Both the position numbers and the translations under genes were made by a program. The notes under the pieces are model-generated. The model had not been told where the DNA came from, made no database searches, and saw only the letters and a program-made list of their open reading frames with translations. A DNA stretch of 63,336 nucleotides, counting the filler, from Coriobacteriales bacterium (GTDB lineage Bacteria; Actinomycetota; Coriobacteriia; Coriobacteriales; UBA8131), in assembly GCA_031263105.1 (NCBI GenBank). It is 6 parts of 6 records of this genome, joined end to end, with 100 filler letters (N's around TTAATTAATTAA, not from the genome) between each part and the next. Parts side by side here need not be neighbours in the genome. Positions count along the whole stretch, not along the records: positions 30,935 to 49,288 come from JAISGJ010000121.1; 5 more parts are not named here. One strand, 5' to 3'. This document shows positions 1 through 63,336 of the stretch, piece after piece; within the stretch, counting starts at the first letter, position 1; each line of letters begins with the position of its first letter.

Positions 1-119
1 CTGGTAAGGAGGAAAGATGTCAGAGGGAAGAGTACCGTCAGAACTAACGCGTCGAAGTTTTCTGAAAACCACTGCAGTCGTAGCCGGAACTGCTGCCTTA
101 GCGGGCGGCTATGGGTGCA
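1..119. repeat. Left copy of a perfect 119-bp inverted repeat (RBS plus 34-codon Tat leader)
   Basis: 1-119 is the exact reverse complement of 11203-11321; identity stops at position 120. Confidence 0.97.
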
Positions 120-2455
120 GGGGGATCGAGCCGGAGGCAGAAAGCCCAGCAGCCGAAACCGAGACAACGGAAGTCTACTTCCAGAGCTGCATGGGAAACT
201 GCTCGGGTTGGGGCTGCCCCTGCTATGTGCATGTGCGTGAGGGGAAGGTCCGTAACATCAAAAAGGCGAACCTGGAGAGTCCTGACGGCAGCCTTGTGCC
301 CTATCAGGAGACCTGCATGAAAGGCTATGCGAACATCGAGCGCATGTACTCGGCGACGAGAGTGCAGTACCCCTTGAAGCGTGCGGGCGAGCGGGGGGCA
401 GGGGAATGGGAGAGAATCTCTTGGGACGAGGCCGTGAGCGAGATCTGCTCCAAGTGGAAAGAGCTGCAAGCGGAGCATGGGCCGGAGGCGGTCACCTTTA
501 TGTCCGGCTCGGGGAGCGGCATGGCGACCATCTCCTATACCAATCGGCTCAAGGCCCTTATGGGCGCTGCGACCATTGCGCCTGCCTACGACAACTCGGG
601 CATGTACTCGCAATGGACGCATGCTGGTTTCCACCCCATGGTGAACGGACAGAACGAGCACCGCGACATTGCGAACGCAGAGAACGTCTTCATATGGGGC
701 GCAAACCCCACTGAGTCGCTCACCACCGACTATCATTTCATCAGCGAGGCCCAAGAAAAGGGCGCGACCTTGGTGGTCATCGACCCCATCTTCACCACCT
801 CGGCATCGAAGGCCGATGTCTACGTGCCTATCCGCCCCGGCACCGACGGCCTGCTGGCAGCGGCTATGATGCAGATGGTCATACGCGACAACAAGGTGGA
901 CAAGGCGCATCTCCAAAACGCGACCGTGGCCCCCTTCCTGGTAAAAGACGAGGACGGGCTGTACCTGCGCCTGAGTGACGTCGGCAAGGCCGAGGCGGAA
1001 AGCGAGGAAGACCGAATCCTGGTTTACGACAACGGGGAGGCCGTTGCCTTCGACGAGGCGAGCGACCCCGAGATCGAGGGGAACTTCGAGGTCGAGGGCA
1101 TGGGCGTGAAGCCGGCCTATCAGATTCTCTTGGATCGCATATATGTGTGGGACCTCGAGACCATCGCCCAATACACCGACATCCCCCTTGAGACCATAGA
1201 AGAGCTTGCCGGTATCTATACCTCCGGCCTTTCCATGATTGTTACCGGATTCGGCATCGACCACTACGCGAACGCCCAGACCGGCTACGAGGCCATGTTC
1301 GCGCTCATGGACGTGACGGGACAGGAATGCAAGCATGGGGCCGGGTGCGCCTGCGTGGATTTCAGCTCCCCCACTGCGCAGGGTCTCGTCAACACGGCAA
1401 CGGCCGGGCTGGAAGACCTGGTGCCCGGACCTACCGTGCACGCGCCGCACCTGCATCAGCTCATGGAGGAAGGAAGGCTCGGGAGCATCACCGTCGCCCC
1501 GAAGTCCGCCTACATATACATCTGCAACCCCATCGGCAATGAACCCGACCGCCTCAAATGGCTTTCCTCGTTCGCGGCGATGGACATGGTTGTTGTCTCC
1601 GATATGTTCATGTCGGAGACCGCACAGTATGCCGACTACGTGCTTCCGGTTTCCTTCATTTTCGAGCGCGACGACCTCACTGCAGGTCAGAATCCCCTTG
1701 TGAAACTGGTGGACAAGGCCGCCGAGCCGGCCTTCGAGTCGAAGGGCGACTTCGAGATCATCACCCTTTTGGGCAAGGGCATGGGCTTCGAGGGGCAGTT
1801 CACCCAAACGCTCGAAGGGTTCTTGGAGTCCTGCATAACCAACGACACGGCCGCCGAGGCCGGCATCACATGGGAGCGCCTGAAAGAGGAGCATGCCATC
1901 TGGTCGTACCCAGAGGATCCGGTGGTGATCGGGCTCACCACCCCGCCCTTCACCGCAACCGGTCGCATGGAGTTCTATCATGAGGGCATCCAGCCCATGG
2001 CCGATGTCGGCCAGGAATGGGACATGAAAAAGGAGTCCTGCTGGTTCTGGGAGCCGCCCCTTGAGGCTTGGCACGAGAATCCTCTCTTCGAGCGGTTCCC
2101 CCTTATCTTTATCAGTGAGCGCGACAAGTTCAAGACGCATACCATGTTCAACAACGCACCCATGATCCTCGAGATATCCCCCGAGCCCTACGTCAAAGTC
2201 AATCCGTCGGATGCAGGGGCGCGTGGCATCAAGGAAGGCGACACGGTGCGCCTCTACAATGACCGCGGCTTCGTCACGCTCAAGGCCGTCCTCAATCCGG
2301 GATGCCGTCCGGGCATGCTCGTTATCGACCACGGCTGGGAGCGCGATAACTTCATCGACGGCCATTATTCGGACCTGTCGTCGTGTGCCTCTTGGCCTCG
2401 CTACGAGCAGGACAATTGGTTTGACTGCCTGTGCGAGATGGAGAAGGTCCAATAG
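17..2455 (+). CDS. Mo/W-bisPGD oxidoreductase catalytic subunit, DMSO reductase family, Tat-exported
   Basis: TRRSFLK Tat motif; N-terminal Fe-S cysteines CMGNCSGWGC...CMKG; WERISWDEA; IWGANP; C-terminal molybdopterin dinucleotide-binding region; RBS AAGGAGG. Confidence 0.95.
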   Translation: MSEGRVPSELTRRSFLKTTAVVAGTAALAGGYGCRGIEPEAESPAAETETTEVYFQSCMGNCSGWGCPCYVHVREGKVRNIKKANLESPDGSLVPYQETCMKGYANIERMYSATRVQYPLKRAGERGAGEWERISWDEAVSEICSKWKELQAEHGPEAVTFMSGSGSGMATISYTNRLKALMGAATIAPAYDNSGMYSQWTHAGFHPMVNGQNEHRDIANAENVFIWGANPTESLTTDYHFISEAQEKGATLVVIDPIFTTSASKADVYVPIRPGTDGLLAAAMMQMVIRDNKVDKAHLQNATVAPFLVKDEDGLYLRLSDVGKAEAESEEDRILVYDNGEAVAFDEASDPEIEGNFEVEGMGVKPAYQILLDRIYVWDLETIAQYTDIPLETIEELAGIYTSGLSMIVTGFGIDHYANAQTGYEAMFALMDVTGQECKHGAGCACVDFSSPTAQGLVNTATAGLEDLVPGPTVHAPHLHQLMEEGRLGSITVAPKSAYIYICNPIGNEPDRLKWLSSFAAMDMVVVSDMFMSETAQYADYVLPVSFIFERDDLTAGQNPLVKLVDKAAEPAFESKGDFEIITLLGKGMGFEGQFTQTLEGFLESCITNDTAAEAGITWERLKEEHAIWSYPEDPVVIGLTTPPFTATGRMEFYHEGIQPMADVGQEWDMKKESCWFWEPPLEAWHENPLFERFPLIFISERDKFKTHTMFNNAPMILEISPEPYVKVNPSDAGARGIKEGDTVRLYNDRGFVTLKAVLNPGCRPGMLVIDHGWERDNFIDGHYSDLSSCASWPRYEQDNWFDCLCEMEKVQ

Positions 2456-2472
2456 GAGGAAAGGACTCAATC

Positions 2473-3090
2473 ATGCAATATGGAATGGTTATCGACTTAA
2501 AGAAATGCATAGGCTGCCACTCGTGTGCGACCTCATGCAAATTGGCCAACAACCTGCCGATCGGCATCTGGTGGAACAAGGTGACCACCGAAGGCGGCAC
2601 GACAATCGACACCGCCGCAGGAAGCTACCCGAACTGCACGCTTCGGCACTATCCCATAGCGTGTCAGCACTGCAAGGCACCTGCGTGCGTCGCCGTCTGT
2701 CCGGTCGATGCGACCTACAAAGACGAGGAAACCGGACTCGTGGTTCAGGATAACGAGGCCTGCATCGGCTGCAAGATATGCATGGAGGCCTGTCCCTATG
2801 ACGCGCGGGTGTTCAACGGCGACAACCCTGCCTACACGCTTGACTTCGTCGTCGGGAACGAGAAGGTCGAGCCACATCTGGAAAACGTGGTCGAGAAATG
2901 CACGATGTGCCAAGCCCTGATCGAGGAAGGCGTCGAGCCCATGTGTGTTCAGGCATGTATCGGCTACGCGCGGCACTTCGGCGACCTGGACGACCCGGCC
3001 TCTGAGGTGTCCCAGCTCATTGCAGCCCGTGAGAACCTGCAACTTCTTGCGGAACAGGGCACCGGCCCGTCAGTCTACTACCTGAAGTGA
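2473..3090 (+). CDS. 4Fe-4S dicluster electron-transfer subunit (DmsB/NrfC-like)
   Basis: CIGCHSC, CQHCKAPACVAVCP, CIGCKICMEACP, KCTMC motifs; ATG at 2473 after AGGAGG. Confidence 0.95.
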   Translation: MQYGMVIDLKKCIGCHSCATSCKLANNLPIGIWWNKVTTEGGTTIDTAAGSYPNCTLRHYPIACQHCKAPACVAVCPVDATYKDEETGLVVQDNEACIGCKICMEACPYDARVFNGDNPAYTLDFVVGNEKVEPHLENVVEKCTMCQALIEEGVEPMCVQACIGYARHFGDLDDPASEVSQLIAARENLQLLAEQGTGPSVYYLK

Positions 3091-3133
3091 CTTTCTGAGC
3101 CTTGTGCCCACAAATAGGTTTGGGAAGGCTGCA

Positions 3134-3275
3134 CCACTGTCATTCCGAGCCTGCCGAGGAATCTTCGACCGCGCAAGCGGTCGACCGCAGGTCGAAGGGC
3201 CCCCTGACCTGCCGTTGGACACTGCGTGTCCAAAGATTCCCCGGCTTCGCTTCGCTGCGCTCGGAATGACAGTGG
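3134..3275. mobile_element. Palindromic miniature element (MITE/REP-like), copy 1
   Basis: CCACTGTCATTCCGAGC...GCTCGGAATGACAGTGG arms enclosing three internal hairpins. Confidence 0.85.
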
Positions 3276-3340
3276 AGGTTGGAGTGCAGGGTTGAAGCGA
3301 GCGACACTCCGAGCGCCTGCCTCCGAATGCTGCTAAGATA

Positions 3341-3385
3341 TTGACGTGAGGATTCTTTTGTCATATATTCATGTGACATTATGAC
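3341..3385 (+). promoter_or_regulatory. Putative sigma-70 promoter with overlapping TGTCA/TGACA motifs
   Basis: TTGACG(3341)-17 nt-TATATT(3364); TGTCA followed by two TGACA around the -10. Confidence 0.5.
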
Positions 3386-3433
3386 ACAGTGCTTTTTCGG
3401 GCTGCTCATCGAAGCGCGGTAAGGAGACTCGGT

Positions 3434-4138
3434 ATGCGACTGGCTGCTGGCGTTATCATAGCGATACTGATCGTTGCTGTCACAGGGCGCTTCATGAGGA
3501 AGGCGGCACCTGTCTTCTATCTGCTCGCCTTTGCTCTCGGTGTCTTCTTCATCTGCGGCACTTCGCTTGCGCTGCCCCCTTGGTTCAGAGAATATATCCT
3601 GTTCATCTTCCAGAGCAACAACCTCGCCATGGGTTTCTTCGCCATCGTCATGTTCGCCGGGGCTCTAGGAGAAAAGTCGTCACTGCGGAAGTTCCTGATG
3701 CCGATCCGTGCGGAGCTCTCCATCACCGCATCGATACTCTGCCTCGGCCATGTGGTCGTTTACGGACGTTCCTATCTTGCCCAGATCACGGGCTCCGCCC
3801 TCGCCATGCCCGGCGCGAGGCTGGTCGCCACCGTGGTGGCCTTCCTGCTTCTGGTGCTTTTGATCCCCTTGGCGCTGACATCGGTGCGGGCCGTCAAGGC
3901 ACGGATGAGACCGCAGACCTGGAAGAGCGTCCAGAAGCTCGCCTATGTGTTCTTCCTGCTCATATTCGTTCACATCTTCTTCTACCTCCTGCCGCCCGCG
4001 CTCGCAGGAAGCCTCGGCGCCGCAGTGAGCTTGGCGCTCTACAGTGCGCTTTTCCTTGTCTATCTGGTCCTTCGCATCCGCTTGGCCGCGCAGCACAGCG
4101 AGAGCTCCTTGACGGATACGGTCCAAGGAAGCGCCTGA
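3434..4138 (+). CDS. Ferric reductase-like (MsrQ/YedZ-type) heme-b membrane protein
   Basis: About six hydrophobic helices; PIRAELSI, LGHVVVY, PLALTS, WKSVQKLAY..LIFVH motifs; RBS AAGGAG at 3421. Confidence 0.8.
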   Translation: MRLAAGVIIAILIVAVTGRFMRKAAPVFYLLAFALGVFFICGTSLALPPWFREYILFIFQSNNLAMGFFAIVMFAGALGEKSSLRKFLMPIRAELSITASILCLGHVVVYGRSYLAQITGSALAMPGARLVATVVAFLLLVLLIPLALTSVRAVKARMRPQTWKSVQKLAYVFFLLIFVHIFFYLLPPALAGSLGAAVSLALYSALFLVYLVLRIRLAAQHSESSLTDTVQGSA

Positions 4139-4150
4139 GAGGTGCCCTGC

Positions 4151-4401
4151 GTTACACGTCACACCCCCACTGTCCGAACCCCACTGCCACCCCGAACCCC
4201 ACTGTCCGAGCCCCACTGTCCGAGCCCCACTGTCCGAGCCCCACTGTCCGAGTCCCACTGTCATTCCGAGCCTGTCGAGGAATCCTCGACCGCGCCAGCG
4301 GTCGACCGCAGGTCGAAGGGCCCTTCGACCTACCGTTGGACACTGCGTGTCCAAGGATTCCTCGGCGGGGCTCGGAATGACAGTGGGGTGTGACGTGTAA
4401 C
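4151..4401. mobile_element. Palindromic miniature element copy 2, complete, with 8-bp TSD
   Basis: Ends GTTACACGTCACACCCC / GGGGTGTGACGTGTAAC; TGCCCTGC at 4143-4150 and 4402-4409; tandem 14-bp CCCCACTGTCCGAG units in the left arm. Confidence 0.92.
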
Positions 4402-4466
4402 TGCCCTGCCCTTGCGGGTGTCGCGAGAGTGCCCGGTACTTGCTCTTCACAAGCTTGTCGTTTAGA

Positions 4467-4506
4467 ATATGGACTTACGAGTTAGTAACTTATGAGTCCA
4501 TATAAT
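4467..4506 (+). promoter_or_regulatory. Imperfect 37-bp palindrome overlapping a TATAAT -10 box
   Basis: ATATGGACTTACGAGTTA-G-TAACTTATGAGTCCATAT (15/18 complementary); TATAAT at 4501. Confidence 0.55.
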
Positions 4507-4521
4507 GGCAGGAGGATCCGG

Positions 4522-5958
4522 GTGTTCGTAGGAAGACAAAAGGAGATGGCTGCCCTCGGACGTCTCTACGCACGCGAGGACTTTCAGTTCGTCGTGATGT
4601 ATGGGCGCCGCCGGGTCGGCAAGACCACGCTTCTCAACGAATTCGTGAAAGACAAGCCCGCGTTGTTCTTCTCGGCACCTCAGCACGACGACGCAGGAGC
4701 GCTGCGTGTCTTTTCGGAGAGGCTGCACTCGTTCCTCGGACAGGGCGGCCTCTCTCCCTTTGCCACTTGGGCCGCTGCCTTCGAGCAATTGGCCAAGGCG
4801 GCGGAGGACAGGCGGTTCGTGCTGATAATCGACGAGTTCCCCTATCTGGCAAACGCCAACAGGTCGATACCCTCCCTACTGCAGAACGCCATCGACCGAC
4901 GCCTGAAAGACGGCAGGCTCTTCCTGGTGCTCTGTGGGTCGAGTCTGGGGTTCATGGAGCGTGGTGTGCTCAGCGCCAAAAGCCCTCTCTACGGTCGAGC
5001 GACGGCTCAGTTGCGCATCACGCCCTTTGACTTCGCGACGGCGGCAGACTTCTACCCGCAGTACCGCTTCGAGAGCAAGATGACGGCCTTCGGTGTGCTG
5101 GGCGGCATCCCTAAGTACCTCGAGACCTTCGTCGATACCGAACCCGTTGAGAACAACATCGTAGACCACATCCTGAACGACAGATCGTTGCTCTACGAGG
5201 AACCGATGAACTTCCTGCGCGAGGAGCTCCGTGAGCCGGCGACCTACAACGCCATCATCGAGGCGATAGCCGGCGGGGCGTCCAAGCTCAACGAGATAGC
5301 GACAAAGGCTGGCCTGCCTACGGACAAATGCGCCAAGTACCTGCGGACGCTCATCTCGCTCCATGTCGTCCAGCGGGAGATGCCGGTCATAGGACAGAAC
5401 AGGAAGAACGGCATCTACCGCATCTGTGATAACTTCTTCACCTTCTGGTACCGTTATGTCTTCGAGAATGCCGACATGGTCGAGCGCGGCGACGGCCAAG
5501 GCCTCTATGACCTGTTTGTGCGTCCGGATCTCGACAACTACATAGGCGCCACGGTGTTTGAAGGCATCTGTCAAGAGTATCTTTGGGGGCTCAACGCCCG
5601 TCGCAAGCTGCCCTTCGTCTTCTCAAGGGCGGGACGCTGGTGGGGCAACGACCCTCGGAGGCGAGAGCAGTCAGAGATCGATATAATCGCCTTCCACAAG
5701 CGACAGGCCTTGTTCTGTGAATGCAAGTGGAGAACGGAGAAGCTGGGGCTTGACGTGCTGGAGACGCTGCGGGAGCGAGCAGGCCTGTTTCCCGATTTTT
5801 CCGAGAAACACCTCTATCTGTTCTCTCGCTCCGGCTTCACCAAAGGGCTCAGAGATCACGTGTCGCAACTCGACAGCGCCGAGGTGACCTTGGTCGGACT
5901 TGAGGACCTGGAGAATGTGCTACTGGATACCGACGAGGGCAGCCAGCGTTCGACATAG
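4522..5958 (+). CDS. Archaeal-type P-loop ATPase with wHTH and C-terminal PD-(D/E)XK-like (DUF234) domain
   Basis: FVGRQKE start; Walker A GRRRVGKT; Walker B LIIDEFP; EIDIIA...CECKW; GTG start after AGGAGG. Confidence 0.88.
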   Translation: MFVGRQKEMAALGRLYAREDFQFVVMYGRRRVGKTTLLNEFVKDKPALFFSAPQHDDAGALRVFSERLHSFLGQGGLSPFATWAAAFEQLAKAAEDRRFVLIIDEFPYLANANRSIPSLLQNAIDRRLKDGRLFLVLCGSSLGFMERGVLSAKSPLYGRATAQLRITPFDFATAADFYPQYRFESKMTAFGVLGGIPKYLETFVDTEPVENNIVDHILNDRSLLYEEPMNFLREELREPATYNAIIEAIAGGASKLNEIATKAGLPTDKCAKYLRTLISLHVVQREMPVIGQNRKNGIYRICDNFFTFWYRYVFENADMVERGDGQGLYDLFVRPDLDNYIGATVFEGICQEYLWGLNARRKLPFVFSRAGRWWGNDPRRREQSEIDIIAFHKRQALFCECKWRTEKLGLDVLETLRERAGLFPDFSEKHLYLFSRSGFTKGLRDHVSQLDSAEVTLVGLEDLENVLLDTDEGSQRST

Positions 5959-6091
5959 GTGATGGGCGTCACCTCGGTCACCTCAAGCCGTCAGCTTTGA
6001 GATGGGGGCGACAAAGATGCCTTCACTGACACGCCAGGCAAAAGCCCATGGTGCCGACTCACACAAGCCGCCGCGTTTCTTGGCAGCATGT

Positions 6092-6544
6092 TCAACACGT
6101 GTGCGACGAATCGACAGAGGATTTGCGGCGGGCGAACATCGACCTTATCCATCTCCAGTGAACAACGACATGCACCAGCAGGAGCGCCAGCAGCACCTTG
6201 GCGCTGATCGAGTGCACGGGGTTCCAGAAGAAGTATCCCGGAGCGACCAGCCCGAGAAGCGGCAGAATGTGGCGTGAGACCATCAATCCTGATACCGTGA
6301 CGACCATAAACACCACCAAGGTGACCGCATCGAGCACCAGGTTCGCCGCCGATGCCCTGTCGGCGTGGCGGCGAACCGTGTTGCTGATCCCCTCGTAGTG
6401 CGCGGCACAGTGCACGACAAAGACGACAACGACGCCGAGGCCGAGCCATTCGTGGAGTGCCAGGCCGGTGACGGCAGGGTTTGCCGCGACGACATAGACG
6501 GCTGCTGCAACGAGGTCTATGACGAAGGTATGGCTGGGCCTCAT
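6092..6544 (-). CDS. Small membrane protein, DUF4405/cytochrome b-like
   Basis: Four hydrophobic helices with His residues (LHEWLG, VVHCAAH, PVHSIS, LVHVVVHW). Confidence 0.7.
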   Translation of the reverse strand: MRPSHTFVIDLVAAAVYVVAANPAVTGLALHEWLGLGVVVVFVVHCAAHYEGISNTVRRHADRASAANLVLDAVTLVVFMVVTVSGLMVSRHILPLLGLVAPGYFFWNPVHSISAKVLLALLLVHVVVHWRWIRSMFARRKSSVDSSHTC

Positions 6545-6547
6545 ATG

Positions 6548-6916
6548 CTAGAGCTTCCTCACCATGGCAACCAGGACAAGCACGAGCACGACCGGTGCCA
6601 GTATCCACAGGTTCATACTGGCATCGGACGGCTTGGAGCGTGTTGTCTCTATGCGGCTCCATGCGTGACAGTCGGTCTCGGAGCAGCCTTTGACTCTGGG
6701 GCATTCCATCGTTAACGTGCCGTTGGGCACCGGCGCAGGCCCGGCCGCATGGCAGGAGGCGTCGGGTTGGGTGCAGCCGGCCACCGGGCAGGGCGTCTCT
6801 GCGCGTATCGTCTGCGGCAGCGCAACGGTCTCCTTGTCGCTTGCCCACCCCGCCAGGAAGGTCAGGATGCCGAGAAGCACGAACAGGACGAACGTGACCA
6901 GCAGCTTCTTCGGCAT
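6548..6916 (-). CDS. Small Cys-rich protein with N- and C-terminal TM helices
   Basis: MPKKLLVTFVLF start; two CP-x2/3-GC-x4/6-CH repeats; operonic spacing with neighbours. Confidence 0.7.
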   Translation of the reverse strand: MPKKLLVTFVLFVLLGILTFLAGWASDKETVALPQTIRAETPCPVAGCTQPDASCHAAGPAPVPNGTLTMECPRVKGCSETDCHAWSRIETTRSKPSDASMNLWILAPVVLVLVLVAMVRKL

Positions 6917-6930
6917 CCTTGGCGCCTCAA

Positions 6931-8190
6931 TTATGACGCAGATACAGGGGGCGGAGAGACGCCCTGTCGTCGTCCTTCCGTCTGCCCCAACGGCAGGAGC
7001 CTCAAACCCAGAAGCAGCAGGAGCGCCCCCAGTCCGAACACGCCTGCGGCCACGCCGAGCTCCAGCGGCGAAGGGATGTAGACAAGGGCCGGGCCGACCG
7101 AGGCGAGGGCGGCGCCAGCATCCGTGAGCGGAGGCCCGCTCGTGACGGTGGGGTAGGCGATGTTGGGTGTCTGGAAGCCCCCGACAAGCAGCTGGACGCG
7201 CTTGCAGAGGATGGCGAGGACAGAAAGCGCGGCGGCGGCGGCGATGAGCGGTGCGGTGCGGAGGCGAGGAGTGAAGGCCACGAGCATCGCAAAGACGCCC
7301 GCCAGCACCTCGCACCAGAAGAAGGGCGCGAGAGGACCGGACGTGAGCAGCGCCACGATGCTGGCGCCCTCAGCGCCGGGGAAGCCCGAGGTGAGGAGGT
7401 CGCAGCCGAAGAAGTACAGATCGACGGCCGTGAACACGCCGAGGAGTCTGGCCATCTTCGTGATATCCGCTTGCTCGAGCGCGAGGCGCCCTGCCTTCCT
7501 GAGCGCCAATGCCATGAGAAGCACCAGCGCCAGACCCGACACCAAGGCCGAGGACACGAACCACGGGCCGAGAAGCGCCGTGTGCCAAAGCTCGTGAGCC
7601 TGCAAAAGCCCGAATATCCAAGCGGTGACGGTGTGCACCATGACGGCGCAGACGAGCGCCACGGCGGAGAGCGCACGCAACGCCTTCTGCGACACCCTCC
7701 CGGCCTCGGCGCGGATCGTCGCCCACAGATAGACGACCGAGACGACGAGGTAGGACGTCAGCACGATGATGTCCCACATCAGAGGCGAGGTCATGTTGGC
7801 GTATGCCGCCAGTTCCCAGAGACGCAGCGGCCCGCCCAGATCCACCACCACGAAGGCGACGGCGAGCACCGTGCAGCAGATGGAGCACCATATGGCCACC
7901 TTGGATATGCCCCCGAAGCCCTTGATGCCGAAGACCTTGGGAACAGACGATATGATGAGCCCGCCCGCCGACAGTCCCACGAACAGCATGAAGAGGATGA
8001 TGTATATCCCCCAACTGTCGAGGTTCCTCATGTTGGTGTTGACGAGGCCGGACGTGGACTGGAACACCCAAAGACCGATGCCTGCCACCGTGACGGCAGC
8101 GCACACCACGATGGCGACGAGCTGTGCCCTCGATCGGGAAGCGGCCGTCACGGCCGCTCCTTCGGCTGCCGTTGCTCTCTTCTCACTCAT
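6931..8190 (-). CDS. NrfD/PsrC-family membrane anchor
   Basis: WGIYIILFMLFVGLSAGG, DLGGPLR, SPLMWD, VHTVTAWIF; multiple TM helices. Confidence 0.92.
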   Translation of the reverse strand: MSEKRATAAEGAAVTAASRSRAQLVAIVVCAAVTVAGIGLWVFQSTSGLVNTNMRNLDSWGIYIILFMLFVGLSAGGLIISSVPKVFGIKGFGGISKVAIWCSICCTVLAVAFVVVDLGGPLRLWELAAYANMTSPLMWDIIVLTSYLVVSVVYLWATIRAEAGRVSQKALRALSAVALVCAVMVHTVTAWIFGLLQAHELWHTALLGPWFVSSALVSGLALVLLMALALRKAGRLALEQADITKMARLLGVFTAVDLYFFGCDLLTSGFPGAEGASIVALLTSGPLAPFFWCEVLAGVFAMLVAFTPRLRTAPLIAAAAALSVLAILCKRVQLLVGGFQTPNIAYPTVTSGPPLTDAGAALASVGPALVYIPSPLELGVAAGVFGLGALLLLLGLRLLPLGQTEGRRQGVSPPPVSAS

Positions 8191-8204
8191 GGTCGTTTCC
8201 TCCC

Positions 8205-8828
8205 TTACACCAAGTAGTAGACGGACGGCCCCGTGCCCATCTCGGGCAGGAGCTGCTTATGTTCACGCCTTGCGACCAGCTGCGACACCTCGGAGCCGGG
8301 GTCGTCAAGGTCACCGAAGAAGCGGGCGCGCCCCACGCAGGCCTCGACGCACTTGGGCATCTCGCCCTTTGCGATAAGGTTCGCGCACATCGTGCATTTC
8401 TCGACGGTGTGCTTCTGGTGCGGCAGCGCGTCAGGGTCGCCGACCGCGAAGTCGAGGTGGTACGTGGGCTCCTCCCAGTTGAAGCTCCTCACCCCCGTGT
8501 AGGGGCACGCGGCGATGCACATGCGGCAGCCGATGCACTTGTCGTAGTCCTGATAGACGATGCCGTCCTCTTCGCGCTTATAGGTTGCCTCCACGGGACA
8601 GACCTTGGTGCAGGCGGGGTTCTCGCAATGCTGACAGGCGAGGGGCGTGTGCTGCATGCCGAGGTTGTTCGGGTACAGGCCACCCGCCGTGTCGATGGCC
8701 TCGCCTCCGACGGTCATGACCCGGTTCCACCAGTTGCCGGCCGGCAGGTTGTTCGAGAGCCTGCAGGACGTCGCGCAGGCGTGGCAGCCAAGGCAGCGCT
8801 TGAGGTCAATTGCCATTCCGTATTGCAT
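8205..8828 (-). CDS. 4Fe-4S dicluster electron-transfer subunit (DmsB/NrfC-like)
   Basis: CLGCHAC, CQHCENPACTKVCP, CIGCRMCIAACPY, KCTMC; paralog of 2473-3090. Confidence 0.95.
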   Translation of the reverse strand: MQYGMAIDLKRCLGCHACATSCRLSNNLPAGNWWNRVMTVGGEAIDTAGGLYPNNLGMQHTPLACQHCENPACTKVCPVEATYKREEDGIVYQDYDKCIGCRMCIAACPYTGVRSFNWEEPTYHLDFAVGDPDALPHQKHTVEKCTMCANLIAKGEMPKCVEACVGRARFFGDLDDPGSEVSQLVARREHKQLLPEMGTGPSVYYLV

Positions 8829-8836
8829 GATTCCTC

Positions 8837-11305
8837 CTATCCGACCTTCTCGACCTGACAAAGACAATCGAACCAAGCGGGGCCGGGAAGCGCAATGCTG
8901 ACCGTGCGGGAGCTGAGGTCGGAGTAATGGCCCTCGATGAACTGGTTCTGTTGCCAGCCATGGTCTATGACGATGACCCCTGGGCGCACCCCGGGATTGA
9001 CCACTGCCTTTATCACGACATAGCCCCTGTCGTTGAAGACCCTGACCGTATCCCCTGTCTTGATGCCCCTTGATTCGGCATCGGTGCTGCTCACCTTTAT
9101 GTAGGGTTCGGGGTCTATCTCCAGAAGCGTGGGGGTATAGGTGAACATGGTATGGGTCTTGAACTTCGAGCGCTCCGACATAAAGACGAGCGGGAACTGC
9201 CCGAACTTCTCGTTCTCGTACCAGGCCTCGTTCGGCGGCTCCCAGTAAGGCAGGCTCTCTCGCTTGGCGTCCCAGGGCTTTCCCGCCTGCACCAAAGGCG
9301 CGTTGTCCTCCAGGTAGAACTGGAGACGCCCCGTTGGGGTCGACAGGCCGTTAAGCCCATGGACGAACCCGTTGGGGGGATTCGCCCAGAGGCGCTTTTC
9401 CTCCTTGAGGCCCTCCCATGAGACCCCAAGGCCTCGCGCGAGGTCGTTGTCGAGGCTGTTCTCCAAGTACTCCTCGACCGTTGCCTGGAACTCCCCTTCA
9501 AAGCCCATTCCTCGACCGAGCAGCGTGATGATGTCGAAATCGCTCTTTGACTCGAACTGGGGCGGCACTGCCTGCTCCTGAAGTCTTATGTACGGATTGC
9601 CGAAAGACGCCTGTATCGACTCGACCTCAAAGATAAAGGCGACGGGGAGGACAATATCGGCATAGTTCGCGGTCTCGCTCATCCATATGTCCGAGACCAC
9701 CACCAGGTCGAGTGCCTCAAGGGCCTCAAGGGTCTTTTTCCTCTCGGTCATGTTCCCTAACATGTTATGGCAGTAAAAGTAGATGCTCCTGATCTGCGGC
9801 TGGTAGTCGCCGATGCCGTCGCCAAGAACCGCGTCGTAAAAATAGGGAGGCCAGACCCCGGGGCCGGGCTTCGTGTCTGCGGGAGCCGTATAGAACGAGG
9901 TGTCGGTGCCCAGGGACATCGGCAGGGACATATCGACGACTGAGATGCCCCTGCCTGACTCCAAGAACTGGCCCGTTATCTGCAAAAGGGTCAGGATGTT
10001 GCCGTAGCCGGTGATCCCGTTGACGTAATGATCCATGCCGAATCCCGCCACCACGGTCGTGCGACCGGCAACAAATTGCTGGACCAGCCATTCTATCGTC
10101 TCGAGTGACACCCCGGTCCTCTCCACGATCTGCTCGAACGTGTGCTCGTTCAGGCGTTCGAGCAAAAGGCTGTAGGCGGTTGTCACCTTGATGCCCTCGA
10201 TGGTAAAGCTGCCCTCGATCAGCGGGTCGGATATCGTGTCGGCAGCGCCGGTCGATCCGTCAGCGCCACGCACGCAGATCGGGTCGCTTGCGGGCGACGA
10301 GGCGGCTGCCTGCGCGGCATCGGCATCGGCATCGGGGGAGGTGACAGGGGTCTCTTCTCCCAAATCGCTCAAACGCAGGTAACGACCGTCCTTCTCCTTC
10401 ACCAAGAAAGGGGCGACCGTCTTTTCTGTAAGGAAGGGGGTGTTCTGTAGCTCGTCGCGCAGGATTATCTGCATCATACCGATTGCGAGCAGCGCATCGG
10501 TGCCCGGTCGTATGGAGATAAAACGGTCTGCCTTTGACGCGGTGGTCGTGAAGATGGGATCGATCACGATCAGCTGAGCCCCGTTCTCCTGGGCCTCGGT
10601 GATGTGATGGAAGTCGATCATGCCCGCCTCGGAGGGGTTGGCCGCCCAGGCAATGATCGTGTCTGCGTTGGCGAGCTCCTTGAACGCATTGCCGGCATAA
10701 CAGGCACCCGAGCCGATATATTTGGGGACAGTCATGAAGCCGTTGAAGTCATAGGATGCGCCCATGGTTCCCGCCCCCATAAAGCTCCTCAGCCTCTCAG
10801 CGTAATCGCAGGTAATGCCCCCGTTTCCCGTTCCTTTTGAGAAGAATATGCTGTCCTTGCCCGACTCGTCCTGATAGGTTTTCCACTTAGTGGTTATCTC
10901 GTCTATGGCCTCGTCCCAACCGATCTGCTCCCACTCCCCGGCGCCTCTTGCACCAACGCGCCGCAGGGGATACTTGACACGGTAGGTCGAGTACATCCTC
11001 TCAATGTTCGTATAGCCTTTGACGCAGACATGCTCGCGCCAGGGCACGCCTTTGTATTTGCGCATATTGACGACATTGCCGTCTCTGACGAAGATGTCCA
11101 TGGGGCAGCCCCAACCATGACAGTTCCCAGCACAACTCGACGCAAATACCGCTTCCTCGGCCCTGCTCTCCGCCGCACGTTGCCCGTCCGCCCCTGCTCT
11201 TATGCACCCATAGCCGCCCGCTAAGGCAGCAGTTCCGGCTACGACTGCAGTGGTTTTCAGAAAACTTCGACGCGTTAGTTCTGACGGTACTCTTCCCTCT
11301 GACAT
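8837..11305 (-). CDS. Second Mo/W-bisPGD oxidoreductase catalytic subunit, Tat-exported
   Basis: First 34 aa identical to 17-2455, then diverged; CAGNCHGWGC...CVKG; WEQIGWDEA; C-terminal dinucleotide-binding region. Confidence 0.95.
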   Translation of the reverse strand: MSEGRVPSELTRRSFLKTTAVVAGTAALAGGYGCIRAGADGQRAAESRAEEAVFASSCAGNCHGWGCPMDIFVRDGNVVNMRKYKGVPWREHVCVKGYTNIERMYSTYRVKYPLRRVGARGAGEWEQIGWDEAIDEITTKWKTYQDESGKDSIFFSKGTGNGGITCDYAERLRSFMGAGTMGASYDFNGFMTVPKYIGSGACYAGNAFKELANADTIIAWAANPSEAGMIDFHHITEAQENGAQLIVIDPIFTTTASKADRFISIRPGTDALLAIGMMQIILRDELQNTPFLTEKTVAPFLVKEKDGRYLRLSDLGEETPVTSPDADADAAQAAASSPASDPICVRGADGSTGAADTISDPLIEGSFTIEGIKVTTAYSLLLERLNEHTFEQIVERTGVSLETIEWLVQQFVAGRTTVVAGFGMDHYVNGITGYGNILTLLQITGQFLESGRGISVVDMSLPMSLGTDTSFYTAPADTKPGPGVWPPYFYDAVLGDGIGDYQPQIRSIYFYCHNMLGNMTERKKTLEALEALDLVVVSDIWMSETANYADIVLPVAFIFEVESIQASFGNPYIRLQEQAVPPQFESKSDFDIITLLGRGMGFEGEFQATVEEYLENSLDNDLARGLGVSWEGLKEEKRLWANPPNGFVHGLNGLSTPTGRLQFYLEDNAPLVQAGKPWDAKRESLPYWEPPNEAWYENEKFGQFPLVFMSERSKFKTHTMFTYTPTLLEIDPEPYIKVSSTDAESRGIKTGDTVRVFNDRGYVVIKAVVNPGVRPGVIVIDHGWQQNQFIEGHYSDLSSRTVSIALPGPAWFDCLCQVEKVG

Positions 11306-11321
11306 CTTTCCTCCTTACCAG
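11203..11321. repeat. Right copy of the 119-bp inverted repeat
   Basis: Exact reverse complement of 1-119; ends at the contig end. Confidence 0.97.
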
Positions 11322-11421
11322 NNNNNNNNNNNNNNNNNNNNNNNNNNNNNNNNNNNNNNNNNNNNTTAATTAATTAANNNNNNNNNNNNNNNNNNNNNNN
11401 NNNNNNNNNNNNNNNNNNNNN
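11322..11421. other. Artificial contig spacer
   Basis: N44-TTAATTAATTAA-N44. Confidence 0.99.
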
Positions 11422-11423
11422 TG

Positions 11424-11492
11424 GCGAATAACATCAAATCGGTACCGCTGTATGCCGCTTTCTGCCTGGCTGATGGTCAGGGCAGTGCATGA
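11424..11492 (+). CDS. 3' end of a probable AAA/DUF4143-type protein (partial)
   Basis: Reads ANNIKSVPLYAAFCLADGQGSA*, similar to the NVPLFAV end of 12928-14229. Confidence 0.4.
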   Translation, partial: ANNIKSVPLYAAFCLADGQGSA

Positions 11493-11651
11493 AAGCCGAA
11501 AACCTGTCCAGCGAACCAATCCGGCCTGCTGCTGTCGCGCTCGCCGACAATGGAGACAGGGTTGTTTTCTTTCACGCTGACAGTGGAAAAGGGACGCGTG
11601 TCAGGGGGACGCGCGTGTCAGGGGGACGTAAAACTTGACAGGTCAAACTTA

Positions 11652-12510
11652 GGTCCTGTCGTCAATAGATTCAAGCCCAGATGGCCAGGCAGCGTATCTG
11701 CACGGCAGCCAGAAACGACGACAGCCTCTTGGCGTAGCGGGTGGCTATGCCGCGCCAGCGCTTGAGTTCGCAGAAGGCGTTTTCCACCAGGTGGCGACAC
11801 CGGTAGAGTTCTTTATCGCAATCACGCTGCACCTTGCGGTTTCTCTTGGGCGGGATGACCGCCTCCATGCCCTGCGCCTTGGCAGCAGCAACAATGGCAT
11901 CGGTGTCATAACCCCTGTCGGCAAGCAGCGCCGAGGCATCCAGCCCCTCTATCAGCTTTTCTCCGTATGAGCAATCGGCCTCGGTGCCTGCTGTGATAAA
12001 CATTCTGACCGGCACGCCATGCGCATCCACGGCAAGATGTATCTTTGAGCTGGGCCCCCTTTTGTAAGGCCCATGCCCTCGTTGCCCCCGACAGCGCCCG
12101 TGGCGTGCTGGTGGACCTTGACGTGGCTGGCGTCTATCATGAGCCACTCCACGTCAGGCACATCCACAAGCAGCCCCAAAAGCCGTTTCCAGTCCCCTCC
12201 GTCCCGCCATCGGCAGAACCTGCGGTGGACGTTCTTCCAATCCCCGTAATCCGGCGGCAAATCTCGCCAGGGCGCCCCGGTGCGCAGTATCCAAAAGACG
12301 GCGTTTATGAATCTGCGATTGTCCTGTGCATTGCCGCCCCAGGTGCCCTTGCGTCCCTTCAGGTGCGGTTCGAGTTTTTCCCAGAGTTGGTCTGAGATGT
12401 CATGGCGACGGTAGTCTTCTGTCATGAGAGTCCCCTTTTGCTGCGGTTCTGGTGTATTCGTGGACTTTCTCATTGTAGCATACTATGCTATTACTATTGA
12501 CGACAGCACC
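11652..12510 (-). mobile_element. IS5-family insertion sequence (IS427-like), 859 bp
   Basis: TIRs GGTCCTGTCGTCAATAG / CTATTGACGACAGCACC (1 mismatch); TA on both sides; two overlapping transposase ORFs. Confidence 0.92.
11671..12425 (-). CDS. IS5-family transposase split into orfA/orfB by a probable programmed frameshift
   Basis: orfA has ILRTGAPWRDLP..YGDWKNVHRRF and MIDAS; orfB has KIHLAVDAHG, LLADRGYD, RHLVENAF..LK.WR.IATRYAK; AAAAGGGGG near 12055-12063 on the minus strand. Confidence 0.9.
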
Positions 12511-12927
12511 TAGGAAGCGTCGGACTGCTCGCATTCGGGGTCTTTTTTATAACTGCGGGAAGTGGCGACCTCCTCGTCATCTATGCCTTACGGAATGAGC
12601 GACGGGACGCTTTGGTCGAGGACCACCCTTCAGAAGTCGGTTATTTTGTCTATAGGCCTGTCGAAAGCCCTCATTGACCGAAGGGCGCCAAGTATATGCG
12701 CTATCGCGACGTGCGGGACCTGCGTTGGCTTTCGGTGCATCCGCAGTTTTACGGGAACTGATGGCGAAGAAGATAGCGATCTATCCGTACGCTGAGTAGA
12801 TGAGCAGAGCTGGCTTAAAATGCGTGAACTACATCCTCAATATCGCCAAATATGTTCATTTTACGTCCTTAGTTTCTCCATTTTAGGCTAAAATGTGGAC
12901 ATGATGTAGTGGACGAAAGGGTGTGCC

Positions 12928-14229
12928 ATGGAACGCCACGTAATGCAAAAACTTGTTGGCTGGAAGGGCAGCCGTCGTAAGAAACCGCTTATTATCAATG
13001 GGGCTCGCCAGGTTGGCAAAACGTGGTTACTCAAGGAATTCGGTGCGCGCCACTTTGACAACGTTGCCTATATCAATTTCGACAACAATGCAGCAATGCG
13101 CTTATTGTTTGACGAGGGCTATGACACCACCCGACTTCTAACAGGAATACAGGCAGAAGCCGAAGAGCGCATCATTGAGGGCGAGACGCTCATCATCTTT
13201 GATGAAATACAAGAGTGCCCCAAAGCGCTTACTTCACTTAAATATTTCAGCGAGAATACTCCGAGCCAGTTGATTGTTGCAGCCGGATCGCTCCTTGGTC
13301 TTGCTGTTCACCAGGGAACAGGCTATCCCGTTGGCAAGGTGACGACACTTGATCTGTTTCCTTTGAGCTTCCGTGAATTTCTTGATGCGACAGGCAACCA
13401 GTCACTGCGTGAGCTTATCGACTCCAATGACGTTTCTGTTATTTCCTCGTTTTCTGCAAAGCTCGTCCCGCTTCTGCGCCAGTATTATTTCACAGGCGGA
13501 ATGCCGGAAGTGGTAGCAGCATTTACCGAGAGCAACCTGGTAACGGATGCGCGTGAGGTTCAGAACCAAATTCTTTCGGACTATCGCCGTGACATCTCAA
13601 AGCATCTTACGGTCTCTGAGGCTGAACACACCCTTGCCACATGGGACTCAATACCTGCCCACCTGGGACAGGAGAACAGAAAATTTATATTCGGCCATAT
13701 CAAAGAGGGCTCTCGTGCGCGTGACTATCGTAGTGCTATCACATGGCTGGTCGAAGCCGGACTTGCTGTACGTGTGCGTCGCATTACAAAGCCGGGGATT
13801 CCCCTCGTAGCATATGCTGGCGAGTCATCGTTTAAGCTCTTTTTGCTTGATATTGGGCTACTCGGCGCGATGGCAGGACTCGACGCAAGCAGCGTAATAA
13901 GCGGAAACAGAATGTTCGCGGAATTTAAGGGTGCTTTAACAGAGCAATACGTCTGCCAACAGCTTGTATCTGATTGCGGCCTACAGCCTTTCTACTGGTC
14001 GGCCGAGAACTCTCGTGGTGAAATCGATTTTCTTGTCCAAAACGAAAGTCGAATCTACCCCATCGAAGTCAAAGCTGAAGAGAACTTGCGCTCAAAGAGC
14101 TTGCGCGCCTTCAACGAAAAATATAGGGGCATGAAGCCGCGTCGCTTCTCACTTTCAGGCTACCGAGACGAAGGATGGATGTGCAACGTGCCCCTCTTTG
14201 CGGTTGGTGACATAAAAAACTGGGAGTAA
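12928..14229 (+). CDS. AAA_14-type ATP-binding protein with C-terminal DUF4143 domain
   Basis: GARQVGKT; IIFDEIQ; TGGMPE; EIDF...PIEVK; lower GC than flanking genes. Confidence 0.9.
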   Translation: MERHVMQKLVGWKGSRRKKPLIINGARQVGKTWLLKEFGARHFDNVAYINFDNNAAMRLLFDEGYDTTRLLTGIQAEAEERIIEGETLIIFDEIQECPKALTSLKYFSENTPSQLIVAAGSLLGLAVHQGTGYPVGKVTTLDLFPLSFREFLDATGNQSLRELIDSNDVSVISSFSAKLVPLLRQYYFTGGMPEVVAAFTESNLVTDAREVQNQILSDYRRDISKHLTVSEAEHTLATWDSIPAHLGQENRKFIFGHIKEGSRARDYRSAITWLVEAGLAVRVRRITKPGIPLVAYAGESSFKLFLLDIGLLGAMAGLDASSVISGNRMFAEFKGALTEQYVCQQLVSDCGLQPFYWSAENSRGEIDFLVQNESRIYPIEVKAEENLRSKSLRAFNEKYRGMKPRRFSLSGYRDEGWMCNVPLFAVGDIKNWE

Positions 14230-14339
14230 CGCTATGGCAGTTTGAAGTTGTCAAGGGGACGTTGTCAAGGCTACTGCTGGCCGGAGGGGACAAATCCTCC
14301 GGACAAATCCTCCCAGCACAAGCATTAATCATCGTCTCC

Positions 14340-14712
14340 CTAGAGTTCACCGATGTAGGCTTTGGCGTTTCTGGCGGCGTTGCGCCCGGAATTGACGTTG
14401 TTTCCCATATTGGAGCCGGGCATGTTCTGGGTGTAGACGTTCTTGTGCATCATCGCACCGTCAAGTCCAGCGGAGTAAAGACCCGGAATAGCCGTCAGGG
14501 TCTCATCGAGCACCTCGGCGCGGATGTTGGTCATGATGCCGCCGATGACGACCACGAAGAGCGGCACCATCTTGGCCATGTAGTAGGGCGTGTTGGTCAA
14601 AGGCACCATGAACTGCGAGTCCTTGCCAAAGTCAAGGTCGCTGCCGTCTGCACAATACGAGTTGTAACGGTCAACGGTTGCAACAAAGGTCTCGACATCA
14701 AGCGCCTGTCCT
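14340..14712 (-). pseudogene. C-terminal remnant of a flavocytochrome c / FAD_binding_2 oxidoreductase
   Basis: ATVDRYN...DLDFGK...PYY...IGGIMTN...VLD...IPGLYSAG...NSGRNAA with no N-terminal FAD-binding part. Confidence 0.75.
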
Positions 14713-14901
14713 CCGAGCAGTTTTCTTTGGTAATGAGCCGCCTGTCTTCCAAGGAAGCGAGGATTGCCGCACGGTCTTCTCGGCAAGAATCAGATAGTCG
14801 GTCAGTGGCGCCAACAAGACGGGGGCATCGGCTTCATGGAGCGCGAGCAGCAAGGTGGCCTTGACAGCCCTTGCGTGATAAGGGGATACAGAGTCTGTCA
14901 C
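14690..14901 (-). pseudogene. Possible frameshifted MarR-like winged-helix remnant
   Basis: LLLALHEADAPVLLAPLTDYLILAEKTVR continues in another frame as AILASLEDRRLITKENCSEDRR. Confidence 0.35.
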
Positions 14902-14944
14902 AACAGTCTTACATTTCTGCGACGCCTCAACCGCTATAAAACCG

Positions 14945-15157
14945 CTATAAGCAGGCGCGGTCGAGGTTCTTAGCTTCTTTCAGCGCCTCCCGCTCGGCAG
15001 GGGTAAGCTCCCGTCTGACGGACACCGTCTTTGGCACTGCGGGAGAGAGGGCCTGCTCATAGCTCTCCCTGATCGCCTCCTTGATGTTGCCGGGGGTGCC
15101 GGGTACGATCTGTCCCCTGACATTCAGCATATAGGCTTCACTTCTCATAACCGCCAC
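14945..15157 (-). CDS. Small hypothetical protein
   Basis: 70-aa ORF with GAGAGG near the start; no motif recognised. Confidence 0.35.
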   Translation of the reverse strand: MAVMRSEAYMLNVRGQIVPGTPGNIKEAIRESYEQALSPAVPKTVSVRRELTPAEREALKEAKNLDRACL

Positions 15158-15370
15158 CTCTCACAGCAAGCCAACAAGCCTCAGTCGTGTTCGTAGGCAG
15201 ACTCGTTGATGAAGGCGATTTTCTCGCGAGCGGGCCGCAGGTCGTTTATGAACTCGTCAATCATGGCATTCAACCCAAAACCGGTGTCGCCTTTGTTGGA
15301 TCAAGTATAGCAGGGAATCATAGGATGAGCCTTGACGGACAAAAGCGGTTCACCTTGGCACGCGTCCCCT

Positions 15371-15613
15371 GTTACAGTTCACGCCCCACTGTCATTCCGA
15401 GCGCAGCGCAGCGCAGCCGAGGAATCTTTGGACACGCTGTGTCCAACGGTAGGTCAGGGGCCCCGTCGACCTGCGGTCGACCGCTGGCGCGGTCGAGGAT
15501 TCCTCGACAGGCTCGGAATGACAGTGGGGGCTCGGAATGACAGTGGGGTGTCCGTGGAGACAGTGAGGGCTCGGAATGACAGTGGGGTGTCCGTGGAGGG
15601 TGTGGCCAGTAAC
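15371..15613. mobile_element. Palindromic miniature element copy 3 (mismatched ends, no TSD)
   Basis: GTTAC...GTAAC termini; full core; duplicated right-arm units. Confidence 0.88.
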
Positions 15614-15737
15614 CTCGTGCGCCTGCGGATCCGGCGGGGCAGGCAAGGCAGGGGGCATGGCGATGAGGACGCGGCGAGCAGGGCGCGGCCCTGGACTGCC
15701 GGGACGCGACCCTTCCCTGCCGGGCCACGGTCCTGGC

Positions 15738-17204
15738 CTACCGGTTGAGGAACGCGTGGCACTCCTTGGCGGCCTGGCAGCCTTCGACGAGCGCCCAGAC
15801 GACGAGGCTCTGGCCACGATGCGCGTCACCGGCGGCGAACACGGAGTTGAGCGAGCTGTGGTAGCTGCCCTCGCCGGTCGCGATGGCGCCCCGGGCATCG
15901 GTCTTGAGTCCCAGCGCATCGACGAGCGTCCGTTCGGGGCCGGAGAAGCCCATGGCGATGAGGACGAGGTCGGCCGGAATGAGCTTCTCGCTGCCCTCCA
16001 CCTCCGTCCGTATGCGCCGCGCACCCTCGTAGGCCATGGTGTAACGCGCGGTCCTTGCAGCAACGACCCTGCCGTCCGCATCGCCGACGACCTCCTTGAC
16101 GGAGGTCCCGAAGACACGCGGGTCCCTGCCGAAGACCTCGATCGCCTCAAGCTGGCCGTAGTCGGTCCTCAGCACGCGCGGCCACAGCGGCCAAGGGTTG
16201 CTGGGCGTGCGGGCCTCGGGGGGACGTGCGTTGTGCTGGAACTGCACCACGCTCCGCGCCCTCTGGCGGATAGCGGTCGCAAGGCAGTCCGTGCCCGTGT
16301 CGCCGCCGCCTACGATGACGACGTCCTTGCCCTTTGCGTCCAGCACCTCGTCGCCCTTATGGCCCTTGTCGATGAGGACGCGGGTCGCATTCGTCAGATA
16401 GTCGATGGCGTAGACCACGCCGCCGAGGCTGCCGCCCGGCACGTCGAGCGGACGCGCGACGCCGGCACCGCCGCACAGCACCAAGGCGTCGAACTCGTCG
16501 AGGAGCCTTTGCAGGGGGATGTTGCCGCCCACCTCGGCGTTCAACTCGAAGCGTATCCCCTCCTCCTTCATGACCTCCACTCGCCGCTCGATGACGCCCT
16601 TGTCGAGCTTCATCGTGGGCACGCCGTACATCAAAAGGCCGCCCGGGCGGTCGGCGCGCTCAAAGACGGTCACGCCCTCGCCGAGCTGGTTGAGGTGGTA
16701 GGCGCAGGCAAGCCCCGCAGGCCCCGAGCCGATGACGGCCACCCGGTGGCCGGTGCGCGTGAGGGGCACGCACGGCCGCACCAGGCCTGTGGCCTGCGCG
16801 TGCCTGTCGAGGAAGTGCTCGAGGTCCTTGATGGTCACGGGCGGCTCGTGCTCGCCGAGCGTGCAGGAGCCCTCGCACAACGCCGGGCAGACGCGTCCCG
16901 TGAACTCCGGGAAGGGGTTGGTCCTGCGCAGCCGTTCGTATGCCTCGTCGAACAGGCCGCGGTATATGAGGTCGTTCATCTCGGGAATGAGGTTCGAGAG
17001 CGGACAGCCGATGGAGAGCCCGTCGACGCTCATGCCTGCATGACAGAACGACACGCCGCAGTCCATGCAGCGCGCGGCCTGCTCCCGCAGCACCTCGACA
17101 GGTTGCAGCTCGTGGAACTCCCCGAAGTCCCTGATCCGCTCCCTGACGGGACGGTTCGTCGCTTCGGCGCGCTCGAACTCGAGAAACGCGGTCTGTCTGT
17201 CCAT
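15738..17204 (-). CDS. gltD: Glutamate synthase small subunit
   Basis: QAARCMDCGVSFC, TNPFPEFTGRVCPALCEGSC, GSGPAG, GGGDTGTDC, GQSLVVWA. Confidence 0.92.
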   Translation of the reverse strand: MDRQTAFLEFERAEATNRPVRERIRDFGEFHELQPVEVLREQAARCMDCGVSFCHAGMSVDGLSIGCPLSNLIPEMNDLIYRGLFDEAYERLRRTNPFPEFTGRVCPALCEGSCTLGEHEPPVTIKDLEHFLDRHAQATGLVRPCVPLTRTGHRVAVIGSGPAGLACAYHLNQLGEGVTVFERADRPGGLLMYGVPTMKLDKGVIERRVEVMKEEGIRFELNAEVGGNIPLQRLLDEFDALVLCGGAGVARPLDVPGGSLGGVVYAIDYLTNATRVLIDKGHKGDEVLDAKGKDVVIVGGGDTGTDCLATAIRQRARSVVQFQHNARPPEARTPSNPWPLWPRVLRTDYGQLEAIEVFGRDPRVFGTSVKEVVGDADGRVVAARTARYTMAYEGARRIRTEVEGSEKLIPADLVLIAMGFSGPERTLVDALGLKTDARGAIATGEGSYHSSLNSVFAAGDAHRGQSLVVWALVEGCQAAKECHAFLNR

Positions 17205-17517
17205 CGTGTCCAATCGTCTCGATGCCATGCCCTGCGGGACACCAAGGGCCGCCGGGGCCGCCGGGGCGCCGGGCAGGGGCCGCCGGGGGACACCGGTGCG
17301 CCGGAGCCCCCGGTGCACCGGGGGCCGCCAAGGGCCTCCGGACAGGGGCCTCCGGGGCGCCGAGAGCCGCCGGGGGCCGCCCCCAGCCGCCGAGGGCCGC
17401 CCGATTCCGCGAATCCCCCGCAGGAGCAACAGGGCAAAAAAGGGGGACAGGTCCCTGTCCCCCTCGTGTTGCGGGTCGCATTATCCGCCCAAGTATACCA
17501 CGTTGGCCGGCACTCCC

Positions 17518-18063
17518 CTACCGCAGCTCCAGCGCCTCGTAGAGCAGCCTGGGTATGCACTCGACGATATGCCGCGCAAGGGCATCCGGGGGCATCGCCA
17601 TGTCGCTGCGTATCCATTCGACGAGGAAGCGGACGTCGAGGACCGCCTGGGCGTGCGCGGCGAACCTGAGCGCCTCCGTCACCTCGAGGCCCCGCCTGTC
17701 TTCGAGCAGGTCGAGGAACACCTGCTCCGTGAAGCGGACGGCCACCTCGTGCAGGTCGGTCCGGTTGACGATGTTGCGGTAGAAGGGCAGATCCTGGGCC
17801 ATCAGGTTGAGATGGCTGGCATAGGCGTCGAGCCAGGTGAACGTATGGCCGACCTTCCCGATGGTGATGCTGCGCACATACAGGTTGTGCCAGGTCAGCA
17901 TCTCGTCCTTCGAGGAGAAGTGCCGATAGAAGGTCTGCCGCGAGATGCCGCAGCGGTCGGCGATGTCCTGGACGCTGAGGCCCTCGATGGGGGCGTCCAC
18001 CGCTCGGATGATCCTCAGCTTCATCTCGACGTCGCGAGAGAAGAAAACGAGGTGCGTGTCCAT
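17518..18063 (-). CDS. TetR/AcrR-family transcriptional regulator
   Basis: LSVQDIADRCGISRQTFYRHFSSKDE HTH; divergent from the flavoprotein operon. Confidence 0.9.
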   Translation of the reverse strand: MDTHLVFFSRDVEMKLRIIRAVDAPIEGLSVQDIADRCGISRQTFYRHFSSKDEMLTWHNLYVRSITIGKVGHTFTWLDAYASHLNLMAQDLPFYRNIVNRTDLHEVAVRFTEQVFLDLLEDRRGLEVTEALRFAAHAQAVLDVRFLVEWIRSDMAMPPDALARHIVECIPRLLYEALELR

Positions 18064-18377
18064 ACCCGTCCATTCTGTGTGTCAGCCGGTAACTGAAAGA
18101 ATGTCCCAGGTGCTGCCAGGAATAGCGCCAAAGCAAAAGCCAAAAGCGATGCCCCGATCGAAACGTGCCAAACGCGGTGCCCCTCGGTGGTACCCGCTCC
18201 AAGGATTGTAACGGATTCTGCGACAAATGGCAGCACCGATGTAACAAGGAGCGGAGATTGTAACAGGCTGCGATACGCAAAGGGCCTTTTGGAACTATGC
18301 CCGCCCAGAGATGTTCCCTAGTGTTTCCTGCAGGGTCGAAAGCCCTGCACAACGGGTATCCTTGGAAGGAGAGACGC

Positions 18378-20465
18378 ATGAGGAAAAGAAAGAGGGAGAA
18401 GGAACAGCTCCCGCAAACCGGGCTGGATGCGCCAAGGCCCGAAGCCGAACCCACGACGCCGCAGGCTGCAACGCCGCTTCCCGGACAGGGGATGTCGCGA
18501 AGGAGCTTCCTGCGCGGCGGCGGGATGGCCCTGGGCGCGGCGCTCGGCGGCGCGGCGCTGGCAACGGGCGGCATCGGGCTTGTCGGCTGTGCGCCGGGTG
18601 CGGAGACGGACGCGGGCCCCGGAGCAGAGGCCGCAGCCCCAGGGGCCACAGGCGCCACAGGGGCCGCGCAGGTCGCCGAGGGCTACGAGGTGTACGACAC
18701 CGACCTGCTCATCATAGGCTCCGGCTGGGGCGGCATGGCGGCCGCGTTCACGGCGTCCGAGAAGGGCGTCAACACCATCCTCGTCGACAAGGGCCCCTAC
18801 AACTCGAGCGGCGCGACGGGAATCTGCTTCGACATCTTGCAGGGATGGTCCTACCGCCCACAGGGCTTCCAGGTGCCGGCGAAGGCGAGCTCGCTGTTGA
18901 ACATGAAGCTCTACTACAATGCCGCACTGGAGGACGAGACGGTCTTTCACATGGACCAGTGGGCGGTCAACCATGGCGACGTCTACGTCGACCGCAACCC
19001 CGACGGGACCATCAGGAACTCGCATGTCATCGACCCCGTGAGCCACATCCTCACCGAGCATGCGTTCCCCCGGTACGCAAAGGCCCTGCTTGAGTCGAAG
19101 CGCTTCGTCTCCCTCTACGACAGGACCATGCTGACCGACCTCATCATACAGGACGGGCAGTGCCTCGGCGCGGTGGGACTCCATCTGCCCACGGGCGCCT
19201 TCAGGGTGTTCAGGGCAAAGGCGACCCTGCTGCACACGGGCGACTGCACCTGGGCATACGGGTGGAGGACCGTCTCCCCCGACACCGCGAACTCGCCCGA
19301 CAGCACGGCGGACCTGGAGATGGCCGCGTTCAGGAGAGGCGCCGCCATCGGCGATGCGGAATGGATGGACTACGACCTTTTGACCTGCTACCCGACGAGC
19401 ATCAACTGCGGTTACGCCGCAGGCCTCGGAGGGGACAGCTACAACGCCGGCCACATGATGGACAGCACGGGGGAGAACTTCCTCCTCAACACCGAGCATT
19501 CGGTGGAGGAGTACTACGCGAACCGCGGCCTCTTCAACCGGACGATCGCCCAACGGATCAAGGACGGCTACGGGTCGCCCAACGGGGGCATTTACGTCGA
19601 TTACACCACCTCTGAGGTGCGGGAGAGGGCGCGCTACTTCTATGCGAGGAACATCGACCTGTTCAAGGACGTGTTCGACATAGACGTGGACACCGAGCCG
19701 GTGGAATGCCTCATGGAGCTCCAGTCCCACGGCGGCGCACCCGTCGTGGACGAGAACACCATGAGCGTCGACTACATGGGGCTGTTCTGCGGGCGCGGCG
19801 CCGGCATCGGGGGCGAGGCATCCCCGGCGGGCACCCACATGAACACGGAGATAGGGGCCTTCGCAGGGCGCTCCGCCATCAAGTACCTGCAAAACGACTA
19901 CAGGGCACCGGAGAGCTTCGACTGGTCCGGGGTGGACGCCGAGCTCGAGCGGCTCAACGGCATCCTGACCCAACGGCCCTCCGAGGGGCTGAGGCCGGTC
20001 GCCGTCCGCCGCGCGATACAGAAGGTGGGCGGGCAGTGCCTCGGGATCATACGGGTGACCGAGGAGCTCGAGGAGGGCCTTGCGGAACTGCAACGCATCC
20101 GAGAGGAGGACCTGCCGAGACAGACGGTCACCGACACGAGCAGGGCCTTCAATATAGAGTGGCGGGAGGCCATCGAGAACCAGAACCTCCTCGACGACAC
20201 CGAGCTGACGATCAGGGCGACGCTCGAGCGCAAGGAGACCCGGGGCTACTACTTCCGCCCCGACTACCCCGAGCGCGATGACGACAACTGGTTCTGCCAG
20301 CTGGCGTGCCGCCTCGCCAACGGGGAGTTCGTCTTCGAGAAGAACGAGCTGCCCCAGGTGGATTGGGACGCGGTCGATTGGGACGCGGTCAAGCCGGACC
20401 TTTGGTTCTACAAGGATCTGGAAGAGCCCGTCAGATGGAGGTTGCCGGAAGGAGTCCAAGAATGA
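18378..20465 (+). CDS. Tat-exported flavoprotein, SdhA/FrdA/AprA superfamily
   Basis: SRRSFLR Tat motif; DLLIIGSGWGG; AKATLLHTG; RKETRGYYFRPDYPERDD; RBS GAAGGAG. Confidence 0.88.
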   Translation: MRKRKREKEQLPQTGLDAPRPEAEPTTPQAATPLPGQGMSRRSFLRGGGMALGAALGGAALATGGIGLVGCAPGAETDAGPGAEAAAPGATGATGAAQVAEGYEVYDTDLLIIGSGWGGMAAAFTASEKGVNTILVDKGPYNSSGATGICFDILQGWSYRPQGFQVPAKASSLLNMKLYYNAALEDETVFHMDQWAVNHGDVYVDRNPDGTIRNSHVIDPVSHILTEHAFPRYAKALLESKRFVSLYDRTMLTDLIIQDGQCLGAVGLHLPTGAFRVFRAKATLLHTGDCTWAYGWRTVSPDTANSPDSTADLEMAAFRRGAAIGDAEWMDYDLLTCYPTSINCGYAAGLGGDSYNAGHMMDSTGENFLLNTEHSVEEYYANRGLFNRTIAQRIKDGYGSPNGGIYVDYTTSEVRERARYFYARNIDLFKDVFDIDVDTEPVECLMELQSHGGAPVVDENTMSVDYMGLFCGRGAGIGGEASPAGTHMNTEIGAFAGRSAIKYLQNDYRAPESFDWSGVDAELERLNGILTQRPSEGLRPVAVRRAIQKVGGQCLGIIRVTEELEEGLAELQRIREEDLPRQTVTDTSRAFNIEWREAIENQNLLDDTELTIRATLERKETRGYYFRPDYPERDDDNWFCQLACRLANGEFVFEKNELPQVDWDAVDWDAVKPDLWFYKDLEEPVRWRLPEGVQE

Positions 20466-21151
20466 ATATCACCGTGGTGCGGTTCGACCCTACAAAGGAC
20501 AAAGAGCCCTATGAATCGACCTATGACGTGCCCTGGTTCGAGCGGATGACCGCGCTTGAGGCAGTGGCGTACATCTATGAGAACCACGAGCCGATAGCCT
20601 TCGACTACTCGTGCCATGGGCGCTCCTGCGGCAGGTGCGGCATGACGGTGGACGGCGAGCCGAAGCTCACCTGCATCGCCCCCATCTCTGACGGCGACCA
20701 CACCATCGCGCCCCTCAAGGGCTACCCTGTGATCCGTGACCTCGTCGTCGACCAGAGCGGCGTCCAGAAGCTGACCTCGCGCCTGTACAACAGGGTCCAG
20801 ACGCACACGCTCTCCAAAGACGAGATCAACACCTTCGACATGGAGAACTACGAGAAGATATTCCAGATCTCATGGTGCACCCGCTGCGGACGCTGCACGT
20901 CGGACTGCCCGGCCGTGGCGGCCGACCCCGAGTACGTCGGCCCCATGAGCATGCTTGCGACCGCCTACCGTTATTACGACATCAACGACCAGGCCGACCG
21001 TGTGGTCGAGGCCTTGAACAACGGCCTGGCAAGCTGTATCCAATGCGGGAACTGCACCACGGTCTGCACCTCCAAGGAGCTCGACCACGTGACCTACTGG
21101 AAGCAGATACTGGCAGAGGCCAAAGAACGAGGCCTGCACTCCGACCTGTAG
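20462..21151 (+). CDS. SdhB/FrdB-type iron-sulfur subunit
   Basis: SCHGRSCGRC...LTC (2Fe-2S); VIRDLVVD; CTRCGRCTSDCP; CIQCGNCTTVC; ATGA overlap with the upstream gene. Confidence 0.92.
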   Translation: MNITVVRFDPTKDKEPYESTYDVPWFERMTALEAVAYIYENHEPIAFDYSCHGRSCGRCGMTVDGEPKLTCIAPISDGDHTIAPLKGYPVIRDLVVDQSGVQKLTSRLYNRVQTHTLSKDEINTFDMENYEKIFQISWCTRCGRCTSDCPAVAADPEYVGPMSMLATAYRYYDINDQADRVVEALNNGLASCIQCGNCTTVCTSKELDHVTYWKQILAEAKERGLHSDL

Positions 21152-21219
21152 GACGACGCAGGGCCCGGCAGGGCCCGGCACGCAAGGCCTAACAGGCAGG
21201 GCCGTCCCATCCGAGGCGG

Positions 21220-21304
21220 CCCTGCCGCGTCCGTAGGGAACGTCCTGCCGCGTCCGTAGGGGACGTCCTGCCGCGTCCGTAGGGGACGTCGTCCTCGACC
21301 TCCC
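21220..21304. repeat. Three tandem 23-bp units ending in a GTAG-type REP
   Basis: CCTGCCGCGTCCGTAGGGGACGT x3; last unit continues as GTAGGGGACGTCGTCCTCGACCTCCC. Confidence 0.8.
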
Positions 21305-21307
21305 GCC

Positions 21308-21495
21308 GTTACTGGCCCCTCCCCCCACTGCCATCCCGAGCCCCCACTGCCATCCCGGCCCCCACTGCCATCCCGAGCCCCCACTGCCATCCCGAGCCCC
21401 CACTGTCATCCCGAGCCCCCACTGTCATCCCGAGCCCCCACTGTCATCCCGAGCCCCCACTGTCATCCCGAGCCCCCACTGTCATCCCGAGCCTG
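21308..21495. mobile_element. Palindromic element copy 4 (left end plus tandem 19-bp arm units, cut by contig end)
   Basis: GTTAC then repeated CCCCCACTG(C/T)CATCCCGAG. Confidence 0.85.
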
Positions 21496-21595
21496 NNNNN
21501 NNNNNNNNNNNNNNNNNNNNNNNNNNNNNNNNNNNNNNNTTAATTAATTAANNNNNNNNNNNNNNNNNNNNNNNNNNNNNNNNNNNNNNNNNNNN
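21496..21595. other. Artificial contig spacer
   Basis: N44-TTAATTAATTAA-N44. Confidence 0.99.
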
Positions 21596-21654
21596 GGCGC
21601 ACAGCGGAATCACTGGGGGCGGAGGGGAGCTGGACCGGGACCGTTACTGGGAAC

Positions 21655-21816
21655 GTTACTGTTCTCCCCCCACTGTCATCCCGAGCCTGTCGAGGGATCC
21701 TCGACCGCGTAAGCGGTCGACTGCGACCGGAAGGTGCCTCGACTCATGGTCGGCTGCTCCGCAGCCGAGGATCCCTCGACAGGCTCGGGATGACAGTGGG
21801 GGGCGTGAACAGTCAT
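21655..21816. mobile_element. Palindromic element copy 5
   Basis: GTTACTGTTC...CCACTGTCATCCCGAGCCTGTCGAGGGATCC...GGATCCCTCGACAGGCTCGGGATGACAGTGG...GAACAGTCAT. Confidence 0.85.
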
Positions 21817-21879
21817 CTCCACGCCCGTCGCGCCCGCACTGCACCAGTCTCCACGCCCGTCGCGCCCGCACTGCACCAG
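21816..21879. repeat. 32-bp direct tandem duplication
   Basis: TCTCCACGCCCGTCGCGCCCGCACTGCACCAG x2. Confidence 0.85.
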
Positions 21880-22104
21880 CTTTCCAGCAGCAAGCCGTGA
21901 ATTCTGATAGACTATGCATCGCTGATTTCGACATATAAAAGGTTCGTCATATCGTTGGGGAGAGAACTTGGGTAGCACTTTGCAGGGACGAGGAGTCGGT
22001 AAGGCCGTTGCCTTTGTCGTCCGTTCGCTTGTTGCGGCAGCCATCTTCGTGTTCATGGCATACGCCATATTCGTCCTGAATATCTGACGGACACCTGACG
22101 GCCC

Positions 22105-23715
22105 ATGCTGTTCAACTCGTTGACGTTCCTGTTCTTCTTCCCCTTGGGCCTGCTGGGGTACTATGTCTGCCCTGCACGTCTGCGGCACGTCTACCTCCTT
22201 CTGGTCTCCGCCATCTTCTATATGTGGTGGAACCCCCTCTATATCCTCTTGCTCTACACCTCCATCATCCTCACCTATGTCTGCGGCCGTATCCTGGGGA
22301 GGACGGCTCCAGCGCCCTCCCTTCCCGCTTCTTCGGAGGCTCCTCTGGCGCAGCCCCTGCCGCCCGGCCCTCCGTCTGGGGATGCGTCTCGTCCTGCGCA
22401 GCGCAGCCGCCCGCCTCGCCCTGCCAGGTCCCGCAGCACCTATCTGCGCGTGGCGGTCATCGCCGCAACGCTGGCGATCAACCTGACGCTCCTTGCGGTG
22501 TTCAAGTACAACAACTTCGGCGCCTCGCTGATCAACCGGGGCTTCGCGCTCTTCGGGCTCACCGCCCAGATCCCGCATTTCGACATCATCTTGCCGGTGG
22601 GCATCAGCTTCTTCACGTTCCAGGCGCTGGGCTACATCATCGACGTCTATCGCGGCACCGTGGACGCGGAGAGGAACTTCGTCAGGTACGCCCTGTTCGT
22701 CTCCTTCTTCCCGCAGATGGTCGCAGGCCCCATCGAGCGGTCCCGGAACCTCCTGAGCCAGATCAAGGAGACGGGGAGGCTCAAGGTCGGCAGCTTCGAC
22801 GACATCTACCACGGTCTTGCCGCCATAATCTGGGGCTTCTTCATGAAGGTCGTCATCTCGGACCGCGTCGCGATCCTCGTCGACACCGTCTACGACTCCT
22901 GGTGGAACTACGGGCAGAGCGAGCTGGCCCTGGCCACGGTCGGCTTCGCGCTCCAGATATACTGCGACTTCTGGGCCTACAGCATCATCGCATGGGGCTG
23001 CGGCCGGATGATGGGCTTCAAGCTCGTGGTCAACTTCGAGCAGCCGTACTTCGCGCGCTCCATACGGGAGTTCTGGCAGCGCTGGCACATCTCGCTCTCC
23101 ACGTGGTTCAGGGACTACCTCTACATCCCCCTGGGCGGCAACCGCAAGGGGCGCTGGCGCAAGTACCTCAACACGATGATCGTCTTCGTCACCAGCGGCC
23201 TATGGCACGGGGCGAACCTCACCTTCATGGTCTGGGGCTTCCTGCACGGCGCCTACCAGGTGATCGGCGACATGACCAAGGGGATTCGGGAGAAGGCGAG
23301 GCTCAGGCTGAACGTCAAGGTCGAGGCCTTCAGCTACCGCCTTTTGCAGACGGGCATCACCTTCGTCCTGGTGTGCGTCGCATGGGTGTTCTTCCGGGCG
23401 GACTCCCTCACGGAGGCCCTCGGCATCCTCGGCAACCTGGTGTCCGACCCTGACCCGTGGCTCGTCTTCAACGGGGGGCTGTTCGACCTCGGCATCGACC
23501 GGCCCCATTTCAACGTGCTGATCCTCGCGGTCGTCGTGCTGTTCCTGGTCGACCGCGTGCGTTACCGGAAGGGGCTGCACCTGGCCGAGTACCTGCGGAC
23601 GCAGAACGTCTGGTTCCGCTGGGCGGTCCTTCTGGTGCTCCTTGTCTCGATACTGCTGTTCGGCGCCTACGGGCCGGAATACGACGCCAAGCAGTTCATA
23701 TACTTCCAATTCTGA
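22105..23715 (+). CDS. MBOAT-family O-acyltransferase (AlgI/PatA/DltB-like)
   Basis: MLFNS..FL.FF; LPVGISFFTFQ; FFPQMVAGPIER; FWQRWHISLSTWFRDYLYIPLGG; SGLWHGA; FIYFQF. Confidence 0.95.
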   Translation: MLFNSLTFLFFFPLGLLGYYVCPARLRHVYLLLVSAIFYMWWNPLYILLLYTSIILTYVCGRILGRTAPAPSLPASSEAPLAQPLPPGPPSGDASRPAQRSRPPRPARSRSTYLRVAVIAATLAINLTLLAVFKYNNFGASLINRGFALFGLTAQIPHFDIILPVGISFFTFQALGYIIDVYRGTVDAERNFVRYALFVSFFPQMVAGPIERSRNLLSQIKETGRLKVGSFDDIYHGLAAIIWGFFMKVVISDRVAILVDTVYDSWWNYGQSELALATVGFALQIYCDFWAYSIIAWGCGRMMGFKLVVNFEQPYFARSIREFWQRWHISLSTWFRDYLYIPLGGNRKGRWRKYLNTMIVFVTSGLWHGANLTFMVWGFLHGAYQVIGDMTKGIREKARLRLNVKVEAFSYRLLQTGITFVLVCVAWVFFRADSLTEALGILGNLVSDPDPWLVFNGGLFDLGIDRPHFNVLILAVVVLFLVDRVRYRKGLHLAEYLRTQNVWFRWAVLLVLLVSILLFGAYGPEYDAKQFIYFQF

Positions 23716-23728
23716 GAGGGGCGGACCC

Positions 23729-25315
23729 ATGGCTGAACATGAAGGCAAGGCAGGAGGAAGCTGGGGCCCACGGCAGGTGCTCAGCGCGTTGCTCGCCGTC
23801 GCCTTGGCAGGAAGCCTGGTGGCAGGCGTCAGCTGGGTATTGCTGCAGAAGGCCTTCTCCGGCTCGTTGCAGTACACCGCCCTCTATGACGCCCCGCAAG
23901 GCAGCTGCGACGTGATGGCGATCGGCAACTCGCACGTCTACTCGGACATCGCGCCGCACGTCCTCTACTCGGAGTTCGGCATCGCCTCCCTGAACTTCGC
24001 GACCTCGGGGGCGACGGGGTGGCAGGTCTACTACCAGCTGGTGGAGGCGCTGAAGTACCAGACCCCCCAGGTCGTGCTGATAGAGGCGTCCTGCTTCAGG
24101 GTGTCCAACGAATGGAACGAGAGCATCGGCTTTCAGATCGCGCCCATGAGGCCCTCGATGAACAAGCTGGACGACCTCACCGCATCGGCACCGCCCAAGG
24201 AGCGGGTGGGATGGGTCTTCGACATCAGCATCACGCACAACCGCGTCTTCGAGCTGGCCAAGAGCAGTTTCACGAACTACCAGGACAGGCCGCTGTACCG
24301 GGAATTCAAGGGCTACGAGCTTCGGGTGCCTTGGGGCACGCTGACGGAGAGCCAACAGAAGACGAGGGAGTTCGGCTTTCCTGCGGACTTCTCCCGGGAG
24401 CTGGGGGAGGGCCCCTACGAGGAGCCCGCCACGATCACCGACAAGCAGCAGGAGTACCTGGTAAAGATCATCGAGCTCTGCAAGGAGAAGGGGATCGCAC
24501 TGGAGATGGTGCTCTCGCCGTCCTACCTTGCGCTTGACCCTGCGTATGTGAAGGCGACCTGCGAGGAGTACGGCGTTCCCTTCATCGACTACGTCGCCGA
24601 CAGCGAGGAGCTCGCACTGGACTATCAGGAAGACTTCGGCGACACCGACCACCTCTCCTATCTCGGAGCCGAGAAATGGACGCGCGTCCTCTACCGGGAC
24701 GTCCTTGAGAAATATCAGCTCCCCGACCGCCGAGGCGATGCCGCCTATTCCTCTTGGGACGTCAATGCGGAGGTGATGGCTGCCAAGACCAAAGGCTACG
24801 ACATCAACGCGTCGCCCTTGATGGAGGACATGCGCGACCAGCTTGCCAAGGGTCCCCAAAAGGGCGTTCAGGCCGATGTGCTGCCTTCCTCCGAGTTGCC
24901 CTACGCTCACGTGCCCGAGGCCCTGCCCGTGGCAGCGGGCGACAAGGGCAGCCCCTATGCCCTCATACTGAACCTGAGCAACAACCCCACCGACCCCGAC
25001 AGGCGGATGACCGTGGGCGATGTCGTCGGCTTCGATCTTCCCGAGGAGGCCGCCGAGGCGGACAGCGGGGCATGGCTCGTCAGGGACGGCAGTGCAGAGA
25101 GACTGGACGGCCCCTCCCTGCCCTACGTGGAACTGGGGTCCGTGGTGGTCGACTACCGGTACGTGTGCGCCTTTGAGGCGGACGCAGAGGTATCGCCGGA
25201 TTTGTTGCTCGATAACATCCTCTTCACTGCCAGCGAGAACAGGGTTCAAATAGCCGTCTATGACGAGCGCTTGGACGAGGTCGTTAGCAGAAGGAGCCTC
25301 AAGAAGAAGGACTGA
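23729..25315 (+). CDS. Membrane-anchored SGNH-like partner of the MBOAT (AlgJ/DltD-like)
   Basis: N-terminal TM helix; IGNSH; DTDHLSYLGA (DxxH). Confidence 0.75.
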   Translation: MAEHEGKAGGSWGPRQVLSALLAVALAGSLVAGVSWVLLQKAFSGSLQYTALYDAPQGSCDVMAIGNSHVYSDIAPHVLYSEFGIASLNFATSGATGWQVYYQLVEALKYQTPQVVLIEASCFRVSNEWNESIGFQIAPMRPSMNKLDDLTASAPPKERVGWVFDISITHNRVFELAKSSFTNYQDRPLYREFKGYELRVPWGTLTESQQKTREFGFPADFSRELGEGPYEEPATITDKQQEYLVKIIELCKEKGIALEMVLSPSYLALDPAYVKATCEEYGVPFIDYVADSEELALDYQEDFGDTDHLSYLGAEKWTRVLYRDVLEKYQLPDRRGDAAYSSWDVNAEVMAAKTKGYDINASPLMEDMRDQLAKGPQKGVQADVLPSSELPYAHVPEALPVAAGDKGSPYALILNLSNNPTDPDRRMTVGDVVGFDLPEEAAEADSGAWLVRDGSAERLDGPSLPYVELGSVVVDYRYVCAFEADAEVSPDLLLDNILFTASENRVQIAVYDERLDEVVSRRSLKKKD

Positions 25316-25382
25316 GGGAGCCGTCCCGTCCTGCCCCCCGTGCGACCGCACCCCGCCCGCCTCAGCAAGGCGCTAACCAAAC

Positions 25383-25579
25383 GTTACAAGTCACACCACC
25401 CACTGTCATTCTCCGAGCGCAGCGGAGGTCCTTCGCTGCGCTCAGGATAAACTCCGCCGAGGACTCTTTGGACGCATCGGTGCCCGGTTGGCTGCTTCGC
25501 AGCCAAAGATTCCTCGGCTGCGGCGCGGCCACCGGCCGCGCCTCCGCTCGGAATGACAGTGGGGGTGTGAACGGTAGTT
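25383..25579. mobile_element. Palindromic element copy 6 (variant core)
   Basis: GTTAC start; CCACTGTCATT...GGAATGACAGTGG; partial flanking match AACCAAAC / GGCCAAAC. Confidence 0.8.
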
Positions 25580-25616
25580 GGCCAAACATAAAATATGTAA
25601 GACTCACAAAAAGTTG

Positions 25617-25645
25617 TTGCCCTTATCCAAAAATAGGCGTATCCT
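25617..25645 (+). promoter_or_regulatory. Putative sigma-70 promoter of the xdh-guaD operon
   Basis: TTGCCC-17 nt-TATCCT. Confidence 0.5.
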
Positions 25646-25727
25646 TTCAGGTAACGATACAGGGCGGCTCGCCGATATGTGGACAGATGTTCGACGGCCG
25701 TCCTTCCATACCAAAAGGAGTCATGCC

Positions 25728-27863
25728 ATGCGTCAGATCTCTCAGTCTGTCATCAAAAAGGACCACAAGGAGAAGATGGACGGCAGCGCCCTTTATGTAG
25801 GGGACTATCCCTGCAAGGACACGCTGTTCGGCGTCTTCGTCCGCTCCCCTCATGCGCACGCGTCATTCACGGAGATACGCTACCCCCCGATGCCTCCCGG
25901 CTGCTTCGCCGTCGATCATCGCGACGTTCCGGGCGAGAACATCGCCCATGTGGTGCTGGACGACTCGCCTGTCTTCGAGGAGTCCGAGGTCTTCTATCGG
26001 GGCGACCCGGTCGCCTTGGTCGTCGGCAGCAGCCGCGACGAGGCCGCAGGCCTCGCAGCCGCGACCGAGGTGGACTACGAGGTGCTGCCCGCCATCCTCG
26101 ACATCGACGATGCGGACACCGTCTTCTTCGACTACCGCTACGGTCGAGGCGAGGTCGAGGCGGCCTTCGCGCAGGCCGACAGGGTCTACGACGAGACCTT
26201 CGAGACCGGCTACCAGGAGCAGGGCTACCTGGAGCCGCAGGGGATGACAGGGCGCTACGCTGACGGCGTGCTCACCCTCCATGGGAGCCTGCAATGCCCC
26301 TACTACGTCCACGGCGCGGTCGCAAAGGCCCTCGGCCTGCCGGCGGCGAATGTCCGCATCGTCCAGGACTGCACGGGCGGCGGCTTCGGCGGCAAGGAGG
26401 CCTATCCCTCCATCCTCGCCTGCCAGGTGGCGGTCGCCGCCTGCAAGGCCCCCGGCAAGGAGGTCCGCGTCATATTCGAGCGCCGCGAGGACATGGAGTT
26501 CACGAGCAAACGGCACCCCTCGCGCAACCGCTACCGTGCCGCCGTCAAGGACGGCAGGATAACCGCCCTGGAGATCGACGTGCGCTTCAACTCGGGCGCC
26601 TTCACCACCCTCTCGCCCGTTGTGCTCCAACGCGGCGTCATCGCCGCCCCGGGCGTCTACGACGTGCCCAACCTCAAGGTGCAGGGGCGTGCGTTGCGCA
26701 CGCATACGGTGCCGACGGGGGCCTATCGGGGCTTCGGCGCCCCCCAGACCTTCTTCTCCATCGAGCGCCTGATGGACCACATCGCCTCCGATCTGGGGGT
26801 TGAGCCGCTGGACTTCAGGCTTGCGCACCTGGTGCGGCAGGGCAGCCCCACCTCGACCAGCGGCGTCTACCACTACCCCGTGCCCCTGCCGGAGATGGTC
26901 GACGAGGTGCTCGAGATGAGCGGCTTCAGGGCCAAGCGCAGGGCATACGCTGCCGAGCAGACAGGGCGCCACCGCTCGGGGATCGGCATCGCCCTGTGGT
27001 TCCATGGTGCCGGCTTCACGGGCAGCGGCGAGCGCGACATCATCAAGGGCGTCGCGCAGATACGCAAGCGCGCCGATGGGAAGATCGACGTCCTCACGTC
27101 CCAAAGCGACATCGGCCAGGGCATCAAGACCACGCTGACGAAGATCGTGGCCGCCGAGCTCGGCGTGCCCTACGACGACGTCAACCATATGAACCCCGAC
27201 ACCAAGGAGGTTCCCAACAGCGGCCCCACGGTCGCCAGCAGGAGCCTCATGGTCGTCGGCGAGCTGCTCAGGTGTGCGGCCGTCCGCCTGCGCGACGAAT
27301 GGCAGGACGGCGTGGAGCAGCTTGTCGAGGAACGCTACGTCGAACCGGACTTCATGGTGCCCTTCGACCAGGAGAAGTTCGAGGGCGACGCCTACCCCAC
27401 CTACGCCTGGGGCGTCTCGGCGGTCGAGCTGCGCTTCGATGCGCTGACAGGCGTGAGCGAGACACTCGGCTGCTGGAGCAGCTTCGACGTCGGCACGCCG
27501 ATGGACGTGGCCATCGTCACGGGCCAGATGGAGGGCGGCGTCCTCCAAGGGCTCGGCTATGCGTCCATGGAGCAGATGGAGACGGATGCCACCGGACGGA
27601 TACGCAACAACAGCTACAGCGACTACATCCTCCCCACCTCGCAGGACGTGCCCGAGCTCAAGACCCAGCTGCACGTCGTCGAGTACCCCTTCGGGCCCTA
27701 CGGCGCCAAGGGCGCCGGCGAGCTGCCCCTGGTGGGCGTGCCGGCGGCCTTCGTGGCCGCAGCGGAGCAGGCGCTCGGCACGGACGAGCTGAGACATATC
27801 CCCCTCAAGGCGGAGGAGGCCCTTCCTTACCTTATGGGCGGGGAGAGAGGGGTGCGGCGATGA
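25728..27863 (+). CDS. Xanthine dehydrogenase-family Mo-binding subunit
   Basis: GGGFGGKE, AYRGFGAPQ, DIGQG, GPYGAKGAGE; RBS AAGGAG. Confidence 0.93.
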   Translation: MRQISQSVIKKDHKEKMDGSALYVGDYPCKDTLFGVFVRSPHAHASFTEIRYPPMPPGCFAVDHRDVPGENIAHVVLDDSPVFEESEVFYRGDPVALVVGSSRDEAAGLAAATEVDYEVLPAILDIDDADTVFFDYRYGRGEVEAAFAQADRVYDETFETGYQEQGYLEPQGMTGRYADGVLTLHGSLQCPYYVHGAVAKALGLPAANVRIVQDCTGGGFGGKEAYPSILACQVAVAACKAPGKEVRVIFERREDMEFTSKRHPSRNRYRAAVKDGRITALEIDVRFNSGAFTTLSPVVLQRGVIAAPGVYDVPNLKVQGRALRTHTVPTGAYRGFGAPQTFFSIERLMDHIASDLGVEPLDFRLAHLVRQGSPTSTSGVYHYPVPLPEMVDEVLEMSGFRAKRRAYAAEQTGRHRSGIGIALWFHGAGFTGSGERDIIKGVAQIRKRADGKIDVLTSQSDIGQGIKTTLTKIVAAELGVPYDDVNHMNPDTKEVPNSGPTVASRSLMVVGELLRCAAVRLRDEWQDGVEQLVEERYVEPDFMVPFDQEKFEGDAYPTYAWGVSAVELRFDALTGVSETLGCWSSFDVGTPMDVAIVTGQMEGGVLQGLGYASMEQMETDATGRIRNNSYSDYILPTSQDVPELKTQLHVVEYPFGPYGAKGAGELPLVGVPAAFVAAAEQALGTDELRHIPLKAEEALPYLMGGERGVRR

Positions 27864-28336
27864 ACGTCACGGTCGATTTCGTCTTGAACGGCGACGCGGT
27901 CTCCTGGCAGGGCGACCCCGCAAGGAAGCTGCTCGACGTGCTGAGGGACGACCTGGGGCAGACCAGCGTGAAATGCGGCTGTCGGGAGGGGGAGTGCGGC
28001 GCCTGCAGCGTGCTGCTCGACGGGCTGCTCGCGAACAGCTGCCTCGTGGCCGCAGGCCGCCTCGCAGGCTCGGAGGTCACCACGATGGAGGGCTTCCGCA
28101 CGACGGAGCGCTTCAAGGTGCTGGACCGTGCGTTCGCCTCCCGTTCCGCCGTGCAGTGCGGCTACTGCATACCGGGGATGGTGCTCTCTGCCGAGGCCCT
28201 GCTCTCCCAGAACGCGAGGCCGACTGCCGAGGAGGTCCGCTTAGGGATCTCGGGCAACCTCTGCCGGTGCACAGGCTACAATGCGATAGTCGATGCGATA
28301 CTCGACGCCTCGAAGGAAGGTGAGGGACTATGGTGA
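27860..28336 (+). CDS. Xanthine dehydrogenase-family 2Fe-2S subunit
   Basis: CGCREGECGAC, QCGYCIPG, GNLCRCTGY. Confidence 0.95.
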   Translation: MNVTVDFVLNGDAVSWQGDPARKLLDVLRDDLGQTSVKCGCREGECGACSVLLDGLLANSCLVAAGRLAGSEVTTMEGFRTTERFKVLDRAFASRSAVQCGYCIPGMVLSAEALLSQNARPTAEEVRLGISGNLCRCTGYNAIVDAILDASKEGEGLW

Positions 28337-29154
28337 ACGCCTACGCGCCAACGAACCTGCAGGGCGCGCTCGACGCGCTCTCGTCCGAGCGCCTCATACC
28401 CTATGCGGGCGGCACGGACCTCATGGTGAAGGAGCGGCATGCGGCCCCCTTCCTGTTCCTCAACCGCATAGAGGAGCTCAGGCGCCTTACGGAGGACGCC
28501 GAGCACCTCCGCATCGGCGCGGCGCTGACGTACCGGGAGCTCCTTCGGCACCCCCTCGCGCCGCCCATCCTCAAGGAGGCCGTATCCTCCATCGCCGCCC
28601 CGGCGGTCCGCAACACCGGCACGCTCGGCGGCAACGTCGCGAACGCCAGCCCCAAGGGCGACGGTGCGCTCGTCTGCTTCGTGGCCGACTCGCTCGTCAG
28701 GCTCGTCGGCGCGGGCGGCGCGGAGCGCGTGCTGCCCATCGCGGAGTTCTACGAGGGGCGCGGCAGGACCGTGCTGAGGCCTGACGAGCTGCTTGTCGAG
28801 ATACTGATGCCCAAACGCTGGCTTGCGGGCTACCGCTACTGCAAGGTGGGCGCGCGCAAGGCCCTGGCCATCTCACGGGTCAGCTTCGCGGGCCTCTACG
28901 CCGCCGAGGACGGCGTCGTCGCGCATGTGGCGATGGCCTTCGGTGCCGTCGAGGACGTCGTGGTCCGCAGGCCGGAGCTGGACCGCCTGCTCGTCGGCAG
29001 GACCTTGGACGAGGCGCGCGCCCTCAAGGAGGAGGTCCTTGCGGCCTGGGACAAGGCGCTCGTGCCCCTCAAGGGCAGGGTCCCGGCCGAGTACCGCAAG
29101 CGCGTCTGCCTCAACCTTGCCCGGGACTTCCTGGAAGGCAGCCTGGGGACGTAG
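28330..29154 (+). CDS. Xanthine dehydrogenase-family FAD subunit
   Basis: AGGTDL, VRNTGTLGGNVANASP. Confidence 0.93.
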   Translation: MVNAYAPTNLQGALDALSSERLIPYAGGTDLMVKERHAAPFLFLNRIEELRRLTEDAEHLRIGAALTYRELLRHPLAPPILKEAVSSIAAPAVRNTGTLGGNVANASPKGDGALVCFVADSLVRLVGAGGAERVLPIAEFYEGRGRTVLRPDELLVEILMPKRWLAGYRYCKVGARKALAISRVSFAGLYAAEDGVVAHVAMAFGAVEDVVVRRPELDRLLVGRTLDEARALKEEVLAAWDKALVPLKGRVPAEYRKRVCLNLARDFLEGSLGT

Positions 29155-29237
29155 GAACAGGGCGGCCTCGGGAATCGGCGCTTTCCCTTGGCGCCTCACT
29201 GACGCTTCACCGATGCTTCCCACACGGAGAGGAGCCC

Positions 29238-30551
29238 ATGGTGTCGGCAGAATGCTTCGCCCTCCGGGGCGACATCGTCCAAAGCGCGGACGTACAGACG
29301 CTCGCCTGCGTCGAGGACGGCTACGCCGTCTGCGAGAAGGGACGCAGCCTCGGCGTGTTCCCGCAGCTTCCCGGGCACCTGGAGCAGGTGGAGGTCCGCG
29401 ACTTCCGTGGGCACCTCGTCATCCCGGGCCTCGTCGATCTGCACACCCATGCCCCCCAGTTCGCCTGCCGTGGCATGGGCATGGATCTGGAGCTGCTGGA
29501 CTGGCTCGACGCCTATACCTTTCCCGAGGAGGCACGCTACCTCGATCTCGACTACGCCGCGCGCGCCTACCGCTCGTTCGCAGACGAGATGGTCAAAGGC
29601 GCCACCACCCGGGCGCTCGTCTTTGCCACCGTCCACTTGCCGGCCACCCTGCTGCTGATGGACCTGCTGGAGCAAAGCGGCCTTGTCACGATGGTGGGCA
29701 AGGTGAACATGGACCGCAACGCCCCCGACGCGCTCAGGGAGCCCAGCGCCCAGGCCTCGCTCGACGCGACGCAGGAGTGGCTTGCGTCCGTGCGGGAGAG
29801 GGCGTACTCCCGCACCTTCCCCATACTCACGCCCCGCTTCGTCCCCTCCTGCAGCGACGGGCTGCTGGCCGGCCTTTCGGCCCTGCAGAGGGAGTCCGCG
29901 CTGCCGGTGCAGAGCCACCTCTCGGAGAACCGCTCCGAGGTCGCCTGGGTGCGCCGCCTGCGCCCCGATGCCGCCGGCTACGCCGAGGCGTACCTGAACT
30001 CCGGCCTTCTCGGCGGCCCGTGCTGCCCCACCGTCATGGCCCACTGCGTGCACTCCGACCCAAGGGAGGCGTCGCTGCTCCTTGAGCGCGGCGTCTGGGT
30101 CGCCCACTGCCCCGTCTCCAACACCTGCCTCTCCAGCGGCGTCGCGCCTGTGCGGGCCTTTCTGGACAAGGGCCTGCGGATAGGCCTTGGCACGGACGTC
30201 GCGGGCGGCTACAGCCCCTCGATACTCCATGCGGTCGCCGAGGCCGTCAAGGCATCCAAGCTGCGCTGGCGCCTTGAGGACGAGGCCCTGGCCCCGTTGA
30301 CCCTCGCCGAGGCGTTCTGCCTCGCCACGCGCGGCGGCGGCTCGTTCTTCGGGCGTGCAGGCGCCTTCGACGAGGGATTCGACTTCGACGCGGTGGTCCT
30401 GCGCGACGACCCGCCGCCTTGTGGCGAAAAGATCGGCTTGGAGGCGAGGCTGGAGCGTCTCGTCTACACCGGCGCTGACAGCCTGGCGGTGGACAAGTAC
30501 GTGGCAGGCAGGCGCATCCCCCTCCCCCAGGCCGCCGCCGATGCCTCTTGA
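29238..30551 (+). CDS. guaD: Guanine deaminase (amidohydrolase superfamily)
   Basis: PGLVDLHTHAPQ, WLDAYTFPEE, TPRFVPSCS, QSHLSEN, HCPVSN, GLGTDVAGG. Confidence 0.9.
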   Translation: MVSAECFALRGDIVQSADVQTLACVEDGYAVCEKGRSLGVFPQLPGHLEQVEVRDFRGHLVIPGLVDLHTHAPQFACRGMGMDLELLDWLDAYTFPEEARYLDLDYAARAYRSFADEMVKGATTRALVFATVHLPATLLLMDLLEQSGLVTMVGKVNMDRNAPDALREPSAQASLDATQEWLASVRERAYSRTFPILTPRFVPSCSDGLLAGLSALQRESALPVQSHLSENRSEVAWVRRLRPDAAGYAEAYLNSGLLGGPCCPTVMAHCVHSDPREASLLLERGVWVAHCPVSNTCLSSGVAPVRAFLDKGLRIGLGTDVAGGYSPSILHAVAEAVKASKLRWRLEDEALAPLTLAEAFCLATRGGGSFFGRAGAFDEGFDFDAVVLRDDPPPCGEKIGLEARLERLVYTGADSLAVDKYVAGRRIPLPQAAADAS

Positions 30552-30552
30552 A

Positions 30553-30834
30553 GTCACTGGCCACACCCCCACTGTCATTCCGAGCCCCACTGCCGCCCCG
30601 AGCCCCACTGCCGCCCCGGCCCCCACTGCCGTCCCGGCCCCCACTGCCATCCCGCGCCTGCCGTGGGATCCTCGGCCGCGCCAGCGGCCGACCGCAGGCC
30701 GAAGGGCCCCCCGACCTGCCGTTGGACACTGCGTGTCCAAGGATTCCTCGGCGGAGCTCGGAATGACAGTGGGGCTCGGGGCGGCAGTGGGGGCTCGGGG
30801 CGGCAGTGGGAGGCCGGGGCGGCAGTGGGAGGCC
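30553..30834. mobile_element. Palindromic element copy 7 with tandem 18-bp units in both arms, cut by contig end
   Basis: GTCACTGGCCACACCCCC start; three-hairpin core; CCCCACTGCCGCCCCGAG-type repeats. Confidence 0.85.
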
Positions 30835-30934
30835 NNNNNNNNNNNNNNNNNNNNNNNNNNNNNNNNNNNNNNNNNNNNTTAATTAATTAANNNNNNNNNN
30901 NNNNNNNNNNNNNNNNNNNNNNNNNNNNNNNNNN
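30835..30934. other. Artificial contig spacer
   Basis: N44-TTAATTAATTAA-N44. Confidence 0.99.
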
Positions 30935-31112
30935 CGCGCGGTGTCGCTGGGGGGGGGGGGCGCCCCCGGCCGGTCGGGGGCCGGCGGTGGGCCGGGGGGG
31001 GGGGGCCGCCACGGACGTGTGTTCGGAAGCACAGGCCGTCTCGTACGCAGGGCCCGGGCTACTTCGCGTAGTCCGGGCCCTGTCAAAGCTCTGCGTATGT
31101 CTGGGGAAGCGC

Positions 31113-32471
31113 TTACTCCTCCTGGACAGAGGCGTCCGCGTCGCCGCCTTTCTCGAACTTCTTGAAGTCGACGGGCTTGGGGAGCTCGATGCCGCGCAGC
31201 TTGTTCAGGGCGATCATCAGATGGTAGAGGATCAGGGCCATGACCGACGCGACCGCGATCGGGCCGATGATGATGTCGGTCGGGAGAAGCTCGGCACCGA
31301 CGCCGAGGCCGGCCGAGCCGACGAACAGGGTGAAGCTGGCAATGCCCATGACCAGCGGCACCGCACCCGTCACCATGTTGACGTTATTGGAGAAGTCCAC
31401 CTTGTTCTCGACCCAGATACGCACACCCAGCATGCCGATCATGCCGTACAGCAGTATGCAGACGCCGCCGAGCACGCCGCCGGGAATCAGGAAGATGGCA
31501 GCACCGAACTTGGGGCAGAGGGAGAGCACCAGGGCGCCCGCGCCGGCCACCCAGTAGGCCGCCGTCGAGTACACGCGCGTCGCAGCCATGACGCCGATGT
31601 TCTCGGCATAGGTGGTGGTACCGGAACCGCCGCCGAAGCCGGCGATGGTGGTGCCTATGCCATCGGAGAAGAGCGCGCGGCCCATGGACTTGTCGAGGTT
31701 CTTGCCCGTCATGGTCGCCACCGACTTGACGTGGCCGATGTTCTCGGCCACCAGCACCAGCACGACCGGCAGGAACATCAGAAGCACGCTGAAGTCCGCC
31801 TCCGGCAGATGGAAGGTGGGCAGGCCGATCCATGCGGCCTCCGCGACCGACTCGAAGGTGATCTCGCCCGTGATCCCGGCGACGGCGTAGCCCACGACGA
31901 CGCCGATGAGGATGGAGAGGCGCCCGATGATCCCCTTGGAGAGCGCCTGGACCAAAACGATGGTCACGAAGGTCACCGTTGCCAAGAACGGCTGGGCGAT
32001 GAAGTTCGAATAGGCCGTCGGCGCCAGGTTGAAGCCGATGAGCGCCACGATGACGCCGGTGACGACAGGCGGCATCAGCTTGTTGATCCAGCCGACCCCT
32101 GCCCTCATGACGATCAGGCCGATGACCGCCAGCAGCACACCGGTGCAGACGATGCCGAAGAGGGCCGCTCCCATGCTGCCGGAGCTGGCGGCGACAACAG
32201 GGGAGATGAACGCGAAGGACGAGCCGAGGTAACTCGGAACCTTGTTGCGGGTGATCAAGAGGAAGAGCATGGTCGAGACGGCCGAGAAGAACAGCGTCGT
32301 CGTTGGCGGGAAGCCGGTCAGCACCGGCACCAGGAAGGTCGCGCCAAACATTGCGACAATGTGCTGTAGGCCGATCCCGACGGTGCGTGGCCATGTCAGG
32401 CGTTCGTCTGGCGCGATCACTTCCCTCGCATCCAGGTTCTTGCCGTCTCCGTGCAGTTTCCACAATGCCAT
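31113..32471 (-). CDS. NCS2/NAT nucleobase permease, UraA (uracil)-type
   Basis: GLQHIVAMFG, YLGSSFAFI, AENIGH, TTTYAENIGV. Confidence 0.92.
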   Translation of the reverse strand: MALWKLHGDGKNLDAREVIAPDERLTWPRTVGIGLQHIVAMFGATFLVPVLTGFPPTTTLFFSAVSTMLFLLITRNKVPSYLGSSFAFISPVVAASSGSMGAALFGIVCTGVLLAVIGLIVMRAGVGWINKLMPPVVTGVIVALIGFNLAPTAYSNFIAQPFLATVTFVTIVLVQALSKGIIGRLSILIGVVVGYAVAGITGEITFESVAEAAWIGLPTFHLPEADFSVLLMFLPVVLVLVAENIGHVKSVATMTGKNLDKSMGRALFSDGIGTTIAGFGGGSGTTTYAENIGVMAATRVYSTAAYWVAGAGALVLSLCPKFGAAIFLIPGGVLGGVCILLYGMIGMLGVRIWVENKVDFSNNVNMVTGAVPLVMGIASFTLFVGSAGLGVGAELLPTDIIIGPIAVASVMALILYHLMIALNKLRGIELPKPVDFKKFEKGGDADASVQEE

Positions 32472-32775
32472 TATCCGCTCCTATCTAAACGATTTCCAAC
32501 AGACGCACCCGACGCTCGTCGTCGGGCGCGGTGGCCGCATTCGCTCGCATGCGCTCGCATTCGCTCTGCAACGCCCGTGCGAACAGGAACCGGCGCTCAC
32601 CTGCCTGCCTGTCTGCCTACCTGTCCACCTGTCTGCCTCCCTCCTGTGCTGAGATCTTCGTCGTTCTCCATCGTAGGCAGCATCTCAGCCTCTGTGTCTC
32701 AAACGTCTCGGTTTCAGTTTAAGGGAGACGACGAGCACTCATCGTCTCCCAAGAACGGCATAGCGGCGGTCCGCT

Positions 32776-32890
32776 GTTCACGTCCTGCGGTCGGCTGCTT
32801 CGCAGCCGAAGATCCCTCGGCTGCGGGGCTTCGCCCCGGAGTTTACCCTGAGCGCAGCCGAAGGGCTCGGACAGGGTGTGAGCAGCGGTC
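32776..32890. repeat. Degenerate/partial palindromic element copy 8
   Basis: TCGGCTGC-TTC-GCAGCCGA hairpin, GATCCCTCGGC, GGGGCTTCGCCCC, GCTCGGACAGGGTGTGAGCAG. Confidence 0.65.
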
Positions 32891-32891
32891 C

Positions 32892-33830
32892 TCATGCTGT
32901 CACCAAGGTGCCTGTTCGCCCTTCGATGCCGTCAAGGGCATGCTCCAGCGAGGTGATGAGCGCCTTGCGCTCGGGGTGCGCGCGCACAAAGCGCATCGCC
33001 GCCTGCACCTTGGGAAGCATGCTGCCCGGCGCAAACTGGCCTTCCGCACAATATGCCTCGGCCTCCTCCAGGCTCAAGCGGCTCAACCAGCGCTCCGTCG
33101 GCTTCCCGAAGTCGATGGCGACCCGCTCCACGACCGTCAGGATCATGAAGGTGCTCGCGTCCACGCTCTCGGCCAGAAGCTCGCCGGCGGAGTCCTTGTC
33201 GATGACCGCCTCCCAAGGCAAGAGCCCCGCGCCGTCGCGGACGACCGGCAGGCCGCCGCCGCCGCAGGCGACGACGACATGCCCGCACTCGACCATCGAG
33301 CGGATGACCTCTATCTCGATGATCTCGAGGGGCTCCGGGCTGGCAACCACGCGCCGCCAGCCGCGACCGGCGTCCTGGCGCAGCGTGATGGAGGGGTCGG
33401 CCTGCATGATGGCCTCCGCCTCCTCCTGCGTATAGAAGCTGCCGATGGGCTTGACGGGGTTCTTGAAGGCCGGGTCGTCGGGATCCACCAGCACCTGGGT
33501 GACGATGCTCGCGGCCACCTTGTCGATCGAGCGCTGGCGCAGCTCGCGATAGAGCGCCTTTTGGATACCGAACCCGATGTATCCCTGGCTCATCGCCCCA
33601 TCGGTGGACAGCGGCATGGCATCGACGGTGTCGACCGTGTGGCTTGCGGCCTCGAACGCCAGGTCGATCATGCCCACCTGGGGGCCGTTGCCGTGGCAGA
33701 TGACCACCTCGTGCCCCGCCTCTATCAGGTCGGCTATGGGGACGGCCGCAGCCGCCACGGCCAGACGCTGTTCGATCAGGTTGTTGCCGAGCGCGTTTCC
33801 GCCCAAGGCCAATACAATTCGTTCGGACAT
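32892..33830 (-). CDS. arcC: Carbamate kinase
   Basis: IVLALGGNAL, HGNGPQVG, GWRRVVASP, AVIDKD, GSMLPKV. Confidence 0.96.
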   Translation of the reverse strand: MSERIVLALGGNALGNNLIEQRLAVAAAAVPIADLIEAGHEVVICHGNGPQVGMIDLAFEAASHTVDTVDAMPLSTDGAMSQGYIGFGIQKALYRELRQRSIDKVAASIVTQVLVDPDDPAFKNPVKPIGSFYTQEEAEAIMQADPSITLRQDAGRGWRRVVASPEPLEIIEIEVIRSMVECGHVVVACGGGGLPVVRDGAGLLPWEAVIDKDSAGELLAESVDASTFMILTVVERVAIDFGKPTERWLSRLSLEEAEAYCAEGQFAPGSMLPKVQAAMRFVRAHPERKALITSLEHALDGIEGRTGTLVTA

Positions 33831-33837
33831 GGTTCTC

Positions 33838-36216
33838 CTACCGCCCGTGTGTCTGTTCTTGCAGTTTACCCCATACCCGGTCGGCCGAGAGCGGAAGATC
33901 GAAGAACTCTGCGCCGACCGCGTTCGCCAAGGCGTTGGCCACCGTTGCGGTCACTGCTATCAGGGGATGCTCCCCCGCTCCACGCGCCCCGTAAGGCCCG
34001 TCCAGCTGCGGGGTCTCGACCACATCGGTGTACATCTTCCGGGGCATGTCCTGGAACGTGGGTATCTTGTAGTCGGTGAAATTGCGCGTCAGTATCCTGC
34101 CTTGGTCGTCGTGCTTGATGACCTCTGAGAAGGTGCAGCCCAAGCCCTGCAAGGCACCGCCGACGATCTGGCCGTGCAGCAGCTCCTCGTTCATGACCCT
34201 CCCGGCGTCGAGCACCGTGGCCATCTGCAACACGTCGATGTCGCCGGTCGCGCAGTCCACCTCGATCTCCACCGCATGGGCGCCATAGGTCCAATCCAGG
34301 GCCGCCTTGCCCTGACCGGTGTACTGGTCCAGGTTGGAGAGTCCCTGCGCGATGGCCTTTCCACGTCCGATCAGGGGCCCGCCGATGGCATTGCCGTTGT
34401 CGTAGACATAGCCCATGGCCAGCTTGCTGAACGGGATGGAAAGATGCGGGTTCTGACGCACATAGACCATGCCGTCCTTGAACTCGACCTCGTGTTCCGA
34501 GGCGCGCAGCGCAATCGATCCCACCTCCTTGATCTGCTTGATCAGGTCGTCGCAGGCATCCATGACCGCCATGCCGCAGATGGAGGTCATGCGGCTTGCC
34601 ACCGTCTGCCAGTCGTAGGGCGAGAGCGGCGTGGAGATGCTCTGGTTGATGTAGACGTCCTCGATGGGCATGTCCAGGCGCTCGGCAGCGATCTGCCGAA
34701 GGACCGTATAGGTGCCCTGGCCGTAGTCGACGCCGCTCGCCGAGATGCGGACCGTGCCGTCCTCGTTCATCTGCACGAGGGCGCTCGAGGCGGACCAGGT
34801 CGGCATTGCGGGGGCTTTCTGCAGGACCGCTGCCGCCTTGCCACGGAACTTGCCCGTGGCGGCCATCTGCCTCTTCTCCTCGTCCGAGTACGGGGCCTGA
34901 ACGCCCACGAGCTCGATGGCGCGCAGCAGGCACTTGTTGGGACTGCCGGTGTTGACGGTGATGAGCTCGCCGGTGATGGTCTCGTCGCCCGGATACAGCA
35001 GGTTCATCAGACGGAAGTCCGTGGGGTCCATGCCCAGCTCCTTGGCCATGAGGTCGCGCTGGCGCTCCACGGCGAAGAAGACCTCGGCATGGCCGAAGCC
35101 GCGATAGGCGGTGCCGAAGAGATGGTTGGTGTACACCGTCTTGGCGTCGACGCAGATGTTGGGGATGCTGTAGGGGCCGCAGGCGCTCGTTGCGGAGGCG
35201 CGCCCGATATTGACCCCGTAGTCCGCGTAGGCGCCGGCGTCCCACAGTATCTCGACCTGCTCGGCCACTATCTTGCCGTCCTTCGTGCACCCGGTCTTGA
35301 TCCTGCAGAACTGCCCCTGCCTGCAGGGCAGGGTCTGGCACTCCTCCTCGCGCGTCGGCTCCAGCTTGACCGGCCTGCCGCCGGCGGCCTTGGAGAGCAG
35401 GGCGACCAGCGGCTCCAGGTGGATGCCCGCCTTGCCGCCGAACCCGCCGCCGACAAAGGGGATGTTGACCTCGATGTTGGCCCTCGGGATCTCGAATGCT
35501 ATGGAGAAGAGGTCCCGCACCGAGAAGGGCGACTGGCAGCTGCTCCAGATCTTGATGTGGTCGCCCACGCTCCACTGCACGATGGTGACATGCGTCTCGA
35601 TGGGCACATGCATGACCTGGTTCTGCACAAAGGTGTTCTCTATGACAAGGTCTGCCTGCTTGAAGCCCGCCTCCAGGTCGCCACGGCGTATGCGCGTGTG
35701 GTTGGCGATGTTCGTGCCCGGCTCCGGGAAGAAGACGCCCACGCTATGGGCATAGGTCCCCAGATGGGGATGCAGGAGCATCGCCTCCGGCTTGACCGCG
35801 TCCCGCACATCGTTCAAGACGGGGAGCGGCTCGTACTCCACCTCGATGAGGCCCACGGCCTGTTGGGCGATCTCTGCCGTGTCGGCGGCGACCGCAGCCA
35901 CGATCTCTCCCTGGTAGCGCACCGTGTCGGTGGCGATGACGCTCTTGTCCTGCATGTAGATGCCGACCTTGACCGAGCCGTGCTCGCCGGTGATGACGGC
36001 ACGCACGCCGGGAAGCGCCTCGGCGGCCCTGGTGTCTATGCTGAGGATGCGGGCATGGGCGTAGGGGCTGGTCTTGACCTTGGCATGGAGCATGCCGGCG
36101 AGGACGATGTCCCCGGCGTACTTTGCGGTGCCCGTGACCTTCTCCGGGCCGTCGTCGCGCTTGACCGGTTTGCCGATATACCTGAACTCCTGGGCAGCAG
36201 CGGCGTGTTCGCTCAT
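33838..36216 (-). CDS. Xanthine dehydrogenase-family Mo-binding subunit
   Basis: GGGFGGK, AYRGFG, DYGQG, GPYGARGAGE. Confidence 0.95.
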   Translation of the reverse strand: MSEHAAAAQEFRYIGKPVKRDDGPEKVTGTAKYAGDIVLAGMLHAKVKTSPYAHARILSIDTRAAEALPGVRAVITGEHGSVKVGIYMQDKSVIATDTVRYQGEIVAAVAADTAEIAQQAVGLIEVEYEPLPVLNDVRDAVKPEAMLLHPHLGTYAHSVGVFFPEPGTNIANHTRIRRGDLEAGFKQADLVIENTFVQNQVMHVPIETHVTIVQWSVGDHIKIWSSCQSPFSVRDLFSIAFEIPRANIEVNIPFVGGGFGGKAGIHLEPLVALLSKAAGGRPVKLEPTREEECQTLPCRQGQFCRIKTGCTKDGKIVAEQVEILWDAGAYADYGVNIGRASATSACGPYSIPNICVDAKTVYTNHLFGTAYRGFGHAEVFFAVERQRDLMAKELGMDPTDFRLMNLLYPGDETITGELITVNTGSPNKCLLRAIELVGVQAPYSDEEKRQMAATGKFRGKAAAVLQKAPAMPTWSASSALVQMNEDGTVRISASGVDYGQGTYTVLRQIAAERLDMPIEDVYINQSISTPLSPYDWQTVASRMTSICGMAVMDACDDLIKQIKEVGSIALRASEHEVEFKDGMVYVRQNPHLSIPFSKLAMGYVYDNGNAIGGPLIGRGKAIAQGLSNLDQYTGQGKAALDWTYGAHAVEIEVDCATGDIDVLQMATVLDAGRVMNEELLHGQIVGGALQGLGCTFSEVIKHDDQGRILTRNFTDYKIPTFQDMPRKMYTDVVETPQLDGPYGARGAGEHPLIAVTATVANALANAVGAEFFDLPLSADRVWGKLQEQTHGR

Positions 36217-36683
36217 ATTCTGTTCGCCCCCAAAGACTCGATGGCGGCGATGATGCTCTCATAGCCGGTGCAGCGGCAGAGGTTGCCCTCCATCGCCTCT
36301 TTTATCTCGCTGCGGCTCGGACTGGGGTTTACCTCCAGAAGCGCACGCGCCGACATGATCATGCCCGGCGTGCAGAAGCCGCATTGGAAGGCATTGTGCT
36401 TGATGAATGCCTCCTGCAGGTCGGAAAGCCTGCCGTCCTGACACTCGCTCTCTATGGTGCGGACCTTGGCGCCTTCGCATTCGAGCGCCAAGACCATGCA
36501 GCTGTTGACCGGCCGGCTGTTCAGGATGACGGTGCAGGCGCCGCACTCCCCTGCCTCGCAGCCTCCCTTGGTCCCGGTAAGGCCGAGCTCCTCACGCAGG
36601 AGCGTGAGCAGGGTGGCGTTCTCGGAGACGAAGACGTGGTATTCCTGGCCATTGACCACAAGGCCGATGGGCTTCTTGCTCAT
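36213..36683 (-). CDS. Xanthine dehydrogenase-family 2Fe-2S subunit
   Basis: GCEAGECGAC, QCGFCTPG, GNLCRCTGY. Confidence 0.95.
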   Translation of the reverse strand: MSKKPIGLVVNGQEYHVFVSENATLLTLLREELGLTGTKGGCEAGECGACTVILNSRPVNSCMVLALECEGAKVRTIESECQDGRLSDLQEAFIKHNAFQCGFCTPGMIMSARALLEVNPSPSRSEIKEAMEGNLCRCTGYESIIAAIESLGANRI

Positions 36684-37516
36684 CGTTGCACCTCCGTTCC
36701 CGTGGCGAACGCATCGATGATGCGCTCGGTGAAGAGCTTGACCATGGCGATGCGGTACTCCTTGCTGGCGCGGACGTCGCTGATGGGCTTGGCCGCCGAG
36801 GCCGCCTCGGCGACTATCTCGTCCCTGCGACGGGCAAGCTCGTCGGGGCCGAGCGTCCCGAAGCCGTCCAACAAAAGCGGCGTTATGGCAACGGCCCCCA
36901 AGGAGAGACGGAGGCTGCCGTCGATGCCGTAGAAGCCGGCGACGCCCACCTGGGCCAGGTCGTGGCCACGGATACGGCGTTTCTTGAGATAGATCCCCCG
37001 TCCCTTGCTCACAGGGAACCTGACCTTCGTGACGAGCTCGTTGGCGTCGAGGGCATGCTTCTTGACGCCGACGAAGAAGTCCTTGAGCGCTATCTCGCGC
37101 CCTCCCTCGGGAGTGGCCGTCGTCAACGCGCCCTGCAACACCAGGGCCGCCGGGGCTATGTCGGCACCGGGCGAGGCGTTGCAGAGGTTGCCGACCAGCG
37201 TTGCGCGATTGCGCAAGAGGGAGTTGGCCAAGGTCGAGGCTGCTTCCTTGAGGAGGGTGCAGCCGTCCCCCACACAGCTTGAGGCGATGATCTCGTTAAA
37301 GGTCACGGCCGCCCCGATCTCAAGGTACTCGTTGTTGATCTCGATGCCCTGCAGCTCGGGCAGGGCCTTGACGTCCATGACGGCGGCGGGAGCGATCATC
37401 CCGTCGCGCAGTTGCACGATAAGGTCCGTGCCTCCTGCCAGGTATCTCGTATCACCCTCCTGGCCGAGAAGCTCGAAGGCCTCGGCAAGAGTGGTGGGAT
37501 GTACGTAGGTCGGCAT
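36680..37516 (-). CDS. Xanthine dehydrogenase-family FAD subunit
   Basis: LAGGTDL, RNRATLVGNLCNASP, PISDVRASKEYR. Confidence 0.95.
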   Translation of the reverse strand: MPTYVHPTTLAEAFELLGQEGDTRYLAGGTDLIVQLRDGMIAPAAVMDVKALPELQGIEINNEYLEIGAAVTFNEIIASSCVGDGCTLLKEAASTLANSLLRNRATLVGNLCNASPGADIAPAALVLQGALTTATPEGGREIALKDFFVGVKKHALDANELVTKVRFPVSKGRGIYLKKRRIRGHDLAQVGVAGFYGIDGSLRLSLGAVAITPLLLDGFGTLGPDELARRRDEIVAEAASAAKPISDVRASKEYRIAMVKLFTERIIDAFATGTEVQR

Positions 37517-37640
37517 GCGTTCGCCCTTTCCTTAATGACTCCTAAGACTCCTCCAAAACCCACTTCTTTATATCCAGAGAACGCCTTGGCCCGCGCACGG
37601 TGCGGCGCACAGTACCGCGCACGGGCCGGTCGTTGTGAGA

Positions 37641-38441
37641 TCAGACGTCGAAGCCGGTGAAGGCCACGATGCGGGCGAAGGCCGACTCGCCGTCCTTGAA
37701 CTTCCAAGGGAAGGCCCCGATGACGCAGCGCTTGTTGGAGAGCTCCTCGATCTGGCCGCCCAGGCATTCGGCATGGATGATCTCGCCATAGCGCTGCGGG
37801 AACATCTGGATGTGCATGGCCTGATAGGAGTCCGGCCAGTGGTAGACGTCGTCCAGGCCCTTGCCGTAACGCTTGCGGAAGAGCTCGTCGCACAGCTTGG
37901 CCTCGGCCGGCTCCCAGTCGCGGATCTTGGTGTTCATGGGGTGGTCGGCGCTGCCGCAGTCCACGCCGATCCAGGCGAACTTCATGTCGTGCGCCCAGTC
38001 GACGAAGTCCATGCTCGGGCCGGGATGGCGGAGCATGTAGCGGCGCTCGTTTGCCTCGGGCTCGGTCCAGCCGTACCTGTGGTAGCCGGTGTTGATGATG
38101 AGGATGTCGCCCTCTTTGACCTCGCAGCGCTTGGTTATGTCCTCCGGCGTATAGATGCCGAAGTCCTCCGCCTGGTCGCTCAGGTCGACGACGACGCCCG
38201 GGCGGCAGAGCTTGGTGAGCTCGAGCGAGGCGATGTCACGACCGGCGGTGTCGAAGTGAAGGGGGCCGTCCAGGTGCGTCCCCACATGGTTCGACGTGGT
38301 GACGAGCATGCCGTTGGCTCCGTTGGGGCTCAGGCGCTTGAAGAACTTGACCTGCAGCGGCTCATACGTGGGCCAGGGCGGCGTGCCTATCCCTGTGTCG
38401 ATCGACAGCTCGTACATCTTGATGTCATTCCAGTCAGCCAT
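37641..38441 (-). CDS. Cyclase-family (KynB-like) metal amidohydrolase
   Basis: HVGTHLDGPLH (HxGTHxDxPxH); GDILIINTG; IGVD; IIHAE. Confidence 0.9.
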   Translation of the reverse strand: MADWNDIKMYELSIDTGIGTPPWPTYEPLQVKFFKRLSPNGANGMLVTTSNHVGTHLDGPLHFDTAGRDIASLELTKLCRPGVVVDLSDQAEDFGIYTPEDITKRCEVKEGDILIINTGYHRYGWTEPEANERRYMLRHPGPSMDFVDWAHDMKFAWIGVDCGSADHPMNTKIRDWEPAEAKLCDELFRKRYGKGLDDVYHWPDSYQAMHIQMFPQRYGEIIHAECLGGQIEELSNKRCVIGAFPWKFKDGESAFARIVAFTGFDV

Positions 38442-38469
38442 TCGAATACCTCTCTTTCTTCATGTGCCT

Positions 38470-39879
38470 TTACTTTGTACTGTACGCATCCGCAAGCGCC
38501 AAAAGGGCATCACGGAAGCATTCCCATGGAGGATTGACGAGTCCGGCCCCCACCTGGCCGATGCCGGCCTTGCGATGGGCGATGCCCGTGTTGATCTGTG
38601 GCAAGGTGTCCTTCTCTACGACCGTGCGCACGTCGATGCCGGTCGGGTTGCCCCTGAAACCGAGCACCGGAATGGAGAAGACCGTGCTCTCGCCGACGGT
38701 GATGGTGTACATGCGCTCCGAATACCGGATGGCGTCGGCGGCCTGTCCGCCGACGAACTGCACGATGGCGATGCTTGCCGCCATGGCAAAGCCGCCGAGG
38801 CCCACGGTCTCGGTGATGGCGCTGTCCCCCATGTCGGGGTTCTTGTCGGCATCGGTGAATCCGGGGAAGAGCAGGCCTTTGACCTCTTCTGCGGGGCCGG
38901 TGAACCATCGGTTCCCCAAACCTGCCACCCGTATGCCGAAGTCGGTGCCGTTGCGGCTCATGCAGGTGACCACGGTGCTCTTCTCCACGCCGCTGGCCGC
39001 GTCGAGCATGGCCTTGGAGCAGGCCATGGAGAGATTGAGGAAGAAGTGGTCGTTGGAGTTGATGAACTCGAGCACCTCGATGCGCTCGCTGGCGTCGATG
39101 TCCGCCTTGAGCACGAAGGGCAGGATCTCCCTGATGAAGAGCGAGGTCGCGGCCTTGTTGCGGTTGTGCACCTCGTCGCCCATATGCAGGGCCTGGGCGA
39201 TGATCGACTTGACGTCGATGCCGGGGGAGAGCTCGACGGCCTTCTTGACCGCAGGCGCCAGCACGTCGCGCATCCACCTGAGGCGCACAAGCACCTCTTC
39301 GCTGTAGGCGCCGAAACGCAGCACCTTGCCGAGGCCCTCGTTCATGGTCGCATAGGAGCGGTTGCCGCCCTGCCTGTTCTCCAGGATGAAGACCGGCATG
39401 GAGGGGGTGATGACACCGGCCATGGGCCCCACGGCGTCATGCTCGTGGCAGGGCCCGAACCGTATGGTGCCGCTGGCCGCAAGCGCCTCGGCCTCCTCGA
39501 CGGTCTGGGCACGCCCCTCGAACAGCAGGCCGCCGACGATGGCTCCGCGCAGGGGGCCGCACATACGCTCCCAGGCAATCGGCGGGCCGGCGTGCAGGAC
39601 GGTGTCGGGCGTCATGCCCGGCAAGGTCTCCAGCGCCGTGCCGACCCCGACCAACAGGGGCTGGGCGGCATTGATGCGTTGCAGGGCCTCCAGGTTGGCG
39701 GCATCGACGTCGTCCTGCATGAGGACGTCCACGGCATCCAGCAGCTGCTTGTCGCCACGTGCGGCAGGTTTCCAGGCGAGGTTGACGGCATCGACGCCCT
39801 GGCTTTCCAGGTCGTCATAGAAATCCTTGCTGCCCAGGTTGACGGCCTTGATCTCGGCTCCGAACAGGTCGCGAATCAT
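38470..39879 (-). CDS. DUF1116 protein (YlbE/AllG/YahG-like)
   Basis: LHAGPP, PCHEHDAVGPMAG, NEGLGKVLRFGA, MGDEVHNRN, GDSAITE, INTGIAH. Confidence 0.9.
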   Translation of the reverse strand: MIRDLFGAEIKAVNLGSKDFYDDLESQGVDAVNLAWKPAARGDKQLLDAVDVLMQDDVDAANLEALQRINAAQPLLVGVGTALETLPGMTPDTVLHAGPPIAWERMCGPLRGAIVGGLLFEGRAQTVEEAEALAASGTIRFGPCHEHDAVGPMAGVITPSMPVFILENRQGGNRSYATMNEGLGKVLRFGAYSEEVLVRLRWMRDVLAPAVKKAVELSPGIDVKSIIAQALHMGDEVHNRNKAATSLFIREILPFVLKADIDASERIEVLEFINSNDHFFLNLSMACSKAMLDAASGVEKSTVVTCMSRNGTDFGIRVAGLGNRWFTGPAEEVKGLLFPGFTDADKNPDMGDSAITETVGLGGFAMAASIAIVQFVGGQAADAIRYSERMYTITVGESTVFSIPVLGFRGNPTGIDVRTVVEKDTLPQINTGIAHRKAGIGQVGAGLVNPPWECFRDALLALADAYSTK

Positions 39880-41429
39880 CGTTGCCCCCCTTCTGTCGGC
39901 AGGGCCCGTGCGGCCAGGCGGGCGGCGCGGATATTGCTTACGCTCACTGTCATGCCGGCATCGAGCAGCCTGTTGCACTGGGCGTCAAGGCCCTGGGGGT
40001 CGCCTGCCGTGCCGATCACCGAGGCGATCCAGAGCACGGTGCGGCCCTCTTCCTTGAGGCGCGCGTTGGCCTCGTCCACCGCCTGGGCAAGGATGCCGGC
40101 CGGGTCGGGGTGCGACCCGTAGCCGAGCTCGAGGTCGACGAACATGACGGCGGTCTCGGGGTCGAGCGCGTCCTGGACGATGCGCTTGTTGCGAAGCGAC
40201 GGGTCTATCATCGGATGCGGCTTGCCACGGGTGAAGTAGTCGTCGCCCATATCGATGAAGGTGTTGCCGACGCTTCGGTGCACGTCCTGTAGGCGCTCGT
40301 CGTCCGAGAGCGGGATATTGCTCCGTATCGACAGGCCCGACCCGCGAAAATACACCATGGCCTCGTCACAGACCGTGCCGCCGCAGAAGATGCCGCGGAC
40401 GAAGCGCTGCGAGGGCGCGAGGGCGGCGAGGAGTGCGGGGACGCGCTCCTCCCGGTAAAAGGGGTCGATGAGCTCGGGGGCGCTGCCGCTGGAGAGGCGC
40501 ACCGCCGCAGCCGCGGTCTCCTCCAAGGTGCCGGCCAGCTCGATGGCGCCCAGGTCGGCGTTGGGCTCACGGCCGAGCAGGCAGAGCACAACGGGCTTGC
40601 CGATGCCCCTGGCGGCCTCGAGCACCTTGTCGGCGACGTCGGGGGCCGGCGGCTTCGAGAGCACCACCACCACCCGCGTGGCCTCGTCGCGTCCCAGGGC
40701 ATCGAGGGCCGCCAACATGGTGCGCCCGCCCACAGCCGACGAAAGGTCCCTGCCGCCGACGCCGATGGCCTGGGTGATGCCGCCTCCCATCGCGTCGATG
40801 AGCTGGGTCACCTGCTGCAGGCCCGTGCCCGAGGCGGCGACGATGCCGATGTCGCCCGAGCGGACCACGTTCGCAAAGCCGAGGGCCCGACCGTTGAGGA
40901 TGGCGGTGCCGCAGTCCGGCCCCATCATCAGGAGGCCCTTTTGGCCGGCCAGCTCCTTGAGGCGCACCTCCTCCTCGATCGTGACGTTGTCGCTGAAGAG
41001 GAACACGTTGATGCCTCGGCGCAGCGCGCTTTGGCACTCGTGCGCGGCGTAGGCGCCGGGCACCGAGACGACGGCCATATTGAAGCCCTCGTCCAGCTCG
41101 GCGACCTGGTCGATGTGCTCGAAGACCGTCGCCCCTGCGTCTTCGCGTCCGGCCTTCTTCCTGCTCATGCCCTGCTCGATCGCTTCGAGCGCACGGTCTG
41201 CGGCGGCCTTGTCCGTCGCGACGACCGCGATGAGAAGGTCGTTCGGCGTTGCAGCACGGACCGCGTCCGTGACCGCCCCCATATGTGCCAAAAGCTCCAG
41301 GTTCAGATCGGTCGCCATGCCCACCAGGACGTCCTCGATGCCCTCCAGGGCCGAGACGTCGTTGGACAGGCGCATCAGGCTCACCGAGTCCGAGTACTGG
41401 TTGGGCTTTACAAGCGTTACCTTATGCAA
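39876..41429 (-). CDS. fdrA: FdrA-family protein (AllF/YahF-like, succinyl-CoA synthetase-like fold)
   Basis: YSDSVSLM, SVPGAYA, FSDNV, MGPDCGT, ASGTGLQ, GKPHPMIDP; TTG start after GGAGG. Confidence 0.92.
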   Translation of the reverse strand: MHKVTLVKPNQYSDSVSLMRLSNDVSALEGIEDVLVGMATDLNLELLAHMGAVTDAVRAATPNDLLIAVVATDKAAADRALEAIEQGMSRKKAGREDAGATVFEHIDQVAELDEGFNMAVVSVPGAYAAHECQSALRRGINVFLFSDNVTIEEEVRLKELAGQKGLLMMGPDCGTAILNGRALGFANVVRSGDIGIVAASGTGLQQVTQLIDAMGGGITQAIGVGGRDLSSAVGGRTMLAALDALGRDEATRVVVVLSKPPAPDVADKVLEAARGIGKPVVLCLLGREPNADLGAIELAGTLEETAAAAVRLSSGSAPELIDPFYREERVPALLAALAPSQRFVRGIFCGGTVCDEAMVYFRGSGLSIRSNIPLSDDERLQDVHRSVGNTFIDMGDDYFTRGKPHPMIDPSLRNKRIVQDALDPETAVMFVDLELGYGSHPDPAGILAQAVDEANARLKEEGRTVLWIASVIGTAGDPQGLDAQCNRLLDAGMTVSVSNIRAARLAARALPTEGGQR

Positions 41430-42511
41430 GACTCACCTCCGTTGTTCCAAGCCCGCTCGCGAGGTTGCTGCTCACGCCCACTGTCATTCCGAGCGGAGGG
41501 GGCGAAGCCCCGCAGCCGAGGAATCTTTGGCTGCGAAGCAGCCGACTGCGGGCAGAGGCGCCCCCCGACCGCAGTTGATCGCTTCGCGATCAAAGATTCC
41601 TCGACAGGCTCGGAATGACAGTGGGTGCAACTAGTGACCTCGCGAGAGATGGGCTCTCGTTCCCTCTCGCTCACGCTCCGTTGTAGCGCGAGCCACATGC
41701 CAAAGACGGTGCAGGCTCCGCTGGACGCCCCGACCGCAGCCAGGCGGCGCAGGGAGCAGAGCAGGTTCTCGCTGCTGAGCCCGCAGACGACGGCCAGGAC
41801 GCGCTGGAGCGTCTCGTGGTAGTCGGCCTCCAGGGCATTCTGCAACAGCTGCCTGGAGAGCGTCGTCGTCCGTGCGAGGCCGCCCGCAACTGCCGCATGC
41901 ATCGCCTGCGTCCAAGCAGGGTCGTGCCCCACATGGGCGTCCATGGCAAGGTAGCCGAGCAGGACGTCGTCGCCGGCGGGCGTCAGCCCGGGGCCGAGCC
42001 CGATCAGGCGGGTCGCCGTCCGAGGCGTAAGGGAGCTGTTGCCATGCGGTGCCCCGGCCAAGCTCCGCGCCGCATCGGGAAGCGCCCTCTGCACCGCCTC
42101 GGGGATCTCCAGGCGGCACATCGCATCCGCAAAGGCCGCAAGGCTTCGGGGGGTCGGCGTGGCACGCGCGTGGGGCGGCAGCGGGCCCTCCCAAAGCGGC
42201 ACGCCTTCAAGGCCGACCCTCGTCCCGTCCGCCGCCGCGCCCCTCGCAGCGCCCCTCGCCGCACCTATCACGAGCGCCGTGCGGGCGAACCGCAGGCCGT
42301 CTCCCACAGCCACGCGCGGCAACCTGTTCAGGCACAGGAAACGGGACGAGCCCCCGGCCTGCGGCAACGCCAAGGCCAGGAGCTCGTCTCTCACAGTCAG
42401 ATTGACGACCTTCTCGTGAACGCTCAGCACGCGTGCCGAGCCCTGCTGCAGGCAGCAGCGCGCGAAGCGCGCTCCCACGCTCAAGGCTCGGATGTCGTGT
42501 CGGGCGGACAT
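41417..42511 (-). CDS. DUF2877 protein (YlbF/AllH/YahE-like) with a 61-aa element-derived insert
   Basis: LIGLGPGLTPAGDDVLLG, TTTLSRQLL, VGASSG; ORF stays open through the element. Confidence 0.88.
   Translation of the reverse strand: MSARHDIRALSVGARFARCCLQQGSARVLSVHEKVVNLTVRDELLALALPQAGGSSRFLCLNRLPRVAVGDGLRFARTALVIGAARGAARGAAADGTRVGLEGVPLWEGPLPPHARATPTPRSLAAFADAMCRLEIPEAVQRALPDAARSLAGAPHGNSSLTPRTATRLIGLGPGLTPAGDDVLLGYLAMDAHVGHDPAWTQAMHAAVAGGLARTTTLSRQLLQNALEADYHETLQRVLAVVCGLSSENLLCSLRRLAAVGASSGACTVFGMWLALQRSVSEREREPISREVTSCTHCHSEPVEESLIAKRSTAVGGRLCPQSAASQPKIPRLRGFAPSARNDSGREQQPRERAWNNGGESCIR
41464..41638. mobile_element. Palindromic element copy 9, in frame inside DUF2877, with 8-bp TSD
   Basis: CTCGCGAG at 41456-41463 and 41639-41646; 175+8=183 nt=61 codons. 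Confidence 0.92.
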
Positions 42512-42518
42512 CGAGGGG

Positions 42519-42863
42519 TCACACGGCGGAAGGCTCGACGATAAAGCCGTAGTAGTCTTTGCCGACGCCTTCTTTGACGACGCCTACCGCAGAGGTCGCC
42601 TCCTCGCCGATAAAGGGCTTCTCGTCGTCTATCTGTACCGACACGATCAGCCCGGTCTCCTCGAACCTGACGATGGCGAAACACAGGTAGGGCTTCATAT
42701 AGCCCTCGGGGAGGTTGTAGACCTTGGTCCACGTAAGCACCGTGGCCTTGCCCTCAAGCTGCTCCTCCGTGAACTCCGTATTGCCGCACGTGCGGCACAC
42801 GAGGTGCCGGGGATGATGCAACTCACCACATTCTGTGCAGCGATAAGCATGCATTTCCATCAT
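42519..42863 (-). CDS. DUF35-type Zn-ribbon/OB-fold protein (thiolase partner)
   Basis: CTECGELHHPRHLVCRTCG then OB-fold GKATVLTWT; directly after a thiolase. Confidence 0.88.
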   Translation of the reverse strand: MMEMHAYRCTECGELHHPRHLVCRTCGNTEFTEEQLEGKATVLTWTKVYNLPEGYMKPYLCFAIVRFEETGLIVSVQIDDEKPFIGEEATSAVGVVKEGVGKDYYGFIVEPSAV

Positions 42864-42865
42864 GC

Positions 42866-44065
42866 TCACCTTTCTTTCTCAGTGGTCAGGATGATCGACA
42901 CCACGTTGTTCCCAAAACCACCGAAATTCGTCGTGAGGCCGGTCTTTGCGCCTTCGACCTGTCGGCCGTCGGCCTCTCCACGGAGCTGGCGCACGATCTC
43001 CACCACCTGGGAGACGCCTGTGGCGCCAACCGGATGGCCCTTGGCCTTGAGGCCGCCGGAGGTGTTGAGGGGCATCTCGCCTCCGATGCGCGTCTTGCCC
43101 TCGCGAGCGGCAAGGTGGCCCTCGCCACGGGGGAAGAACCCGACCTCCTCGCTCTCGACGATCTCAAGGATCTGGAAGGCGTCGTGCAGCTCGGCGACGT
43201 CGATGTCCTGGGGCCCCATGCCGGCCATCTCGTAGGCGATGCGCGCGCTCTCGCGCACCGCGAAAAGGTCCAGCGGGTCGGGGCGCTCGGCCACGACGTG
43301 GGTGTCGGTGGCTTGGCCCACGCCGGCGATACGTACCGGCTCATGGGAGAACTTGCGGTCCGTGTCCATCGCGGTGAGCACCAGGGCGGCGGCGCCGTCG
43401 CTCATGGGGCAGGTGGCATACACGCGCAGGGGATCCGCGACGTAGGGGTTGATGACGCCTGCGTCCTCGTCTTCGGTGATGGCATGCAGGTCGGGCACCA
43501 GGTGGATATGGGCGACGGGGTTGAGCATGGCGTTCTCGTGGTTCTTGACCGCGACGATGGCGAGGTCCTTCTCCGTGGAGCCGTACTTCTCCATGTGCAG
43601 GCGCGTGAACATGCCCGCAAAGGCCGGCAGGGTGAGCCCGTAGGGATACTCGGCCTCCGGGTGCAGCATCGTTGCAACGAAGTCCGTGCTCTCCCAGCCG
43701 CTGAGCACGCGCATCTGCTCGGCACCGACGACCAGCACCGTGTCGACCAGGCCGCTGGCGATGGCCATGTAGGCGATCTTGACAGCGGAGGCGCCGGAGG
43801 CGGGGCCGTTCTCTATGGTCTCTGCCATGGCAGGGCGCAGGTTCAAGGTGTCGACCAGCGCCGAGGCGGCACCGGAGAGCTTGTTGACCTGCCCTACGCC
43901 CATCGAGGCGAGGAACACCTGGTCGATGCCGTGCTTTCCGGCAGCCAGGTCGATGCCCGCATCGTGCAGGGCCTCGATCGCCGCAGCGCCGGCCATGTCG
44001 AGAAAGGTTCCATTGAAGCGGCCGAACTTGGTGTGGCCGACACCGACAACGCCGACTTCTCTCAT
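42866..44065 (-). CDS. Thiolase-fold protein (SCP2/archaeal type) lacking the nucleophilic Cys
   Basis: GVGHTKFG, ENGPASG, CPMSDGAAA, ELHDAF, NTSGGLKAKGHPVGATG; RBS AGGAGG. Confidence 0.9.
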   Translation of the reverse strand: MREVGVVGVGHTKFGRFNGTFLDMAGAAAIEALHDAGIDLAAGKHGIDQVFLASMGVGQVNKLSGAASALVDTLNLRPAMAETIENGPASGASAVKIAYMAIASGLVDTVLVVGAEQMRVLSGWESTDFVATMLHPEAEYPYGLTLPAFAGMFTRLHMEKYGSTEKDLAIVAVKNHENAMLNPVAHIHLVPDLHAITEDEDAGVINPYVADPLRVYATCPMSDGAAALVLTAMDTDRKFSHEPVRIAGVGQATDTHVVAERPDPLDLFAVRESARIAYEMAGMGPQDIDVAELHDAFQILEIVESEEVGFFPRGEGHLAAREGKTRIGGEMPLNTSGGLKAKGHPVGATGVSQVVEIVRQLRGEADGRQVEGAKTGLTTNFGGFGNNVVSIILTTEKER

Positions 44066-44078
44066 AAGATCGTTCCTC

Positions 44079-44744
44079 CTACTTCGTTTGGGCGTAACCC
44101 GACGGGAGGCGCGCAGGGATGTTCGCAGCCAACAGCTCGTCCGGCACAGGCCTGCGACCGGTGCACTTGACGGCCTTGTGCTTCTCCCAAAGCTCCTTGG
44201 TGAGCACATAGGTCGGCACGCCGCCGAGCTCGTGCCAGACCTCGGGACGGGACTCCAGCTCGTACTCGATCATCCAACGCTTGAAGCCGTTGGGGGACTC
44301 GGCCACCACCAAGACCTCCTCCTGGTTCAAGAAGTCGAAATGGTACTCCATCTTTGCGGCGAAGAGCTGGGCGCCGATGCGCAGGCCCTGGCGGATGGCC
44401 ATCGTGTGATAGCTCATGCCGGTCTTGTCGTCCACGCTGCGGCCGTTGACCAGGCCGACGATCTCGCCGTTGATGGTGCCGAGAAAGACGTACTCGTCCT
44501 TGACGCGGTACCGCATGTAGCCGAGGACCTCGGCATAGATGCGCGAGGCGACGATGTCGTAGAAGTCCTTCTCGACCGTCATCAAGGGCTGCACGGCGTC
44601 GAGCACGATTCCGCATTCCTCACGGGAGATCTGGCGGACCACCATCTTCTCGCCGCTTGCCAAGGTTATGAATTTTGCGGGATACGGCTCCATCGTGCTT
44701 TCGGGCGGACGCAGCTCCTGTTCCATCTTGTCTATGAGCGCCAT
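44079..44744 (-). CDS. GNAT-like (putative N-acetyltransferase fold) protein
   Basis: FLGTINGEIVG strand; RQGLRIGAQL resembles the acyl-CoA binding motif A; first gene of the operon. Confidence 0.65.
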   Translation of the reverse strand: MALIDKMEQELRPPESTMEPYPAKFITLASGEKMVVRQISREECGIVLDAVQPLMTVEKDFYDIVASRIYAEVLGYMRYRVKDEYVFLGTINGEIVGLVNGRSVDDKTGMSYHTMAIRQGLRIGAQLFAAKMEYHFDFLNQEEVLVVAESPNGFKRWMIEYELESRPEVWHELGGVPTYVLTKELWEKHKAVKCTGRRPVPDELLAANIPARLPSGYAQTK

Positions 44745-44915
44745 CAAATTCACCTTTCTCTCGAGCTCGTTCTTGGGCACTTCCGGTCTTTGGTTCCGGG
44801 CCGGTCGCAGCATTGCTTCCGACCTTATGCGAACCTTATGCGAAGTGTACGTTTTCAGCCGCCGAGGCGGCAATAGGAGAGACTCCAAAAACTCATGGCG
44901 TCTGCCGTGTGGCCC

Positions 44916-44931
44916 TTGTGCAATGGCACAA
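44916..44931. promoter_or_regulatory. Palindromic operator, probable CdaR/PucR-family site
   Basis: TTGTGC-AATG-GCACAA between the divergent regulator and the operon. Confidence 0.65.
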
Positions 44932-45018
44932 TTCTGTTACCATGGCGTTAATCAACGTCGGCTCCATCGAGCCGCCGAGCCCAGATCATCGCGCCTCCAA
45001 GGAAGAAGGGGTGAGGCC

Positions 45019-46161
45019 ATGGGGATCACTCATGAGCTTGCACAACCGATAGTCAGCCATCTTGGGGAGGTCCTTGACTGTCCCATAAGCATCACGGACT
45101 CGAAGGGGATCATCGTCGCCTCCAGCGACAGCAAAAGACTCAACACCCGCCACGAGGCCGCCCTCGAGGCCATCGCCAACCGGAGCGAGCTCAAGGTCTC
45201 CGAGGAGATGGCCCTCGACTACAGCAATACGCTCGAAGGCATCACCCTGCCCCTGATCCTGCACAAGAGCTGCGTGGGCGCGCTCTGCCTCAAAGGCAGG
45301 CCGGAGGAGCTGAACGCCCACGCCTCCATCATCAGCATTGCGGTGACCTCGCTGTTGGAGACGGCGGAGATAACCCATCGGGCGAGCACCCGCCAAAACA
45401 TGATGGACGCCTGGGTCAAGGACCTCACCAACTCCTCCGACGAGGACTACGAGCAGATCGTCGTGCAGGCAGGCATCCTCGGAATCGACTGCCAGAAGCC
45501 GAGCGCGCTTGTGGTCGTCCGCTTCAACCCGGTGGCCCAGGTCGAGCTGCCTGCCCTCAAGACGACCATCGCCGAGGTCGCGCATGCCGGCCCGGGCCTG
45601 CAGTTCCTCTCCTATACGGGGCAGGGGCACTTTGTCTGCGCCCTTCCCGTGGCAGACTTCGGGGGCGAGACCGAGCTGCATGAGGCCTGCGGGCTCCTCG
45701 TTCAGAGGCTCGCCTGCTTCAAGCTCCGTTTCCATATCGGCGTCGGTCGCCGGGGCAGCGGCATACAGGGGTACCGCCAGAGCTACCACGATGCCCTCCA
45801 CGGCGTCCGCGTGGCCGAGCGCCTCGGTGACGCCAAGCATGTCCTCTACTATAACGAGCAGCGCATCTTCAGGCTTTTGGAGGGCGTGCCCGACTACCTT
45901 CGCGAGGTCTTCATCGACACCCAGGCCGAGGACCGGAACTGGGACCCCGTGCTCCTCGAGACCTTGCAGACCTATTTTGCCATGGACCGCCGCATCAACG
46001 AGACGGCCCGTGCGCTCTACATCCACCGCAACACCCTGCTCTTCAGGCTCAACAAGATCGCCGACACCTACCGTCTCGACCCGCGCAAGTTCCATGACGC
46101 AGTGGTGCTGCAGACGCTGCTGTATCTGATTCGGCTGTCCCTGGATACGGCGGAATCGTAA
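45019..46161 (+). CDS. CdaR/PucR-family transcriptional regulator
   Basis: N-terminal ISITDSKGIIVASSD..RLNTRHEAA; C-terminal ETARALYIHRNTLLFRLNKI HTH. Confidence 0.92.
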   Translation: MGITHELAQPIVSHLGEVLDCPISITDSKGIIVASSDSKRLNTRHEAALEAIANRSELKVSEEMALDYSNTLEGITLPLILHKSCVGALCLKGRPEELNAHASIISIAVTSLLETAEITHRASTRQNMMDAWVKDLTNSSDEDYEQIVVQAGILGIDCQKPSALVVVRFNPVAQVELPALKTTIAEVAHAGPGLQFLSYTGQGHFVCALPVADFGGETELHEACGLLVQRLACFKLRFHIGVGRRGSGIQGYRQSYHDALHGVRVAERLGDAKHVLYYNEQRIFRLLEGVPDYLREVFIDTQAEDRNWDPVLLETLQTYFAMDRRINETARALYIHRNTLLFRLNKIADTYRLDPRKFHDAVVLQTLLYLIRLSLDTAES

Positions 46162-46178
46162 AAGGGGTTACTCACTCG

Positions 46179-46224
46179 TAAAGGGGGGAGGAAGCGAAAG
46201 GGGTTTCGCTTCCTCCCCCCTTTA
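46179..46224. terminator. Strong hairpin between convergent genes (probable bidirectional terminator or REP)
   Basis: TAAAGGGGGGAGGAAGCGAAA-GGGG-TTTCGCTTCCTCCCCCCTTTA. Confidence 0.7.
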
Positions 46225-46349
46225 GAACCCCCCTCCATCACTTTCGGCCTTGGGCGCGGGCTGCGCTCGCTGCGCTCGCGCTACGCGCCTTGGTCGTGGC
46301 GGGGTGCGGGGTCGCGGAGGGCGGCGCTGTGCGCCTTGGGGAGAGGCTG

Positions 46350-48986
46350 CTACTGCGCCCGCTTCCAGTGGGCGTAGAGCGTGACGGGGCGGGTGACCTT
46401 CGTGGTGCTCACCACCTTGGTGCCCTTCACCTTGCCGGTGAACCAGCCCTGGAAGGTGTAGCCGGTGCGGGTGGGGACGGGGAGCTTGCCGAACTTGGCA
46501 TTGTGGGGCCTCTTGAGGGTGGAGGTCGAGGCCTTGCCCAGTTTGCCGCCGTTGGCGGCGAGCTTCACGGTGTAGGTCTTGGCCTTCCAGTGGGCGTAGT
46601 AGGTGACGCTCTTGGCGACCGCCGTCTTGGCCGTGACCTTGGTGCCCTTCACTTTGCCAGTGAACCAGCCTTGGAAGGTGTAGCCGGTGCGGGTGGGGGT
46701 GGCGAGCCTGCCGAGCGCCGCGCCCTTCTTCTTCACGACGGAGGCGGTCGCGGCCTTGCCGACCTTGCCGCCGTTGGCGTTGAGGGTGACGACGGGGCCG
46801 TTGGCCTTCCAGTGGGCGTAGTAGGTGAGGTTCCTGGTGACCTTCGTCCTGGCGTCGGCCTTCTTGGCATTGGACGCCTTGGAGGCGAACCAGCCTTGGA
46901 AGGTGTAGCCGGTGCGCGTCGGCTTGGCGGCGAGCTTGCCGAGCGCCTGGTTGTGCCTCTTCGTGAGGGACGCCGCCTTGGCGGCGAGCCTGCCGCCGTT
47001 GGGGTCGAGCTTGACGGTGTAGGCCTTCAGCTCGAACTTGGCGGTGACCGTGAGGTCGGAGGTCACGCTGTTGAATTTCTTGTCCCAGGCCTTGAAGACG
47101 TAGCCGGAAGGCGCGGGCACGCTCCGGGGCGCGGCCGCAGCCTTGCCGTGGGCAACGTCGGAGGTCGCGAGCACCTTGCCGCCGTGGCCCACGAAGACAA
47201 CCTTATGGGTGGCGGGGGGCGGGGGGTCGTCGGCCTTGGCGGCGTCCTTCTCGTACTGCGCGGTGACCGTGAGATCGGCGGTCACGCCCGCGAATGCCCG
47301 ATCCCAGCCCGTGAAGGTGTAGCCTGCGACCTTGGGCGCGGCCGGGGCGACGGCGGCGGAGCCGTGGGGGACCGTGCGCACGGCGAGCACCGTGTCGTCC
47401 CGACCCTTGAAGGTCACAGTGTAGGTGTCGGGCGCCCAGTGCGCGTACCAGGTCGCGTCGGCGGTGACCGGCGTGCCCGACGTGACCTCCGCGCCGCCGG
47501 AGGGCGCCGTGAACCAGCCTGCGAACGTGTGGCTCCCGAGCGCGGGCACCGGCAGCGCACCTGCGGCGGTGCCCCTGCTCCTCGTTATGCGCGACACGAC
47601 GGCCCCGTCCACCCTGCCCCCGTTGGCATCGAGGGTGACGAAGACGGGCGACCAGAAGACCGGGCCGAGGAGGCCGATGTCCCAACCGCTGCTCCAGCCG
47701 ATGCTCCAGCCGCCCTCCCATCCGGCGGCGGGCCCGGACGGCGCCTCGCAGTAAAGGGCGGCCGTGCAGCCGGAGAACGCCCCGTACCCGATCCCGGCCA
47801 CGCCGTCGCCGATCGAGACGGACGCGAGGGACGTGCAGCCCTCGAACGCCCCGCCCCCGATCACGGCCACGGACGGGGGGACGGCGTAGCCCGCCGCCGC
47901 CCTGCCCGGCGGGTACCGGACGAGCAGCTCCTTGCCCTTGTCGAAGAGGACGCCGCCCTCCGACGAGTAGGCCGGGTTGCCGTCGGCGACCTCGATGGAC
48001 GCGAGGGACGCGCAGCCGGAGAACGCCCCGTACCCGATCGCGGCCACGGACGGGGGGACGGAGACGGACGCGAGGGACGCGCAGCCGGAGAACGCCCCGT
48101 CCCCGATCTCGGCCACGCCGTCGCCGATCGAGACGGACGCGAGGGACGCGCAGCCCTCGAACGCCCCGTCCCCGATCCCGGCCACGGACGGGGGGATCGC
48201 GACGGACGCGAGGGACGTGCAGCCGGAGAACGCCCAGCCCCCGATCCTCTCCACGCCGTCGGCGACCTCGACGGACGCGAGGGACGTGCAGTTCTCGAAC
48301 GCCCTGCCCCCGATCTCGGCCACGGACGGGGGGATCGCGACGGACGCGAGGGACGTGCAGTCGGCGAACGCCTCGCCCCCGATCCTCTCCACGCTCTCGC
48401 CGATCGCGACGGACGCGAGGGACGCGCAGCCGGAGAACGCCTGGTCCCCGATCTCGGCCACGCCGTCGCCGATCTCGACGGACGCGAGGGACGTGCAGCC
48501 GGAGAACGCCTGGTCCCCGATCGATGCCGAGGGGACCTCGACGGACGCGAGGGACGTGCAGCCGGAGAACGCGTAGCTCCCGATCCCGGCCACGCCGTCG
48601 CCGACGGCGACGGCAACTATCTCGTCTCGGTAGTCATACCACGGGGAGCCTACCCACTCGTAGTCCGCCATCGCCCCCGTGCCGGATATGGTGAGGACGC
48701 CGCCCTCGAGCGACCAGGCGACGCCCGTGCCGTCGCCGTCGGCACCGCAGGTGCCGCTGGCGACGAACGCCTGCGGGGCCGCGCCTGTCGCCTGCGGGGC
48801 CGCGCCTGTCGCCGTGCCGCCGGTCGCCCCCGCGCCAAGCGCATCGTCCTGCCCTGCCTCCGCCCCATAGGCCGCAGGCACACCGCCCAGCGTGAGGGCG
48901 AGCGCGGCCGCCAAGAGGCAGGCCAGCGCCCTCTGCGGCACATCCTTGCGCGGTGCGGTGCGTGTGCGTGCGTGCGTGTGTCCCAT
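46350..48986 (-). CDS. Secreted surface protein with BspA-type LRR (LRR_5) and InlB B-repeat domains
   Basis: Signal-like LLAAALALTLGGVPAAYG; about 11 AFSGCxSLASV repeats; several ANGG...PTRTGYTFQGWF...YAHWK repeats. Confidence 0.9.
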   Translation of the reverse strand: MGHTHARTRTAPRKDVPQRALACLLAAALALTLGGVPAAYGAEAGQDDALGAGATGGTATGAAPQATGAAPQAFVASGTCGADGDGTGVAWSLEGGVLTISGTGAMADYEWVGSPWYDYRDEIVAVAVGDGVAGIGSYAFSGCTSLASVEVPSASIGDQAFSGCTSLASVEIGDGVAEIGDQAFSGCASLASVAIGESVERIGGEAFADCTSLASVAIPPSVAEIGGRAFENCTSLASVEVADGVERIGGWAFSGCTSLASVAIPPSVAGIGDGAFEGCASLASVSIGDGVAEIGDGAFSGCASLASVSVPPSVAAIGYGAFSGCASLASIEVADGNPAYSSEGGVLFDKGKELLVRYPPGRAAAGYAVPPSVAVIGGGAFEGCTSLASVSIGDGVAGIGYGAFSGCTAALYCEAPSGPAAGWEGGWSIGWSSGWDIGLLGPVFWSPVFVTLDANGGRVDGAVVSRITRSRGTAAGALPVPALGSHTFAGWFTAPSGGAEVTSGTPVTADATWYAHWAPDTYTVTFKGRDDTVLAVRTVPHGSAAVAPAAPKVAGYTFTGWDRAFAGVTADLTVTAQYEKDAAKADDPPPPATHKVVFVGHGGKVLATSDVAHGKAAAAPRSVPAPSGYVFKAWDKKFNSVTSDLTVTAKFELKAYTVKLDPNGGRLAAKAASLTKRHNQALGKLAAKPTRTGYTFQGWFASKASNAKKADARTKVTRNLTYYAHWKANGPVVTLNANGGKVGKAATASVVKKKGAALGRLATPTRTGYTFQGWFTGKVKGTKVTAKTAVAKSVTYYAHWKAKTYTVKLAANGGKLGKASTSTLKRPHNAKFGKLPVPTRTGYTFQGWFTGKVKGTKVVSTTKVTRPVTLYAHWKRAQ

Positions 48987-49158
48987 GGTGGTCCCCTTCC
49001 GGTGCTCCTGCCGTGTCCCGTGCGGGGCCGCCCCGGGCGCATCGCCCGACGCAGGGCGACCGGTGCCCTTCTGGCCCTCTCTATATCTCCTATGCCCAGT
49101 ATGCCCCCCGCGTCCCCGCTGTCAAGGGGCAGAGGAGGAAAACCTCTTTCGGCCTTGA

Positions 49159-49288
49159 GCGCGGGTTACCGTACGCACCCCCACTGTCGGGCGCGGGTTA
49201 CCGTACGCACCCCCACTGTCGGGCGCGGGTTACCGTACGCACCCCCACTGTCGGGCGCGGGTTACCGTACGCACCCCCACTGTCGGGC
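49159..49288. repeat. Four tandem 32-bp units containing the element left terminus
   Basis: GCGCGGGTTACCGTACGCACCCCCACTGTCGG x4 at the contig end. Confidence 0.88.
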
Positions 49289-49388
49289 NNNNNNNNNNNN
49301 NNNNNNNNNNNNNNNNNNNNNNNNNNNNNNNNTTAATTAATTAANNNNNNNNNNNNNNNNNNNNNNNNNNNNNNNNNNNNNNNNNNNN
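49289..49388. other. Artificial contig spacer
   Basis: N44-TTAATTAATTAA-N44. Confidence 0.99.
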
Positions 49389-49508
49389 CATGTCGTGTAA
49401 TAAATAAATATATGTAATTAGGAGATACACATAAACTAGTTGTGTTGATGGTAATACCAATCACCTATTTAATTATAACACAACAGGATGCACCCCACCC
49501 ACCTTAAG

Positions 49509-49810
49509 GTTACTTGAAGAGTTATACAGTTATGTAAGAGAACATTACTTGAAGAGTTATGCAGTTACATAAGAGAACGTTATTTTAGCAGTTATAAAGT
49601 GTCTAAGAGAACGTTACGTCGGAAGTTATTAAGCCATATGAGGGAATGTTACTTGAAGAGTTATACAGCTACGTAAGTGAACGTTGTTTTAGCAGTTATA
49701 AAGCAGAACGTTACTTCAAGAGTTATACAGTTACATAAGAGAACGTTGTTTCAGCAGTTATAAAGTGTCTAAAGAGAACGTTGCGTTAACAGTTATAAAG
49801 TGGTCTGAGA
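49509..49810. repeat. Degenerate minisatellite, about 34-35-bp unit
   Basis: GTTACTTGAAGAGTTATACAGTTACATAAGAGAAC and GTTGTTTTAGCAGTTATAAAGTGTCTAAGAGAAC variants. Confidence 0.8.
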
Positions 49811-50702
49811 GGACACGATTTTCTTTCCGTCTGTCTACTGTGTGATTACGCAGACTTAGCAACGAATCAGCAGCGCAAGAAAGCATTGTTGCTTCAGATC
49901 CTAAGCACATACTACTATAAATTATTAACCAATCTCGATCTTGTATTTTACTTCCCCATATTTTATTCAAAATAGGCATATTCTTCATGTTGTTGATGCT
50001 GATTTCGAAACAGTCTGGAACTGTATGACCCCAGTAAGGAATATATGCATTACCGGCATTAGATATCACGAAATCTGGGCAATATCAATTTATTAACAGC
50101 GACAATACTGAACATCAAAGAGGTACTGAACAGAGCCCAGACTGTCTAACACAAGAACATGTAGCTTCAATTGGACGCTTAGCGTGATATTGCAACGGTC
50201 AGCCAGGTGTCCCAAAACATAGTTTGCTAAAGCACAACAGCAGACAATCTCGTTTCCTTTATTTGGAACTTGTGAAGTCGGTTAGCCCGAAAATTTTGCC
50301 GAACTTGATACAGACTTGCTTTGTATCGACGTAACTGGTTTGCATAACCGGTTAACTATGATCTCCTGAAACCAAGGTCCTGCCGGTGTCCTCTGTGACC
50401 AATTCGGAACCAGTTGGACAAACTGTTTTATATTCACACGAAACAGCAAGTTTACGAGCGGATGTTGCTTATATGACAGGACCTTGCGTCATGCACTACC
50501 AAAACACGATTCCCCATCAGCAGTTTTAACGTCATTTGAGCTGGTTTTACATGCAGAATAAATTTTGTTCCCATTAGGCCCTACAGAAACGACCCGCCAT
50601 AAACTGGCCGCGGGAGATGCCATCTTCCGGGGTACCGTTCACCAACTGTGTCATGTGAGAGGCCAAACGGTTTTCGAGTACCTTCGGAATAGTTTCAATA
50701 GC

Positions 50703-51011
50703 AAAAGTTGCCCCTGTGAGTAACTAGTCAAGCACTACGCCATAAAGACTAATGGGGAGAATGGATGTGTAGCTCCATTTATTCTTGACCTTGGCATTAT
50801 ATGGAGGCGAGTGGTCAACTTCGGGCATCGTCCGCTTTACCCCTGAGTAAGCGTCCCTGGTGTCCATTGGACAGAAGCTTCAATGAGCCCCACAACCTGT
50901 CTGGCCGACATAGAAAAGAGAACAACGTCGCCAACGCCTGGGCTTGAACTCCGATCCCTCGGTCTTGCAGCCTATAGTCAATCCCCATACAGACTGCGCT
51001 ATCCCGGCCCC
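50703..51011 (-). mobile_element. tRNA-derived SINE, termite-like
   Basis: Minus-strand head GGGGCCGGGATAGCGCAGTC (A box) and GAGTTCAAGCC (B box); body resembles a termite SINE from memory, not searched. Confidence 0.7.
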
Positions 51012-51027
51012 TGTAGTTTGAATAAGA

Positions 51028-51335
51028 CAGATTCCGTGGCCTTTAGTCCTCGAGCGAGCTATACAGACCGAGCGACCGCCGCTTGTCGCCGAAGTTATTG
51101 CCAATATTTTGTGGATAGAGGATGTTGCGTGGTCAGCACAACGGATCCCTACGGCCGTATTCTCGGTTTCCTAGACCGGAGCCGCTACTATTTCTTCCAG
51201 GTAGCTCCTGAATGGTACGCACGAGGCTGAGTGGACCCCGTTCTAGATCCACTACTCGGAAAAATCTGGTAGTGCCGAGAATCGAACCCGGACCTCTGGA
51301 TCTGTAGCCAAGAACCCATACCACTAGCCCACTGC
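51028..51335 (-). mobile_element. Second tRNA-derived SINE, different family
   Basis: Minus-strand head GGCTAGTGG (A box) and GGGTTCGATTC (B box); about 300 bp. Confidence 0.7.
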
Positions 51336-51465
51336 TGCTTATTTATTAAGATGTTTGATGAAAGGCTTCATAATCTGTTCTTCCATTGCCACGTATATTT
51401 ATGGGGTTAGATCAGGAATACGACGGTACAATAAGCAGCATGGAAGATGAGGAACACGGAAAACT

Positions 51466-51590
51466 CCCCCGGAGATAAACAGGCCGGGGCGTGAACTCAG
51501 CACTCACCTCATTTCAGTATCGAGTTTATGAGTGCGTGAAGCTATACATCTTTACAGCGTGGTGCTAATGAAGCACATGGACCTTTCTCT
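51466..51590 (+). mobile_element. Partial SINE body, inverse orientation to 50703-51011
   Basis: GGCCGGGGCGTGAA...CACTCACCTC...GCTATACATC...GCGTGGTGCT...AAGCACA mirrors 50705-50850. Confidence 0.6.
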
Positions 51591-51988
51591 TAAGCTGCAA
51601 GAGTGGTTACACAAACCTTTCTTTCTCTTGGCCACCCACAACCCAGACATGTAGGCCTACTCCGGTGTTTGCAAGGAAGAGCCTCGGCAGCACACAAAAA
51701 ACGTGTACTCAGTCCTGGCCTGGTTAATTGGGATTACCCCCCTGCCGTTAGGACTGCAATGGGAGGGGACCAGCCTCAACCGGAACCCCACGGAGGGACC
51801 CCTGCTGCTCCCGACCATTCCCTTAAAGCCGACAGAAACCAGATAACGTGTCAATGCAAAGGGAGCCTTAGGGGGCCCCCCCCCCCGGCGGGGGGGGGGG
51901 GGGGGGGGGGCCGACAGGGAGGTCAGTAACGACGAGGTAACTGCCTGCGGGCCACGGCAGCTGGCGCGCTTGCCTTTCTGCTCTTGTA

Positions 51989-52015
51989 GTGTTACGATTT
52001 CAGAAATTGTAACAC
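51989..52015. promoter_or_regulatory. NikR-type operator palindrome
   Basis: GTGTTAC-N13-GTAACAC just before the RBS of the ABC operon. Confidence 0.7.
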
Positions 52016-52034
52016 CTCATGAAAGGAGCGCGGG

Positions 52035-53780
52035 ATGGAAGGCAGCACGGACGGACACGGCACGGACACAGCGCAGGCACCGATCTCGCGGCGGGCGTTC
52101 GCGCGGATCGCAGGGGCGGGAGCGCTGGCAGCGTTGGCAGGCCCGGTCCTCTCCGCATGCACCGCTGCACCCGAGGAGACGCCGGACGCGGACACGACGG
52201 GTGCGGACCCGAACGCAGGAGGCGTCATCGACGACGGTGCGGTCGCAACGGGCGCACAGGTCACCGTCGCCATAGGGACGGGCAACGAGCCGGCGGCGGG
52301 CTTCGACCCCTTCTTCAACTGGGGCGCGGGCGAGCACAGCCACGAGCCGCTGATCCAGAGCACGCTCGTCACCACCACGGTGGACATGGGGTTCCAAAAC
52401 GACCTCGCGACGGACTACAAGGTGAGCGACGACGGGCTGCTGTGGACCTTCACCATCCGCGACGACGTGCGCTTCACCGACGGCGAGGCGCTGACCGCCG
52501 CCGACGTGGCCTACACGCTGAACGGCATCAAGGCCTCAAGGGGCTCCGAGACCGACCTGAGCATGATACGCGAGGCGGCCGCAACCGACGGCACCACGGT
52601 CGAGCTCCGCTTGGAGCGCCCCTACAACGCGCTGCTGTACACGCTGGCGAACGTCGGGATCGTGCCCGGGCACGCGCATGGCACGGACTATGGGGAGAAG
52701 CCCATAGGCAGCGGGCGCTACAGGCTTGAGCAGTGGGACCGGGGCCAGCAGGCCGTCTTCGTCGCCAACCCCGACTATTATGGGGAGAGGCCGCTGATGG
52801 AGCGCGTCGTCGTCGTCTTCATGGAGGAGGACGCGTCGATGGCGGCCGTGCAGTCCAGGCAGGTGGACATGGCGGCGACCTCGGCGGTCTTCAGCAGCCA
52901 GGTCGTCGACGGCTACGACATCCTGAGCTGCAAGTCGGTGGACAGCCGTGGCATCTCGCTGCCGACGCTGCCCTTCGGCAGCACCAAGACGGAGGGCGAC
53001 GCGGAACTCCCCGCAGGCGACGCGGTGACCAGCGACCTCGCAATCCGACGCGCACTCAGCTACGCCGTCGACCGTGACCTGATGGTACAGAACGTGCTCA
53101 ACGGCTATGGCACGGTGGCCTTCAGCGTCTCGGACGGCATGCCCTGGTCCTCTCCCGACATGAAGGTCGTCACGAGCGTCGACGAGGCCATACGGATCAT
53201 GGAGGAGGGCGGCTGGACCTTCAACGAGGACGGCATCGCTGAGAAGGACGGGGTGCGTGCGGGCTTCGAGCTCTGTTATCCCTCCAACGACGGCATACGC
53301 CAGGCACTCGCAAACGAGTTCGCCAACCAGGTGCGCGCGGCGGGCATCGTGGTCAGCGTGTCGGGGCTCAGCTGGGACGACCTGTACCCGCGCGCCTACT
53401 CCACCCCCATCGTCTGGGGCTGGGGCTCGAACTCCCCCGCCGAGCTGTACAGCCTCTTCCATTCGAGCGGGAGCGGCAACTTCCCCTGCTACAGCAATGC
53501 GAGCGTCGACCGCTACCTGGACAGCGCGTTGGAGGCCGAGACGGTCGAGGAGAGCTTCTCCCTGTGGCAGAAGGCGCAGTGGGACGGGACGGAGGGCATC
53601 GCACCGCAAGGCGCGGCAACCTGGGTCTGGCTCGCAAACATCGACCACCTGTACCTCAAGCGCACCGGCCTCGTCGTGGCTCAGCAGAAGCTGCACCCCC
53701 ACGGCCACGGCTGGGCGGTGCTCAACAACGTCGACCGGTGGACCTGGGAACAGGGACAAGGGATAAGGGAACAGGGATAA
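52035..53780 (+). CDS. ABC transporter substrate-binding protein, family 5 (Ni/peptide), Tat lipoprotein
   Basis: SRRAFAR Tat motif; LSAC lipobox; DLATDY..WTFTIRDDVRFTDG..LTAADV; C-terminal LHPHGHGW. Confidence 0.93.
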   Translation: MEGSTDGHGTDTAQAPISRRAFARIAGAGALAALAGPVLSACTAAPEETPDADTTGADPNAGGVIDDGAVATGAQVTVAIGTGNEPAAGFDPFFNWGAGEHSHEPLIQSTLVTTTVDMGFQNDLATDYKVSDDGLLWTFTIRDDVRFTDGEALTAADVAYTLNGIKASRGSETDLSMIREAAATDGTTVELRLERPYNALLYTLANVGIVPGHAHGTDYGEKPIGSGRYRLEQWDRGQQAVFVANPDYYGERPLMERVVVVFMEEDASMAAVQSRQVDMAATSAVFSSQVVDGYDILSCKSVDSRGISLPTLPFGSTKTEGDAELPAGDAVTSDLAIRRALSYAVDRDLMVQNVLNGYGTVAFSVSDGMPWSSPDMKVVTSVDEAIRIMEEGGWTFNEDGIAEKDGVRAGFELCYPSNDGIRQALANEFANQVRAAGIVVSVSGLSWDDLYPRAYSTPIVWGWGSNSPAELYSLFHSSGSGNFPCYSNASVDRYLDSALEAETVEESFSLWQKAQWDGTEGIAPQGAATWVWLANIDHLYLKRTGLVVAQQKLHPHGHGWAVLNNVDRWTWEQGQGIREQG

Positions 53781-53783
53781 GGG

Positions 53784-54986
53784 ATGCCCCCTTCGCCCCC
53801 CGCGAGGCCGCCGTCCCCCGCGCGGGCCGCGAGGGCCGCACAGCCGTCTCCCGCGCAGGGTGCGCAGGCCGCGCATCGGCATCGTGAACCTGATGCGCGA
53901 GAACTCCCGCCGTCCCCCGCGCAGGGCGCGCAGGCCGCGCAGCCTGTGCGCCCTCGGAAGGCCCCGGTGCTGCGCTTCGTCAGCGGACAGCTGCTGAGGT
54001 TCGCCTTGCTCATGGTCGCGGTGAGCATGGTGTCCTTCCTGCTGGTCAGCCTCTCGCCCATCGACCCCGTGCAGGCCAACGTCGGGCAGGTCGCCTACCT
54101 CAACATGAGCGAGGCGAAGCGCGCGCAGCTCGTCGAGTACTGGGGCACGGGCACCCCCGTGTGGGAACGTTACGCCCATTGGGCAGGCAGCGCCCTGCAG
54201 GGCGACCTGGGCATGTCCCTGCGCTACAATGCGCCCGTCACACAGGTGATCGCGCAGCGCTTCGTCAACTCCGCCGCCCTGATGGCAGCGGCGTGGCTCC
54301 TCTCCGGCATCCTCGGCCTGCTGCTGGGCGTCGCAGCCGCCGTGCGCCGCGACGGCTGGCTCGACCGCGCCATCAAGGCCTACAGCATCTTGCTCGCCTC
54401 CACGCCCACGTTCTGGCTCGCGCTGCTCCTCCTCATCGTGTTCTCCGTCTGGCTGGGCATCTTCCCGCTGGGCTTCAGCGTGCCCATCGGCGTGGCGCCG
54501 GGCGACGTGACCCTCGCGCAGAGCCTGCACCACCTCGTGCTCCCTGCGCTCACGCTCAGCCTCACAGGCGTCGCCAACATCGCGCTGCACACCCGTGAGA
54601 AGGCCATCGACGTGCTCCAGAGCGACTACGTGCGCTTCGCACGTGCGCGCGGCATGCGCACGGTGCCCCTCCTCTGGCGTCACGGCCTGCGCAACCTCGC
54701 GCTGCCGGCACTGACCCTGCAGTTCGCCTCGATCAGCGAGATCTTCGGCGGCTCCGTCCTCGTCGAACAGGTCTTCTCCTACCCCGGCCTCGGACAGGCG
54801 GCGGTGACCGCCGGCCTTGGCGGCGACGCCGCGCTCCTCGTCGGCATCGCGCTGATCTCGGCCGCCCTCGTCTTCGCCGGCAACCTGGCCGCGAACCTGC
54901 TCTACCCCGCCATCGACCCCCGCATGCGACCTCATGGGACGCGGCAGCAGTCAAAGGGGAGAAGGACGGAGGCTTCCCGTGTGTGA
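53784..54986 (+). CDS. ABC permease (NikB/DppB-like); start uncertain, low-complexity N-terminus
   Basis: GDLGMSL, STPTFWL, HLVLPAL, DYVRFARARG, VEQVFSYPGLG, DPR. Confidence 0.9.
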   Translation: MPPSPPARPPSPARAARAAQPSPAQGAQAAHRHREPDARELPPSPAQGAQAAQPVRPRKAPVLRFVSGQLLRFALLMVAVSMVSFLLVSLSPIDPVQANVGQVAYLNMSEAKRAQLVEYWGTGTPVWERYAHWAGSALQGDLGMSLRYNAPVTQVIAQRFVNSAALMAAAWLLSGILGLLLGVAAAVRRDGWLDRAIKAYSILLASTPTFWLALLLLIVFSVWLGIFPLGFSVPIGVAPGDVTLAQSLHHLVLPALTLSLTGVANIALHTREKAIDVLQSDYVRFARARGMRTVPLLWRHGLRNLALPALTLQFASISEIFGGSVLVEQVFSYPGLGQAAVTAGLGGDAALLVGIALISAALVFAGNLAANLLYPAIDPRMRPHGTRQQSKGRRTEASRV

Positions 54987-55933
54987 CTCTCCCGCACCTG
55001 CCGTGTGTGACAGTGGGGACGGCGGTGACAGTGGGGACGGTACGTTTTGTGACAGTGGGGACGGTACTGTTCTGTCACACACGGCAGGTGCCCCGCAGCG
55101 GAAGGAGCGACAACCGTCGTCGGACCCTTGCGGCGTTCGTCGTCGCCCTCCTGCTGCTCGTCGCCGTGGTGGCGGTCGGACGCCTGCTGGGCACCGGCGA
55201 GCCCAGCCTGGCAACGACCACCGACTTCACCGCCAAGAACCTCGGCCTCAGCCTCGACCATCCCTTCGGCACCGACTGGATGGGGCGCGACATGCTCGCA
55301 CGCACCTTTGCCGGCCTGGCCACCAGCGTGTTCGTCGGCCTGTTCGCCGCAGGTGCCTCGGCCCTGCTCGCCCTGCTCCTCGGAACCGTCGCCGCGCTCG
55401 GCGGCCGCCGCGCCGACGCCGTCGTCACCTGGCTCATCGACCTCGTGCTCGGAATCCCCCATATCGTGCTGCTGCTGCTCATCTCGTTTGCGCTCGGCAA
55501 AGGCTTCTGGGGCGTCGCCATCGGCGTGGCGCTCACGCACTGGCCCAACCTGGCGCGCGTGCTCCGCGCGGAGATACTCCAGTGCCGCGAGTCGGTCGCC
55601 GTCGCCCAGGCGCACAGGCTCGGTGCCCGTCCGACAGCCATCGTGCGCAGGCACCTCCTGCCGCACATCTTCCCCCAGTTCCTCGTGGGGCTTGTGCTGC
55701 TGTTCCCCCATGCCATCCTCCACGAGGCCTCCATCACCTTTCTCGGCTTCGGCCTGTCACCCGACCAGCCGGCCATCGGCATCATCCTCAGCGAGTCCAT
55801 GGGCTACCTCAGCGTCGGCTACTGGTGGCTGGCGTTCTTCCCGGGCCTTGCCCTCATCGCCACGGTGCTGCTCTTCGACCGGGCGGGCTCCAACCTGCGC
55901 CGCCTCATCGACCCCTACCGGTCCCAGGAATAG
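54983..55933 (+). CDS. ABC permease (NikC/DppC-like); start uncertain
   Basis: HPFGTDWMGRDM, ARVLRAE, HLLPHI, EASITFLGFG. Confidence 0.9.
   Translation: MTLPHLPCVTVGTAVTVGTVRFVTVGTVLFCHTRQVPRSGRSDNRRRTLAAFVVALLLLVAVVAVGRLLGTGEPSLATTTDFTAKNLGLSLDHPFGTDWMGRDMLARTFAGLATSVFVGLFAAGASALLALLLGTVAALGGRRADAVVTWLIDLVLGIPHIVLLLLISFALGKGFWGVAIGVALTHWPNLARVLRAEILQCRESVAVAQAHRLGARPTAIVRRHLLPHIFPQFLVGLVLLFPHAILHEASITFLGFGLSPDQPAIGIILSESMGYLSVGYWWLAFFPGLALIATVLLFDRAGSNLRRLIDPYRSQE
55003..55082. repeat. Three GTGACAGTGGGGACGG units at the permease junction
   Basis: Direct repeats; closed by CTGTCACAC. Confidence 0.8.
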
Positions 55934-55948
55934 GGAGGAGGACGAGCA

Positions 55949-57373
55949 ATGGACGCCTCGGGTGTGACAGGGGGACGTATAATCTGTCACATTGCTGACA
56001 GAGGGGAATCAGGCGACAAAGAAGCGAAGGGCAATGAGACAGATTATACGTCCCCCTGTCACACACATCGCGAGAACCACGCAGGCGAGCCGGTGCATCA
56101 CCGTCACGCCCACGCGCCTGCGTCCCGCCACCCGCAGGGACACCACCTTCTCCAAGTCGAAGGCCTGAGCGTCGGCTTCACGATGTACGATCCCGACGAG
56201 CCGCGCTTCTTCCGGGCGAGGCGCATTGCCGTGCCGGTCATACACGACCTGCACGTCAGCGTCCATGCAGGCGAGATAGTAGCCGTCGTGGGGGCGTCGG
56301 GGTCGGGCAAGACCCTGCTCGCCGACGCGATCATGGGGATGTTCGAACCCAACGCGACGGTGCAGGGCCGCATCTGGTTCGACGGCATCGAGCAGGACGC
56401 CTCCTCGCTGGCCCGCCTGCGCGGCAACGGCATCTCCCTGGTGCCGCAGAGCGTGAACTACCTCGACCCCCTCATGAGGGTCGGACGACAGGTCAAAGGC
56501 GACGCACGAATGCGCCGGAAGACGCGTGCGAGGAGGCGGCCGTCCTTCTCCCCAAGCTCGCATGCCGAGGCAGAGCCGTCCTTGTCCCCAGATTCGCACG
56601 CCAAGGCAGAGCCGCCCCTGCCTCTTGGCTCCCGCAGGCGTTCCGCACGGCTTGCGGAGCTGTTCGAGCGGTACGGCCTGCCTCCCGAGGTCGCCGACCG
56701 GTATCCCCATGAGCTCTCCGGCGGCATGGCCCGTCGCGTGCTGCTCTGTTGCGCGCTCATGGACGATCCGCAGGTCATAATCGCCGACGAGCCGACCCCC
56801 GGCCTCGACCTCGAGCTGGCGCAGCGAGCGCTGGAGGACCTCCGCCGCTTTGCCGACGAGGGCGGAGGCGTCCTGCTCATCACGCACGACATCGAGCTGG
56901 CGCTACGGGTCGCCGACCGCGTGGCGGTCTTCAAGGACGGCACCGTCGTCGAGGAGACCGCAGTCGCGGACTTCGCTTCCCCCCACACCCTGCGACACGC
57001 GTTCAGCAAGGCCCTCTGGCACGCCCTCCCCGAGCATGACTTCTCCTGTCGCCGTCACCAGAAGTCGTACCGTCCCCACTGTCACCGTCCCCACTGTGCT
57101 CGCTTGAGGCCCGCGACCTCCACTTCTCCTATCCGGGGCAGCCTCCGCTCTTCACGGGCCTCGACCTTGCGATGGGCCCACAGGAACGCGTGGCGCTCTT
57201 TGCTCCCTCGGGCGCAGGGAAGTCCACGCTCTGCAAGCTGCTCGCCGGCTACCTTGAGCCGCAGGACGGCAGCGTCCTCGTCGATGGCACGCCGTTGCCG
57301 CGCCAGGGCATCTGCCCGGTGCAGCTCGTCTGGCAGCACCCCGAGCAGGCCCTTGACACCCATATGCGTATGA
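55949..57373 (+). CDS. ABC ATP-binding protein 1 (NikD/DppD-like); domain ends near 57045 and the ORF runs on over the next gene
   Basis: GASGSGKT, YPHELSGGMARR, IIADEPT, LITHD; His-rich N-terminus. Confidence 0.85.
   Translation: MDASGVTGGRIICHIADRGESGDKEAKGNETDYTSPCHTHRENHAGEPVHHRHAHAPASRHPQGHHLLQVEGLSVGFTMYDPDEPRFFRARRIAVPVIHDLHVSVHAGEIVAVVGASGSGKTLLADAIMGMFEPNATVQGRIWFDGIEQDASSLARLRGNGISLVPQSVNYLDPLMRVGRQVKGDARMRRKTRARRRPSFSPSSHAEAEPSLSPDSHAKAEPPLPLGSRRRSARLAELFERYGLPPEVADRYPHELSGGMARRVLLCCALMDDPQVIIADEPTPGLDLELAQRALEDLRRFADEGGGVLLITHDIELALRVADRVAVFKDGTVVEETAVADFASPHTLRHAFSKALWHALPEHDFSCRRHQKSYRPHCHRPHCARLRPATSTSPIRGSLRSSRASTLRWAHRNAWRSLLPRAQGSPRSASCSPATLSRRTAASSSMARRCRARASARCSSSGSTPSRPLTPICV
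55962..56064. repeat. 27-bp perfect inverted repeat within the 5' end of the ATPase ORF
   Basis: GTGTGACAGGGGGACGTATAATCTGTC ... GACAGATTATACGTCCCCCTGTCACAC. Confidence 0.9.
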
Positions 57374-57714
57374 ACGATGCCCTGGCGGAGGTCGGCGGAG
57401 CTGCCAACAAGGCCGATGCGGCCCTGCTGGCCGAGCTGCGGCAGGAGCTTGGCATACGCGACGAGTGGCTCTACCGCCATCCTCACGAGCTGAGCGGTGG
57501 GGAGCTTCAGCGCTTCTGCATCGCCCGCGCCCTTGCCGCAAGGCCACGCTTCGTCATCGCCGACGAGATCAGCACCATGCTCGACGCGGTGACCCAGGCA
57601 CATATCTGGCAGGTGCTCCTCGATGCCTGCGAAGCCCACCGCATCGGCCTCGTCTTCGTATCCCACTCCCCCGCCCTCACCGCCCGCCTCGCTACCCGCG
57701 TCGTCGAGCTCTGA
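57103..57714 (+). CDS. ABC ATP-binding protein 2; natural start not evident
   Basis: LEARDLHFSY from 57103; APSGAGKST; HPHELSGGELQR; IADE; first in-frame ATG only at 57172. Confidence 0.8.
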   Translation, partial: LEARDLHFSYPGQPPLFTGLDLAMGPQERVALFAPSGAGKSTLCKLLAGYLEPQDGSVLVDGTPLPRQGICPVQLVWQHPEQALDTHMRMNDALAEVGGAANKADAALLAELRQELGIRDEWLYRHPHELSGGELQRFCIARALAARPRFVIADEISTMLDAVTQAHIWQVLLDACEAHRIGLVFVSHSPALTARLATRVVEL

Positions 57715-57836
57715 GCTTGCTTAGGAATTGTAAAGTAATAAACTGTACGATAGCCTGTGGAACAGATTGCCCCGGGTCAAGGCGGGAACAGGCGGCCCTA
57801 CTTGTGGCAATGCCGCCTGTTCCCAACGCAGAGCTG

Positions 57837-57998
57837 GTTACTGTGCACACCCCCACTGTCATTCCGAGCCTGCCGAGGAATCTTTGGACGCGCAGTGTCC
57901 AACGGCAGGTCAGGGGGCCCTTCGACCTGCGGTCGACCGCTGGCGCGGCCGAGGGTCCCTCGACAGGCTCGGGATGAGAGTGGGGTGTGCACAGTAAC
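57837..57998. mobile_element. Palindromic element copy 11, complete 162 bp, with 8-bp TSD
   Basis: GTTACTGTGCACACCCC / GGGGTGTGCACAGTAAC; CAGAGCTG at 57829-57836 and 57999-58006. Confidence 0.93.
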
Positions 57999-58053
57999 CA
58001 GAGCTGGGGCAATCTGACCGCAGGATACGTACAAGATATTACTTTACAGTTCC

Positions 58054-58668
58054 TTAGTAGCTCAACGCGCGGTTGCCCAGCGGGGCGCGTATGGCTGCGA
58101 GGCCTGCATGGCTGATGGGCCTGTCCTTGCCGACGTAGGGGTCGTTGTAGTAGAAGTTCTGCTCGTCGAAGCCTGTGATGGCGACGCAGTGCAGGCCCGA
58201 GCCGTACCGGATCCAGCAGGCGATGGCCTTGCCCGCCCGCAGGTAGGCCTTGAAGGTGTCGAGCGATGCCCCCGTGAGGTCCACCGCCGAACCTGCATAG
58301 GAGCGAACCGTACCGAGCAGCGCGGGCGGGTAGATGGTCACGCCGCTCCAGGTGCGGGGATTGCCCACGAAGCCCAGGTCGGGGTTGCTGCCGTGATAGG
58401 GCATGGCACGCACCACGTCCTCGATGCTCACGTCGTAACCGGCATGCGACAACATCATGGCGACCGAGGCAGCCTCACAGCCAGTGGGATAGCCAGGGAG
58501 CTGTAGGAACAACGGCACGTCGAGCCTGACCTGCGACGCCTCGTAGGCCGTCGCCCTGAAGCTGAACTTCTGCGCGTTGCGGTCCCTGTTGGTCGTGACG
58601 GCCACGGCGTTGGCGCCGGCCCTGCCCGTGCCCGTGCCCGCCAGCCAGGCCCCGGACTTGGACTGGAG
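58054..58668 (-). CDS. C39-like cysteine peptidase domain (3' part of a larger gene)
   Basis: LDVPLFLQLP.YPTGCEAAS (Cys), LHCVAITG (His), YYNDP (Asp); truncated by contig end. Confidence 0.85.
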   Translation of the reverse strand, partial: LQSKSGAWLAGTGTGRAGANAVAVTTNRDRNAQKFSFRATAYEASQVRLDVPLFLQLPGYPTGCEAASVAMMLSHAGYDVSIEDVVRAMPYHGSNPDLGFVGNPRTWSGVTIYPPALLGTVRSYAGSAVDLTGASLDTFKAYLRAGKAIACWIRYGSGLHCVAITGFDEQNFYYNDPYVGKDRPISHAGLAAIRAPLGNRALSY

Positions 58669-58768
58669 NNNNNNNNNNNNNNNNNNNNNNNNNNNNNNNN
58701 NNNNNNNNNNNNTTAATTAATTAANNNNNNNNNNNNNNNNNNNNNNNNNNNNNNNNNNNNNNNNNNNN
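58669..58768. other. Artificial contig spacer
   Basis: N44-TTAATTAATTAA-N44. Confidence 0.99.
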
Positions 58769-58975
58769 GCCGCCCCGGCCCCCACTGCCGCCCCGGCCCC
58801 CACTGCCGCCCCGGCCCCCACTGTCATTCCGAGCCTGTCGAGGAATCTTCGACCGCGCCAGCGGTCGACTGCGGGTCGAAGGATCCCCCGACCTGCAGTT
58901 GGTCGCTTCGCGACCAAAGATTCCTCGGCTTCGCTTCGCTGCGCTCGGAATGACAGTGGAGGTGTGACCTGTAGC
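58769..58975. mobile_element. Palindromic element copy 12, overlapping the rpiB 3' end
   Basis: Tandem arm units, three-hairpin core, right end GGTGTGACCTGTAGC. Confidence 0.88.
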
Positions 58976-59477
58976 CGACAACGCCGCTCGCCGCAGCGCC
59001 GCAGCGCTGGTGCTCCAGGGCATGTATCAGGGCGACGCGGTCGGCATGGCGGCCCCCGCCGAAGGTCGCGTCGAGGAAGCCCGCAAGGATCGCCTTGTTG
59101 GTCGCGACATCGACGAAGCGGCCCGAGAGGGTGATGACGTTCGCGTCGTTGTGCTCCCGGGCAAGGGCGGCGAAGGCGGGGCTGGTGACGTTCGCGGCGC
59201 GGATGCCGTCTGTCTTGTTGGCGGCAATCGCCATGCCGATGCCCGTCCCGCAGACGAGGACGCCGAGGTCGGCCGCGCCGCCTGCCACCTCTTCGGCGAC
59301 AAGAGCGGCGAAGCGGGGGTAGTCGACCCGCTCGTCGGTCTCAGGCCCGAGGTCGTGCACGTCGAGGCCCTGGCCGACAAGCCAGGCGGCCAGCTGCTGC
59401 TTCTGCTCGAAGCCGGCATGGTCGCTCGCTATCGCGATGCGCGTCCGCGTGTCGACTCGCGCCTGCGTGTCACTCAT
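58824..59477 (-). CDS. rpiB: Ribose-5-phosphate isomerase B with element-derived C-terminal extension
   Basis: IAIASDHAG, VDYP, LVCGTGIGMAIAANK, AREHNDAN, FGGGRHADRV. Confidence 0.95.
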   Translation of the reverse strand: MSDTQARVDTRTRIAIASDHAGFEQKQQLAAWLVGQGLDVHDLGPETDERVDYPRFAALVAEEVAGGAADLGVLVCGTGIGMAIAANKTDGIRAANVTSPAFAALAREHNDANVITLSGRFVDVATNKAILAGFLDATFGGGRHADRVALIHALEHQRCGAAASGVVGYRSHLHCHSERSEAKPRNLWSRSDQLQVGGSFDPQSTAGAVEDSSTGSE

Positions 59478-59483
59478 GACCTG

Positions 59484-59751
59484 TCCTCACGTCCTTTCCG
59501 CCCGATTCGCTCGTGCCCCCGCCCGTAGGGGACGGCGGGCCAGAGGGGGAAGCGGCCTTCTACCTGTACGCTCGTGCTCCCGCCCGTAGGGGACGGCGTC
59601 CTCGACGTCCCGCACCGCCGCCGCACGGCACGAGGGCCCTCACGTCCCTTCCGCCCGCTCGTGCCCCCGCCCGTAGGGGACGGCGTCCTCGACGTCCCGC
59701 ACCGCCGCCGCACGGCACGAGGGCCCTCACGTCCCTTCCGCCCGCTCGTGC
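59484..59751. repeat. 87-bp tandem duplication containing GTAG-type REP hairpins
   Basis: CGCTCGTG at 59569, 59656, 59743; GTAGGGGACGGCGTCCTCGACGTCCC in each full unit. Confidence 0.85.
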
Positions 59752-60362
59752 GAACAGTGTAGCAGAAGGGCGCCGCTGCGCAGGATGCGGGGCTCCGCTC
59801 CCAGGCAGGAGACGATGGTCGAGGGCTGGTCGCCCGGTGTAGGGCCGCCGTCCAGCATCAGGGCGAGACGCTCGGCGAGCACCGGGTCGAAGCCGCTGCG
59901 CTCCAAGGCCGCCTCGCCGCCCTGGAGGTTCGCGCTCGTGGTGGCCAGCGGCGCTTGGAGCGCACGGACGAGCGCACGCGGGACGGGATGCGCACTCGCA
60001 CGCAGGGCCAGGCTGCCGTCGCGTGCGACGAAGCGGGGCGGGGCGGCGCAAGAGGCGCGCACGACGAGGGTGAGCGCGCCCGGCCAGTGCGCGCGCGCCA
60101 GCTCGAAGGCGTAGGCCGGCACCTTCTCCCCATACTCCTCCAGAGCGCCGATGCCGTCGACGAGCCAGGGGACGGCCTTGGCGGGGTCGCGCTGCTTGAG
60201 CGCGAAGAGCGCGTCGGGCGAGCCCTGCGGAAGAACCGCCACGCCCAGGCCGTAGACGGTGTCCGTGGGAAAGGCGACGGGGACGCCCCGGCGTGCGAGC
60301 GCAGCCGCCCGCGCTATCGCGTCGGGACGGGGGCATTGAGTGTCGATGTCCAGAATCTCCAT
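59727..60362 (-). CDS. tsaC: L-threonylcarbamoyladenylate synthase (YrdC/Sua5 domain)
   Basis: VAFPTDTVYGL, LKQRDPAK, WPGALTLV, TTSAN, PSTIV. Confidence 0.93.
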   Translation of the reverse strand: MEILDIDTQCPRPDAIARAAALARRGVPVAFPTDTVYGLGVAVLPQGSPDALFALKQRDPAKAVPWLVDGIGALEEYGEKVPAYAFELARAHWPGALTLVVRASCAAPPRFVARDGSLALRASAHPVPRALVRALQAPLATTSANLQGGEAALERSGFDPVLAERLALMLDGGPTPGDQPSTIVSCLGAEPRILRSGALLLHCSHERAEGT

Positions 60363-60379
60363 AAGGGTATAATAGCATT
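60363..60379. promoter_or_regulatory. 17-bp intergenic region with overlapping divergent -10 boxes (probably leaderless)
   Basis: TATAAT 6 nt before the + ATG; TATTAT 6 nt before the - ATG; no SD on the + strand. Confidence 0.65.
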
Positions 60380-61546
60380 ATGAAATCACACTTCCACAGT
60401 TACCTTTTGACCTTCGGGCATATCTGCACCGACATAAGCCAAGGGGCGCTTCCCGCCCTGCTCCCCTTCCTTGTCCTGCAGCACGGCTTCAGCTATGCAG
60501 CGGCGGCGGCGCTCGTCCTTGCGTCGAGCATCGTGTCGACGGTCATACAGCCGCTGTTCGGCTGGCTGGGCGACCGCCTCGACCGCCCGTGGTTCATGGG
60601 CGTGGGCGTCCTCATGGCGGGCTGCGGCATCGCGCTCATCGGCTTCGTCGACAGCTACTGGCTCATGTTCGCGTCGGCCTCCTTCTGCGGCGTCGGCGTC
60701 GCGCTCTTCCACCCGGAGGGCGGCAAGCTCGCCAACGTCGTCGCCGGCAGCGAGAAGGGCGCGGGCATTGCCAACTTCTCCGTCGGCGGGAACATCGGCT
60801 TCGCGCTCGGGCCGGCGCTCGCCGCCTTCGCGCTCGCCGCCTTTGGCATGCGGGGGACGGCGCTCTTCCTCGTGCCCGCCGTCCTTGCGGCCGTCGTGCT
60901 GCTGAGCCAGACGAGGGCCTACACCGCCTTCGGTGCCGAGGAGGCCGCACGTCGGCAGGCCGCAGGGCAGGGCCAGGAGCGCGACGACTGGCCGGGCTTC
61001 CTGAAGCTGACCTCGGTGAACACCCTGCGCTCCATCGTCGGAACCGGGCTTTTGGTGTTCGTGCCCCTGTACTGGGTGGCGGTTCTCGGACAGCCCCAGG
61101 AGCTGGCCGCGCTTATGCTCACCTTCTACTCGGCCACCGGCGCCGTCGCGACCTTTTTCGGAGGGCGCATCGCCGACAAGGTCGGCTTCAAGCGGATGAT
61201 CCTGTTGAGCTTCTGCATAAGCGCACCTTTGCTCGGCCTGTTCGTGCTCAATTCGAATCCCCTCGTCGCGACCGTGCTCATCCTCCTCGTCTCCCTCTCC
61301 CACGGCATGGCCTACAGCCCACTCATCGCCCTCGGGCAGTCCTACCTCCCCAACCGCCTGGGCCTCGCCTCGGGGATCTCGCTGGGCGTGGTCGTGAGCG
61401 TCGGCGGCATGGCCTCCCCCGCCATCGGCCTCGTGGGCGACAACTTCGGCCTGACGCTCTCCATGGCCCTCATCTGCGCAGTGTCATTCCTCGCCGCCGC
61501 CCTCTCCCTCCTCGTCCTCCGCCACCGCAGGCCCCCCGAAGACTGA
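60380..61546 (+). CDS. MFS transporter (Fsr/fosmidomycin-resistance-like)
   Basis: GHICTD, QPLFGWLGDR, ALFHPEG, FSVGGNIGFALGP, GGRIADKVG; about 12 TM helices. Confidence 0.9.
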   Translation: MKSHFHSYLLTFGHICTDISQGALPALLPFLVLQHGFSYAAAAALVLASSIVSTVIQPLFGWLGDRLDRPWFMGVGVLMAGCGIALIGFVDSYWLMFASASFCGVGVALFHPEGGKLANVVAGSEKGAGIANFSVGGNIGFALGPALAAFALAAFGMRGTALFLVPAVLAAVVLLSQTRAYTAFGAEEAARRQAAGQGQERDDWPGFLKLTSVNTLRSIVGTGLLVFVPLYWVAVLGQPQELAALMLTFYSATGAVATFFGGRIADKVGFKRMILLSFCISAPLLGLFVLNSNPLVATVLILLVSLSHGMAYSPLIALGQSYLPNRLGLASGISLGVVVSVGGMASPAIGLVGDNFGLTLSMALICAVSFLAAALSLLVLRHRRPPED

Positions 61547-61619
61547 GCGGAGGCAAGGCGAACCGAGGAAGCGGGTTGCGCTGTCGGAGTTACTGGCAGA
61601 CCGCCGGATGAGCGAGAGC

Positions 61620-61864
61620 GTTACTGTTCAGACCTCATTGTCATTCCGAACCCCACTGTCATCCCGAGCCCCACTGTCATTCCGAGCCCCACTGTCATTC
61701 CGAGCCCCACTGTCATTCCGAGCCCCACTGTCATTCCGAGCCCCACTGTCATTCCGAGCCTGCCGAGGAATCTTTGGCTGCGGAGCAGCCAACTGACCCT
61801 GTTGGGCGCTGATGCGCCCAAAGATTCCTCGGCTTCGCTCGGAATGACAGTGGGGCGTGAACAC
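61620..61864. mobile_element. Palindromic element copy 13 with about seven tandem 18-bp arm units
   Basis: GTTACTGTTCA start; CCCCACTGTCATTCCGAG repeats; two-hairpin core; GACAGTGGGGCGTGAAC end. Confidence 0.88.
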
Positions 61865-61941
61865 AAGAGCACCTTCTACCGCCGCCTGCGCGAGATGCGC
61901 AGGCTCAAACGGAGCGACGAGATGGTAGAGAATAGGTTGGC

Positions 61942-63198
61942 ATGCTAACAGTTGCCCATACGCAGCCTGAGCCGACAGAAACCATCATTTTTGCAAACAT
62001 CACAGACCTCCAGCTTGAGGAGCGCCTCCACTTCGAGGCTAAGGCCGCATTGGGCGGGGTGCCAAACAGCACTTGGGAGACCTACTCTGCCTTCGCAAAC
62101 ACCGACGGTGGCACCATCTGCCTGGGCGCGGCTGAGGACAAGAGGAAGAACGTTTACATCGAGGGCGTCGAGAACCCCGCCAAGACCATCAAGGAGTTCT
62201 GGGACATTATCAACAACCAGAACAAGGTCAGCTGCAACGTATTGCCGCCTGGCAATGTTTGGCGTGACGAGGTGGACGGCAAACAGGTCGTATTCGTCAA
62301 AGTCCCTCGCGCCGACCGGCTGTTGCGCCCCATACACATCGGCTCGAACATGTTCGTCGGAACCTATCGACGCAACGGCGAGGGGGACTACCGCTGCACA
62401 CCAGAAGAGGTGCGGGCCATCCTGCGGGACGCCAGCGCCGAACCGCTGGACAATTTCATGCTGCCAGAGTTCGACCTCGAAGACATCAGCATGGATACCG
62501 TGCACGGCTACAGAAACCTCATGCAGTCAGTCAACCCCGAACACATCTGGGCAAAACTACCCGATGAGGAGTTCCTATGCAGAATCGGCGCAGCAGAGAA
62601 AGGCAAAAGCGATGGCGTTGTTCGACCTACTCGCGCTGGACTGCTGTTCTTTGGCTTTGAGTATCGGATAACCCATGAGTTCCCGCAGTATTTCCTCGAT
62701 TACCGCGAGGATTTGAACCCTGCCGTGCGCTGGACAGACCGAGCGGTCTCCAGCTCAGGTCGCTGGAGCGGCAACCTCTTCGACTTCTTCATGAAGGTCG
62801 TCAACAGGCTGGACGACGCTATCAAGAAGCCGTTTAGGCTCGCCGAGAACAACATCACCAGGATTGACGACACCCCAGCCCATAAGGCTATGCGTGAAGC
62901 TATCACCAATTGCTTGGCACACGCAGACCACTTCGGGCGCGAGGGTATAGTCATCGTCCGACACAAGAATCGAATCACGCTGGCGAATCCGGGCATTCTG
63001 CGCATCAGCATGGAGATGGCATTGGAGGGCGGTCACTCCGACCCACGCAACCCGACCATCATGAAGATGTTATCGCTGCTCGACCCTCTCGGGGTTTGGG
63101 GTTCATTAACGTCAACTGACCCGATGCGGTGTGATGAAACATACTTGGTAGCCGTCCCTGCGGCAGTTTGTCAAGGGCTTTCTCATCACGGAGAGTAG
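61942..63198 (+). CDS. AlbA_2 (Schlafen-like) plus HATPase_c_4 protein, apparently 3'-truncated
   Basis: FEAKAA..WETYSAFANTDGGTICLG; AMREAITNCLAHAD; ANPG; PRNPTIMKM, after which the expected ERAGSG-type motif is absent. Confidence 0.8.
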   Translation: MLTVAHTQPEPTETIIFANITDLQLEERLHFEAKAALGGVPNSTWETYSAFANTDGGTICLGAAEDKRKNVYIEGVENPAKTIKEFWDIINNQNKVSCNVLPPGNVWRDEVDGKQVVFVKVPRADRLLRPIHIGSNMFVGTYRRNGEGDYRCTPEEVRAILRDASAEPLDNFMLPEFDLEDISMDTVHGYRNLMQSVNPEHIWAKLPDEEFLCRIGAAEKGKSDGVVRPTRAGLLFFGFEYRITHEFPQYFLDYREDLNPAVRWTDRAVSSSGRWSGNLFDFFMKVVNRLDDAIKKPFRLAENNITRIDDTPAHKAMREAITNCLAHADHFGREGIVIVRHKNRITLANPGILRISMEMALEGGHSDPRNPTIMKMLSLLDPLGVWGSLTSTDPMRCDETYLVAVPAAVCQGLSHHGE

Positions 63199-63336
63199 CA
63201 TCGCCTCCGATGCCGCAGAGGGGATTCATGGATTCAGTGGGTTAGACGTGCTTCAAGAGCTCGGCTGGTTTTATCTCCATCTTGGAGAATGCGAACATCC
63301 GCAAGGCCAAGTCTTTGAGCGATGCTCCAATGTGAT

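Follow-up and report, generated by a model that had tools for sequence, protein, structure and literature searches.

A metagenome-assembled genome (MAG) of the Eggerthellaceae from a termite gut carries two convergent, different operons of the DMSO reductase family that probably take turns at a single translational start and export leader. We favor, at a probability of roughly 55%, an explanation in which a shufflon-like inversion at a 21-bp inverted repeat, located at the end of a signal peptide, swaps the operon that is fused to a single expression site. In this termite-gut host, the expression site would be made up of an as yet unseen upstream region, an RBS, an ATG and a Tat signal peptide. 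Beside it would lie an invertible segment of 11.1 kb (positions 99-11223), with the 21-bp inverted repeat, which codes for the final residues of the signal peptide, at its two borders, and the cargo of this segment would be the two complete operons. In one orientation, operon A would be fused in frame to the leader while operon B would face a leaderless flank, consisting of 36 nt and then a repeat element. After a flip, operon B would be fused to the leader and operon A would become the silent copy. Both orientations would be present in the sampled population, and an assembler working at k=119 would have lost the leaderless flank, so that the single leader node came to stand at both contig ends as a 119-nt repeat.

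Results

Two convergent operons of the DMSO reductase family

The window, by which we mean the whole 63,336-nt stretch of DNA that was analyzed, is composed of six contigs with five spacers of the form N44-TTAATTAATTAA-N44 between them, the first of these artificial spacers lying at 11322..11421. Positions 1-11321 are one whole contig of the MAG. On this contig, as an earlier note on the same DNA had stated, both operons point inward, with gene A on the plus strand and gene B on the minus strand. Gene A (17..2455, plus strand) encodes a catalytic subunit of 812 aa and gene B (8837..11305, minus strand) one of 822 aa. PF00384 and PF01568 score above their cut-offs in both, placing them in the DMSO reductase family, and both genes are intact and full length against their relatives. 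The relatives found in the PDB are enzymes of the type II DMSO reductase family, ethylbenzene dehydrogenase and thiosulfate reductase. For both proteins, all NCBIfam matches stayed far below their cut-offs, the best being TIGR03479 with 310-312 bits versus a required 984.75. In both proteins, PF10518 recognizes a Tat signal at residues 10-29, scoring 24.3 bits where 22.7 are required, and the motif reads TRRSFLK. The N-terminal 4Fe-4S domain PF04879 (FS0) scores 31.5 bits in B; it was not found in A at E<=0.001, where a CMGNCSGWGCPC cluster can be seen by eye.

Each catalytic gene is followed by a gene for a 4Fe-4S electron-transfer subunit, which in operon A lies at 2473..3090 (plus strand; start taken at MQYGM after AGGAGGA) and in operon B at 8205..8828 (minus strand). 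An NrfD-type membrane anchor (6931..8190, minus strand; PF03916, E 1.2e-43) is encoded in operon B only. Translation of the remainder of operon B gives a Cys-rich protein of 122 aa with hydrophobic stretches at both termini (6548..6916, minus strand) and, at the operon's tail, a 150-aa membrane protein (6092..6544, minus strand; translation read by eye). Operon A could have a membrane partner of its own, judging from the sequence, in a 234-aa membrane protein (3434..4138, plus strand) that has a weak MsrQ/ferric-reductase-like match (E 2e-6, below cut-off) and a promoter-like site upstream of it at 3341-3369. Operon A consists of a catalytic subunit, an FeS subunit and perhaps this membrane protein; operon B has, besides its catalytic and FeS subunits, the NrfD anchor and a pair of small membrane proteins. 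An ATPase_2 and DUF234 protein (4492..5958, plus strand), which by domain scan is not a recombinase, is encoded midway along the segment.

A 119-nt inverted repeat at the contig ends

The two ends of the contig are exact reverse complements of each other: positions 1-119 and 11203-11321 are 100% complementary over 119 nt and lie 11083 nt apart. Within the repeat are AAGGAGG at 6-12, an ATG at 17 and 34 codons (MSEGRV...GGYGC) plus one base, which bears out the earlier claim of an exact inverted repeat covering an RBS and 34 codons of a Tat leader. That claim had further placed the end of identity right after the signal-peptide Cys and had called the two mature enzymes clearly diverged, and both points held. 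Identity between gene A and gene B ends at 119/120, which is 34 codons plus one base. Beyond this boundary, the genes share 58.5% DNA identity over 2491 aligned columns, with a longest common run of 15 nt, and the proteins are identical at 410 of 830 positions (49%). A terminal inverted repeat of this kind occurs in one of the six contigs of the window, the other five having 0-3 nt.

The length of this repeat is also a possible assembler k value, and the earlier note had raised the idea that both ends are one graph node. The k=31 contigs of a sequencing run and a simulation, both described below, back this idea, and the 119-nt identity is probably a k=119 graph node, derived from one leader and printed at both contig ends. 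The leader portion outside the 21-nt core at the left end (1..98, plus strand) contains the RBS (6-12), the ATG (17), the twin-arginine motif SELTRRSFLK and the h-region, with its PF10518 match. In our reading it is a single physical expression site, external to the invertible segment. Its reverse complement, as printed at the right contig end (11224..11321, minus strand), we read as an assembly-graph duplicate of 1-98 and not as a second physical copy. The real inverted repeat would be the last 21 nt only (99-119 and 11203-11223).

The left copy of this core (99..119, plus strand), a proposed recombination site, encodes the signal-peptide end (L)AGGYGC plus one base. The right copy (11203..11223, minus strand) is inverted, and its outer border is the position at which one of the run contigs, record 7, ends. 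The borders of the core were set by the divergence of A and B at 119/120 together with the run-contig borders at 99 and 11223. The core has two matches in the window, versus 0.01 expected by chance, and none elsewhere in the window; both copies are in frame inside coding sequence, at codons 28-34 of their own gene. The 21 bp are the identity observed, and we propose them as a candidate recombination site. A search for the core 21-mer in metagenome_contigs returned 0 stretches; a protein search had given no JGI relative of gene A above 67%, so nothing closer was to be expected there.

Contig borders and depths in the sequencing run

Our read-level evidence comes from the assembled contigs of one run (X1), which may be the source of the MAG; it therefore provides independence from the assembler but draws on the same sample. 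Its contigs overlap by 30 nt at 3134-3163 and at 7187-7216, fitting k=31, and their depth along the segment is 21.3-26.5. The leader contig (record 8, 291 nt) consists of leader positions 1-119 and 172 nt upstream of them, at a depth of 23.8. Two copies should give about double, so this similarity to the depth of the segment argues for a single copy, with the depth being a mean per contig and a rough measure of copy number only. Record 1, on the gene A side, starts at 99, and record 7, on the gene B side, ends at 11223, and both overlap the leader record by 21 nt, not 30. This shorter overlap suggests that A and B each have a second upstream neighbor, which diverges from the leader exactly at 98/99.

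One such neighbor can be seen in a contig of depth 24.4, in which a copy of the repeat element (matching up to 3282) and 36 other letters are joined to position 99, a joint given by one row whose matched side is possibly just 21-30 nt. Read by eye, the 36-letter flank has an in-frame TGA nine codons upstream of the core Leu codon, followed by ...VKSNHRQ and then LAGGYGC. It has no ATG, one GTG and no RR motif, and the repeat element lies beyond it. This flank was seen only beside 99, and we infer its presence beside gene B from the border at 11223. When up to 3 mismatches were allowed, a 22-letter piece of it had no match anywhere in the window, so the flank lies on none of the other five contigs.

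The repeat element itself is MITE-like and palindromic. Copy 1 (3135..3274) has 16-nt terminal inverted repeats (CACTGTCATTCCGAGC), and copy 2 (4256..4385) is preceded by a 14-nt tandem array at 4165-4262. The end motif of the element has 35 matches in the window, other contigs of the window end in arrays of the element, and bin depths in run X1 are 3794 (copy 1) and 4110. Because the element that adjoins the leaderless flank is so highly repeated, it offers a reason why the flank was lost in assembly. We assume that this loss came about when the assembler pruned its graph.

Both the leader-A and the leader-B junction are present in the MAG contig, each backed by 119 nt of leader. Since a de Bruijn assembler needs words that span a junction to print it, such words existed for both. 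We simulated the competing arrangements and compared the resulting borders with those of run X1. One leader, one other flank and both orientations together gave k=31 unitig borders as in the run: the leader unitig runs from the upstream flank to 119, A starts from 99, B from the core, and the core is also where the other flank ends. With two leader copies of 119 nt, A instead began at 90 and the 119-nt leader formed a unitig of its own, and one fixed orientation gave no break at all. At k=119, the one-leader model reproduced 1-11321 to the base when the edges crossing the other flank were taken out, and gave 99-11223 when they were kept. A single-copy leader and a leaderless flank would together imply two orientations, and the simulation agrees. 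The run contigs and the simulation therefore favor the earlier proposal, in which flipping decides which operon lies downstream of a single external promoter and leader, whereas the inverted repeat of two physical 119-nt leaders in that proposal does not fit the single-copy depth of 23.8 and the borders at 99 and 11223. The pattern would be explained by inversion, presumably driven by a site-specific recombinase.

Relatives of the two operons and the search for a recombinase

The best relative of gene A outside the contig has about 75% identity, and the best relatives of gene B have 54-55% and all possess their own leaders, in searches that scored 2 candidates per genome and were not systematic for leaderless copies. 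None of the three closest A loci (76, 74 and 71% identity) has a convergent B-like operon downstream of A and its FeS gene, within 20 kb in two of them and within 11.5 kb in the third, whose contig ends at that point. The leader DNA was found in 0 of 2 relative genomes and is absent from the 339 genomes of the family set, except for weak partial matches in 6 of them (73-83% identity over 36-104 nt). Of its 34 residues, the leader has 16-24 in common with five of six B-like relatives (13 with the sixth, which is more distant) and 12-23 with the 22 closest A-like relatives. Several candidates for leaderless copies, namely P0001 (740 aa), P0038 (754 aa), P0039, P0041 and P0124, were rejected as short database gene calls. 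Two of them, from this very contig, start internally despite an in-frame leader, so calls of this kind prove nothing.

The earlier note had seen no recombinase in the contig, and a domain search agrees: none was found in its 10 ORFs, nor in the 43 ORFs of the other five contigs, in which one IS4/5 transposase fragment was the only related find. A recombinase gene could lie in the flanks of the segment, beyond the end of the contig.

Alternative explanations

The same contigs could derive from two very close lineages that differ by a one-off inversion between the 21-nt identities, with no ongoing enzyme-driven switching. We consider such a fixed strain difference unlikely. It is in keeping with run contigs that show both arrangements to exist, not cells switching, with the lack of a recombinase in the 10 and 43 ORFs, and with the presence of the sequence in one sample only. 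Yet the run contigs hold a single base variant over 11.3 kb, which lies inside the repeat element, so that they show no split at the SNP level, with the caveat that rare variants are lost from contigs. A gene of 2.4 kb that never had a leader should moreover decay, yet A and B are both intact, and a core that sits in frame exactly at the signal-peptide end, opposite a leaderless flank, looks designed rather than accidental.

An improbable alternative takes the contig at face value, with a leader at each end. Here the promoter-proximal region, RBS and leader would have been duplicated, or gene-converted from one paralog to the other, to form an inverted repeat of at least 119 nt, and the segment would be either fixed or flipping by homologous recombination. 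A k=119 graph yields the identical contig under this model, and the slightly greater closeness of the leader to the B-like clade (16-24 versus 12-23 of 34 residues) fits a conversion of A by B. The k=31 data are harder to reconcile with it, as the leader contig has a depth of 23.8 although it runs 172 nt past the 119, the A and B contigs reach only 21 nt into the leader where 30 nt would be expected, position 99 is also joined to leaderless sequence by a contig of single-copy depth, and the simulated borders differ, with A beginning at 90 and the leader forming a 119-nt unitig. The alternative offered in the earlier note, a promoter and leader that were recently duplicated or gene-converted, is a less likely rival. 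Highly improbable, in our view, is an artifact in which the second neighbor belongs to a different organism or to a third paralog, or is a chance match beside a repeat element, one leader junction is a rare chimera and nothing inverts. Short-sided joints in metagenomes do often stem from repeats or other organisms, and three joints beside the repeat element (4390->7227, 4401->7662 and 4401->10309, with sides of 20-22 nt) look like chance. The joint in question, however, falls exactly on 99, the base where records 1 and 7 independently end, the depth of the joining contig (24.4) is the depth of this genome, and both leader junctions survived pruning with 119 nt of support each.

Discussion

Most known programmed inversions concern surface structures, the specificity of restriction systems or the tail fibers of phages, and the Eggerthellaceae are home to large, poorly understood expansions of molybdoenzymes. 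If inversion at a single expression site is the right reading, it would extend phase variation to core energy metabolism, with whole respiratory or catabolic operons placed behind one Tat leader, and it would mean that the invariant portion of a shufflon can be a signal peptide. More tentatively, and at somewhat less than even odds, a recombinase acting in trans on a 21-bp site in the Tat c-region could generate clonal populations of A-exporting and B-exporting cells, a form of bet-hedging that would concern electron acceptors or aromatic substrates instead of surface antigens. The case may also be instructive for assembly. Contig ends that are exactly reverse complementary over length k can mark an invertible segment beside a single-copy site, and standard assembly and binning would hide the second flank of such a segment and print a misleading long inverted repeat in its place.

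Comparison with known inversion systems

Our literature searches found no report that joins inverton with molybdopterin, DNA inversion with the DMSO reductase family, or shufflon with twin-arginine. The R64 Rci/PilV shufflon, the phage Mu Gin and P1 Cin tail fiber systems and the Moraxella Piv pilins all swap protein C-termini. They resemble the arrangement proposed here in that a constant 5' part is joined in frame to alternative 3' parts at short inverted repeats. Shufflons, however, exchange the variable C-terminus of one structural protein, whereas here nearly the whole enzyme and its partner genes would be exchanged and the signal peptide would be the constant part. In the sap S-layer system of Campylobacter fetus, every paralog has a long conserved 5' region, these homologous regions lie in inverted orientation, and RecA-dependent inversion changes the expressed paralog. 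That system resembles an anatomy with two leaders; the evidence here points to a single leader and a 21-bp site.

Intragenic invertons have reportedly been described by Chanin and colleagues in 2024. With these and with the catalogued inversions, our case would have in common inverted repeats inside coding sequence and alternative alleles in one population. Gene-altering programmed inversions have been catalogued across bacteria, with enrichment for families such as restriction-modification specificity subunits, SusC/D, pilins and tail fibers (Milman et al. 2023, PMC9881135). The main text of that catalogue nowhere contains the terms 'molybd', 'signal peptide' or 'Tat', and no such switch of a respiratory or metabolic enzyme is listed. 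A precedent comes from the same family as our host: Eggerthella lenta has reversible inversions with a 16-bp inverted repeat and no recombinase gene at the breakpoints, and both forms occur within cultures, according to sections of a preprint (PMC13131767). Short identical inverted repeats, with no recombinase gene seen beside them, occur in our case as well. As those sections present them, the E. lenta inversions are megabase-scale, concern capsule loci and are not described as in-frame fusions (PMC13131767). A resemblance by eye between the E. lenta 16-mer and our core, with a 2-nt gap, was set aside as chance, there being no match to the 16-mer in the window with up to 3 mismatches.

The vsa locus of Mycoplasma pulmonis and the vpma locus of M. 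agalactiae share with our model one expression site and in-frame fusion by inversion at a short site in the coding region. At vsa, recombination takes place immediately downstream of the lipoprotein signal peptide, through a dedicated recombinase, HvsR. As outlined in portions of the published account, one expression site gives the promoter and the amino-terminal coding DNA, and silent genes without a functional 5' end are fused to it by inversion at a short coding-region site (PMC4534519). The cargo at vsa and vpma consists of surface lipoprotein antigens with tandem repeats, in many cassettes and with a recombinase nearby. In contrast, the cargo here would be two whole multi-gene respiratory operons on an 11-kb segment, with no recombinase found in the contigs, behind a Tat rather than a Sec or lipoprotein leader, in an actinobacterial host.

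Two convergent molybdoenzyme operons with an identical leader sequence

Ten runs of 44 N in the window form five artificial N44-TTAATTAATTAA-N44 spacers (11322-11421, 21496-21595, 30835-30934, 49289-49388 and 58669-58768). The window is a set of six separate contigs (1-11321, 11422-21495, 21596-30834, 30935-49288, 49389-58668 and 58769-63336), and adjacent ones need not be neighbors in the genome. The inverted-repeat finding therefore spans one whole contig, 1-11321, the only one of the six with a terminal inverted repeat. As an earlier note had claimed, 1-119 is the exact reverse complement of 11203-11321, and 11083 nt separate the two. The repeated leader comprises a ribosome binding site (RBS), AAGGAGG, and a Tat signal peptide: its ATG is at 17, and the repeat takes in 34 codons (MSEGRVPSELTRRSFLKTTAVVAGTAALAGGYGC) and one further base. 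Past position 119, identity ends at once, also as claimed: the DNA of the two genes behind the leader is 58.5% identical over 2491 columns, with a longest common run of 15 nt, and their proteins are 49% identical (410 of 830 positions).

These genes, A (17-2455, plus strand) and B (8837-11305, minus strand), each encode molybdopterin oxidoreductase and MGD-binding domains with a Tat signal. Both are intact, a state of the sequence that fits continued use of both. A 4Fe-4S subunit gene follows A and another follows B; beyond its own, operon B also encodes an NrfD anchor, a Cys-rich protein of 122 aa and a membrane protein of 150 aa. Between the operons lie an ATPase_2/DUF234 gene and two palindromic element copies around a gene for a membrane protein of 234 aa that weakly resembles MsrQ. 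The relatives with solved structures are type II DMSO reductase family enzymes, ethylbenzene dehydrogenase, acetylene hydratase and thiosulfate reductase. NCBIfam matches all fall far short of their cut-offs, so the substrates of A and B are not assignable. The protein database calls for A and B begin at internal codons 73 and 69 (P0001, 740 aa, and P0038, 754 aa), and both records are without the shared leader. Redox enzymes are plentiful in the bin apart from A and B: on the other contigs are two molybdoenzyme sets of the xanthine dehydrogenase family (MoCoBD, FAD_binding_5, Fer2_2), at 25578-29154 and 33838-37516, and a fumarate-reductase-like flavoprotein at 18297-21151. The fourth contig ends in a perfect tandem repeat (49159-49288; period 32, 4.1 copies, 100% matches). 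This repeat is situated at the 3' end of an open frame of 999 aa (46290-49288), which has no Pfam match and contains further repeats of 69/138 nt and 222 nt.

Metagenome contigs break at a 21-nt core within the leader

The only public run with the stretch is a termite gut metagenome, run X1 (0.98 of 1056 sampled words), which may be the source of the MAG. The evidence comes from this single sample, probably that of the MAG itself, and from assembled contigs rather than reads, with depth a mean value per contig. When aligned to contig 1-11321, the run X1 contigs overlap by 30 nt at 3134-3163 and 7187-7216, which fits k=31. The leader lies in a 291-nt record that holds 1-119 and 172 nt more upstream, at depth 23.8; records of the segment between have depths of 26.5, 21.3, 24.1, 22.8, 21.8 and 24.8. 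The first of these begins at 99 and the last stops at 11223, overlapping the leader record by 21 nt rather than the 30 nt seen elsewhere, and the ends of the stretch are crossed by one record only. These 21 nt form a core at 99-119 (plus) and 11203-11223 (minus), with 2 matches in the window against 0.01 expected. A further contig of depth 24.4 contains a repeat-element copy, which matches as far as 3282, followed by 36 other letters that lead into position 99. Read by eye in the core's frame, this leaderless flank runs ...TGA-D-V-K-S-N-H-R-Q-L, without an ATG or a twin-arginine motif. The corresponding flank-B junction is deduced from the border at 11223.

We computed k=31 unitigs for three models built from contig 1-11321 and random flanks. 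In the model that had a single leader, a second flank and the segment in both orientations, the leader unitig extended upstream into its flank and stopped at 119. A began at 99 and B with the core, which was also where the other flank ended, and four 39-nt junction unitigs appeared. This model matches the run X1 contigs. Two 119-nt leader copies gave an isolated 119-nt leader unitig with A from 90, a mismatch with run X1, and one leader in one fixed orientation gave no break at the leader whatsoever. At k=119, where the edges are words of length k+1, the both-orientation model yields 99-11223 when all edges are kept and exactly 1-11321, including the 119-nt terminal inverted repeat, when the other-flank edges are removed. 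A k=119 assembler would thus output this contig for one leader node joined to both segment ends; the earlier note's remark about k=119 was correct. Assemblers prune low-depth paths beside very deep ones. The other flank lies about 44 nt from a copy of the repeat element, whose bins reach depths of 3794 and 4110 when the genome is at about 24, and we infer that this adjoining deep repeat caused its loss.

A candidate invertible segment

Both leader junctions are real, since each has 119 nt of leader in the contig, and depth and borders indicate that the leader occurs once per genome. Some genomes would therefore carry leader-A and flank-B, and others leader-B and flank-A. The best explanation, to which we give a probability of about 0.55, is that 99-11223 inverts between the two inverted core copies, swapping the operon fused to a single leader. 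Because the core encodes the end of the signal peptide, each orientation would join one enzyme in frame to the single RBS, start codon and Tat leader and leave the other gene without all three. Homologous recombination usually needs more than 21 bp of identity, so a site-specific recombinase would be the likely agent; as the earlier note had it, no recombinase domain was found in the contig (10 ORFs scanned), nor did 43 ORFs of the other five contigs show one.

A fixed inversion difference between two close lineages, with no switching, would leave the same junctions. We consider this less likely; over 11.3 kb the run X1 contigs list a single base variant, which lies within the repeat element, and this mildly favors a clonal population. 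Two physical leader copies would account for the terminal repeat as assembled, but the leader depth of 23.8, the 21-nt overlaps and the mismatched k=31 borders make this quite improbable. The earlier note's switch is thus favored by depth, borders and simulation, whereas its two-copy 119-nt repeat is not. Least credible is an artefact: a chance match beside the repeat element can occur in principle, and three other joints there, with sides of 20-22 nt, are listed as possible examples, yet a chance match ending at 99, on the same base as two other records, is very unlikely.

Repeat elements and other joints

The palindromic element is MITE-like, about 130-140 nt long with 16-nt terminal inverted repeats (CACTGTCATTCCGAGC). 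This end sequence matches at 35 places in the window, where 0.05 would be expected. Copies include 3135-3274, 4256-4385, 15387-15526, 30570-30771, 41479-41623 and 58819-58958. Tandem arrays of 14-19-nt units derived from element ends often accompany it, and some contigs end within them (21322-21493, 30767-30829, 58769-58823). The copies in 3135-4385, on both sides of the 234-aa membrane protein gene, are 92% alike over 112 nt, and that gene has its own promoter-like site at 3341-3369. One run X1 contig (depth 23.3) joins 3278 to 4370, skipping 1091 nt, and may come from a variant that lacks the gene or from a solo element at another site. Another (depth 23.8, shorter side 47 nt) links 2761 with 8556, on opposite strands. 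The two sites are homologous, each lying near residue 107-110 in the ferredoxin motif of its FeS subunit; this contig could be a third paralog or a hybrid formed by recombination between the two FeS genes. Among protein domains of mobile elements, the window showed just one, an IS4/5-family transposase fragment (DUF4096) at 11952-12473.

Origin of the leader and comparison with known systems

Gene A's closest relatives are from Eggerthellaceae and Coriobacteriales MAGs. The best relatives reach at most 75-76% identity to A and 55% to B, and the three closest A loci have no convergent partner in 11.5-20 kb downstream. Apart from six weak partial matches, the leader was not found in 339 family genomes, nor was the core in metagenome_contigs. 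The leader starts MSE... and ends ...GGYGC. The 22 closest A-like relatives have 12-23 of its 34 residues in common and mostly end in LAGC; among B-like relatives the counts are 24 (P0033), 22 (P0027 and P0028), 18 (P0123), 16 (P0029) and 13 in the more distant P0050, with two of the six leaders ending ...FGC. These sequences weakly hint that the expression site arrived together with B and that A became attached to it by recruitment.

Shufflons resemble this arrangement, as do the Gin, Cin and Piv systems. We found no paper combining inversion terms with molybdoenzyme or Tat terms, and the main text of the Milman et al. catalogue of gene-altering inversions contains 'molybd', 'signal peptide' and 'Tat' 0 times (PMC9881135). 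Reversible inversions at a 16-bp flanking repeat, with no recombinase adjacent, are described in an Eggerthella lenta preprint (PMC13131767); this 16-mer has no match in the window. The closest known logic is that of the Mycoplasma pulmonis vsa locus, where one expression site gives the promoter and amino-terminal coding DNA and site-specific inversion joins it to silent genes (PMC4534519). If real, the arrangement described here would be a shufflon-type switch in which the constant part is a Tat signal peptide and the cassettes are whole respiratory enzyme operons.

Follow-up and report, generated by a model that had tools for sequence, protein, structure and literature searches.

The window, which is the whole stretch of DNA that was analysed (63,336 nt), is not continuous: it strings together 6 contigs, out of the 250 in the assembly, with N/TTAATTAATTAA spacers in between. 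The host is a termite-gut bacterium (Coriobacteriales) with a G+C content of 64.5%. Scattered over the window are copies of a short repeat, which are listed here together with their surroundings; a strand is given where one is assigned.

3134 to 3275: core-only copy with both arms, without GTTAC tips and without a duplication (arm search and flank survey)
4143 to 4150: target-site duplication TGCCCTGC, left (flank comparison)
4151 to 4401: complete 251-bp element of the ACGT tip subfamily, GTTACACGTCAC...GTGACGTGTAAC (tips)
4165 to 4262: array of tandem 14-nt units inside the 251-bp element
4402 to 4409: target-site duplication TGCCCTGC, right (flank comparison)
4440 to 4468, plus strand: predicted host promoter beside the 251-bp element (TTGCTC, 17 nt, TAGAAT)
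15372 to 15613: element with both tips, arm units repeated on the right, without a duplication
21308 to 21495: left tip followed by nine tandem 19-nt arm units, into a contig end
21656 to 21813: copy whose right tip has degenerated to GTCAT, without a duplication
25480 to 25577: truncated copy, right half alone
30553 to 30834: copy with 18-19-nt arrays on either side, into a contig end
41456 to 41646: element 41464-41638 with degenerate tips GTTGC...GTGAC, between duplications CTCGCGAG (41456-41463 and 41639-41646)
49166 to 49288, plus strand: at a contig end, a 32-nt unit that opens with tip GTTACCGTACGCACCCCCACTGTC and stands four times in tandem without change
57829 to 58006: canonical 162-bp element (57837-57998) between duplications CAGAGCTG
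58769 to 58975: copy from a contig start, 18-nt array first, right tip GTAGC
61621 to 61864: left tip, 6.8 tandem 18-nt units and core, right tip truncated

The arm CCACTGTCATTCCGAGC is matched 34 times in the whole window at up to 2 mismatches, against 0.01 expected from 100 shuffles. This bears out the common arms described in an earlier note on this DNA, while its count of about 13 copies is reduced to 12: the arm matches fall into 11 loci, and the tandem tip units at 49166-49288 form the twelfth. The three duplications it had reported, at 4143/4402, 41456/41639 and 57829/57999, are all present as described. No readable duplication occurs at the other nine loci. Four of them abut the end or start of a contig (21308-21495, 30553-30834, 49166-49288 and 58769-58975), truncation or degenerate or absent tips account for three (3134-3275, 25480-25577 and 61621-61864), and two have tips with non-matching flanks (15372-15613 and 21656-21813). 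The canonical element at 57837-57998 sits inside a copy of a second repeat family.

Throughout the 2.9-Mb assembly the CCACTGTCATTCCGAGC arm is found 1218 times at 483 loci on 214 of the 250 contigs, and BLAST delimits 380 loci of the family, which together take up no less than 45 kb (1.6%) of the total sequence. Canonical copies measure 162-164 bp with a modal core of 132 bp, and carry terminal inverted repeats with the tip consensus GTTACTGTTCACACCCCCACTGTCATTCCGAGC at either end. The canonical unit is a near-perfect fold-back palindrome with inner hairpins that are strong palindromes themselves; folded as RNA, the 162-nt unit reaches -121 kcal/mol (z = -13.4), and the hairpins are preserved through compensatory changes. 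Some copies contain tandem subterminal arrays of 14-19-nt units. A repeat near the ends of contigs C96 and C114 that first resembled an IS end turned out to be a tandem variant of the family. The comparison with Rfam suggested by the earlier note gave no match in the entire window at gathering thresholds, and a search of the 162-bp unit against 40 relatives from the same family and order yielded short, weak matches in only three genomes (best E 4.5e-8 over 62 nt).

The complementary 7-mers reported after GTTAC (ACGTCAC/GTGACGT and TGTGCAC/GTGCACA) were found. This complementarity within copies is in part subfamily descent; copies with ACGT on both tips are 94.3% alike in the core, compared to 86.6% between groups. 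Tip positions 6-9 agree between the arms in 23 of 35 copies, more often than the 8.3 expected by chance.

Bacterial miniature inverted-repeat transposons (MITEs), such as Correia/NEMIS, RUP and Nezha, are small and non-coding, have terminal inverted repeats and fixed-length duplications, and occur in high copy number, mostly between genes. The present family has these general features, being short, non-coding and present in many copies. It differs from bacterial MITEs in general in its density of about one locus per 6 kb, in being palindromic throughout, in its expandable subterminal arrays and in its targeting at a fixed distance from promoters.

Duplications were surveyed on the 123 copies with GTTAC-like tips on both sides among 252 complete loci genome-wide. 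Exact 8-bp flanking repeats border 44 of the 123, compared to 0.4 expected when flank pairing is shuffled; allowing one mismatch gives 61 (0.6 expected) and allowing two gives 70 (1.3 expected), and in the other 53 copies the flanking 8-mers differ at three or more positions. Every other register (4-7 and 9-12) gave 0-2 exact matches, so that the tabulation of duplication lengths proposed earlier returns register 8 only, far above chance. No consensus emerges in the duplicated 8-mer, where no position exceeds 0.23 bit, or around it. Furthermore, two paralogous sites, on contigs C145 and C232, represent the uninterrupted target of the window copy at 57837-57998 and contain one CAGAGCTG each rather than both. 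Because of the 8-bp duplications and the empty sites with a single 8-mer, the analysis supports the family as a discrete mobile unit inserted via staggered cuts, in line with the earlier note.

When sequencing-run contigs were compared with positions 1-20000 of contig C24, one joint was observed, linking 18819 to 19014 across 26 other letters. It has the look of an empty allele that has diverged and keeps one AGAAACAG; just 24 letters fit the shorter side, and it is not counted as evidence.

The palindromic unit and inner hairpins are also what a REP/REPIN-like family would offer, moved as single-stranded hairpins by a Y1 (RAYT or IS200-like) transposase. The family shares with REP/REPIN-RAYT systems G+C-rich palindromic hairpins between genes and compensatory changes, and the genome holds four Y1_Tnp genes, two of which lie inside copies of the family. 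These two are nested insertions of IS200/IS605 type that have their own ends; each follows CACTGTCATT inside a single arm of a copy, and neither gene is flanked by inverted REPs as a RAYT gene would be. In addition, the tips match the ends of DDE-type IS, and 8-bp duplications and single-8-mer empty sites are shown, whereas Y1 transposition is not known to duplicate its target. REP-like movement, as the earlier note had it, is therefore hardly credible. The IS5-like element at 11671-12473, which that note had called an unlikely driver, is not the driver, because the tips belong to another family.

The outermost 13-20 bases of the MITE are identical to those of elements in other taxa in which the one long ORF encodes a DDE transposase of the IS66 family. 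When 185,579 species genomes were scanned for GTTACNGTTCACACCCCCAC, 15 loci in 10 assemblies were returned, and at five of these loci an IS66-family transposase gene adjoins the tip. Elsewhere among gut and anaerobe taxa, full-length elements of 2.1-2.3 kb share the GTTACTGTTCA tips of the MITE and its 8-bp duplications, with a single IS66-family DDE transposase gene each. Both tips bound the elements L017 (2231 bp) and L023 (2137 bp), the ORFs of which match PF03050 (5.9e-17 and 1.4e-22, respectively); since they score 151-160 bits with NF033517, below the curated NCBIfam IS66 cut-off of 180, these transposases are divergent IS66 members. A third element, L029 (2250 bp), encodes a 557-aa protein (PF03050, 6.5e-22), and its second sense-strand ORF, upstream, is 57 aa long with no Pfam match, so that this is a single-ORF element without tnpA/tnpB. 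Moreover, among 80 metagenome loci encoding relatives, 12 show a full-length element, about 2.25 kb long, that is bounded by GTTAC(T/A)GTTCA tips and flanked by an exact 8-bp duplication, and one further locus is full-length with one mismatch in its duplication.

This layout is that of the ISBst12 group of the IS66 family, to which ISDge4 of Deinococcus geothermalis belongs. In the passages of PMC12898284 drawn on here, ISDge4 is presented as a copy-and-paste element with one ORF, whose ends read GTAACTGCTCAGCA/GTGACTACTCAGCA and whose direct repeat is 8 bp long, the IS66-family transposition mechanism being called insufficiently characterised. The MITE, its full-length relatives and ISDge4 have 8-bp direct repeats in common; the ends GT(A/T)ACTG(C/T)TCA have 9 of 14 bases in common with the ISDge4 end as printed (PMC12898284), and the full-length relatives contain a single DDE_Tnp_IS66 ORF and lack tnpA/tnpB. 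Unlike the group, the MITE has no gene, folds back over its 162 bp with REP-like hairpins inside, and carries subterminal arrays of 14-19-nt units in tandem; transposases of the tip-sharing clade score below the NCBIfam IS66 cut-off, and those passages of PMC12898284 make no mention of promoter-distance targeting for the group. The earlier note left the enzyme unidentified; from the tip-sharing elements, the putative driver can be named by type as an IS66-type transposase of ISBst12-group layout, the group being assigned by layout and by likeness to the printed ends, not by tree.

A transposase gene between such termini, which the earlier note had proposed to look for, thus occurs in other taxa (DDE_Tnp_IS66 in L017, L023 and L029) and was not found in the family's own assembly. 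Pfam, tblastn and profile searches of this assembly, which is 86% complete and has no contig below 2.5 kb, revealed no IS66-type transposase and no autonomous IS with the same ends, and tblastn with two transposases gave no significant match. Tip pairs 0.5-6 kb apart with a duplication comprised only two long variants in this genome, C21 at 541 bp and C71 at 557 bp, neither of them coding. Beyond the assembly, a profile search of 300 sampled genomes of the host's class gave just two with weak matches to the transposase clade, and the L029 transposase had no tblastn match at 1e-20 in 72,556 plasmids. That no IS66 gene was found would suit a MITE driven by another transposase making 8-9-bp duplications, likeliest one of the Mutator-like ISLre2/ISKra4 type; the identity of the tips to those of IS66-type elements argues against this, and the Pfam domains of IS256, ISL3 and IS1595 are likewise not found in the assembly.

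The position of the insertions bears further on the driver. Promoters were predicted from sequence with a strict -10 definition. Of 431 tips with clean, mutually unrelated flanks, 72 have an outward -10 box 60-63 nt downstream of them, where about five were expected. Over 458 tips, outward -10-like hexamers at 60, 61, 62 and 63 nt number 11, 24, 27 and 11, compared to about 1.3 per offset elsewhere, with inward hexamers numbering 3, 1, 5 and 6; where a -35 was called, it starts 38-40 nt from the tip in 27 of 32 cases. Beside the 251-bp element, the -35 of the predicted promoter begins 38 nt and its -10 begins 61 nt from the tip, upstream of an ATPase gene at 4492-5958, and an outward TATACT lies 62 nt from the left tip of the element at 15372-15613. 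The peak covers about one sixth of tips and one third of elements under the strict definition; the remainder is put down to weaker promoters, old insertions or other targets. A long ORF opens downstream of predicted promoters in 49/71 cases versus 228/349, a comparison that carries no information in 64% G+C DNA. The tip-sharing elements of other taxa show the same peak, with counts of 9, 14 and 15 at offsets 61, 62 and 63 among 116 distinct flanks, and 10 of 11 intact full-length insertions fall in it. Orientation is biased as well, 29:10 among the MITEs and 33:12 among the other-taxa elements, nearly all of which are full-length.

Random insertion followed by purifying selection could leave a distance peak, and the flanks, at 56% G+C versus 64.5% for the genome, fit survival in intergenic DNA. 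A peak 3-4 nt wide is sharper than selection can give, its offset recurs unchanged in this actinobacterium of 64% G+C and in other-taxa contigs rich in A+T, and the orientation bias is present in addition, which makes this explanation very unlikely. Fixed-distance promoter targeting with an orientation bias is also the published hallmark of TnGBS/ISLre2/ISKra4, so that it would speak for a Mutator-like driver. In the parts of Guerillot et al. 2014 (PMC3942029) used here, these elements insert a set distance upstream of sigma-A promoters with no need for a cut-site consensus, and their junction lies 13-17 nt upstream of the -35, compared to 38-40 nt here. The likeness is one of working, not of membership: their transposase is Mutator-like, that of the tip-sharing elements is an IS66 DDE enzyme, and full-length IS66-type elements show the equal distance peak. 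A Mutator-like driver is accordingly very unlikely.

Taken together, the preferred reading, to which we give a probability of about 0.8, is a non-autonomous MITE mobilised in trans by an IS66-clade transposase, integrating by 8-bp staggered cuts at a fixed distance upstream of promoters. The outer ~20 bp, GTTACTGTTCACACCCCCAC, would be the termini found in one clade of IS66-family IS, which have a single gene and the ISBst12-group layout, and the transposase, supplied in trans, would bind both tips; by analogy with ISDge4, transposition is probably copy-and-paste. The transposase would not read the 8-mer but would take the promoter bound by RNA polymerase as its ruler, inserting upstream of sigma-70/sigma-A promoters with the tip 38-40 nt from the -35 and 61-63 nt from the -10, so that the duplicated 8 bp would lie at about -73 to -66 relative to the start site.

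A MITE with 8-bp duplications would by itself be ordinary; what goes further is the assignment of a driver, to a poorly studied IS66 branch, together with the sharp promoter distance. Among bacterial transposons, such targeting has been reported for the Mutator-like TnGBS/ISLre2/ISKra4 elements alone, the authors of PMC3942029 calling it unique, and the literature searched yielded nothing on IS66 elements that target promoters. We lean towards the broader view that this single-gene IS66-family clade and its MITE offspring, in Actinobacteria, Firmicutes and Desulfobacterota of guts and sediments, use the promoter, likely the upstream edge of the DNA held by RNA polymerase, as a ruler, in which case promoter-targeted transposition would have arisen in bacteria a second time, independently. 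With two enzyme families that differ in spacing, one could test directly how promoters are sensed by a transposase. If the ruler reading is true, hundreds of copies mark about one third of their sites as real promoters, and such MITEs would provide a sequence-only promoter marker for uncultured gut bacteria. Because the core promoter and genes stay intact, promoter targeting would also explain how a small genome tolerates some 480 loci, one insertion per 6 kb.

Since spacers of N and TTAATTAATTAA occur at five places, the window is made up of six concatenated contigs (C10, C11, C13, C14, C15 and C16), taken from a 250-contig, 2.9-Mb assembly of 64.5% G+C whose completeness is rated at 86% and contamination at 6.5%. 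The single sequencing run containing this DNA points to a Coriobacteriia population of the termite gut. Four of the five junctions adjoin a copy or an array of the miniature inverted-repeat family (MITE), which suggests that these repeats break the assembly; contig breaks are frequent at MITE tandem arrays. Allowing up to two mismatches, the inner repeated motif, or arm (CCACTGTCATTCCGAGC), was matched 34 times in the window, compared to 0.01 matches expected, at 11 loci, and a twelfth locus was recognized by its repeated tips.

Features of the window
11322-11421, 21496-21595, 30835-30934, 49289-49388 and 58669-58768: spacers of N and TTAATTAATTAA
49166-49288: twelfth MITE locus, four identical 32-nt units with the element tip at the start of each
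41417-42511, minus strand: AllH-domain reading frame, which crosses the MITE copy (41464-41638) and ends with a stop at 41417
11671-12473: IS5/IS4-type element that opens contig C11, with DUF4096 and DDE_Tnp_1 encoded in two frames that overlap

Assembly-wide, 1218 arm matches are distributed over 483 loci on 214 of the 250 contigs and form 301 plus/minus pairs with a modal core of 132 bp. A BLAST search with a 162-bp window copy yielded 380 non-overlapping loci, amounting to at least 45 kb or 1.6% of the assembly. Alignment of 193 copies gave a consensus unit of 163 nt with the ends GTTACTGTTCACACCCCCACTGTCATTCCGAGC. The 162-nt unit is predicted to form a single extended hairpin (RNA -121 kcal/mol, z = -13.4; DNA z = -10.3). 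In many copies, 14-19-nt units are repeated in tandem between the tip and the core, each unit being composed of the inner part of the MITE end and the start of the arm. The family was not found in the genomes of the 40 nearest relatives.

The copy at 41464-41638, which separates two genes of a ureide/oxamate cluster that run in the same direction, falls within the 3' end of the AllH-domain gene or just at it. Contig C15 opens with an A+T-rich tandem array (49509-49797) of some 8.5 copies of a 35-nt unit (GTTACTTGAAGAGTTATACAGCTATATAAGAGAAC), every one of which also begins with GTTAC. A 34-nt inverted repeat (97% complementary, 35 nt between its arms, GTGTGACAGGGGGACGTATAATCTGTCACATTGC) at 55962-56064 sits where two ABC-transporter genes meet and is unrelated to the MITE family.

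Three 8-bp direct repeats reported in the earlier note were found at the coordinates given there (4143/4402, 41456/41639 and 57829/57999), adjoining the GTTAC.../...GTAAC tips of window copies; the remaining nine loci are truncated, reach the end of a contig, or show degenerate tips or flanks without a match. Of the 252 complete loci, 123 end in a GTTAC-like tip at each side. Comparison of the 8-mers next to these tips gave 44 exact matches, 17 pairs with one mismatch and 9 with two, compared to 0.4, 0.2 and 0.8 expected from shuffled flank pairing, so that 8-bp flank matches exceed chance genome-wide. Registers of 4-7 and 9-12 bp gave only 0-2 exact repeats each, and the duplicated 8-mer has no consensus. 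The flanking 8-mers of 53 of the 123 copies differ at three or more positions, which could have arisen through decay, through recombination among copies or through tips wrongly called within arrays.

An empty site is provided by a second repeat family, about 150 bp long, in which A+T-rich inverted ends of its own (GGAACTGTAAAGTAATAAA...TTTACAGTTCC) enclose a structured centre rich in G+C. The window copy of this family (without a match in Rfam) is interrupted by the MITE at 57837-57998.

Second repeat family, at least five copies
Window 57720-58057: copy interrupted by the MITE
C145:18915-19078 (reverse strand) and C232:6-125: uninterrupted copies on other contigs of the host assembly
C162:6-119 and C230:26181-26280: further copies on other contigs

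Both uninterrupted paralogues read ...CCCAACG CAGAGCTG GGGCAATCTGACC... and contain a single CAGAGCTG. The possibility, raised earlier, that empty sites already carry both 8-mers is thereby answered in the negative, in the only clean case among 77 elements tested, and the mobility proposed for the family was right.

The resemblance to REP sequences noted earlier fared less well. The host genome has four Y1_Tnp genes. Two of these belong to IS200/IS605-type elements, 72% identical to one another, that are insertions inside MITE copies; these two are passengers of the MITE rather than what drives it.

IS200/IS605-type elements with a 152-aa Y1_Tnp reading frame
C197:3558-4222 (gene at 3635-4093)
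C168:about 12600-13300

Both are inserted directly after CACTGTCATT in the MITE arm, with the rest of the copy continuing behind them, as if the arm supplied their target.

In the host assembly, none of the tip pairs that have a duplication and a separation of 0.5-6 kb brackets a gene, and transposase domains of IS256, ISL3, IS66 and IS1595 were not found there. A scan for GTTACNGTTCACACCCCCAC in one genome for each of 185,579 species returned 15 loci in 10 assemblies, labelled Lachnospiraceae, Ruminiclostridium, Roseburia, Erysipelotrichaceae, Desulfitobacteriaceae, Desulfovibrionaceae, Geobacteraceae, Coriobacteriaceae and Atopobiaceae. Some of these loci (e.g. L011, L012 and L019) are MITEs that combine 8-bp duplications with a different interior; in 5 of the 15 an IS66-family transposase gene adjoins the tip. 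Two of the loci, L017 (2231 bp) and L023 (2137 bp), have a tip at each end and contain a reading frame matching PF03050 (5.9e-17 and 1.4e-22, respectively). A profile of these transposases retrieved 80 metagenome loci, in 52 of which the gene is bracketed by two candidate tips, some of them false internal matches; 12 of the 52 have exact 8-bp duplications and one more has a single mismatch. The elements with duplications are about 2.25 kb long with GTTAC(T/A)GTTCA... ends, as exemplified by L029 (2250 bp, duplication TACCCGGG), which has a single 557-aa reading frame (PF03050, 6.5e-22) and no tnpA or tnpB. As they score 151-160 bits against a cut-off of 180 in the NCBIfam IS66 model, the tip-sharing transposases are divergent IS66 members. 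In layout, a single reading frame and an 8-bp repeat, they resemble the ISBst12 group; for ISDge4 of this group, a published account (PMC12898284) describes a single reading frame, ends GTAACTGCTCAGCA/GTGACTACTCAGCA, an 8-bp direct repeat and copy-and-paste transposition. Judged by tips and layout, the element is thus most probably a MITE of the IS66 family, from an ISBst12-like clade, whose partner is missing from the assembly. The host assembly has no match to the tip-sharing transposases, and of 300 genomes sampled from the class only 2 have weak matches; given these absences and that of the MITE from the relatives, the partner would be either unassembled (it would be a repeat, and no contig is shorter than 2.5 kb), lost, or only transiently present.

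The two tips of a copy vary together. Among 75 duplication-bearing copies, changes common to both arms occur in 20, 13, 20 and 6 copies at tip positions 6-9, compared to 0-3 copies at positions 1-5 and 10-14, where changes are mostly one-sided. The tetranucleotides agree in 23 of the 35 copies (out of 193 aligned) in which both could be called, whereas 8.3 were expected and 2000 shuffles gave at most 16; the concordant variants that depart from the consensus are of six kinds. The ACGT variant, with a core identity of 94.3% inside the group and 86.6% between groups, is a young subfamily, and descent explains part of the agreement. The remainder may reflect either arm-to-arm correction in the fold-back or selection for symmetry. 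Agreement at position 6 is also seen in full-length elements, e.g. L029 and L083, and the inner hairpins show compensatory pair changes, e.g. 51 AT-to-GC doubles versus 4 singles at one pair.

The flanks contain a further regularity. Outward flanks of 130 nt from 458 tips were scanned for -10-like hexamers (at least 5/6 of TATAAT, with A2 and T6). At offsets of 60-63 nt from the tip, 11, 24, 27 and 11 outward-pointing hexamers were found, compared to a background of about 1.3 at each other offset and to 3, 1, 5 and 6 pointing inward. After removal of flanks containing another copy, the signal is present in 72 of 431, with 1.22 per offset (at most 5) as the background, and these 72 flanks are mutually unrelated (median identity 27%). 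The -10 starts 52-55 nt past the 8-mer in 24 of 71 duplication-bearing sites. A -35 with at least 4/6 matches could be called in 32 flanks, and in 27 of these its first base lies 38-40 nt from the tip. One such case lies in the window:

4440-4468: predicted promoter (TTGCTC, 17 nt, TAGAAT) upstream of an ATPase gene, adjoining the MITE at 4151-4401

The same offset is observed in other taxa, where almost all loci are full-length: 9, 14 and 15 hexamers at offsets 61-63 in 116 distinct flanks, many with a clean TTGACA-17-TATAAT. Of 11 distinct insertions of full length whose duplications are intact, 10 show it. Orientation is biased: in 33 of 45 cases in these taxa the promoter is directed towards the end 3' of the transposase gene, compared to 66 of 116 for all flanks; for the MITE, it faces one particular end in 29 of 39. 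That the peak spans 3-4 nt and keeps its offset in hosts rich in G+C as well as in A+T points to targeting of these predicted promoters by the transposition machinery and not to selection. According to Guerillot et al. (2014; PMC3942029), TnGBS, ISLre2 and ISKra4-group elements insert 13-17 bp upstream of the -35 box, a targeting called unique among prokaryotic transposases, with contact with the polymerase initiation complex being proposed. These elements differ from the MITE relatives in transposase family, and the MITE lies about 23-25 bp farther from the -35 box. Searches of openly readable full texts found no account of IS66-family elements targeting promoters. The fixed-distance promoter association, common to the MITE and its autonomous relatives, is what sets this family above an ordinary MITE.

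Follow-up and report, generated by a model that had tools for sequence, protein, structure and literature searches.

A conserved thirteen-gene cluster of a Coriobacteriales bacterium suggests an anaerobic, ATP-yielding pathway for pyrimidine degradation

We describe a thirteen-gene cluster from a Coriobacteriales bacterium that most likely serves the anaerobic degradation of uracil and probably also that of thymine. The cluster is common to many oxygen-avoiding bacteria, extends to archaeal-type metagenome loci and is far from a chance arrangement. Judged by its genes, there are about even chances that it encodes a route leading from uracil or thymine through barbiturate and an acylurea to carbamoyl phosphate, with a yield of ATP, and a malonyl-CoA-type unit. 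A literature search returned no description of such a pathway.

The window, by which we denote the whole 63,336-nucleotide stretch of DNA analyzed, is a concatenation of contigs from a MAG with 86% completeness and 6.5% contamination, and the cluster (31113-46161) lies within a single contig of 18354 bp (30935-49288). Twelve genes form a minus-strand run and are joined by a divergent plus-strand regulator (Table 1); the co-oriented genes overlap or are separated by at most 124 nt, with the exception of one 420-nt spacer. The longest open reading frames begin too early for the AllG-like, thiolase-like, GNAT-like and regulator genes, for which the coordinates of the probable starts are used. The ORF map and the Pfam and NCBIfam profiles confirm the gene list of an earlier note on this DNA, with all named genes present in the order and orientation it gave. 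The intergenic region between operon and regulator yielded no scored promoter-like site. A second Mo hydroxylase and an amidohydrolase (25578-30551) are located on another contig and, because the window is concatenated, are not shown to adjoin the cluster.

Table 1. Genes and intergenic region of the cluster, in window coordinates
Feature	Position	Strand	Basis
NCS2 nucleobase:cation symporter, uracil (UraA/RutG) type	31113..32471	-	PF00860 253.6 bits
Carbamate kinase	32892..33830	-	TIGR00746 arcC 359.8 bits, cut-off 358.25
Mo-binding subunit, XDH-family hydroxylase	33838..36216	-	PF02738, PF20256, PF01315
2Fe-2S subunit of hydroxylase	36213..36683	-	PF01799 110 bits, PF00111
FAD-binding subunit of hydroxylase	36680..37516	-	PF00941 158.7 bits, PF03450
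Cyclase-family metal-dependent amidohydrolase	37641..38441	-	PF04199 113 bits
AllG-like (DUF1116) subunit	38470..39879	-	PF06545 334.8 bits; PDB 3clq 455 bits
AllF/FdrA-like subunit	39876..41429	-	NF004760 476.8 bits, cut-off 433; PDB 3dmy 260 bits
AllH-like (DUF2877) subunit	41417..42511	-	PF11392 74.5 bits
DUF35 protein (zinc ribbon + OB fold)	42519..42869	-	PF12172, PF01796
Thiolase-fold protein without nucleophilic cysteine	42866..44065	-	PF22691, PF00108
Predicted GNAT-fold protein, 221 aa	44079..44744	-	Predicted structure
Intergenic region, operon/regulator	44745..45018	.	Follows from probable starts of both genes
CdaR/PucR-family transcription regulator	45019..46161	+	PF05651 101 bits, PF17853, PF13556

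Close relatives of the GNAT-like protein, which is 62-87% identical across phyla, are encoded in 244 species-level genomes, and the best 80 of their loci were used for locus analysis, with absences defined by tblastn with the window proteins (E<=1e-5, 40% coverage). Other species contribute 41 well-flanked loci, defined by flanks of 9 kb or more on both sides; the GNAT/thiolase-like/DUF35 trio is present in 41/41, AllF, AllG and the cyclase in 40/41, and the FAD, FeS and Mo subunits of the hydroxylase in 38/41. These loci belong to Clostridium, Oscillospiraceae, Peptococcaceae, Spirochaetes and Coriobacteriales. Lack of conservation elsewhere, which the earlier note had named as a ground for refutation, is thus contradicted by modules kept in 38-41 of 41 loci. 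Across other species and phyla the set appears in no fewer than eight arrangements, and two further genera of the same family share the order seen here. The regulator has Diacid_rec, GGDEF_2 and HTH_30 domains; 16 of the 80 loci place a homologue at the corresponding divergent site, and a PucR-domain regulator is found in another 24.

The putative carbamoyl phosphate-forming enzyme resembles the E. coli AllFGH system. The AllG-like subunit is 47% identical to YlbE/AllG over 415 residues and bears at its N-terminus the tail that belongs to FdrA in E. coli, its ATG overlapping the AllF stop codon (ATGA); the AllF-like subunit, with CoA_binding and Ligase_CoA domains, is 38% identical to FdrA over 510 residues; and the AllH-like subunit, poorly conserved from lineage to lineage, is 33% identical to YlbF over 110 residues. 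All three, and carbamate kinase, reach or exceed their family cut-offs. E. coli AllFGH reversibly converts oxalurate and phosphate to oxamate and carbamoyl phosphate, and the purified enzyme uses free oxamate and carbamoyl phosphate with no need for CoA (PMC11326118). The carbamate kinase is 82% and 68% identical to those of two syntenic clusters (G005 and G008, respectively). Of the 41 well-flanked loci, only 6 have a carbamate kinase gene inside 10 kb, which counts against the preferred route; in 5/5 carriers lacking it in the locus one is encoded elsewhere in the genome.

Two readings can be weighed on this evidence. That the genes are chance neighbours forming no functional unit has no support other than the general point that adjacent genes need not share a function, and its probability is negligible given overlapping coding regions and a co-occurrence that persists, with the gene order shuffled, in Bacillota, Actinomycetota, Spirochaetota and archaeal-type metagenome loci. 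That the cluster is the ordinary oxamate branch of E. coli-type anaerobic allantoin degradation, its trio being oxalurate-specific and the allantoin genes lying elsewhere, would agree with the presence of AllF, AllG, AllH and carbamate kinase, with the identities above and with a MAG completeness of only 86%. Allantoinase, AllC, AllD and barbiturase are all absent from the cluster, however, and family-profile searches of five carriers, namely this genome and four more of which two are given as complete chromosomes, gave no above-cut-off match to allantoinase or AllD (TIGR03178, TIGR03175), upholding the absence of allantoin genes noted before. Barbiturase (PF09663) had no match at E<=1e-5 in the same five genomes, in a search run without a positive control. 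Same-family relatives do possess a true allantoin-type cluster, with AllC-, AllE- and AllD-like genes beside AllF, AllG, AllH and carbamate kinase; in the AllG tree two such clusters form one clade with E. coli AllG (SH-aLRT 100), whereas 24 cluster-type AllG sequences fall on the opposite side. Since 38-41 of the 41 loci also combine this type of AllFG with the hydroxylase, the cyclase and the GNAT/thiolase-like/DUF35 trio, the allantoin reading is very improbable and close to refuted, and with it another of the earlier note's refuting scenarios, to which both the separate AllG branch and the five carriers are opposed.

The first catalytic step is presumably the task of the hydroxylase, whose 2Fe-2S subunit gene overlaps both neighbours by 4 nt. 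The best NCBIfam match of its Mo subunit, XdhA, reaches 488 bits against a cut-off of 780, and its nearest PDB match, the alpha subunit of 4-hydroxybenzoyl-CoA reductase, only 306 bits. Its motifs read GGGFGGKA and RGFGHAE, those of the Mo enzyme on the other contig GGGFGGKE and RGFGAPQ; the window protein and 46/46 homologues carry Ala or Ser in place of the Glu of XDH, and Glu in place of its Gln. Xanthine dehydrogenase activity was rejected on the lack of these two residues and the sub-threshold XdhA score; the substrate itself cannot be read from the sequence. The window permease scores 373, 325 and 175 bits against the NCBIfam models for RutG, uracil permease and xanthine permease, a ranking that favours a pyrimidine, but stays below the equivalog cut-off in each case, which for RutG and uracil permease counts against it; the protein carries the NAT motifs AENIGH and ENIGVMAATR. 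The Glu-type motif occurs in 26/33 cluster-linked permeases. Among seven permeases scanned, that of the C. magnum cluster exceeds the uracil-permease cut-off (477 bits) with a score of 642.7 bits; uracil permease is the best match for four more (5/7 in total); the C. bowmanii permease is xanthine-type, an exception that also counts against pyrimidines. The pyrimidine substrate proposed previously has gained support, because the permeases are of uracil type and the hydroxylase lacks the XDH motif residues. The cyclase has an HxGTHxDxPxH stretch aligning with kynurenine formamidases, residues H52, H56, D58 and H62 being invariant in 24/24 aligned homologues, and matches 4j0n and 5nmp in the PDB, in a family that includes a ring-opening isatin hydrolase. 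Its identification as the barbiturase is a guess, and tblastn found it in just two of the 35 long distant loci, which counts against the preferred route.

The 221-aa protein has no Pfam or NCBIfam match. Its AF2 model (pLDDT 90.8) gave 261 Foldseek matches in the PDB at E<=1e-3, the top ones all GNATs, and superposes on CoA-binding N-acetyltransferases (VIA Z 14.2, rmsd 2.9 A, 161 residues), predicting a GNAT fold in a small, very conserved family that has no Pfam model. The DUF35 protein keeps four invariant Cys in 25/25 aligned sequences. The thiolase-like protein aligns 'IENGPASG' with 'IEAACASG' of PDB 7yvy_A and cannot be an actual thiolase, because Pro replaces the nucleophilic Cys in 79/79 sequences. 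In distant relatives, defined by a GNAT-like protein 31-41% identical to that of the window, the GNAT-like gene accompanies Mo/FAD/FeS and AllF/AllG genes in 22-24 of the 35 loci that span 8 kb or more, Bmp/Nup-type ABC importers are used, and tblastn found thiolase-like and DUF35 genes in none of the 35. Replacing neighbours are seen instead: in 13/80 distant loci the GNAT-like gene has acyl-CoA carboxyltransferase, OAD_gamma, biotin carrier or OAD_beta genes nearby (one of them being the very next gene in six of the 13), in four it adjoins methylmalonyl-CoA mutase and an epimerase-like gene, and in other lineages an ADP-forming acyl-CoA synthetase alpha-like gene. This proximity to acyl-CoA decarboxylase and mutase genes implies a (methyl)malonyl-CoA intermediate, so that the three-carbon branch probably runs through CoA thioesters, though the decarboxylase link could in some cases be lineage synteny; in the majority of the distant loci (L096-L143) the GNAT-like proteins share 83-100% identity, and these loci are not independent. 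The malonyl unit of the earlier note thereby receives independent support, the thioester route being new here.

Two further readings share much of the proposed chemistry. It is unlikely, but a serious possibility, that the same enzyme logic acts on another N-heterocycle, either an unknown ring or a purine product (for example xanthine or urate), which the hydroxylase and hydrolase would convert to an N-acylurea and the AllFGH-like enzyme would phosphorolyse to carbamoyl phosphate. The unreadable hydroxylase substrate would allow it, and the 24 loci with PucR-family regulators (named for purine catabolism), the xanthine-type permease, the distant Bmp/Nup-type importers, whose family binds purine nucleosides, and the termite-gut label of the listed DNA source favour it, urate recycling being known in that habitat. 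Against it stand the prevalence of uracil-type permeases by motif and by best family match, one of them above a curated cut-off, the two XDH-type residues absent here and present in the window's other Mo enzyme, and the (methyl)malonyl-CoA link, which is compatible with the C4-C5-C6 unit of pyrimidines but not with the products of purine rings. Less probable still is the exact scheme of the earlier note, free of CoA esters, in which the cyclase is the barbiturase, the AllFGH-like enzyme turns free ureidomalonate into malonamate, and acetate arises from free malonamate or malonate through deamidation or decarboxylation by the GNAT/thiolase-like/DUF35 trio. It is consistent with the CoA independence of purified E. 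coli AllFGH (PMC11326118), with the isatin hydrolase in the cyclase family (PDB 4j0n, 5nmp) and with two Coriobacteriales loci pairing the trio with a monocarboxylate symporter and a nitrilase-like C-N hydrolase, an arrangement that would fit free malonamate, cyanoacetate or a similar acid. Yet GNAT, thiolase and DUF35 are CoA-ester families, the closest GNAT structures were solved with bound CoA, and the genes adjoining the GNAT-like gene in other lineages (carboxyltransferase/Na+-decarboxylase, mutase, synthetase alpha-like) act on CoA esters.

Conservation, gene content, family assignments, motif states and the replacement of genes between lineages are shown here, and all substrates and reactions are inferred. 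Under the preferred pyrimidine route, the base would be imported by the UraA-type permease and hydroxylated at C6 by the three-subunit, non-XDH Mo hydroxylase, giving barbiturate or 5-methylbarbiturate, a cyclic N-acylurea. Ring opening would follow, the cyclase-family metal amidohydrolase either opening the ring or removing the remaining amide nitrogen. The AllFGH-type enzyme would then cleave the N-acylurea by phosphorolysis, in the way its E. coli counterpart cleaves oxalurate, and carbamate kinase would convert the resulting carbamoyl phosphate to ATP, CO2 and NH3. The three-carbon remainder would proceed as a (methyl)malonyl-type CoA thioester made or handled by the GNAT-fold protein, from which the Cys-less thiolase-like/DUF35 pair may release an acetyl (or propionyl) unit by decarboxylation, a role that a biotin-dependent Na+-pumping decarboxylase or methylmalonyl-CoA mutase would assume elsewhere. 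Thioester formation from an N-acylurea is not known to us for any GNAT enzyme, which counts against the route. Opening of the barbiturate ring is near equilibrium, and the thioester-forming step would therefore need pull from later steps. Of the earlier interpretation, conservation, the absence of allantoin genes, the pyrimidine substrate and the malonyl unit are all strengthened, while thiolase activity has to be given up for the Pro at the Cys position. The cluster as a whole would constitute one catabolic operon with its regulator, which the termite-gut Coriobacteriales lineage may have gained from Bacillota.

The entire finding lies on a single contig of the source genome (G000), a termite-gut Coriobacteriales assembly of 2.9 Mb in 250 contigs with an estimated completeness of 86% and contamination of 6.5%. 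Because the window strings together at least six contigs, adjacency across the N runs that mark the joins is meaningless. A gene map built from third-position G+C and from Pfam and NCBIfam scans bore out the gene content, order and orientation of the cluster as described in the earlier note; the exceptions are gene starts, and a second hydroxylase that seems to be a neighbour, which lies on another contig. Genes of the operon overlap or sit at most 124 nt apart, with the sole exception of a 420-nt spacer before the permease, which carries short direct repeats and hairpin-prone stretches and whose counterpart in the related genome G008 is only about 115 nt long. An Rfam scan of the entire contig at E ≤ 1 returned seven matches, all far under their gathering scores; it revealed no riboswitch upstream of the permease or of the operon, and the spacer matched no Rfam family. 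A scan for promoter-like sites (3 against 2.0 expected) and terminator-like sites (6 against 7.2 expected) was uninformative. Among sequencing runs, no RNA data set with this DNA was listed, and the one strong DNA match (X1) may be the source sample itself.

Coordinates of the cluster, of associated features in the window and of selected loci in related genomes
Feature	Position	Strand	Description
Contig G000:C14	30935-49288		18354 bp, one contig
Contig joins	11322-11421, 21496-21595, 30835-30934, 49289-49388, 58669-58768		Paired 44-N runs, five pairs
Operon	44744 down to 31113	-	221-aa GNAT-fold, thiolase-fold, DUF35, AllH, AllF, AllG, cyclase-family; then FAD, 2Fe-2S and Mo subunits (XDH-family), carbamate kinase, NCS2 permease
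E. coli-type FdrA C-terminal tail	39876-39978		Encoded at the AllG start; weak NCBIfam match, E 0.00088
Carbamate kinase	32892-33830	-	TIGR00746, 359.8 bits, just above the cut-off of 358.25
Spacer	32472-32891		G+C-rich, between carbamate kinase and permease
CdaR/PucR-type regulator	45019-46161		Divergent from the operon
Strong hairpin	46176-46225		Between the convergent ends of the regulator and surface-protein genes
Surface-protein gene	46350-48986		Large surface protein, BspA-type leucine-rich repeats and Listeria-Bacteroides repeats
Second XDH-family enzyme, Mo subunit	25578-27863		Other contig
Second XDH-family enzyme, FAD subunit	28330-29154		Other contig
Amidohydro_1 gene	29238-30551		Other contig, follows the FAD subunit
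Fused AllF and AllG (G012)	L013:9986-13099		Single ORF
Allantoin-type cluster (G012, G016)			M20 amidohydrolase, cupin, Ldh_2 dehydrogenase, MFS transporter, AllF/AllG, carbamate kinase, AllH
Trio loci, Coriobacteriales	L051:10001-17067, L063:102-7171		Trio, PucR regulator, DUF485, MctC/ActP-like monocarboxylate symporter, Nit6803-like C-N hydrolase
3-hydroxyacyl-CoA dehydrogenase gene (Clostridium)	L054:18720-19673		After carbamate kinase, at the cluster end

The cluster is found in the same order in two other genera of the family (G005 and G008), and a scan of one genome per species showed that 244 of them encode a protein closely related to the GNAT-like one. Among the best 80 loci from these genomes, the trio of GNAT-like, thiolase-like and DUF35 genes was complete in 77, AllF, AllG and cyclase genes occurred together in 60, and FAD, Fe-S and Mo subunits in 53. 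Where each flank reaches at least 9 kb (41 loci), the corresponding counts were 41, 40 and 38, with a permease in 23 and a carbamate kinase in six. Gene order varies across lineages, running AllF-AllG-cyclase-trio-hydroxylase-permease in Clostridium and hydroxylase-AllH-AllF-AllG-cyclase-carbamate kinase-trio-permease in Peptococcaceae. An all-against-all comparison of the leftover ORFs yielded a divergent AllH (36 loci), a PucR-domain regulator (24) and a MobA-like nucleotidyltransferase (8), and added nothing else. In four Clostridium species a 3-hydroxyacyl-CoA dehydrogenase gene closes the cluster.

Carriers of the cluster include Clostridium ragsdalei and C. magnum, acetogens used in gas fermentation, the human-gut Oscillospiraceae Flavonifractor and Lawsonibacter, and termite-gut bacteria; the carriers are strict anaerobes. 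The GNAT-like gene was present in none of 300 other sampled genomes of the window's own class, and Coriobacteriales AllG nests among Bacillota sequences in the AllG tree, which together indicate that the cluster was probably acquired by transfer. Variant bacterial loci fit a modular pathway: the hydroxylase is missing from three, two consist solely of the trio plus a permease of uracil type, and two Coriobacteriales loci (L051 and L063) combine the trio with a symporter and a C-N hydrolase and show no AllFG, cyclase or hydroxylase.

Genes for AllF (NF004760, 476.8 bits against a cut-off of 433; 38% identical to Escherichia coli FdrA), AllG (PF06545, 334.8 bits; 47% identical to the E. coli subunit) and AllH (PF11392, 74.5 bits; 33% identical to the E. 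coli subunit) lie side by side, overlapping or abutting. The AllG start ATG overlaps the AllF stop codon as ATGA, and in the relative G012 both subunits are fused. Carbamate kinase yields ATP from carbamoyl phosphate, and each of five carriers with no carbamate kinase gene in the locus encodes one elsewhere in the genome. The cluster thus shares with E. coli AllFGH and AllK the same three subunit families and a co-operonic carbamate kinase, and by analogy the presumed common chemistry would be phosphorolysis of an N-acylurea to carbamoyl phosphate and thence ATP; the E. coli enzyme interconverts oxalurate and phosphate with oxamate and carbamoyl phosphate (PMC11326118). Whereas the E. coli genes adjoin allE, allC and allD, none of these three accompanies the cluster, and a Pfam scan found no allB, allC, allD or allE within it. 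The cluster's enzyme differs further in the separate branch of its AllG, in bearing the FdrA tail on AllG, in travelling with a Mo hydroxylase, a cyclase-family hydrolase and a GNAT-like protein and, by analogy, in its presumed substrate, which would have one more carbon, as ureidomalonate or as the CoA ester of it.

Despite the shared subunits, we rejected an E. coli-type allantoin route as the reading of this cluster. Searches for allantoinase and AllD (TIGR03178, TIGR03175) returned nothing above cut-off in the 86% complete source genome or in four other carriers, and the AllG phylogeny separates the two types. In a quick maximum-likelihood tree of 29 sequences (long branches flagged; frame-overlap stops read as X in four rows), E. 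coli AllG forms a clade with those of G012 and G016 (100 SH-aLRT), and a branch with support 93 divides this clade from the 24 cluster-type AllG sequences. G012 and G016 are relatives from the window's own family that carry an E. coli-like allantoin/oxamate cluster (L013 and L014), and both AllFGH types hence occur within one bacterial family. A third AllFG context was observed at locus L012 (genome G033), where a PucR regulator, AllF and AllG stand with an isochorismatase-family hydrolase, an arrangement reminiscent of the biuret/triuret hydrolase link in nitrifiers. In these organisms allFGH is reported to adjoin triuret and biuret genes (PMC12625717). Given its several contexts (allantoin, isochorismatase-family and triuret/biuret), AllFGH looks like a module serving several acylureas.

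The substrate was approached through the hydroxylase and the permease. Pfam places the Mo, 2Fe-2S and FAD subunits of the hydroxylase on three adjacent genes, a composition that matches xanthine dehydrogenase. A strict xanthine dehydrogenase was nonetheless rejected, because the equivalog cut-offs and both diagnostic motif residues fail. The Mo subunit scores 488.5 bits for XdhA (cut-off 780) and 428 for PucD (784) and lies under every equivalog cut-off, as do the matches to XdhB and XdhC; its nearest solved relative reaches only 306 bits, and overall similarity identified no close characterized relative. Its motifs read GGGFGGKA and RGFGHAE, and in each of the 46 homologues the first motif position is Ala or Ser and the second is Glu. 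The xanthine-dehydrogenase states, which we take to be Glu after GGGFGGK and Gln in RGFGxPQ, correspond to the substrate and Mo=O contacts in the bovine enzyme, and their absence suggests that the cluster hydroxylase acts on something other than xanthine. The second XDH-family enzyme in the window carries GGGFGGKE and RGFGAPQ and so is probably a xanthine dehydrogenase proper, partnered by a deaminase-like protein.

The cyclase belongs to PF04199 (113 bits), with an aligned HxGTHxDxPxH metal motif that is invariant in 24 of 24 sequences; it shares this family and motif with kynurenine formamidase and isatin hydrolase, and reaches only 40 bits against the arylformamidase equivalog (cut-off 223). 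Among permease models, the window's protein scores highest for RutG (373 bits), followed by uracil permease (NF007995, 324.8 bits, cut-off 477), against 175 bits for xanthine permease, all under the equivalog cut-offs. It carries AENIGH and ENIGVMAATR, in which the Glu is presumably the uracil-type state, with Gln expected in xanthine and urate carriers. The Glu form was present in 26 of 33 cluster-linked permeases and the Gln form in one, the motif not being found in the aligned part of the remaining six. Of seven cluster permeases scanned against NCBIfam, that of C. magnum passes the uracil-permease cut-off of 477 with 642.7 bits and four more have uracil permease as best match (347-424 bits); the other two are a generic NCS2 protein and a xanthine-type permease, the latter from C. 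bowmanii, whose locus shows no hydroxylase.

The thiolase-like protein matches both N- and C-terminal thiolase domains (PF22691, 162.8 bits; PF00108, 73.3 bits) and aligns well with archaeal-type thiolases, but the nucleophilic Cys of 7yvy_A aligns with a Pro, as it does in 79 of 79 aligned sequences (the window's protein and 78 from other loci). Acyl-enzyme thiolase chemistry is therefore impossible and the protein is no thiolase. Its DUF35 partner keeps four zinc-ribbon cysteines. Known thiolase-fold/DUF35 assemblies form complexes, and chains of the archaeal thiolase-HMG-CoA synthase-DUF35 complex (6esq/6et9), BbsAB (7pxp), PhlACB (5m3k/5mg5) and the Cys-less Ltp2-ChsH2 aldolase (6ok1) are all among the sequence matches of the thiolase-like protein. 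As in those assemblies, a thiolase-fold gene stands beside genes for a zinc-ribbon/OB protein of the DUF35 family and for one more partner; unlike in them, this third partner has a GNAT fold instead of being of HMG-CoA synthase or KAS III type.

This partner, a protein of 221 aa, has no Pfam or NCBIfam match, yet its AF2 model (pLDDT 90.8) adopts a GNAT fold. Foldseek returned 261 PDB matches at E ≤ 1e-3, with N-acetyltransferases in all top rows and probability 1.0 to many GNATs, and VIA-align superposed the model on acetyltransferases solved with CoA (Z 14.2, rmsd 2.9 Å, 161 aligned residues). The CoA loop, Q-G-L-R-I-G-A, is a partial fit to the canonical Q/R-x-x-G-x-G/A motif. Malonyl-CoA decarboxylase and polyketide loading GNATs are absent among the 50 fold matches listed, which is no argument against a relationship. 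With only 171 matches (E ≤ 1e-3) among 1.84 billion representatives at 50% identity and 62-87% identity across Coriobacteriales, Clostridium, Oscillospiraceae and Spirochaetes, the family is, by sequence, a small, tight, highly conserved orphan.

The GNAT-like family also has more distant members (35-52% identical), from metagenome-assembled genomes that bear the labels Promethearchaeota, Hodarchaeota, Hadarchaeaceae, Nitrososphaerales, Coprothermobacterota and Caldisericota. When an alignment of such proteins was used to scan metagenomes, it gave 545 relatives, of which the best 80 loci were analyzed. In the 35 loci of at least 8 kb, many of them close kin and not independent, Mo (22), FAD (22), Fe-S (23), AllF (22) and AllG (24) genes recur beside the GNAT-like gene and the cyclase occurs in only two; queries with the window's proteins detected thiolase-like and DUF35 genes in none of the 35. 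The GNAT-like gene lies instead, in 13 of the 80 loci, near genes for a PF01039 acyl-CoA carboxyltransferase and/or OAD_gamma, biotin carrier and OAD_beta, the make-up of Na+-pumping methylmalonyl-/malonyl-CoA decarboxylases. A decarboxylase-type gene is its immediate neighbour in six of the 13, spread over several sequence-diverged groups. The neighbours in four distant loci are an epimerase-like glyoxalase-fold gene, methylmalonyl-CoA mutase, biotin carrier and carboxyltransferase, and in one locus a carboxyltransferase and an ADP-forming acyl-CoA synthetase alpha-like gene. Na+-translocating biotin-dependent acyl-CoA decarboxylases, absent from the window's cluster, hence take the GNAT-adjacent place in lineages without the thiolase-like/DUF35 pair. 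We read this as a non-orthologous replacement, in which (methyl)malonyl-CoA enzymes elsewhere would do the task of the Bacillota pair; the presumed shared task would be decarboxylation of a (methyl)malonyl thioester, an equivalence drawn from gene position only. A malonyl or methylmalonyl unit would be expected from carbons C4-C5-C6 of uracil or thymine, but not from purine rings.

Two further observations concern the surroundings of these genes. In a group of closely related archaeal-type metagenome loci (L100, L101, L113-L117, L121, L123 and L131), complex I/group-4 NiFe hydrogenase-like genes, for 49-kDa, 20-kDa and 30-kDa subunits and a HycI-like protease, lie upstream of the Mo gene and are possibly an electron outlet. 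A lone OAD_beta gene, flanked by an ammonium transporter-PII fusion and a beta-lactamase-fold gene, sits one to two genes upstream of the regulator in seven Bacillota loci (within L020-L027); since it stands alone there, it may be lineage synteny, and any tie to the decarboxylase neighbours of the distant loci is weak.

The cluster invites comparison with two known nucleobase pathways. The oxidative pyrimidine pathway of aerobic actinomycetes comprises uracil/thymine dehydrogenase, barbiturase and ureidomalonase. By analogy with it, the hydroxylase would convert uracil to barbiturate, with barbiturate, ureidomalonate and a malonyl unit as the proposed intermediates; in contrast to it, the ureido group would end as carbamoyl phosphate and ATP in place of urea, the three-carbon unit would be a CoA ester, and the carriers are anaerobic. 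AtzD/TrzD-family barbiturase (PF09663) was found in none of five carriers, but also in none of 14 control genomes, a comparison that has no positive control. A 2025 paper names reductive, oxidative, Rut and URC routes as the known pyrimidine breakdown routes and describes a reductive uric acid pathway in E. coli and Clostridioides difficile (XdhD, YgfK, SsnA, HyuA, the YgeW carbamoyltransferase and the YqeA carbamate kinase), with hydrolytic replacements in some species (PMC12507026). With this reductive pathway the cluster has in common an anaerobic nucleobase gene set that joins an XDH-family enzyme, amidohydrolases and a carbamoyl-phosphate step coupled to carbamate kinase. It departs from it in using an enzyme of AllFGH type and not YgeW, in being without YgfK, SsnA, HyuA and YgeX, in its presumed oxidative instead of reductive chemistry and in its permease type. 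The putative ATP-forming step of the cluster resembles that of the oxamate branch in E. coli, and its proposed first step that of the oxidative pyrimidine pathway of aerobes, but the cluster belongs to neither. A full-text search, with most subscription journals outside it, found no literature on this gene set or on an anaerobic barbiturate route, and the cluster would include up to three unassigned enzyme activities.

The pathway we propose would begin with import of uracil or thymine and hydroxylation at C6 to barbiturate or 5-methylbarbiturate. After ring opening, the AllFGH-like enzyme would phosphorolyse an acylurea to carbamoyl phosphate and so to ATP, and the GNAT-fold protein would turn the remainder into a CoA ester of (methyl)malonyl type, which the thiolase-like/DUF35 pair would then decarboxylate. 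The steps could follow one another in two ways. The ring might be opened first in a CoA-dependent reaction, with the cyclase acting later as an amidase, or it might be opened hydrolytically by the cyclase, with AllFGH and then thioester formation following. The latter order needs an uphill amide-to-thioester step; the former needs an uphill ring opening if barbiturate hydrolysis is near equilibrium. That the cluster is a conserved catabolic unit for an N-heterocycle yielding carbamoyl phosphate we regard as very probable, and its specific reading as a route from pyrimidine to carbamoyl phosphate and malonyl-CoA as about an even call. The pyrimidine/acylurea/malonyl scheme put forward in the earlier note is in this way upheld in part and sharpened: uracil-type permeases, the AllG branch and the (methyl)malonyl-CoA neighbours speak for it, and the thiolase-fold protein in its three-gene module cannot be a thiolase.

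A broader version can be formulated as an ancient fermentative pyrimidine pathway, common to Bacillota, Spirochaetota, Coriobacteriales and archaea (Asgard-, Hadarchaeal- and Nitrososphaerales-type relatives), that saves both energy-rich bonds of barbiturate; we consider it rather unlikely. Here the GNAT-fold protein would work 'in reverse', as an N-acylurea:CoA acyltransferase whose product is a CoA ester of ureidomalonyl or malonyl type. The AllFGH-like enzyme would free carbamoyl phosphate for one ATP via carbamate kinase, and the cyclase-family enzyme would take off the amide nitrogen that is left. In the Cys-less thiolase-like/DUF35 pair one would have a novel (methyl)malonyl-CoA decarboxylase that needs no biotin and forms acetyl-CoA, from which a second ATP could be drawn, or a Na+ gradient where a biotin pump replaces the pair. 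If true, this version would bring the number of pyrimidine breakdown routes to five and introduce three enzyme activities that are new.

The existence of cultured and harmless carriers makes the question directly testable. Should the proposed pyrimidine reading be right, it would assign a function to an orphan GNAT-fold family and to the Cys-less thiolase/DUF35 pair, and provide a second substrate class for the recently discovered AllFGH enzyme. It would also define a further pyrimidine route, widespread in anaerobes, through which a nucleobase yields ATP by substrate-level phosphorylation. With carriers present in human and termite guts, such a pathway could bear on nitrogen recycling in these environments and, as pure speculation, on the fate of uracil-like drugs.
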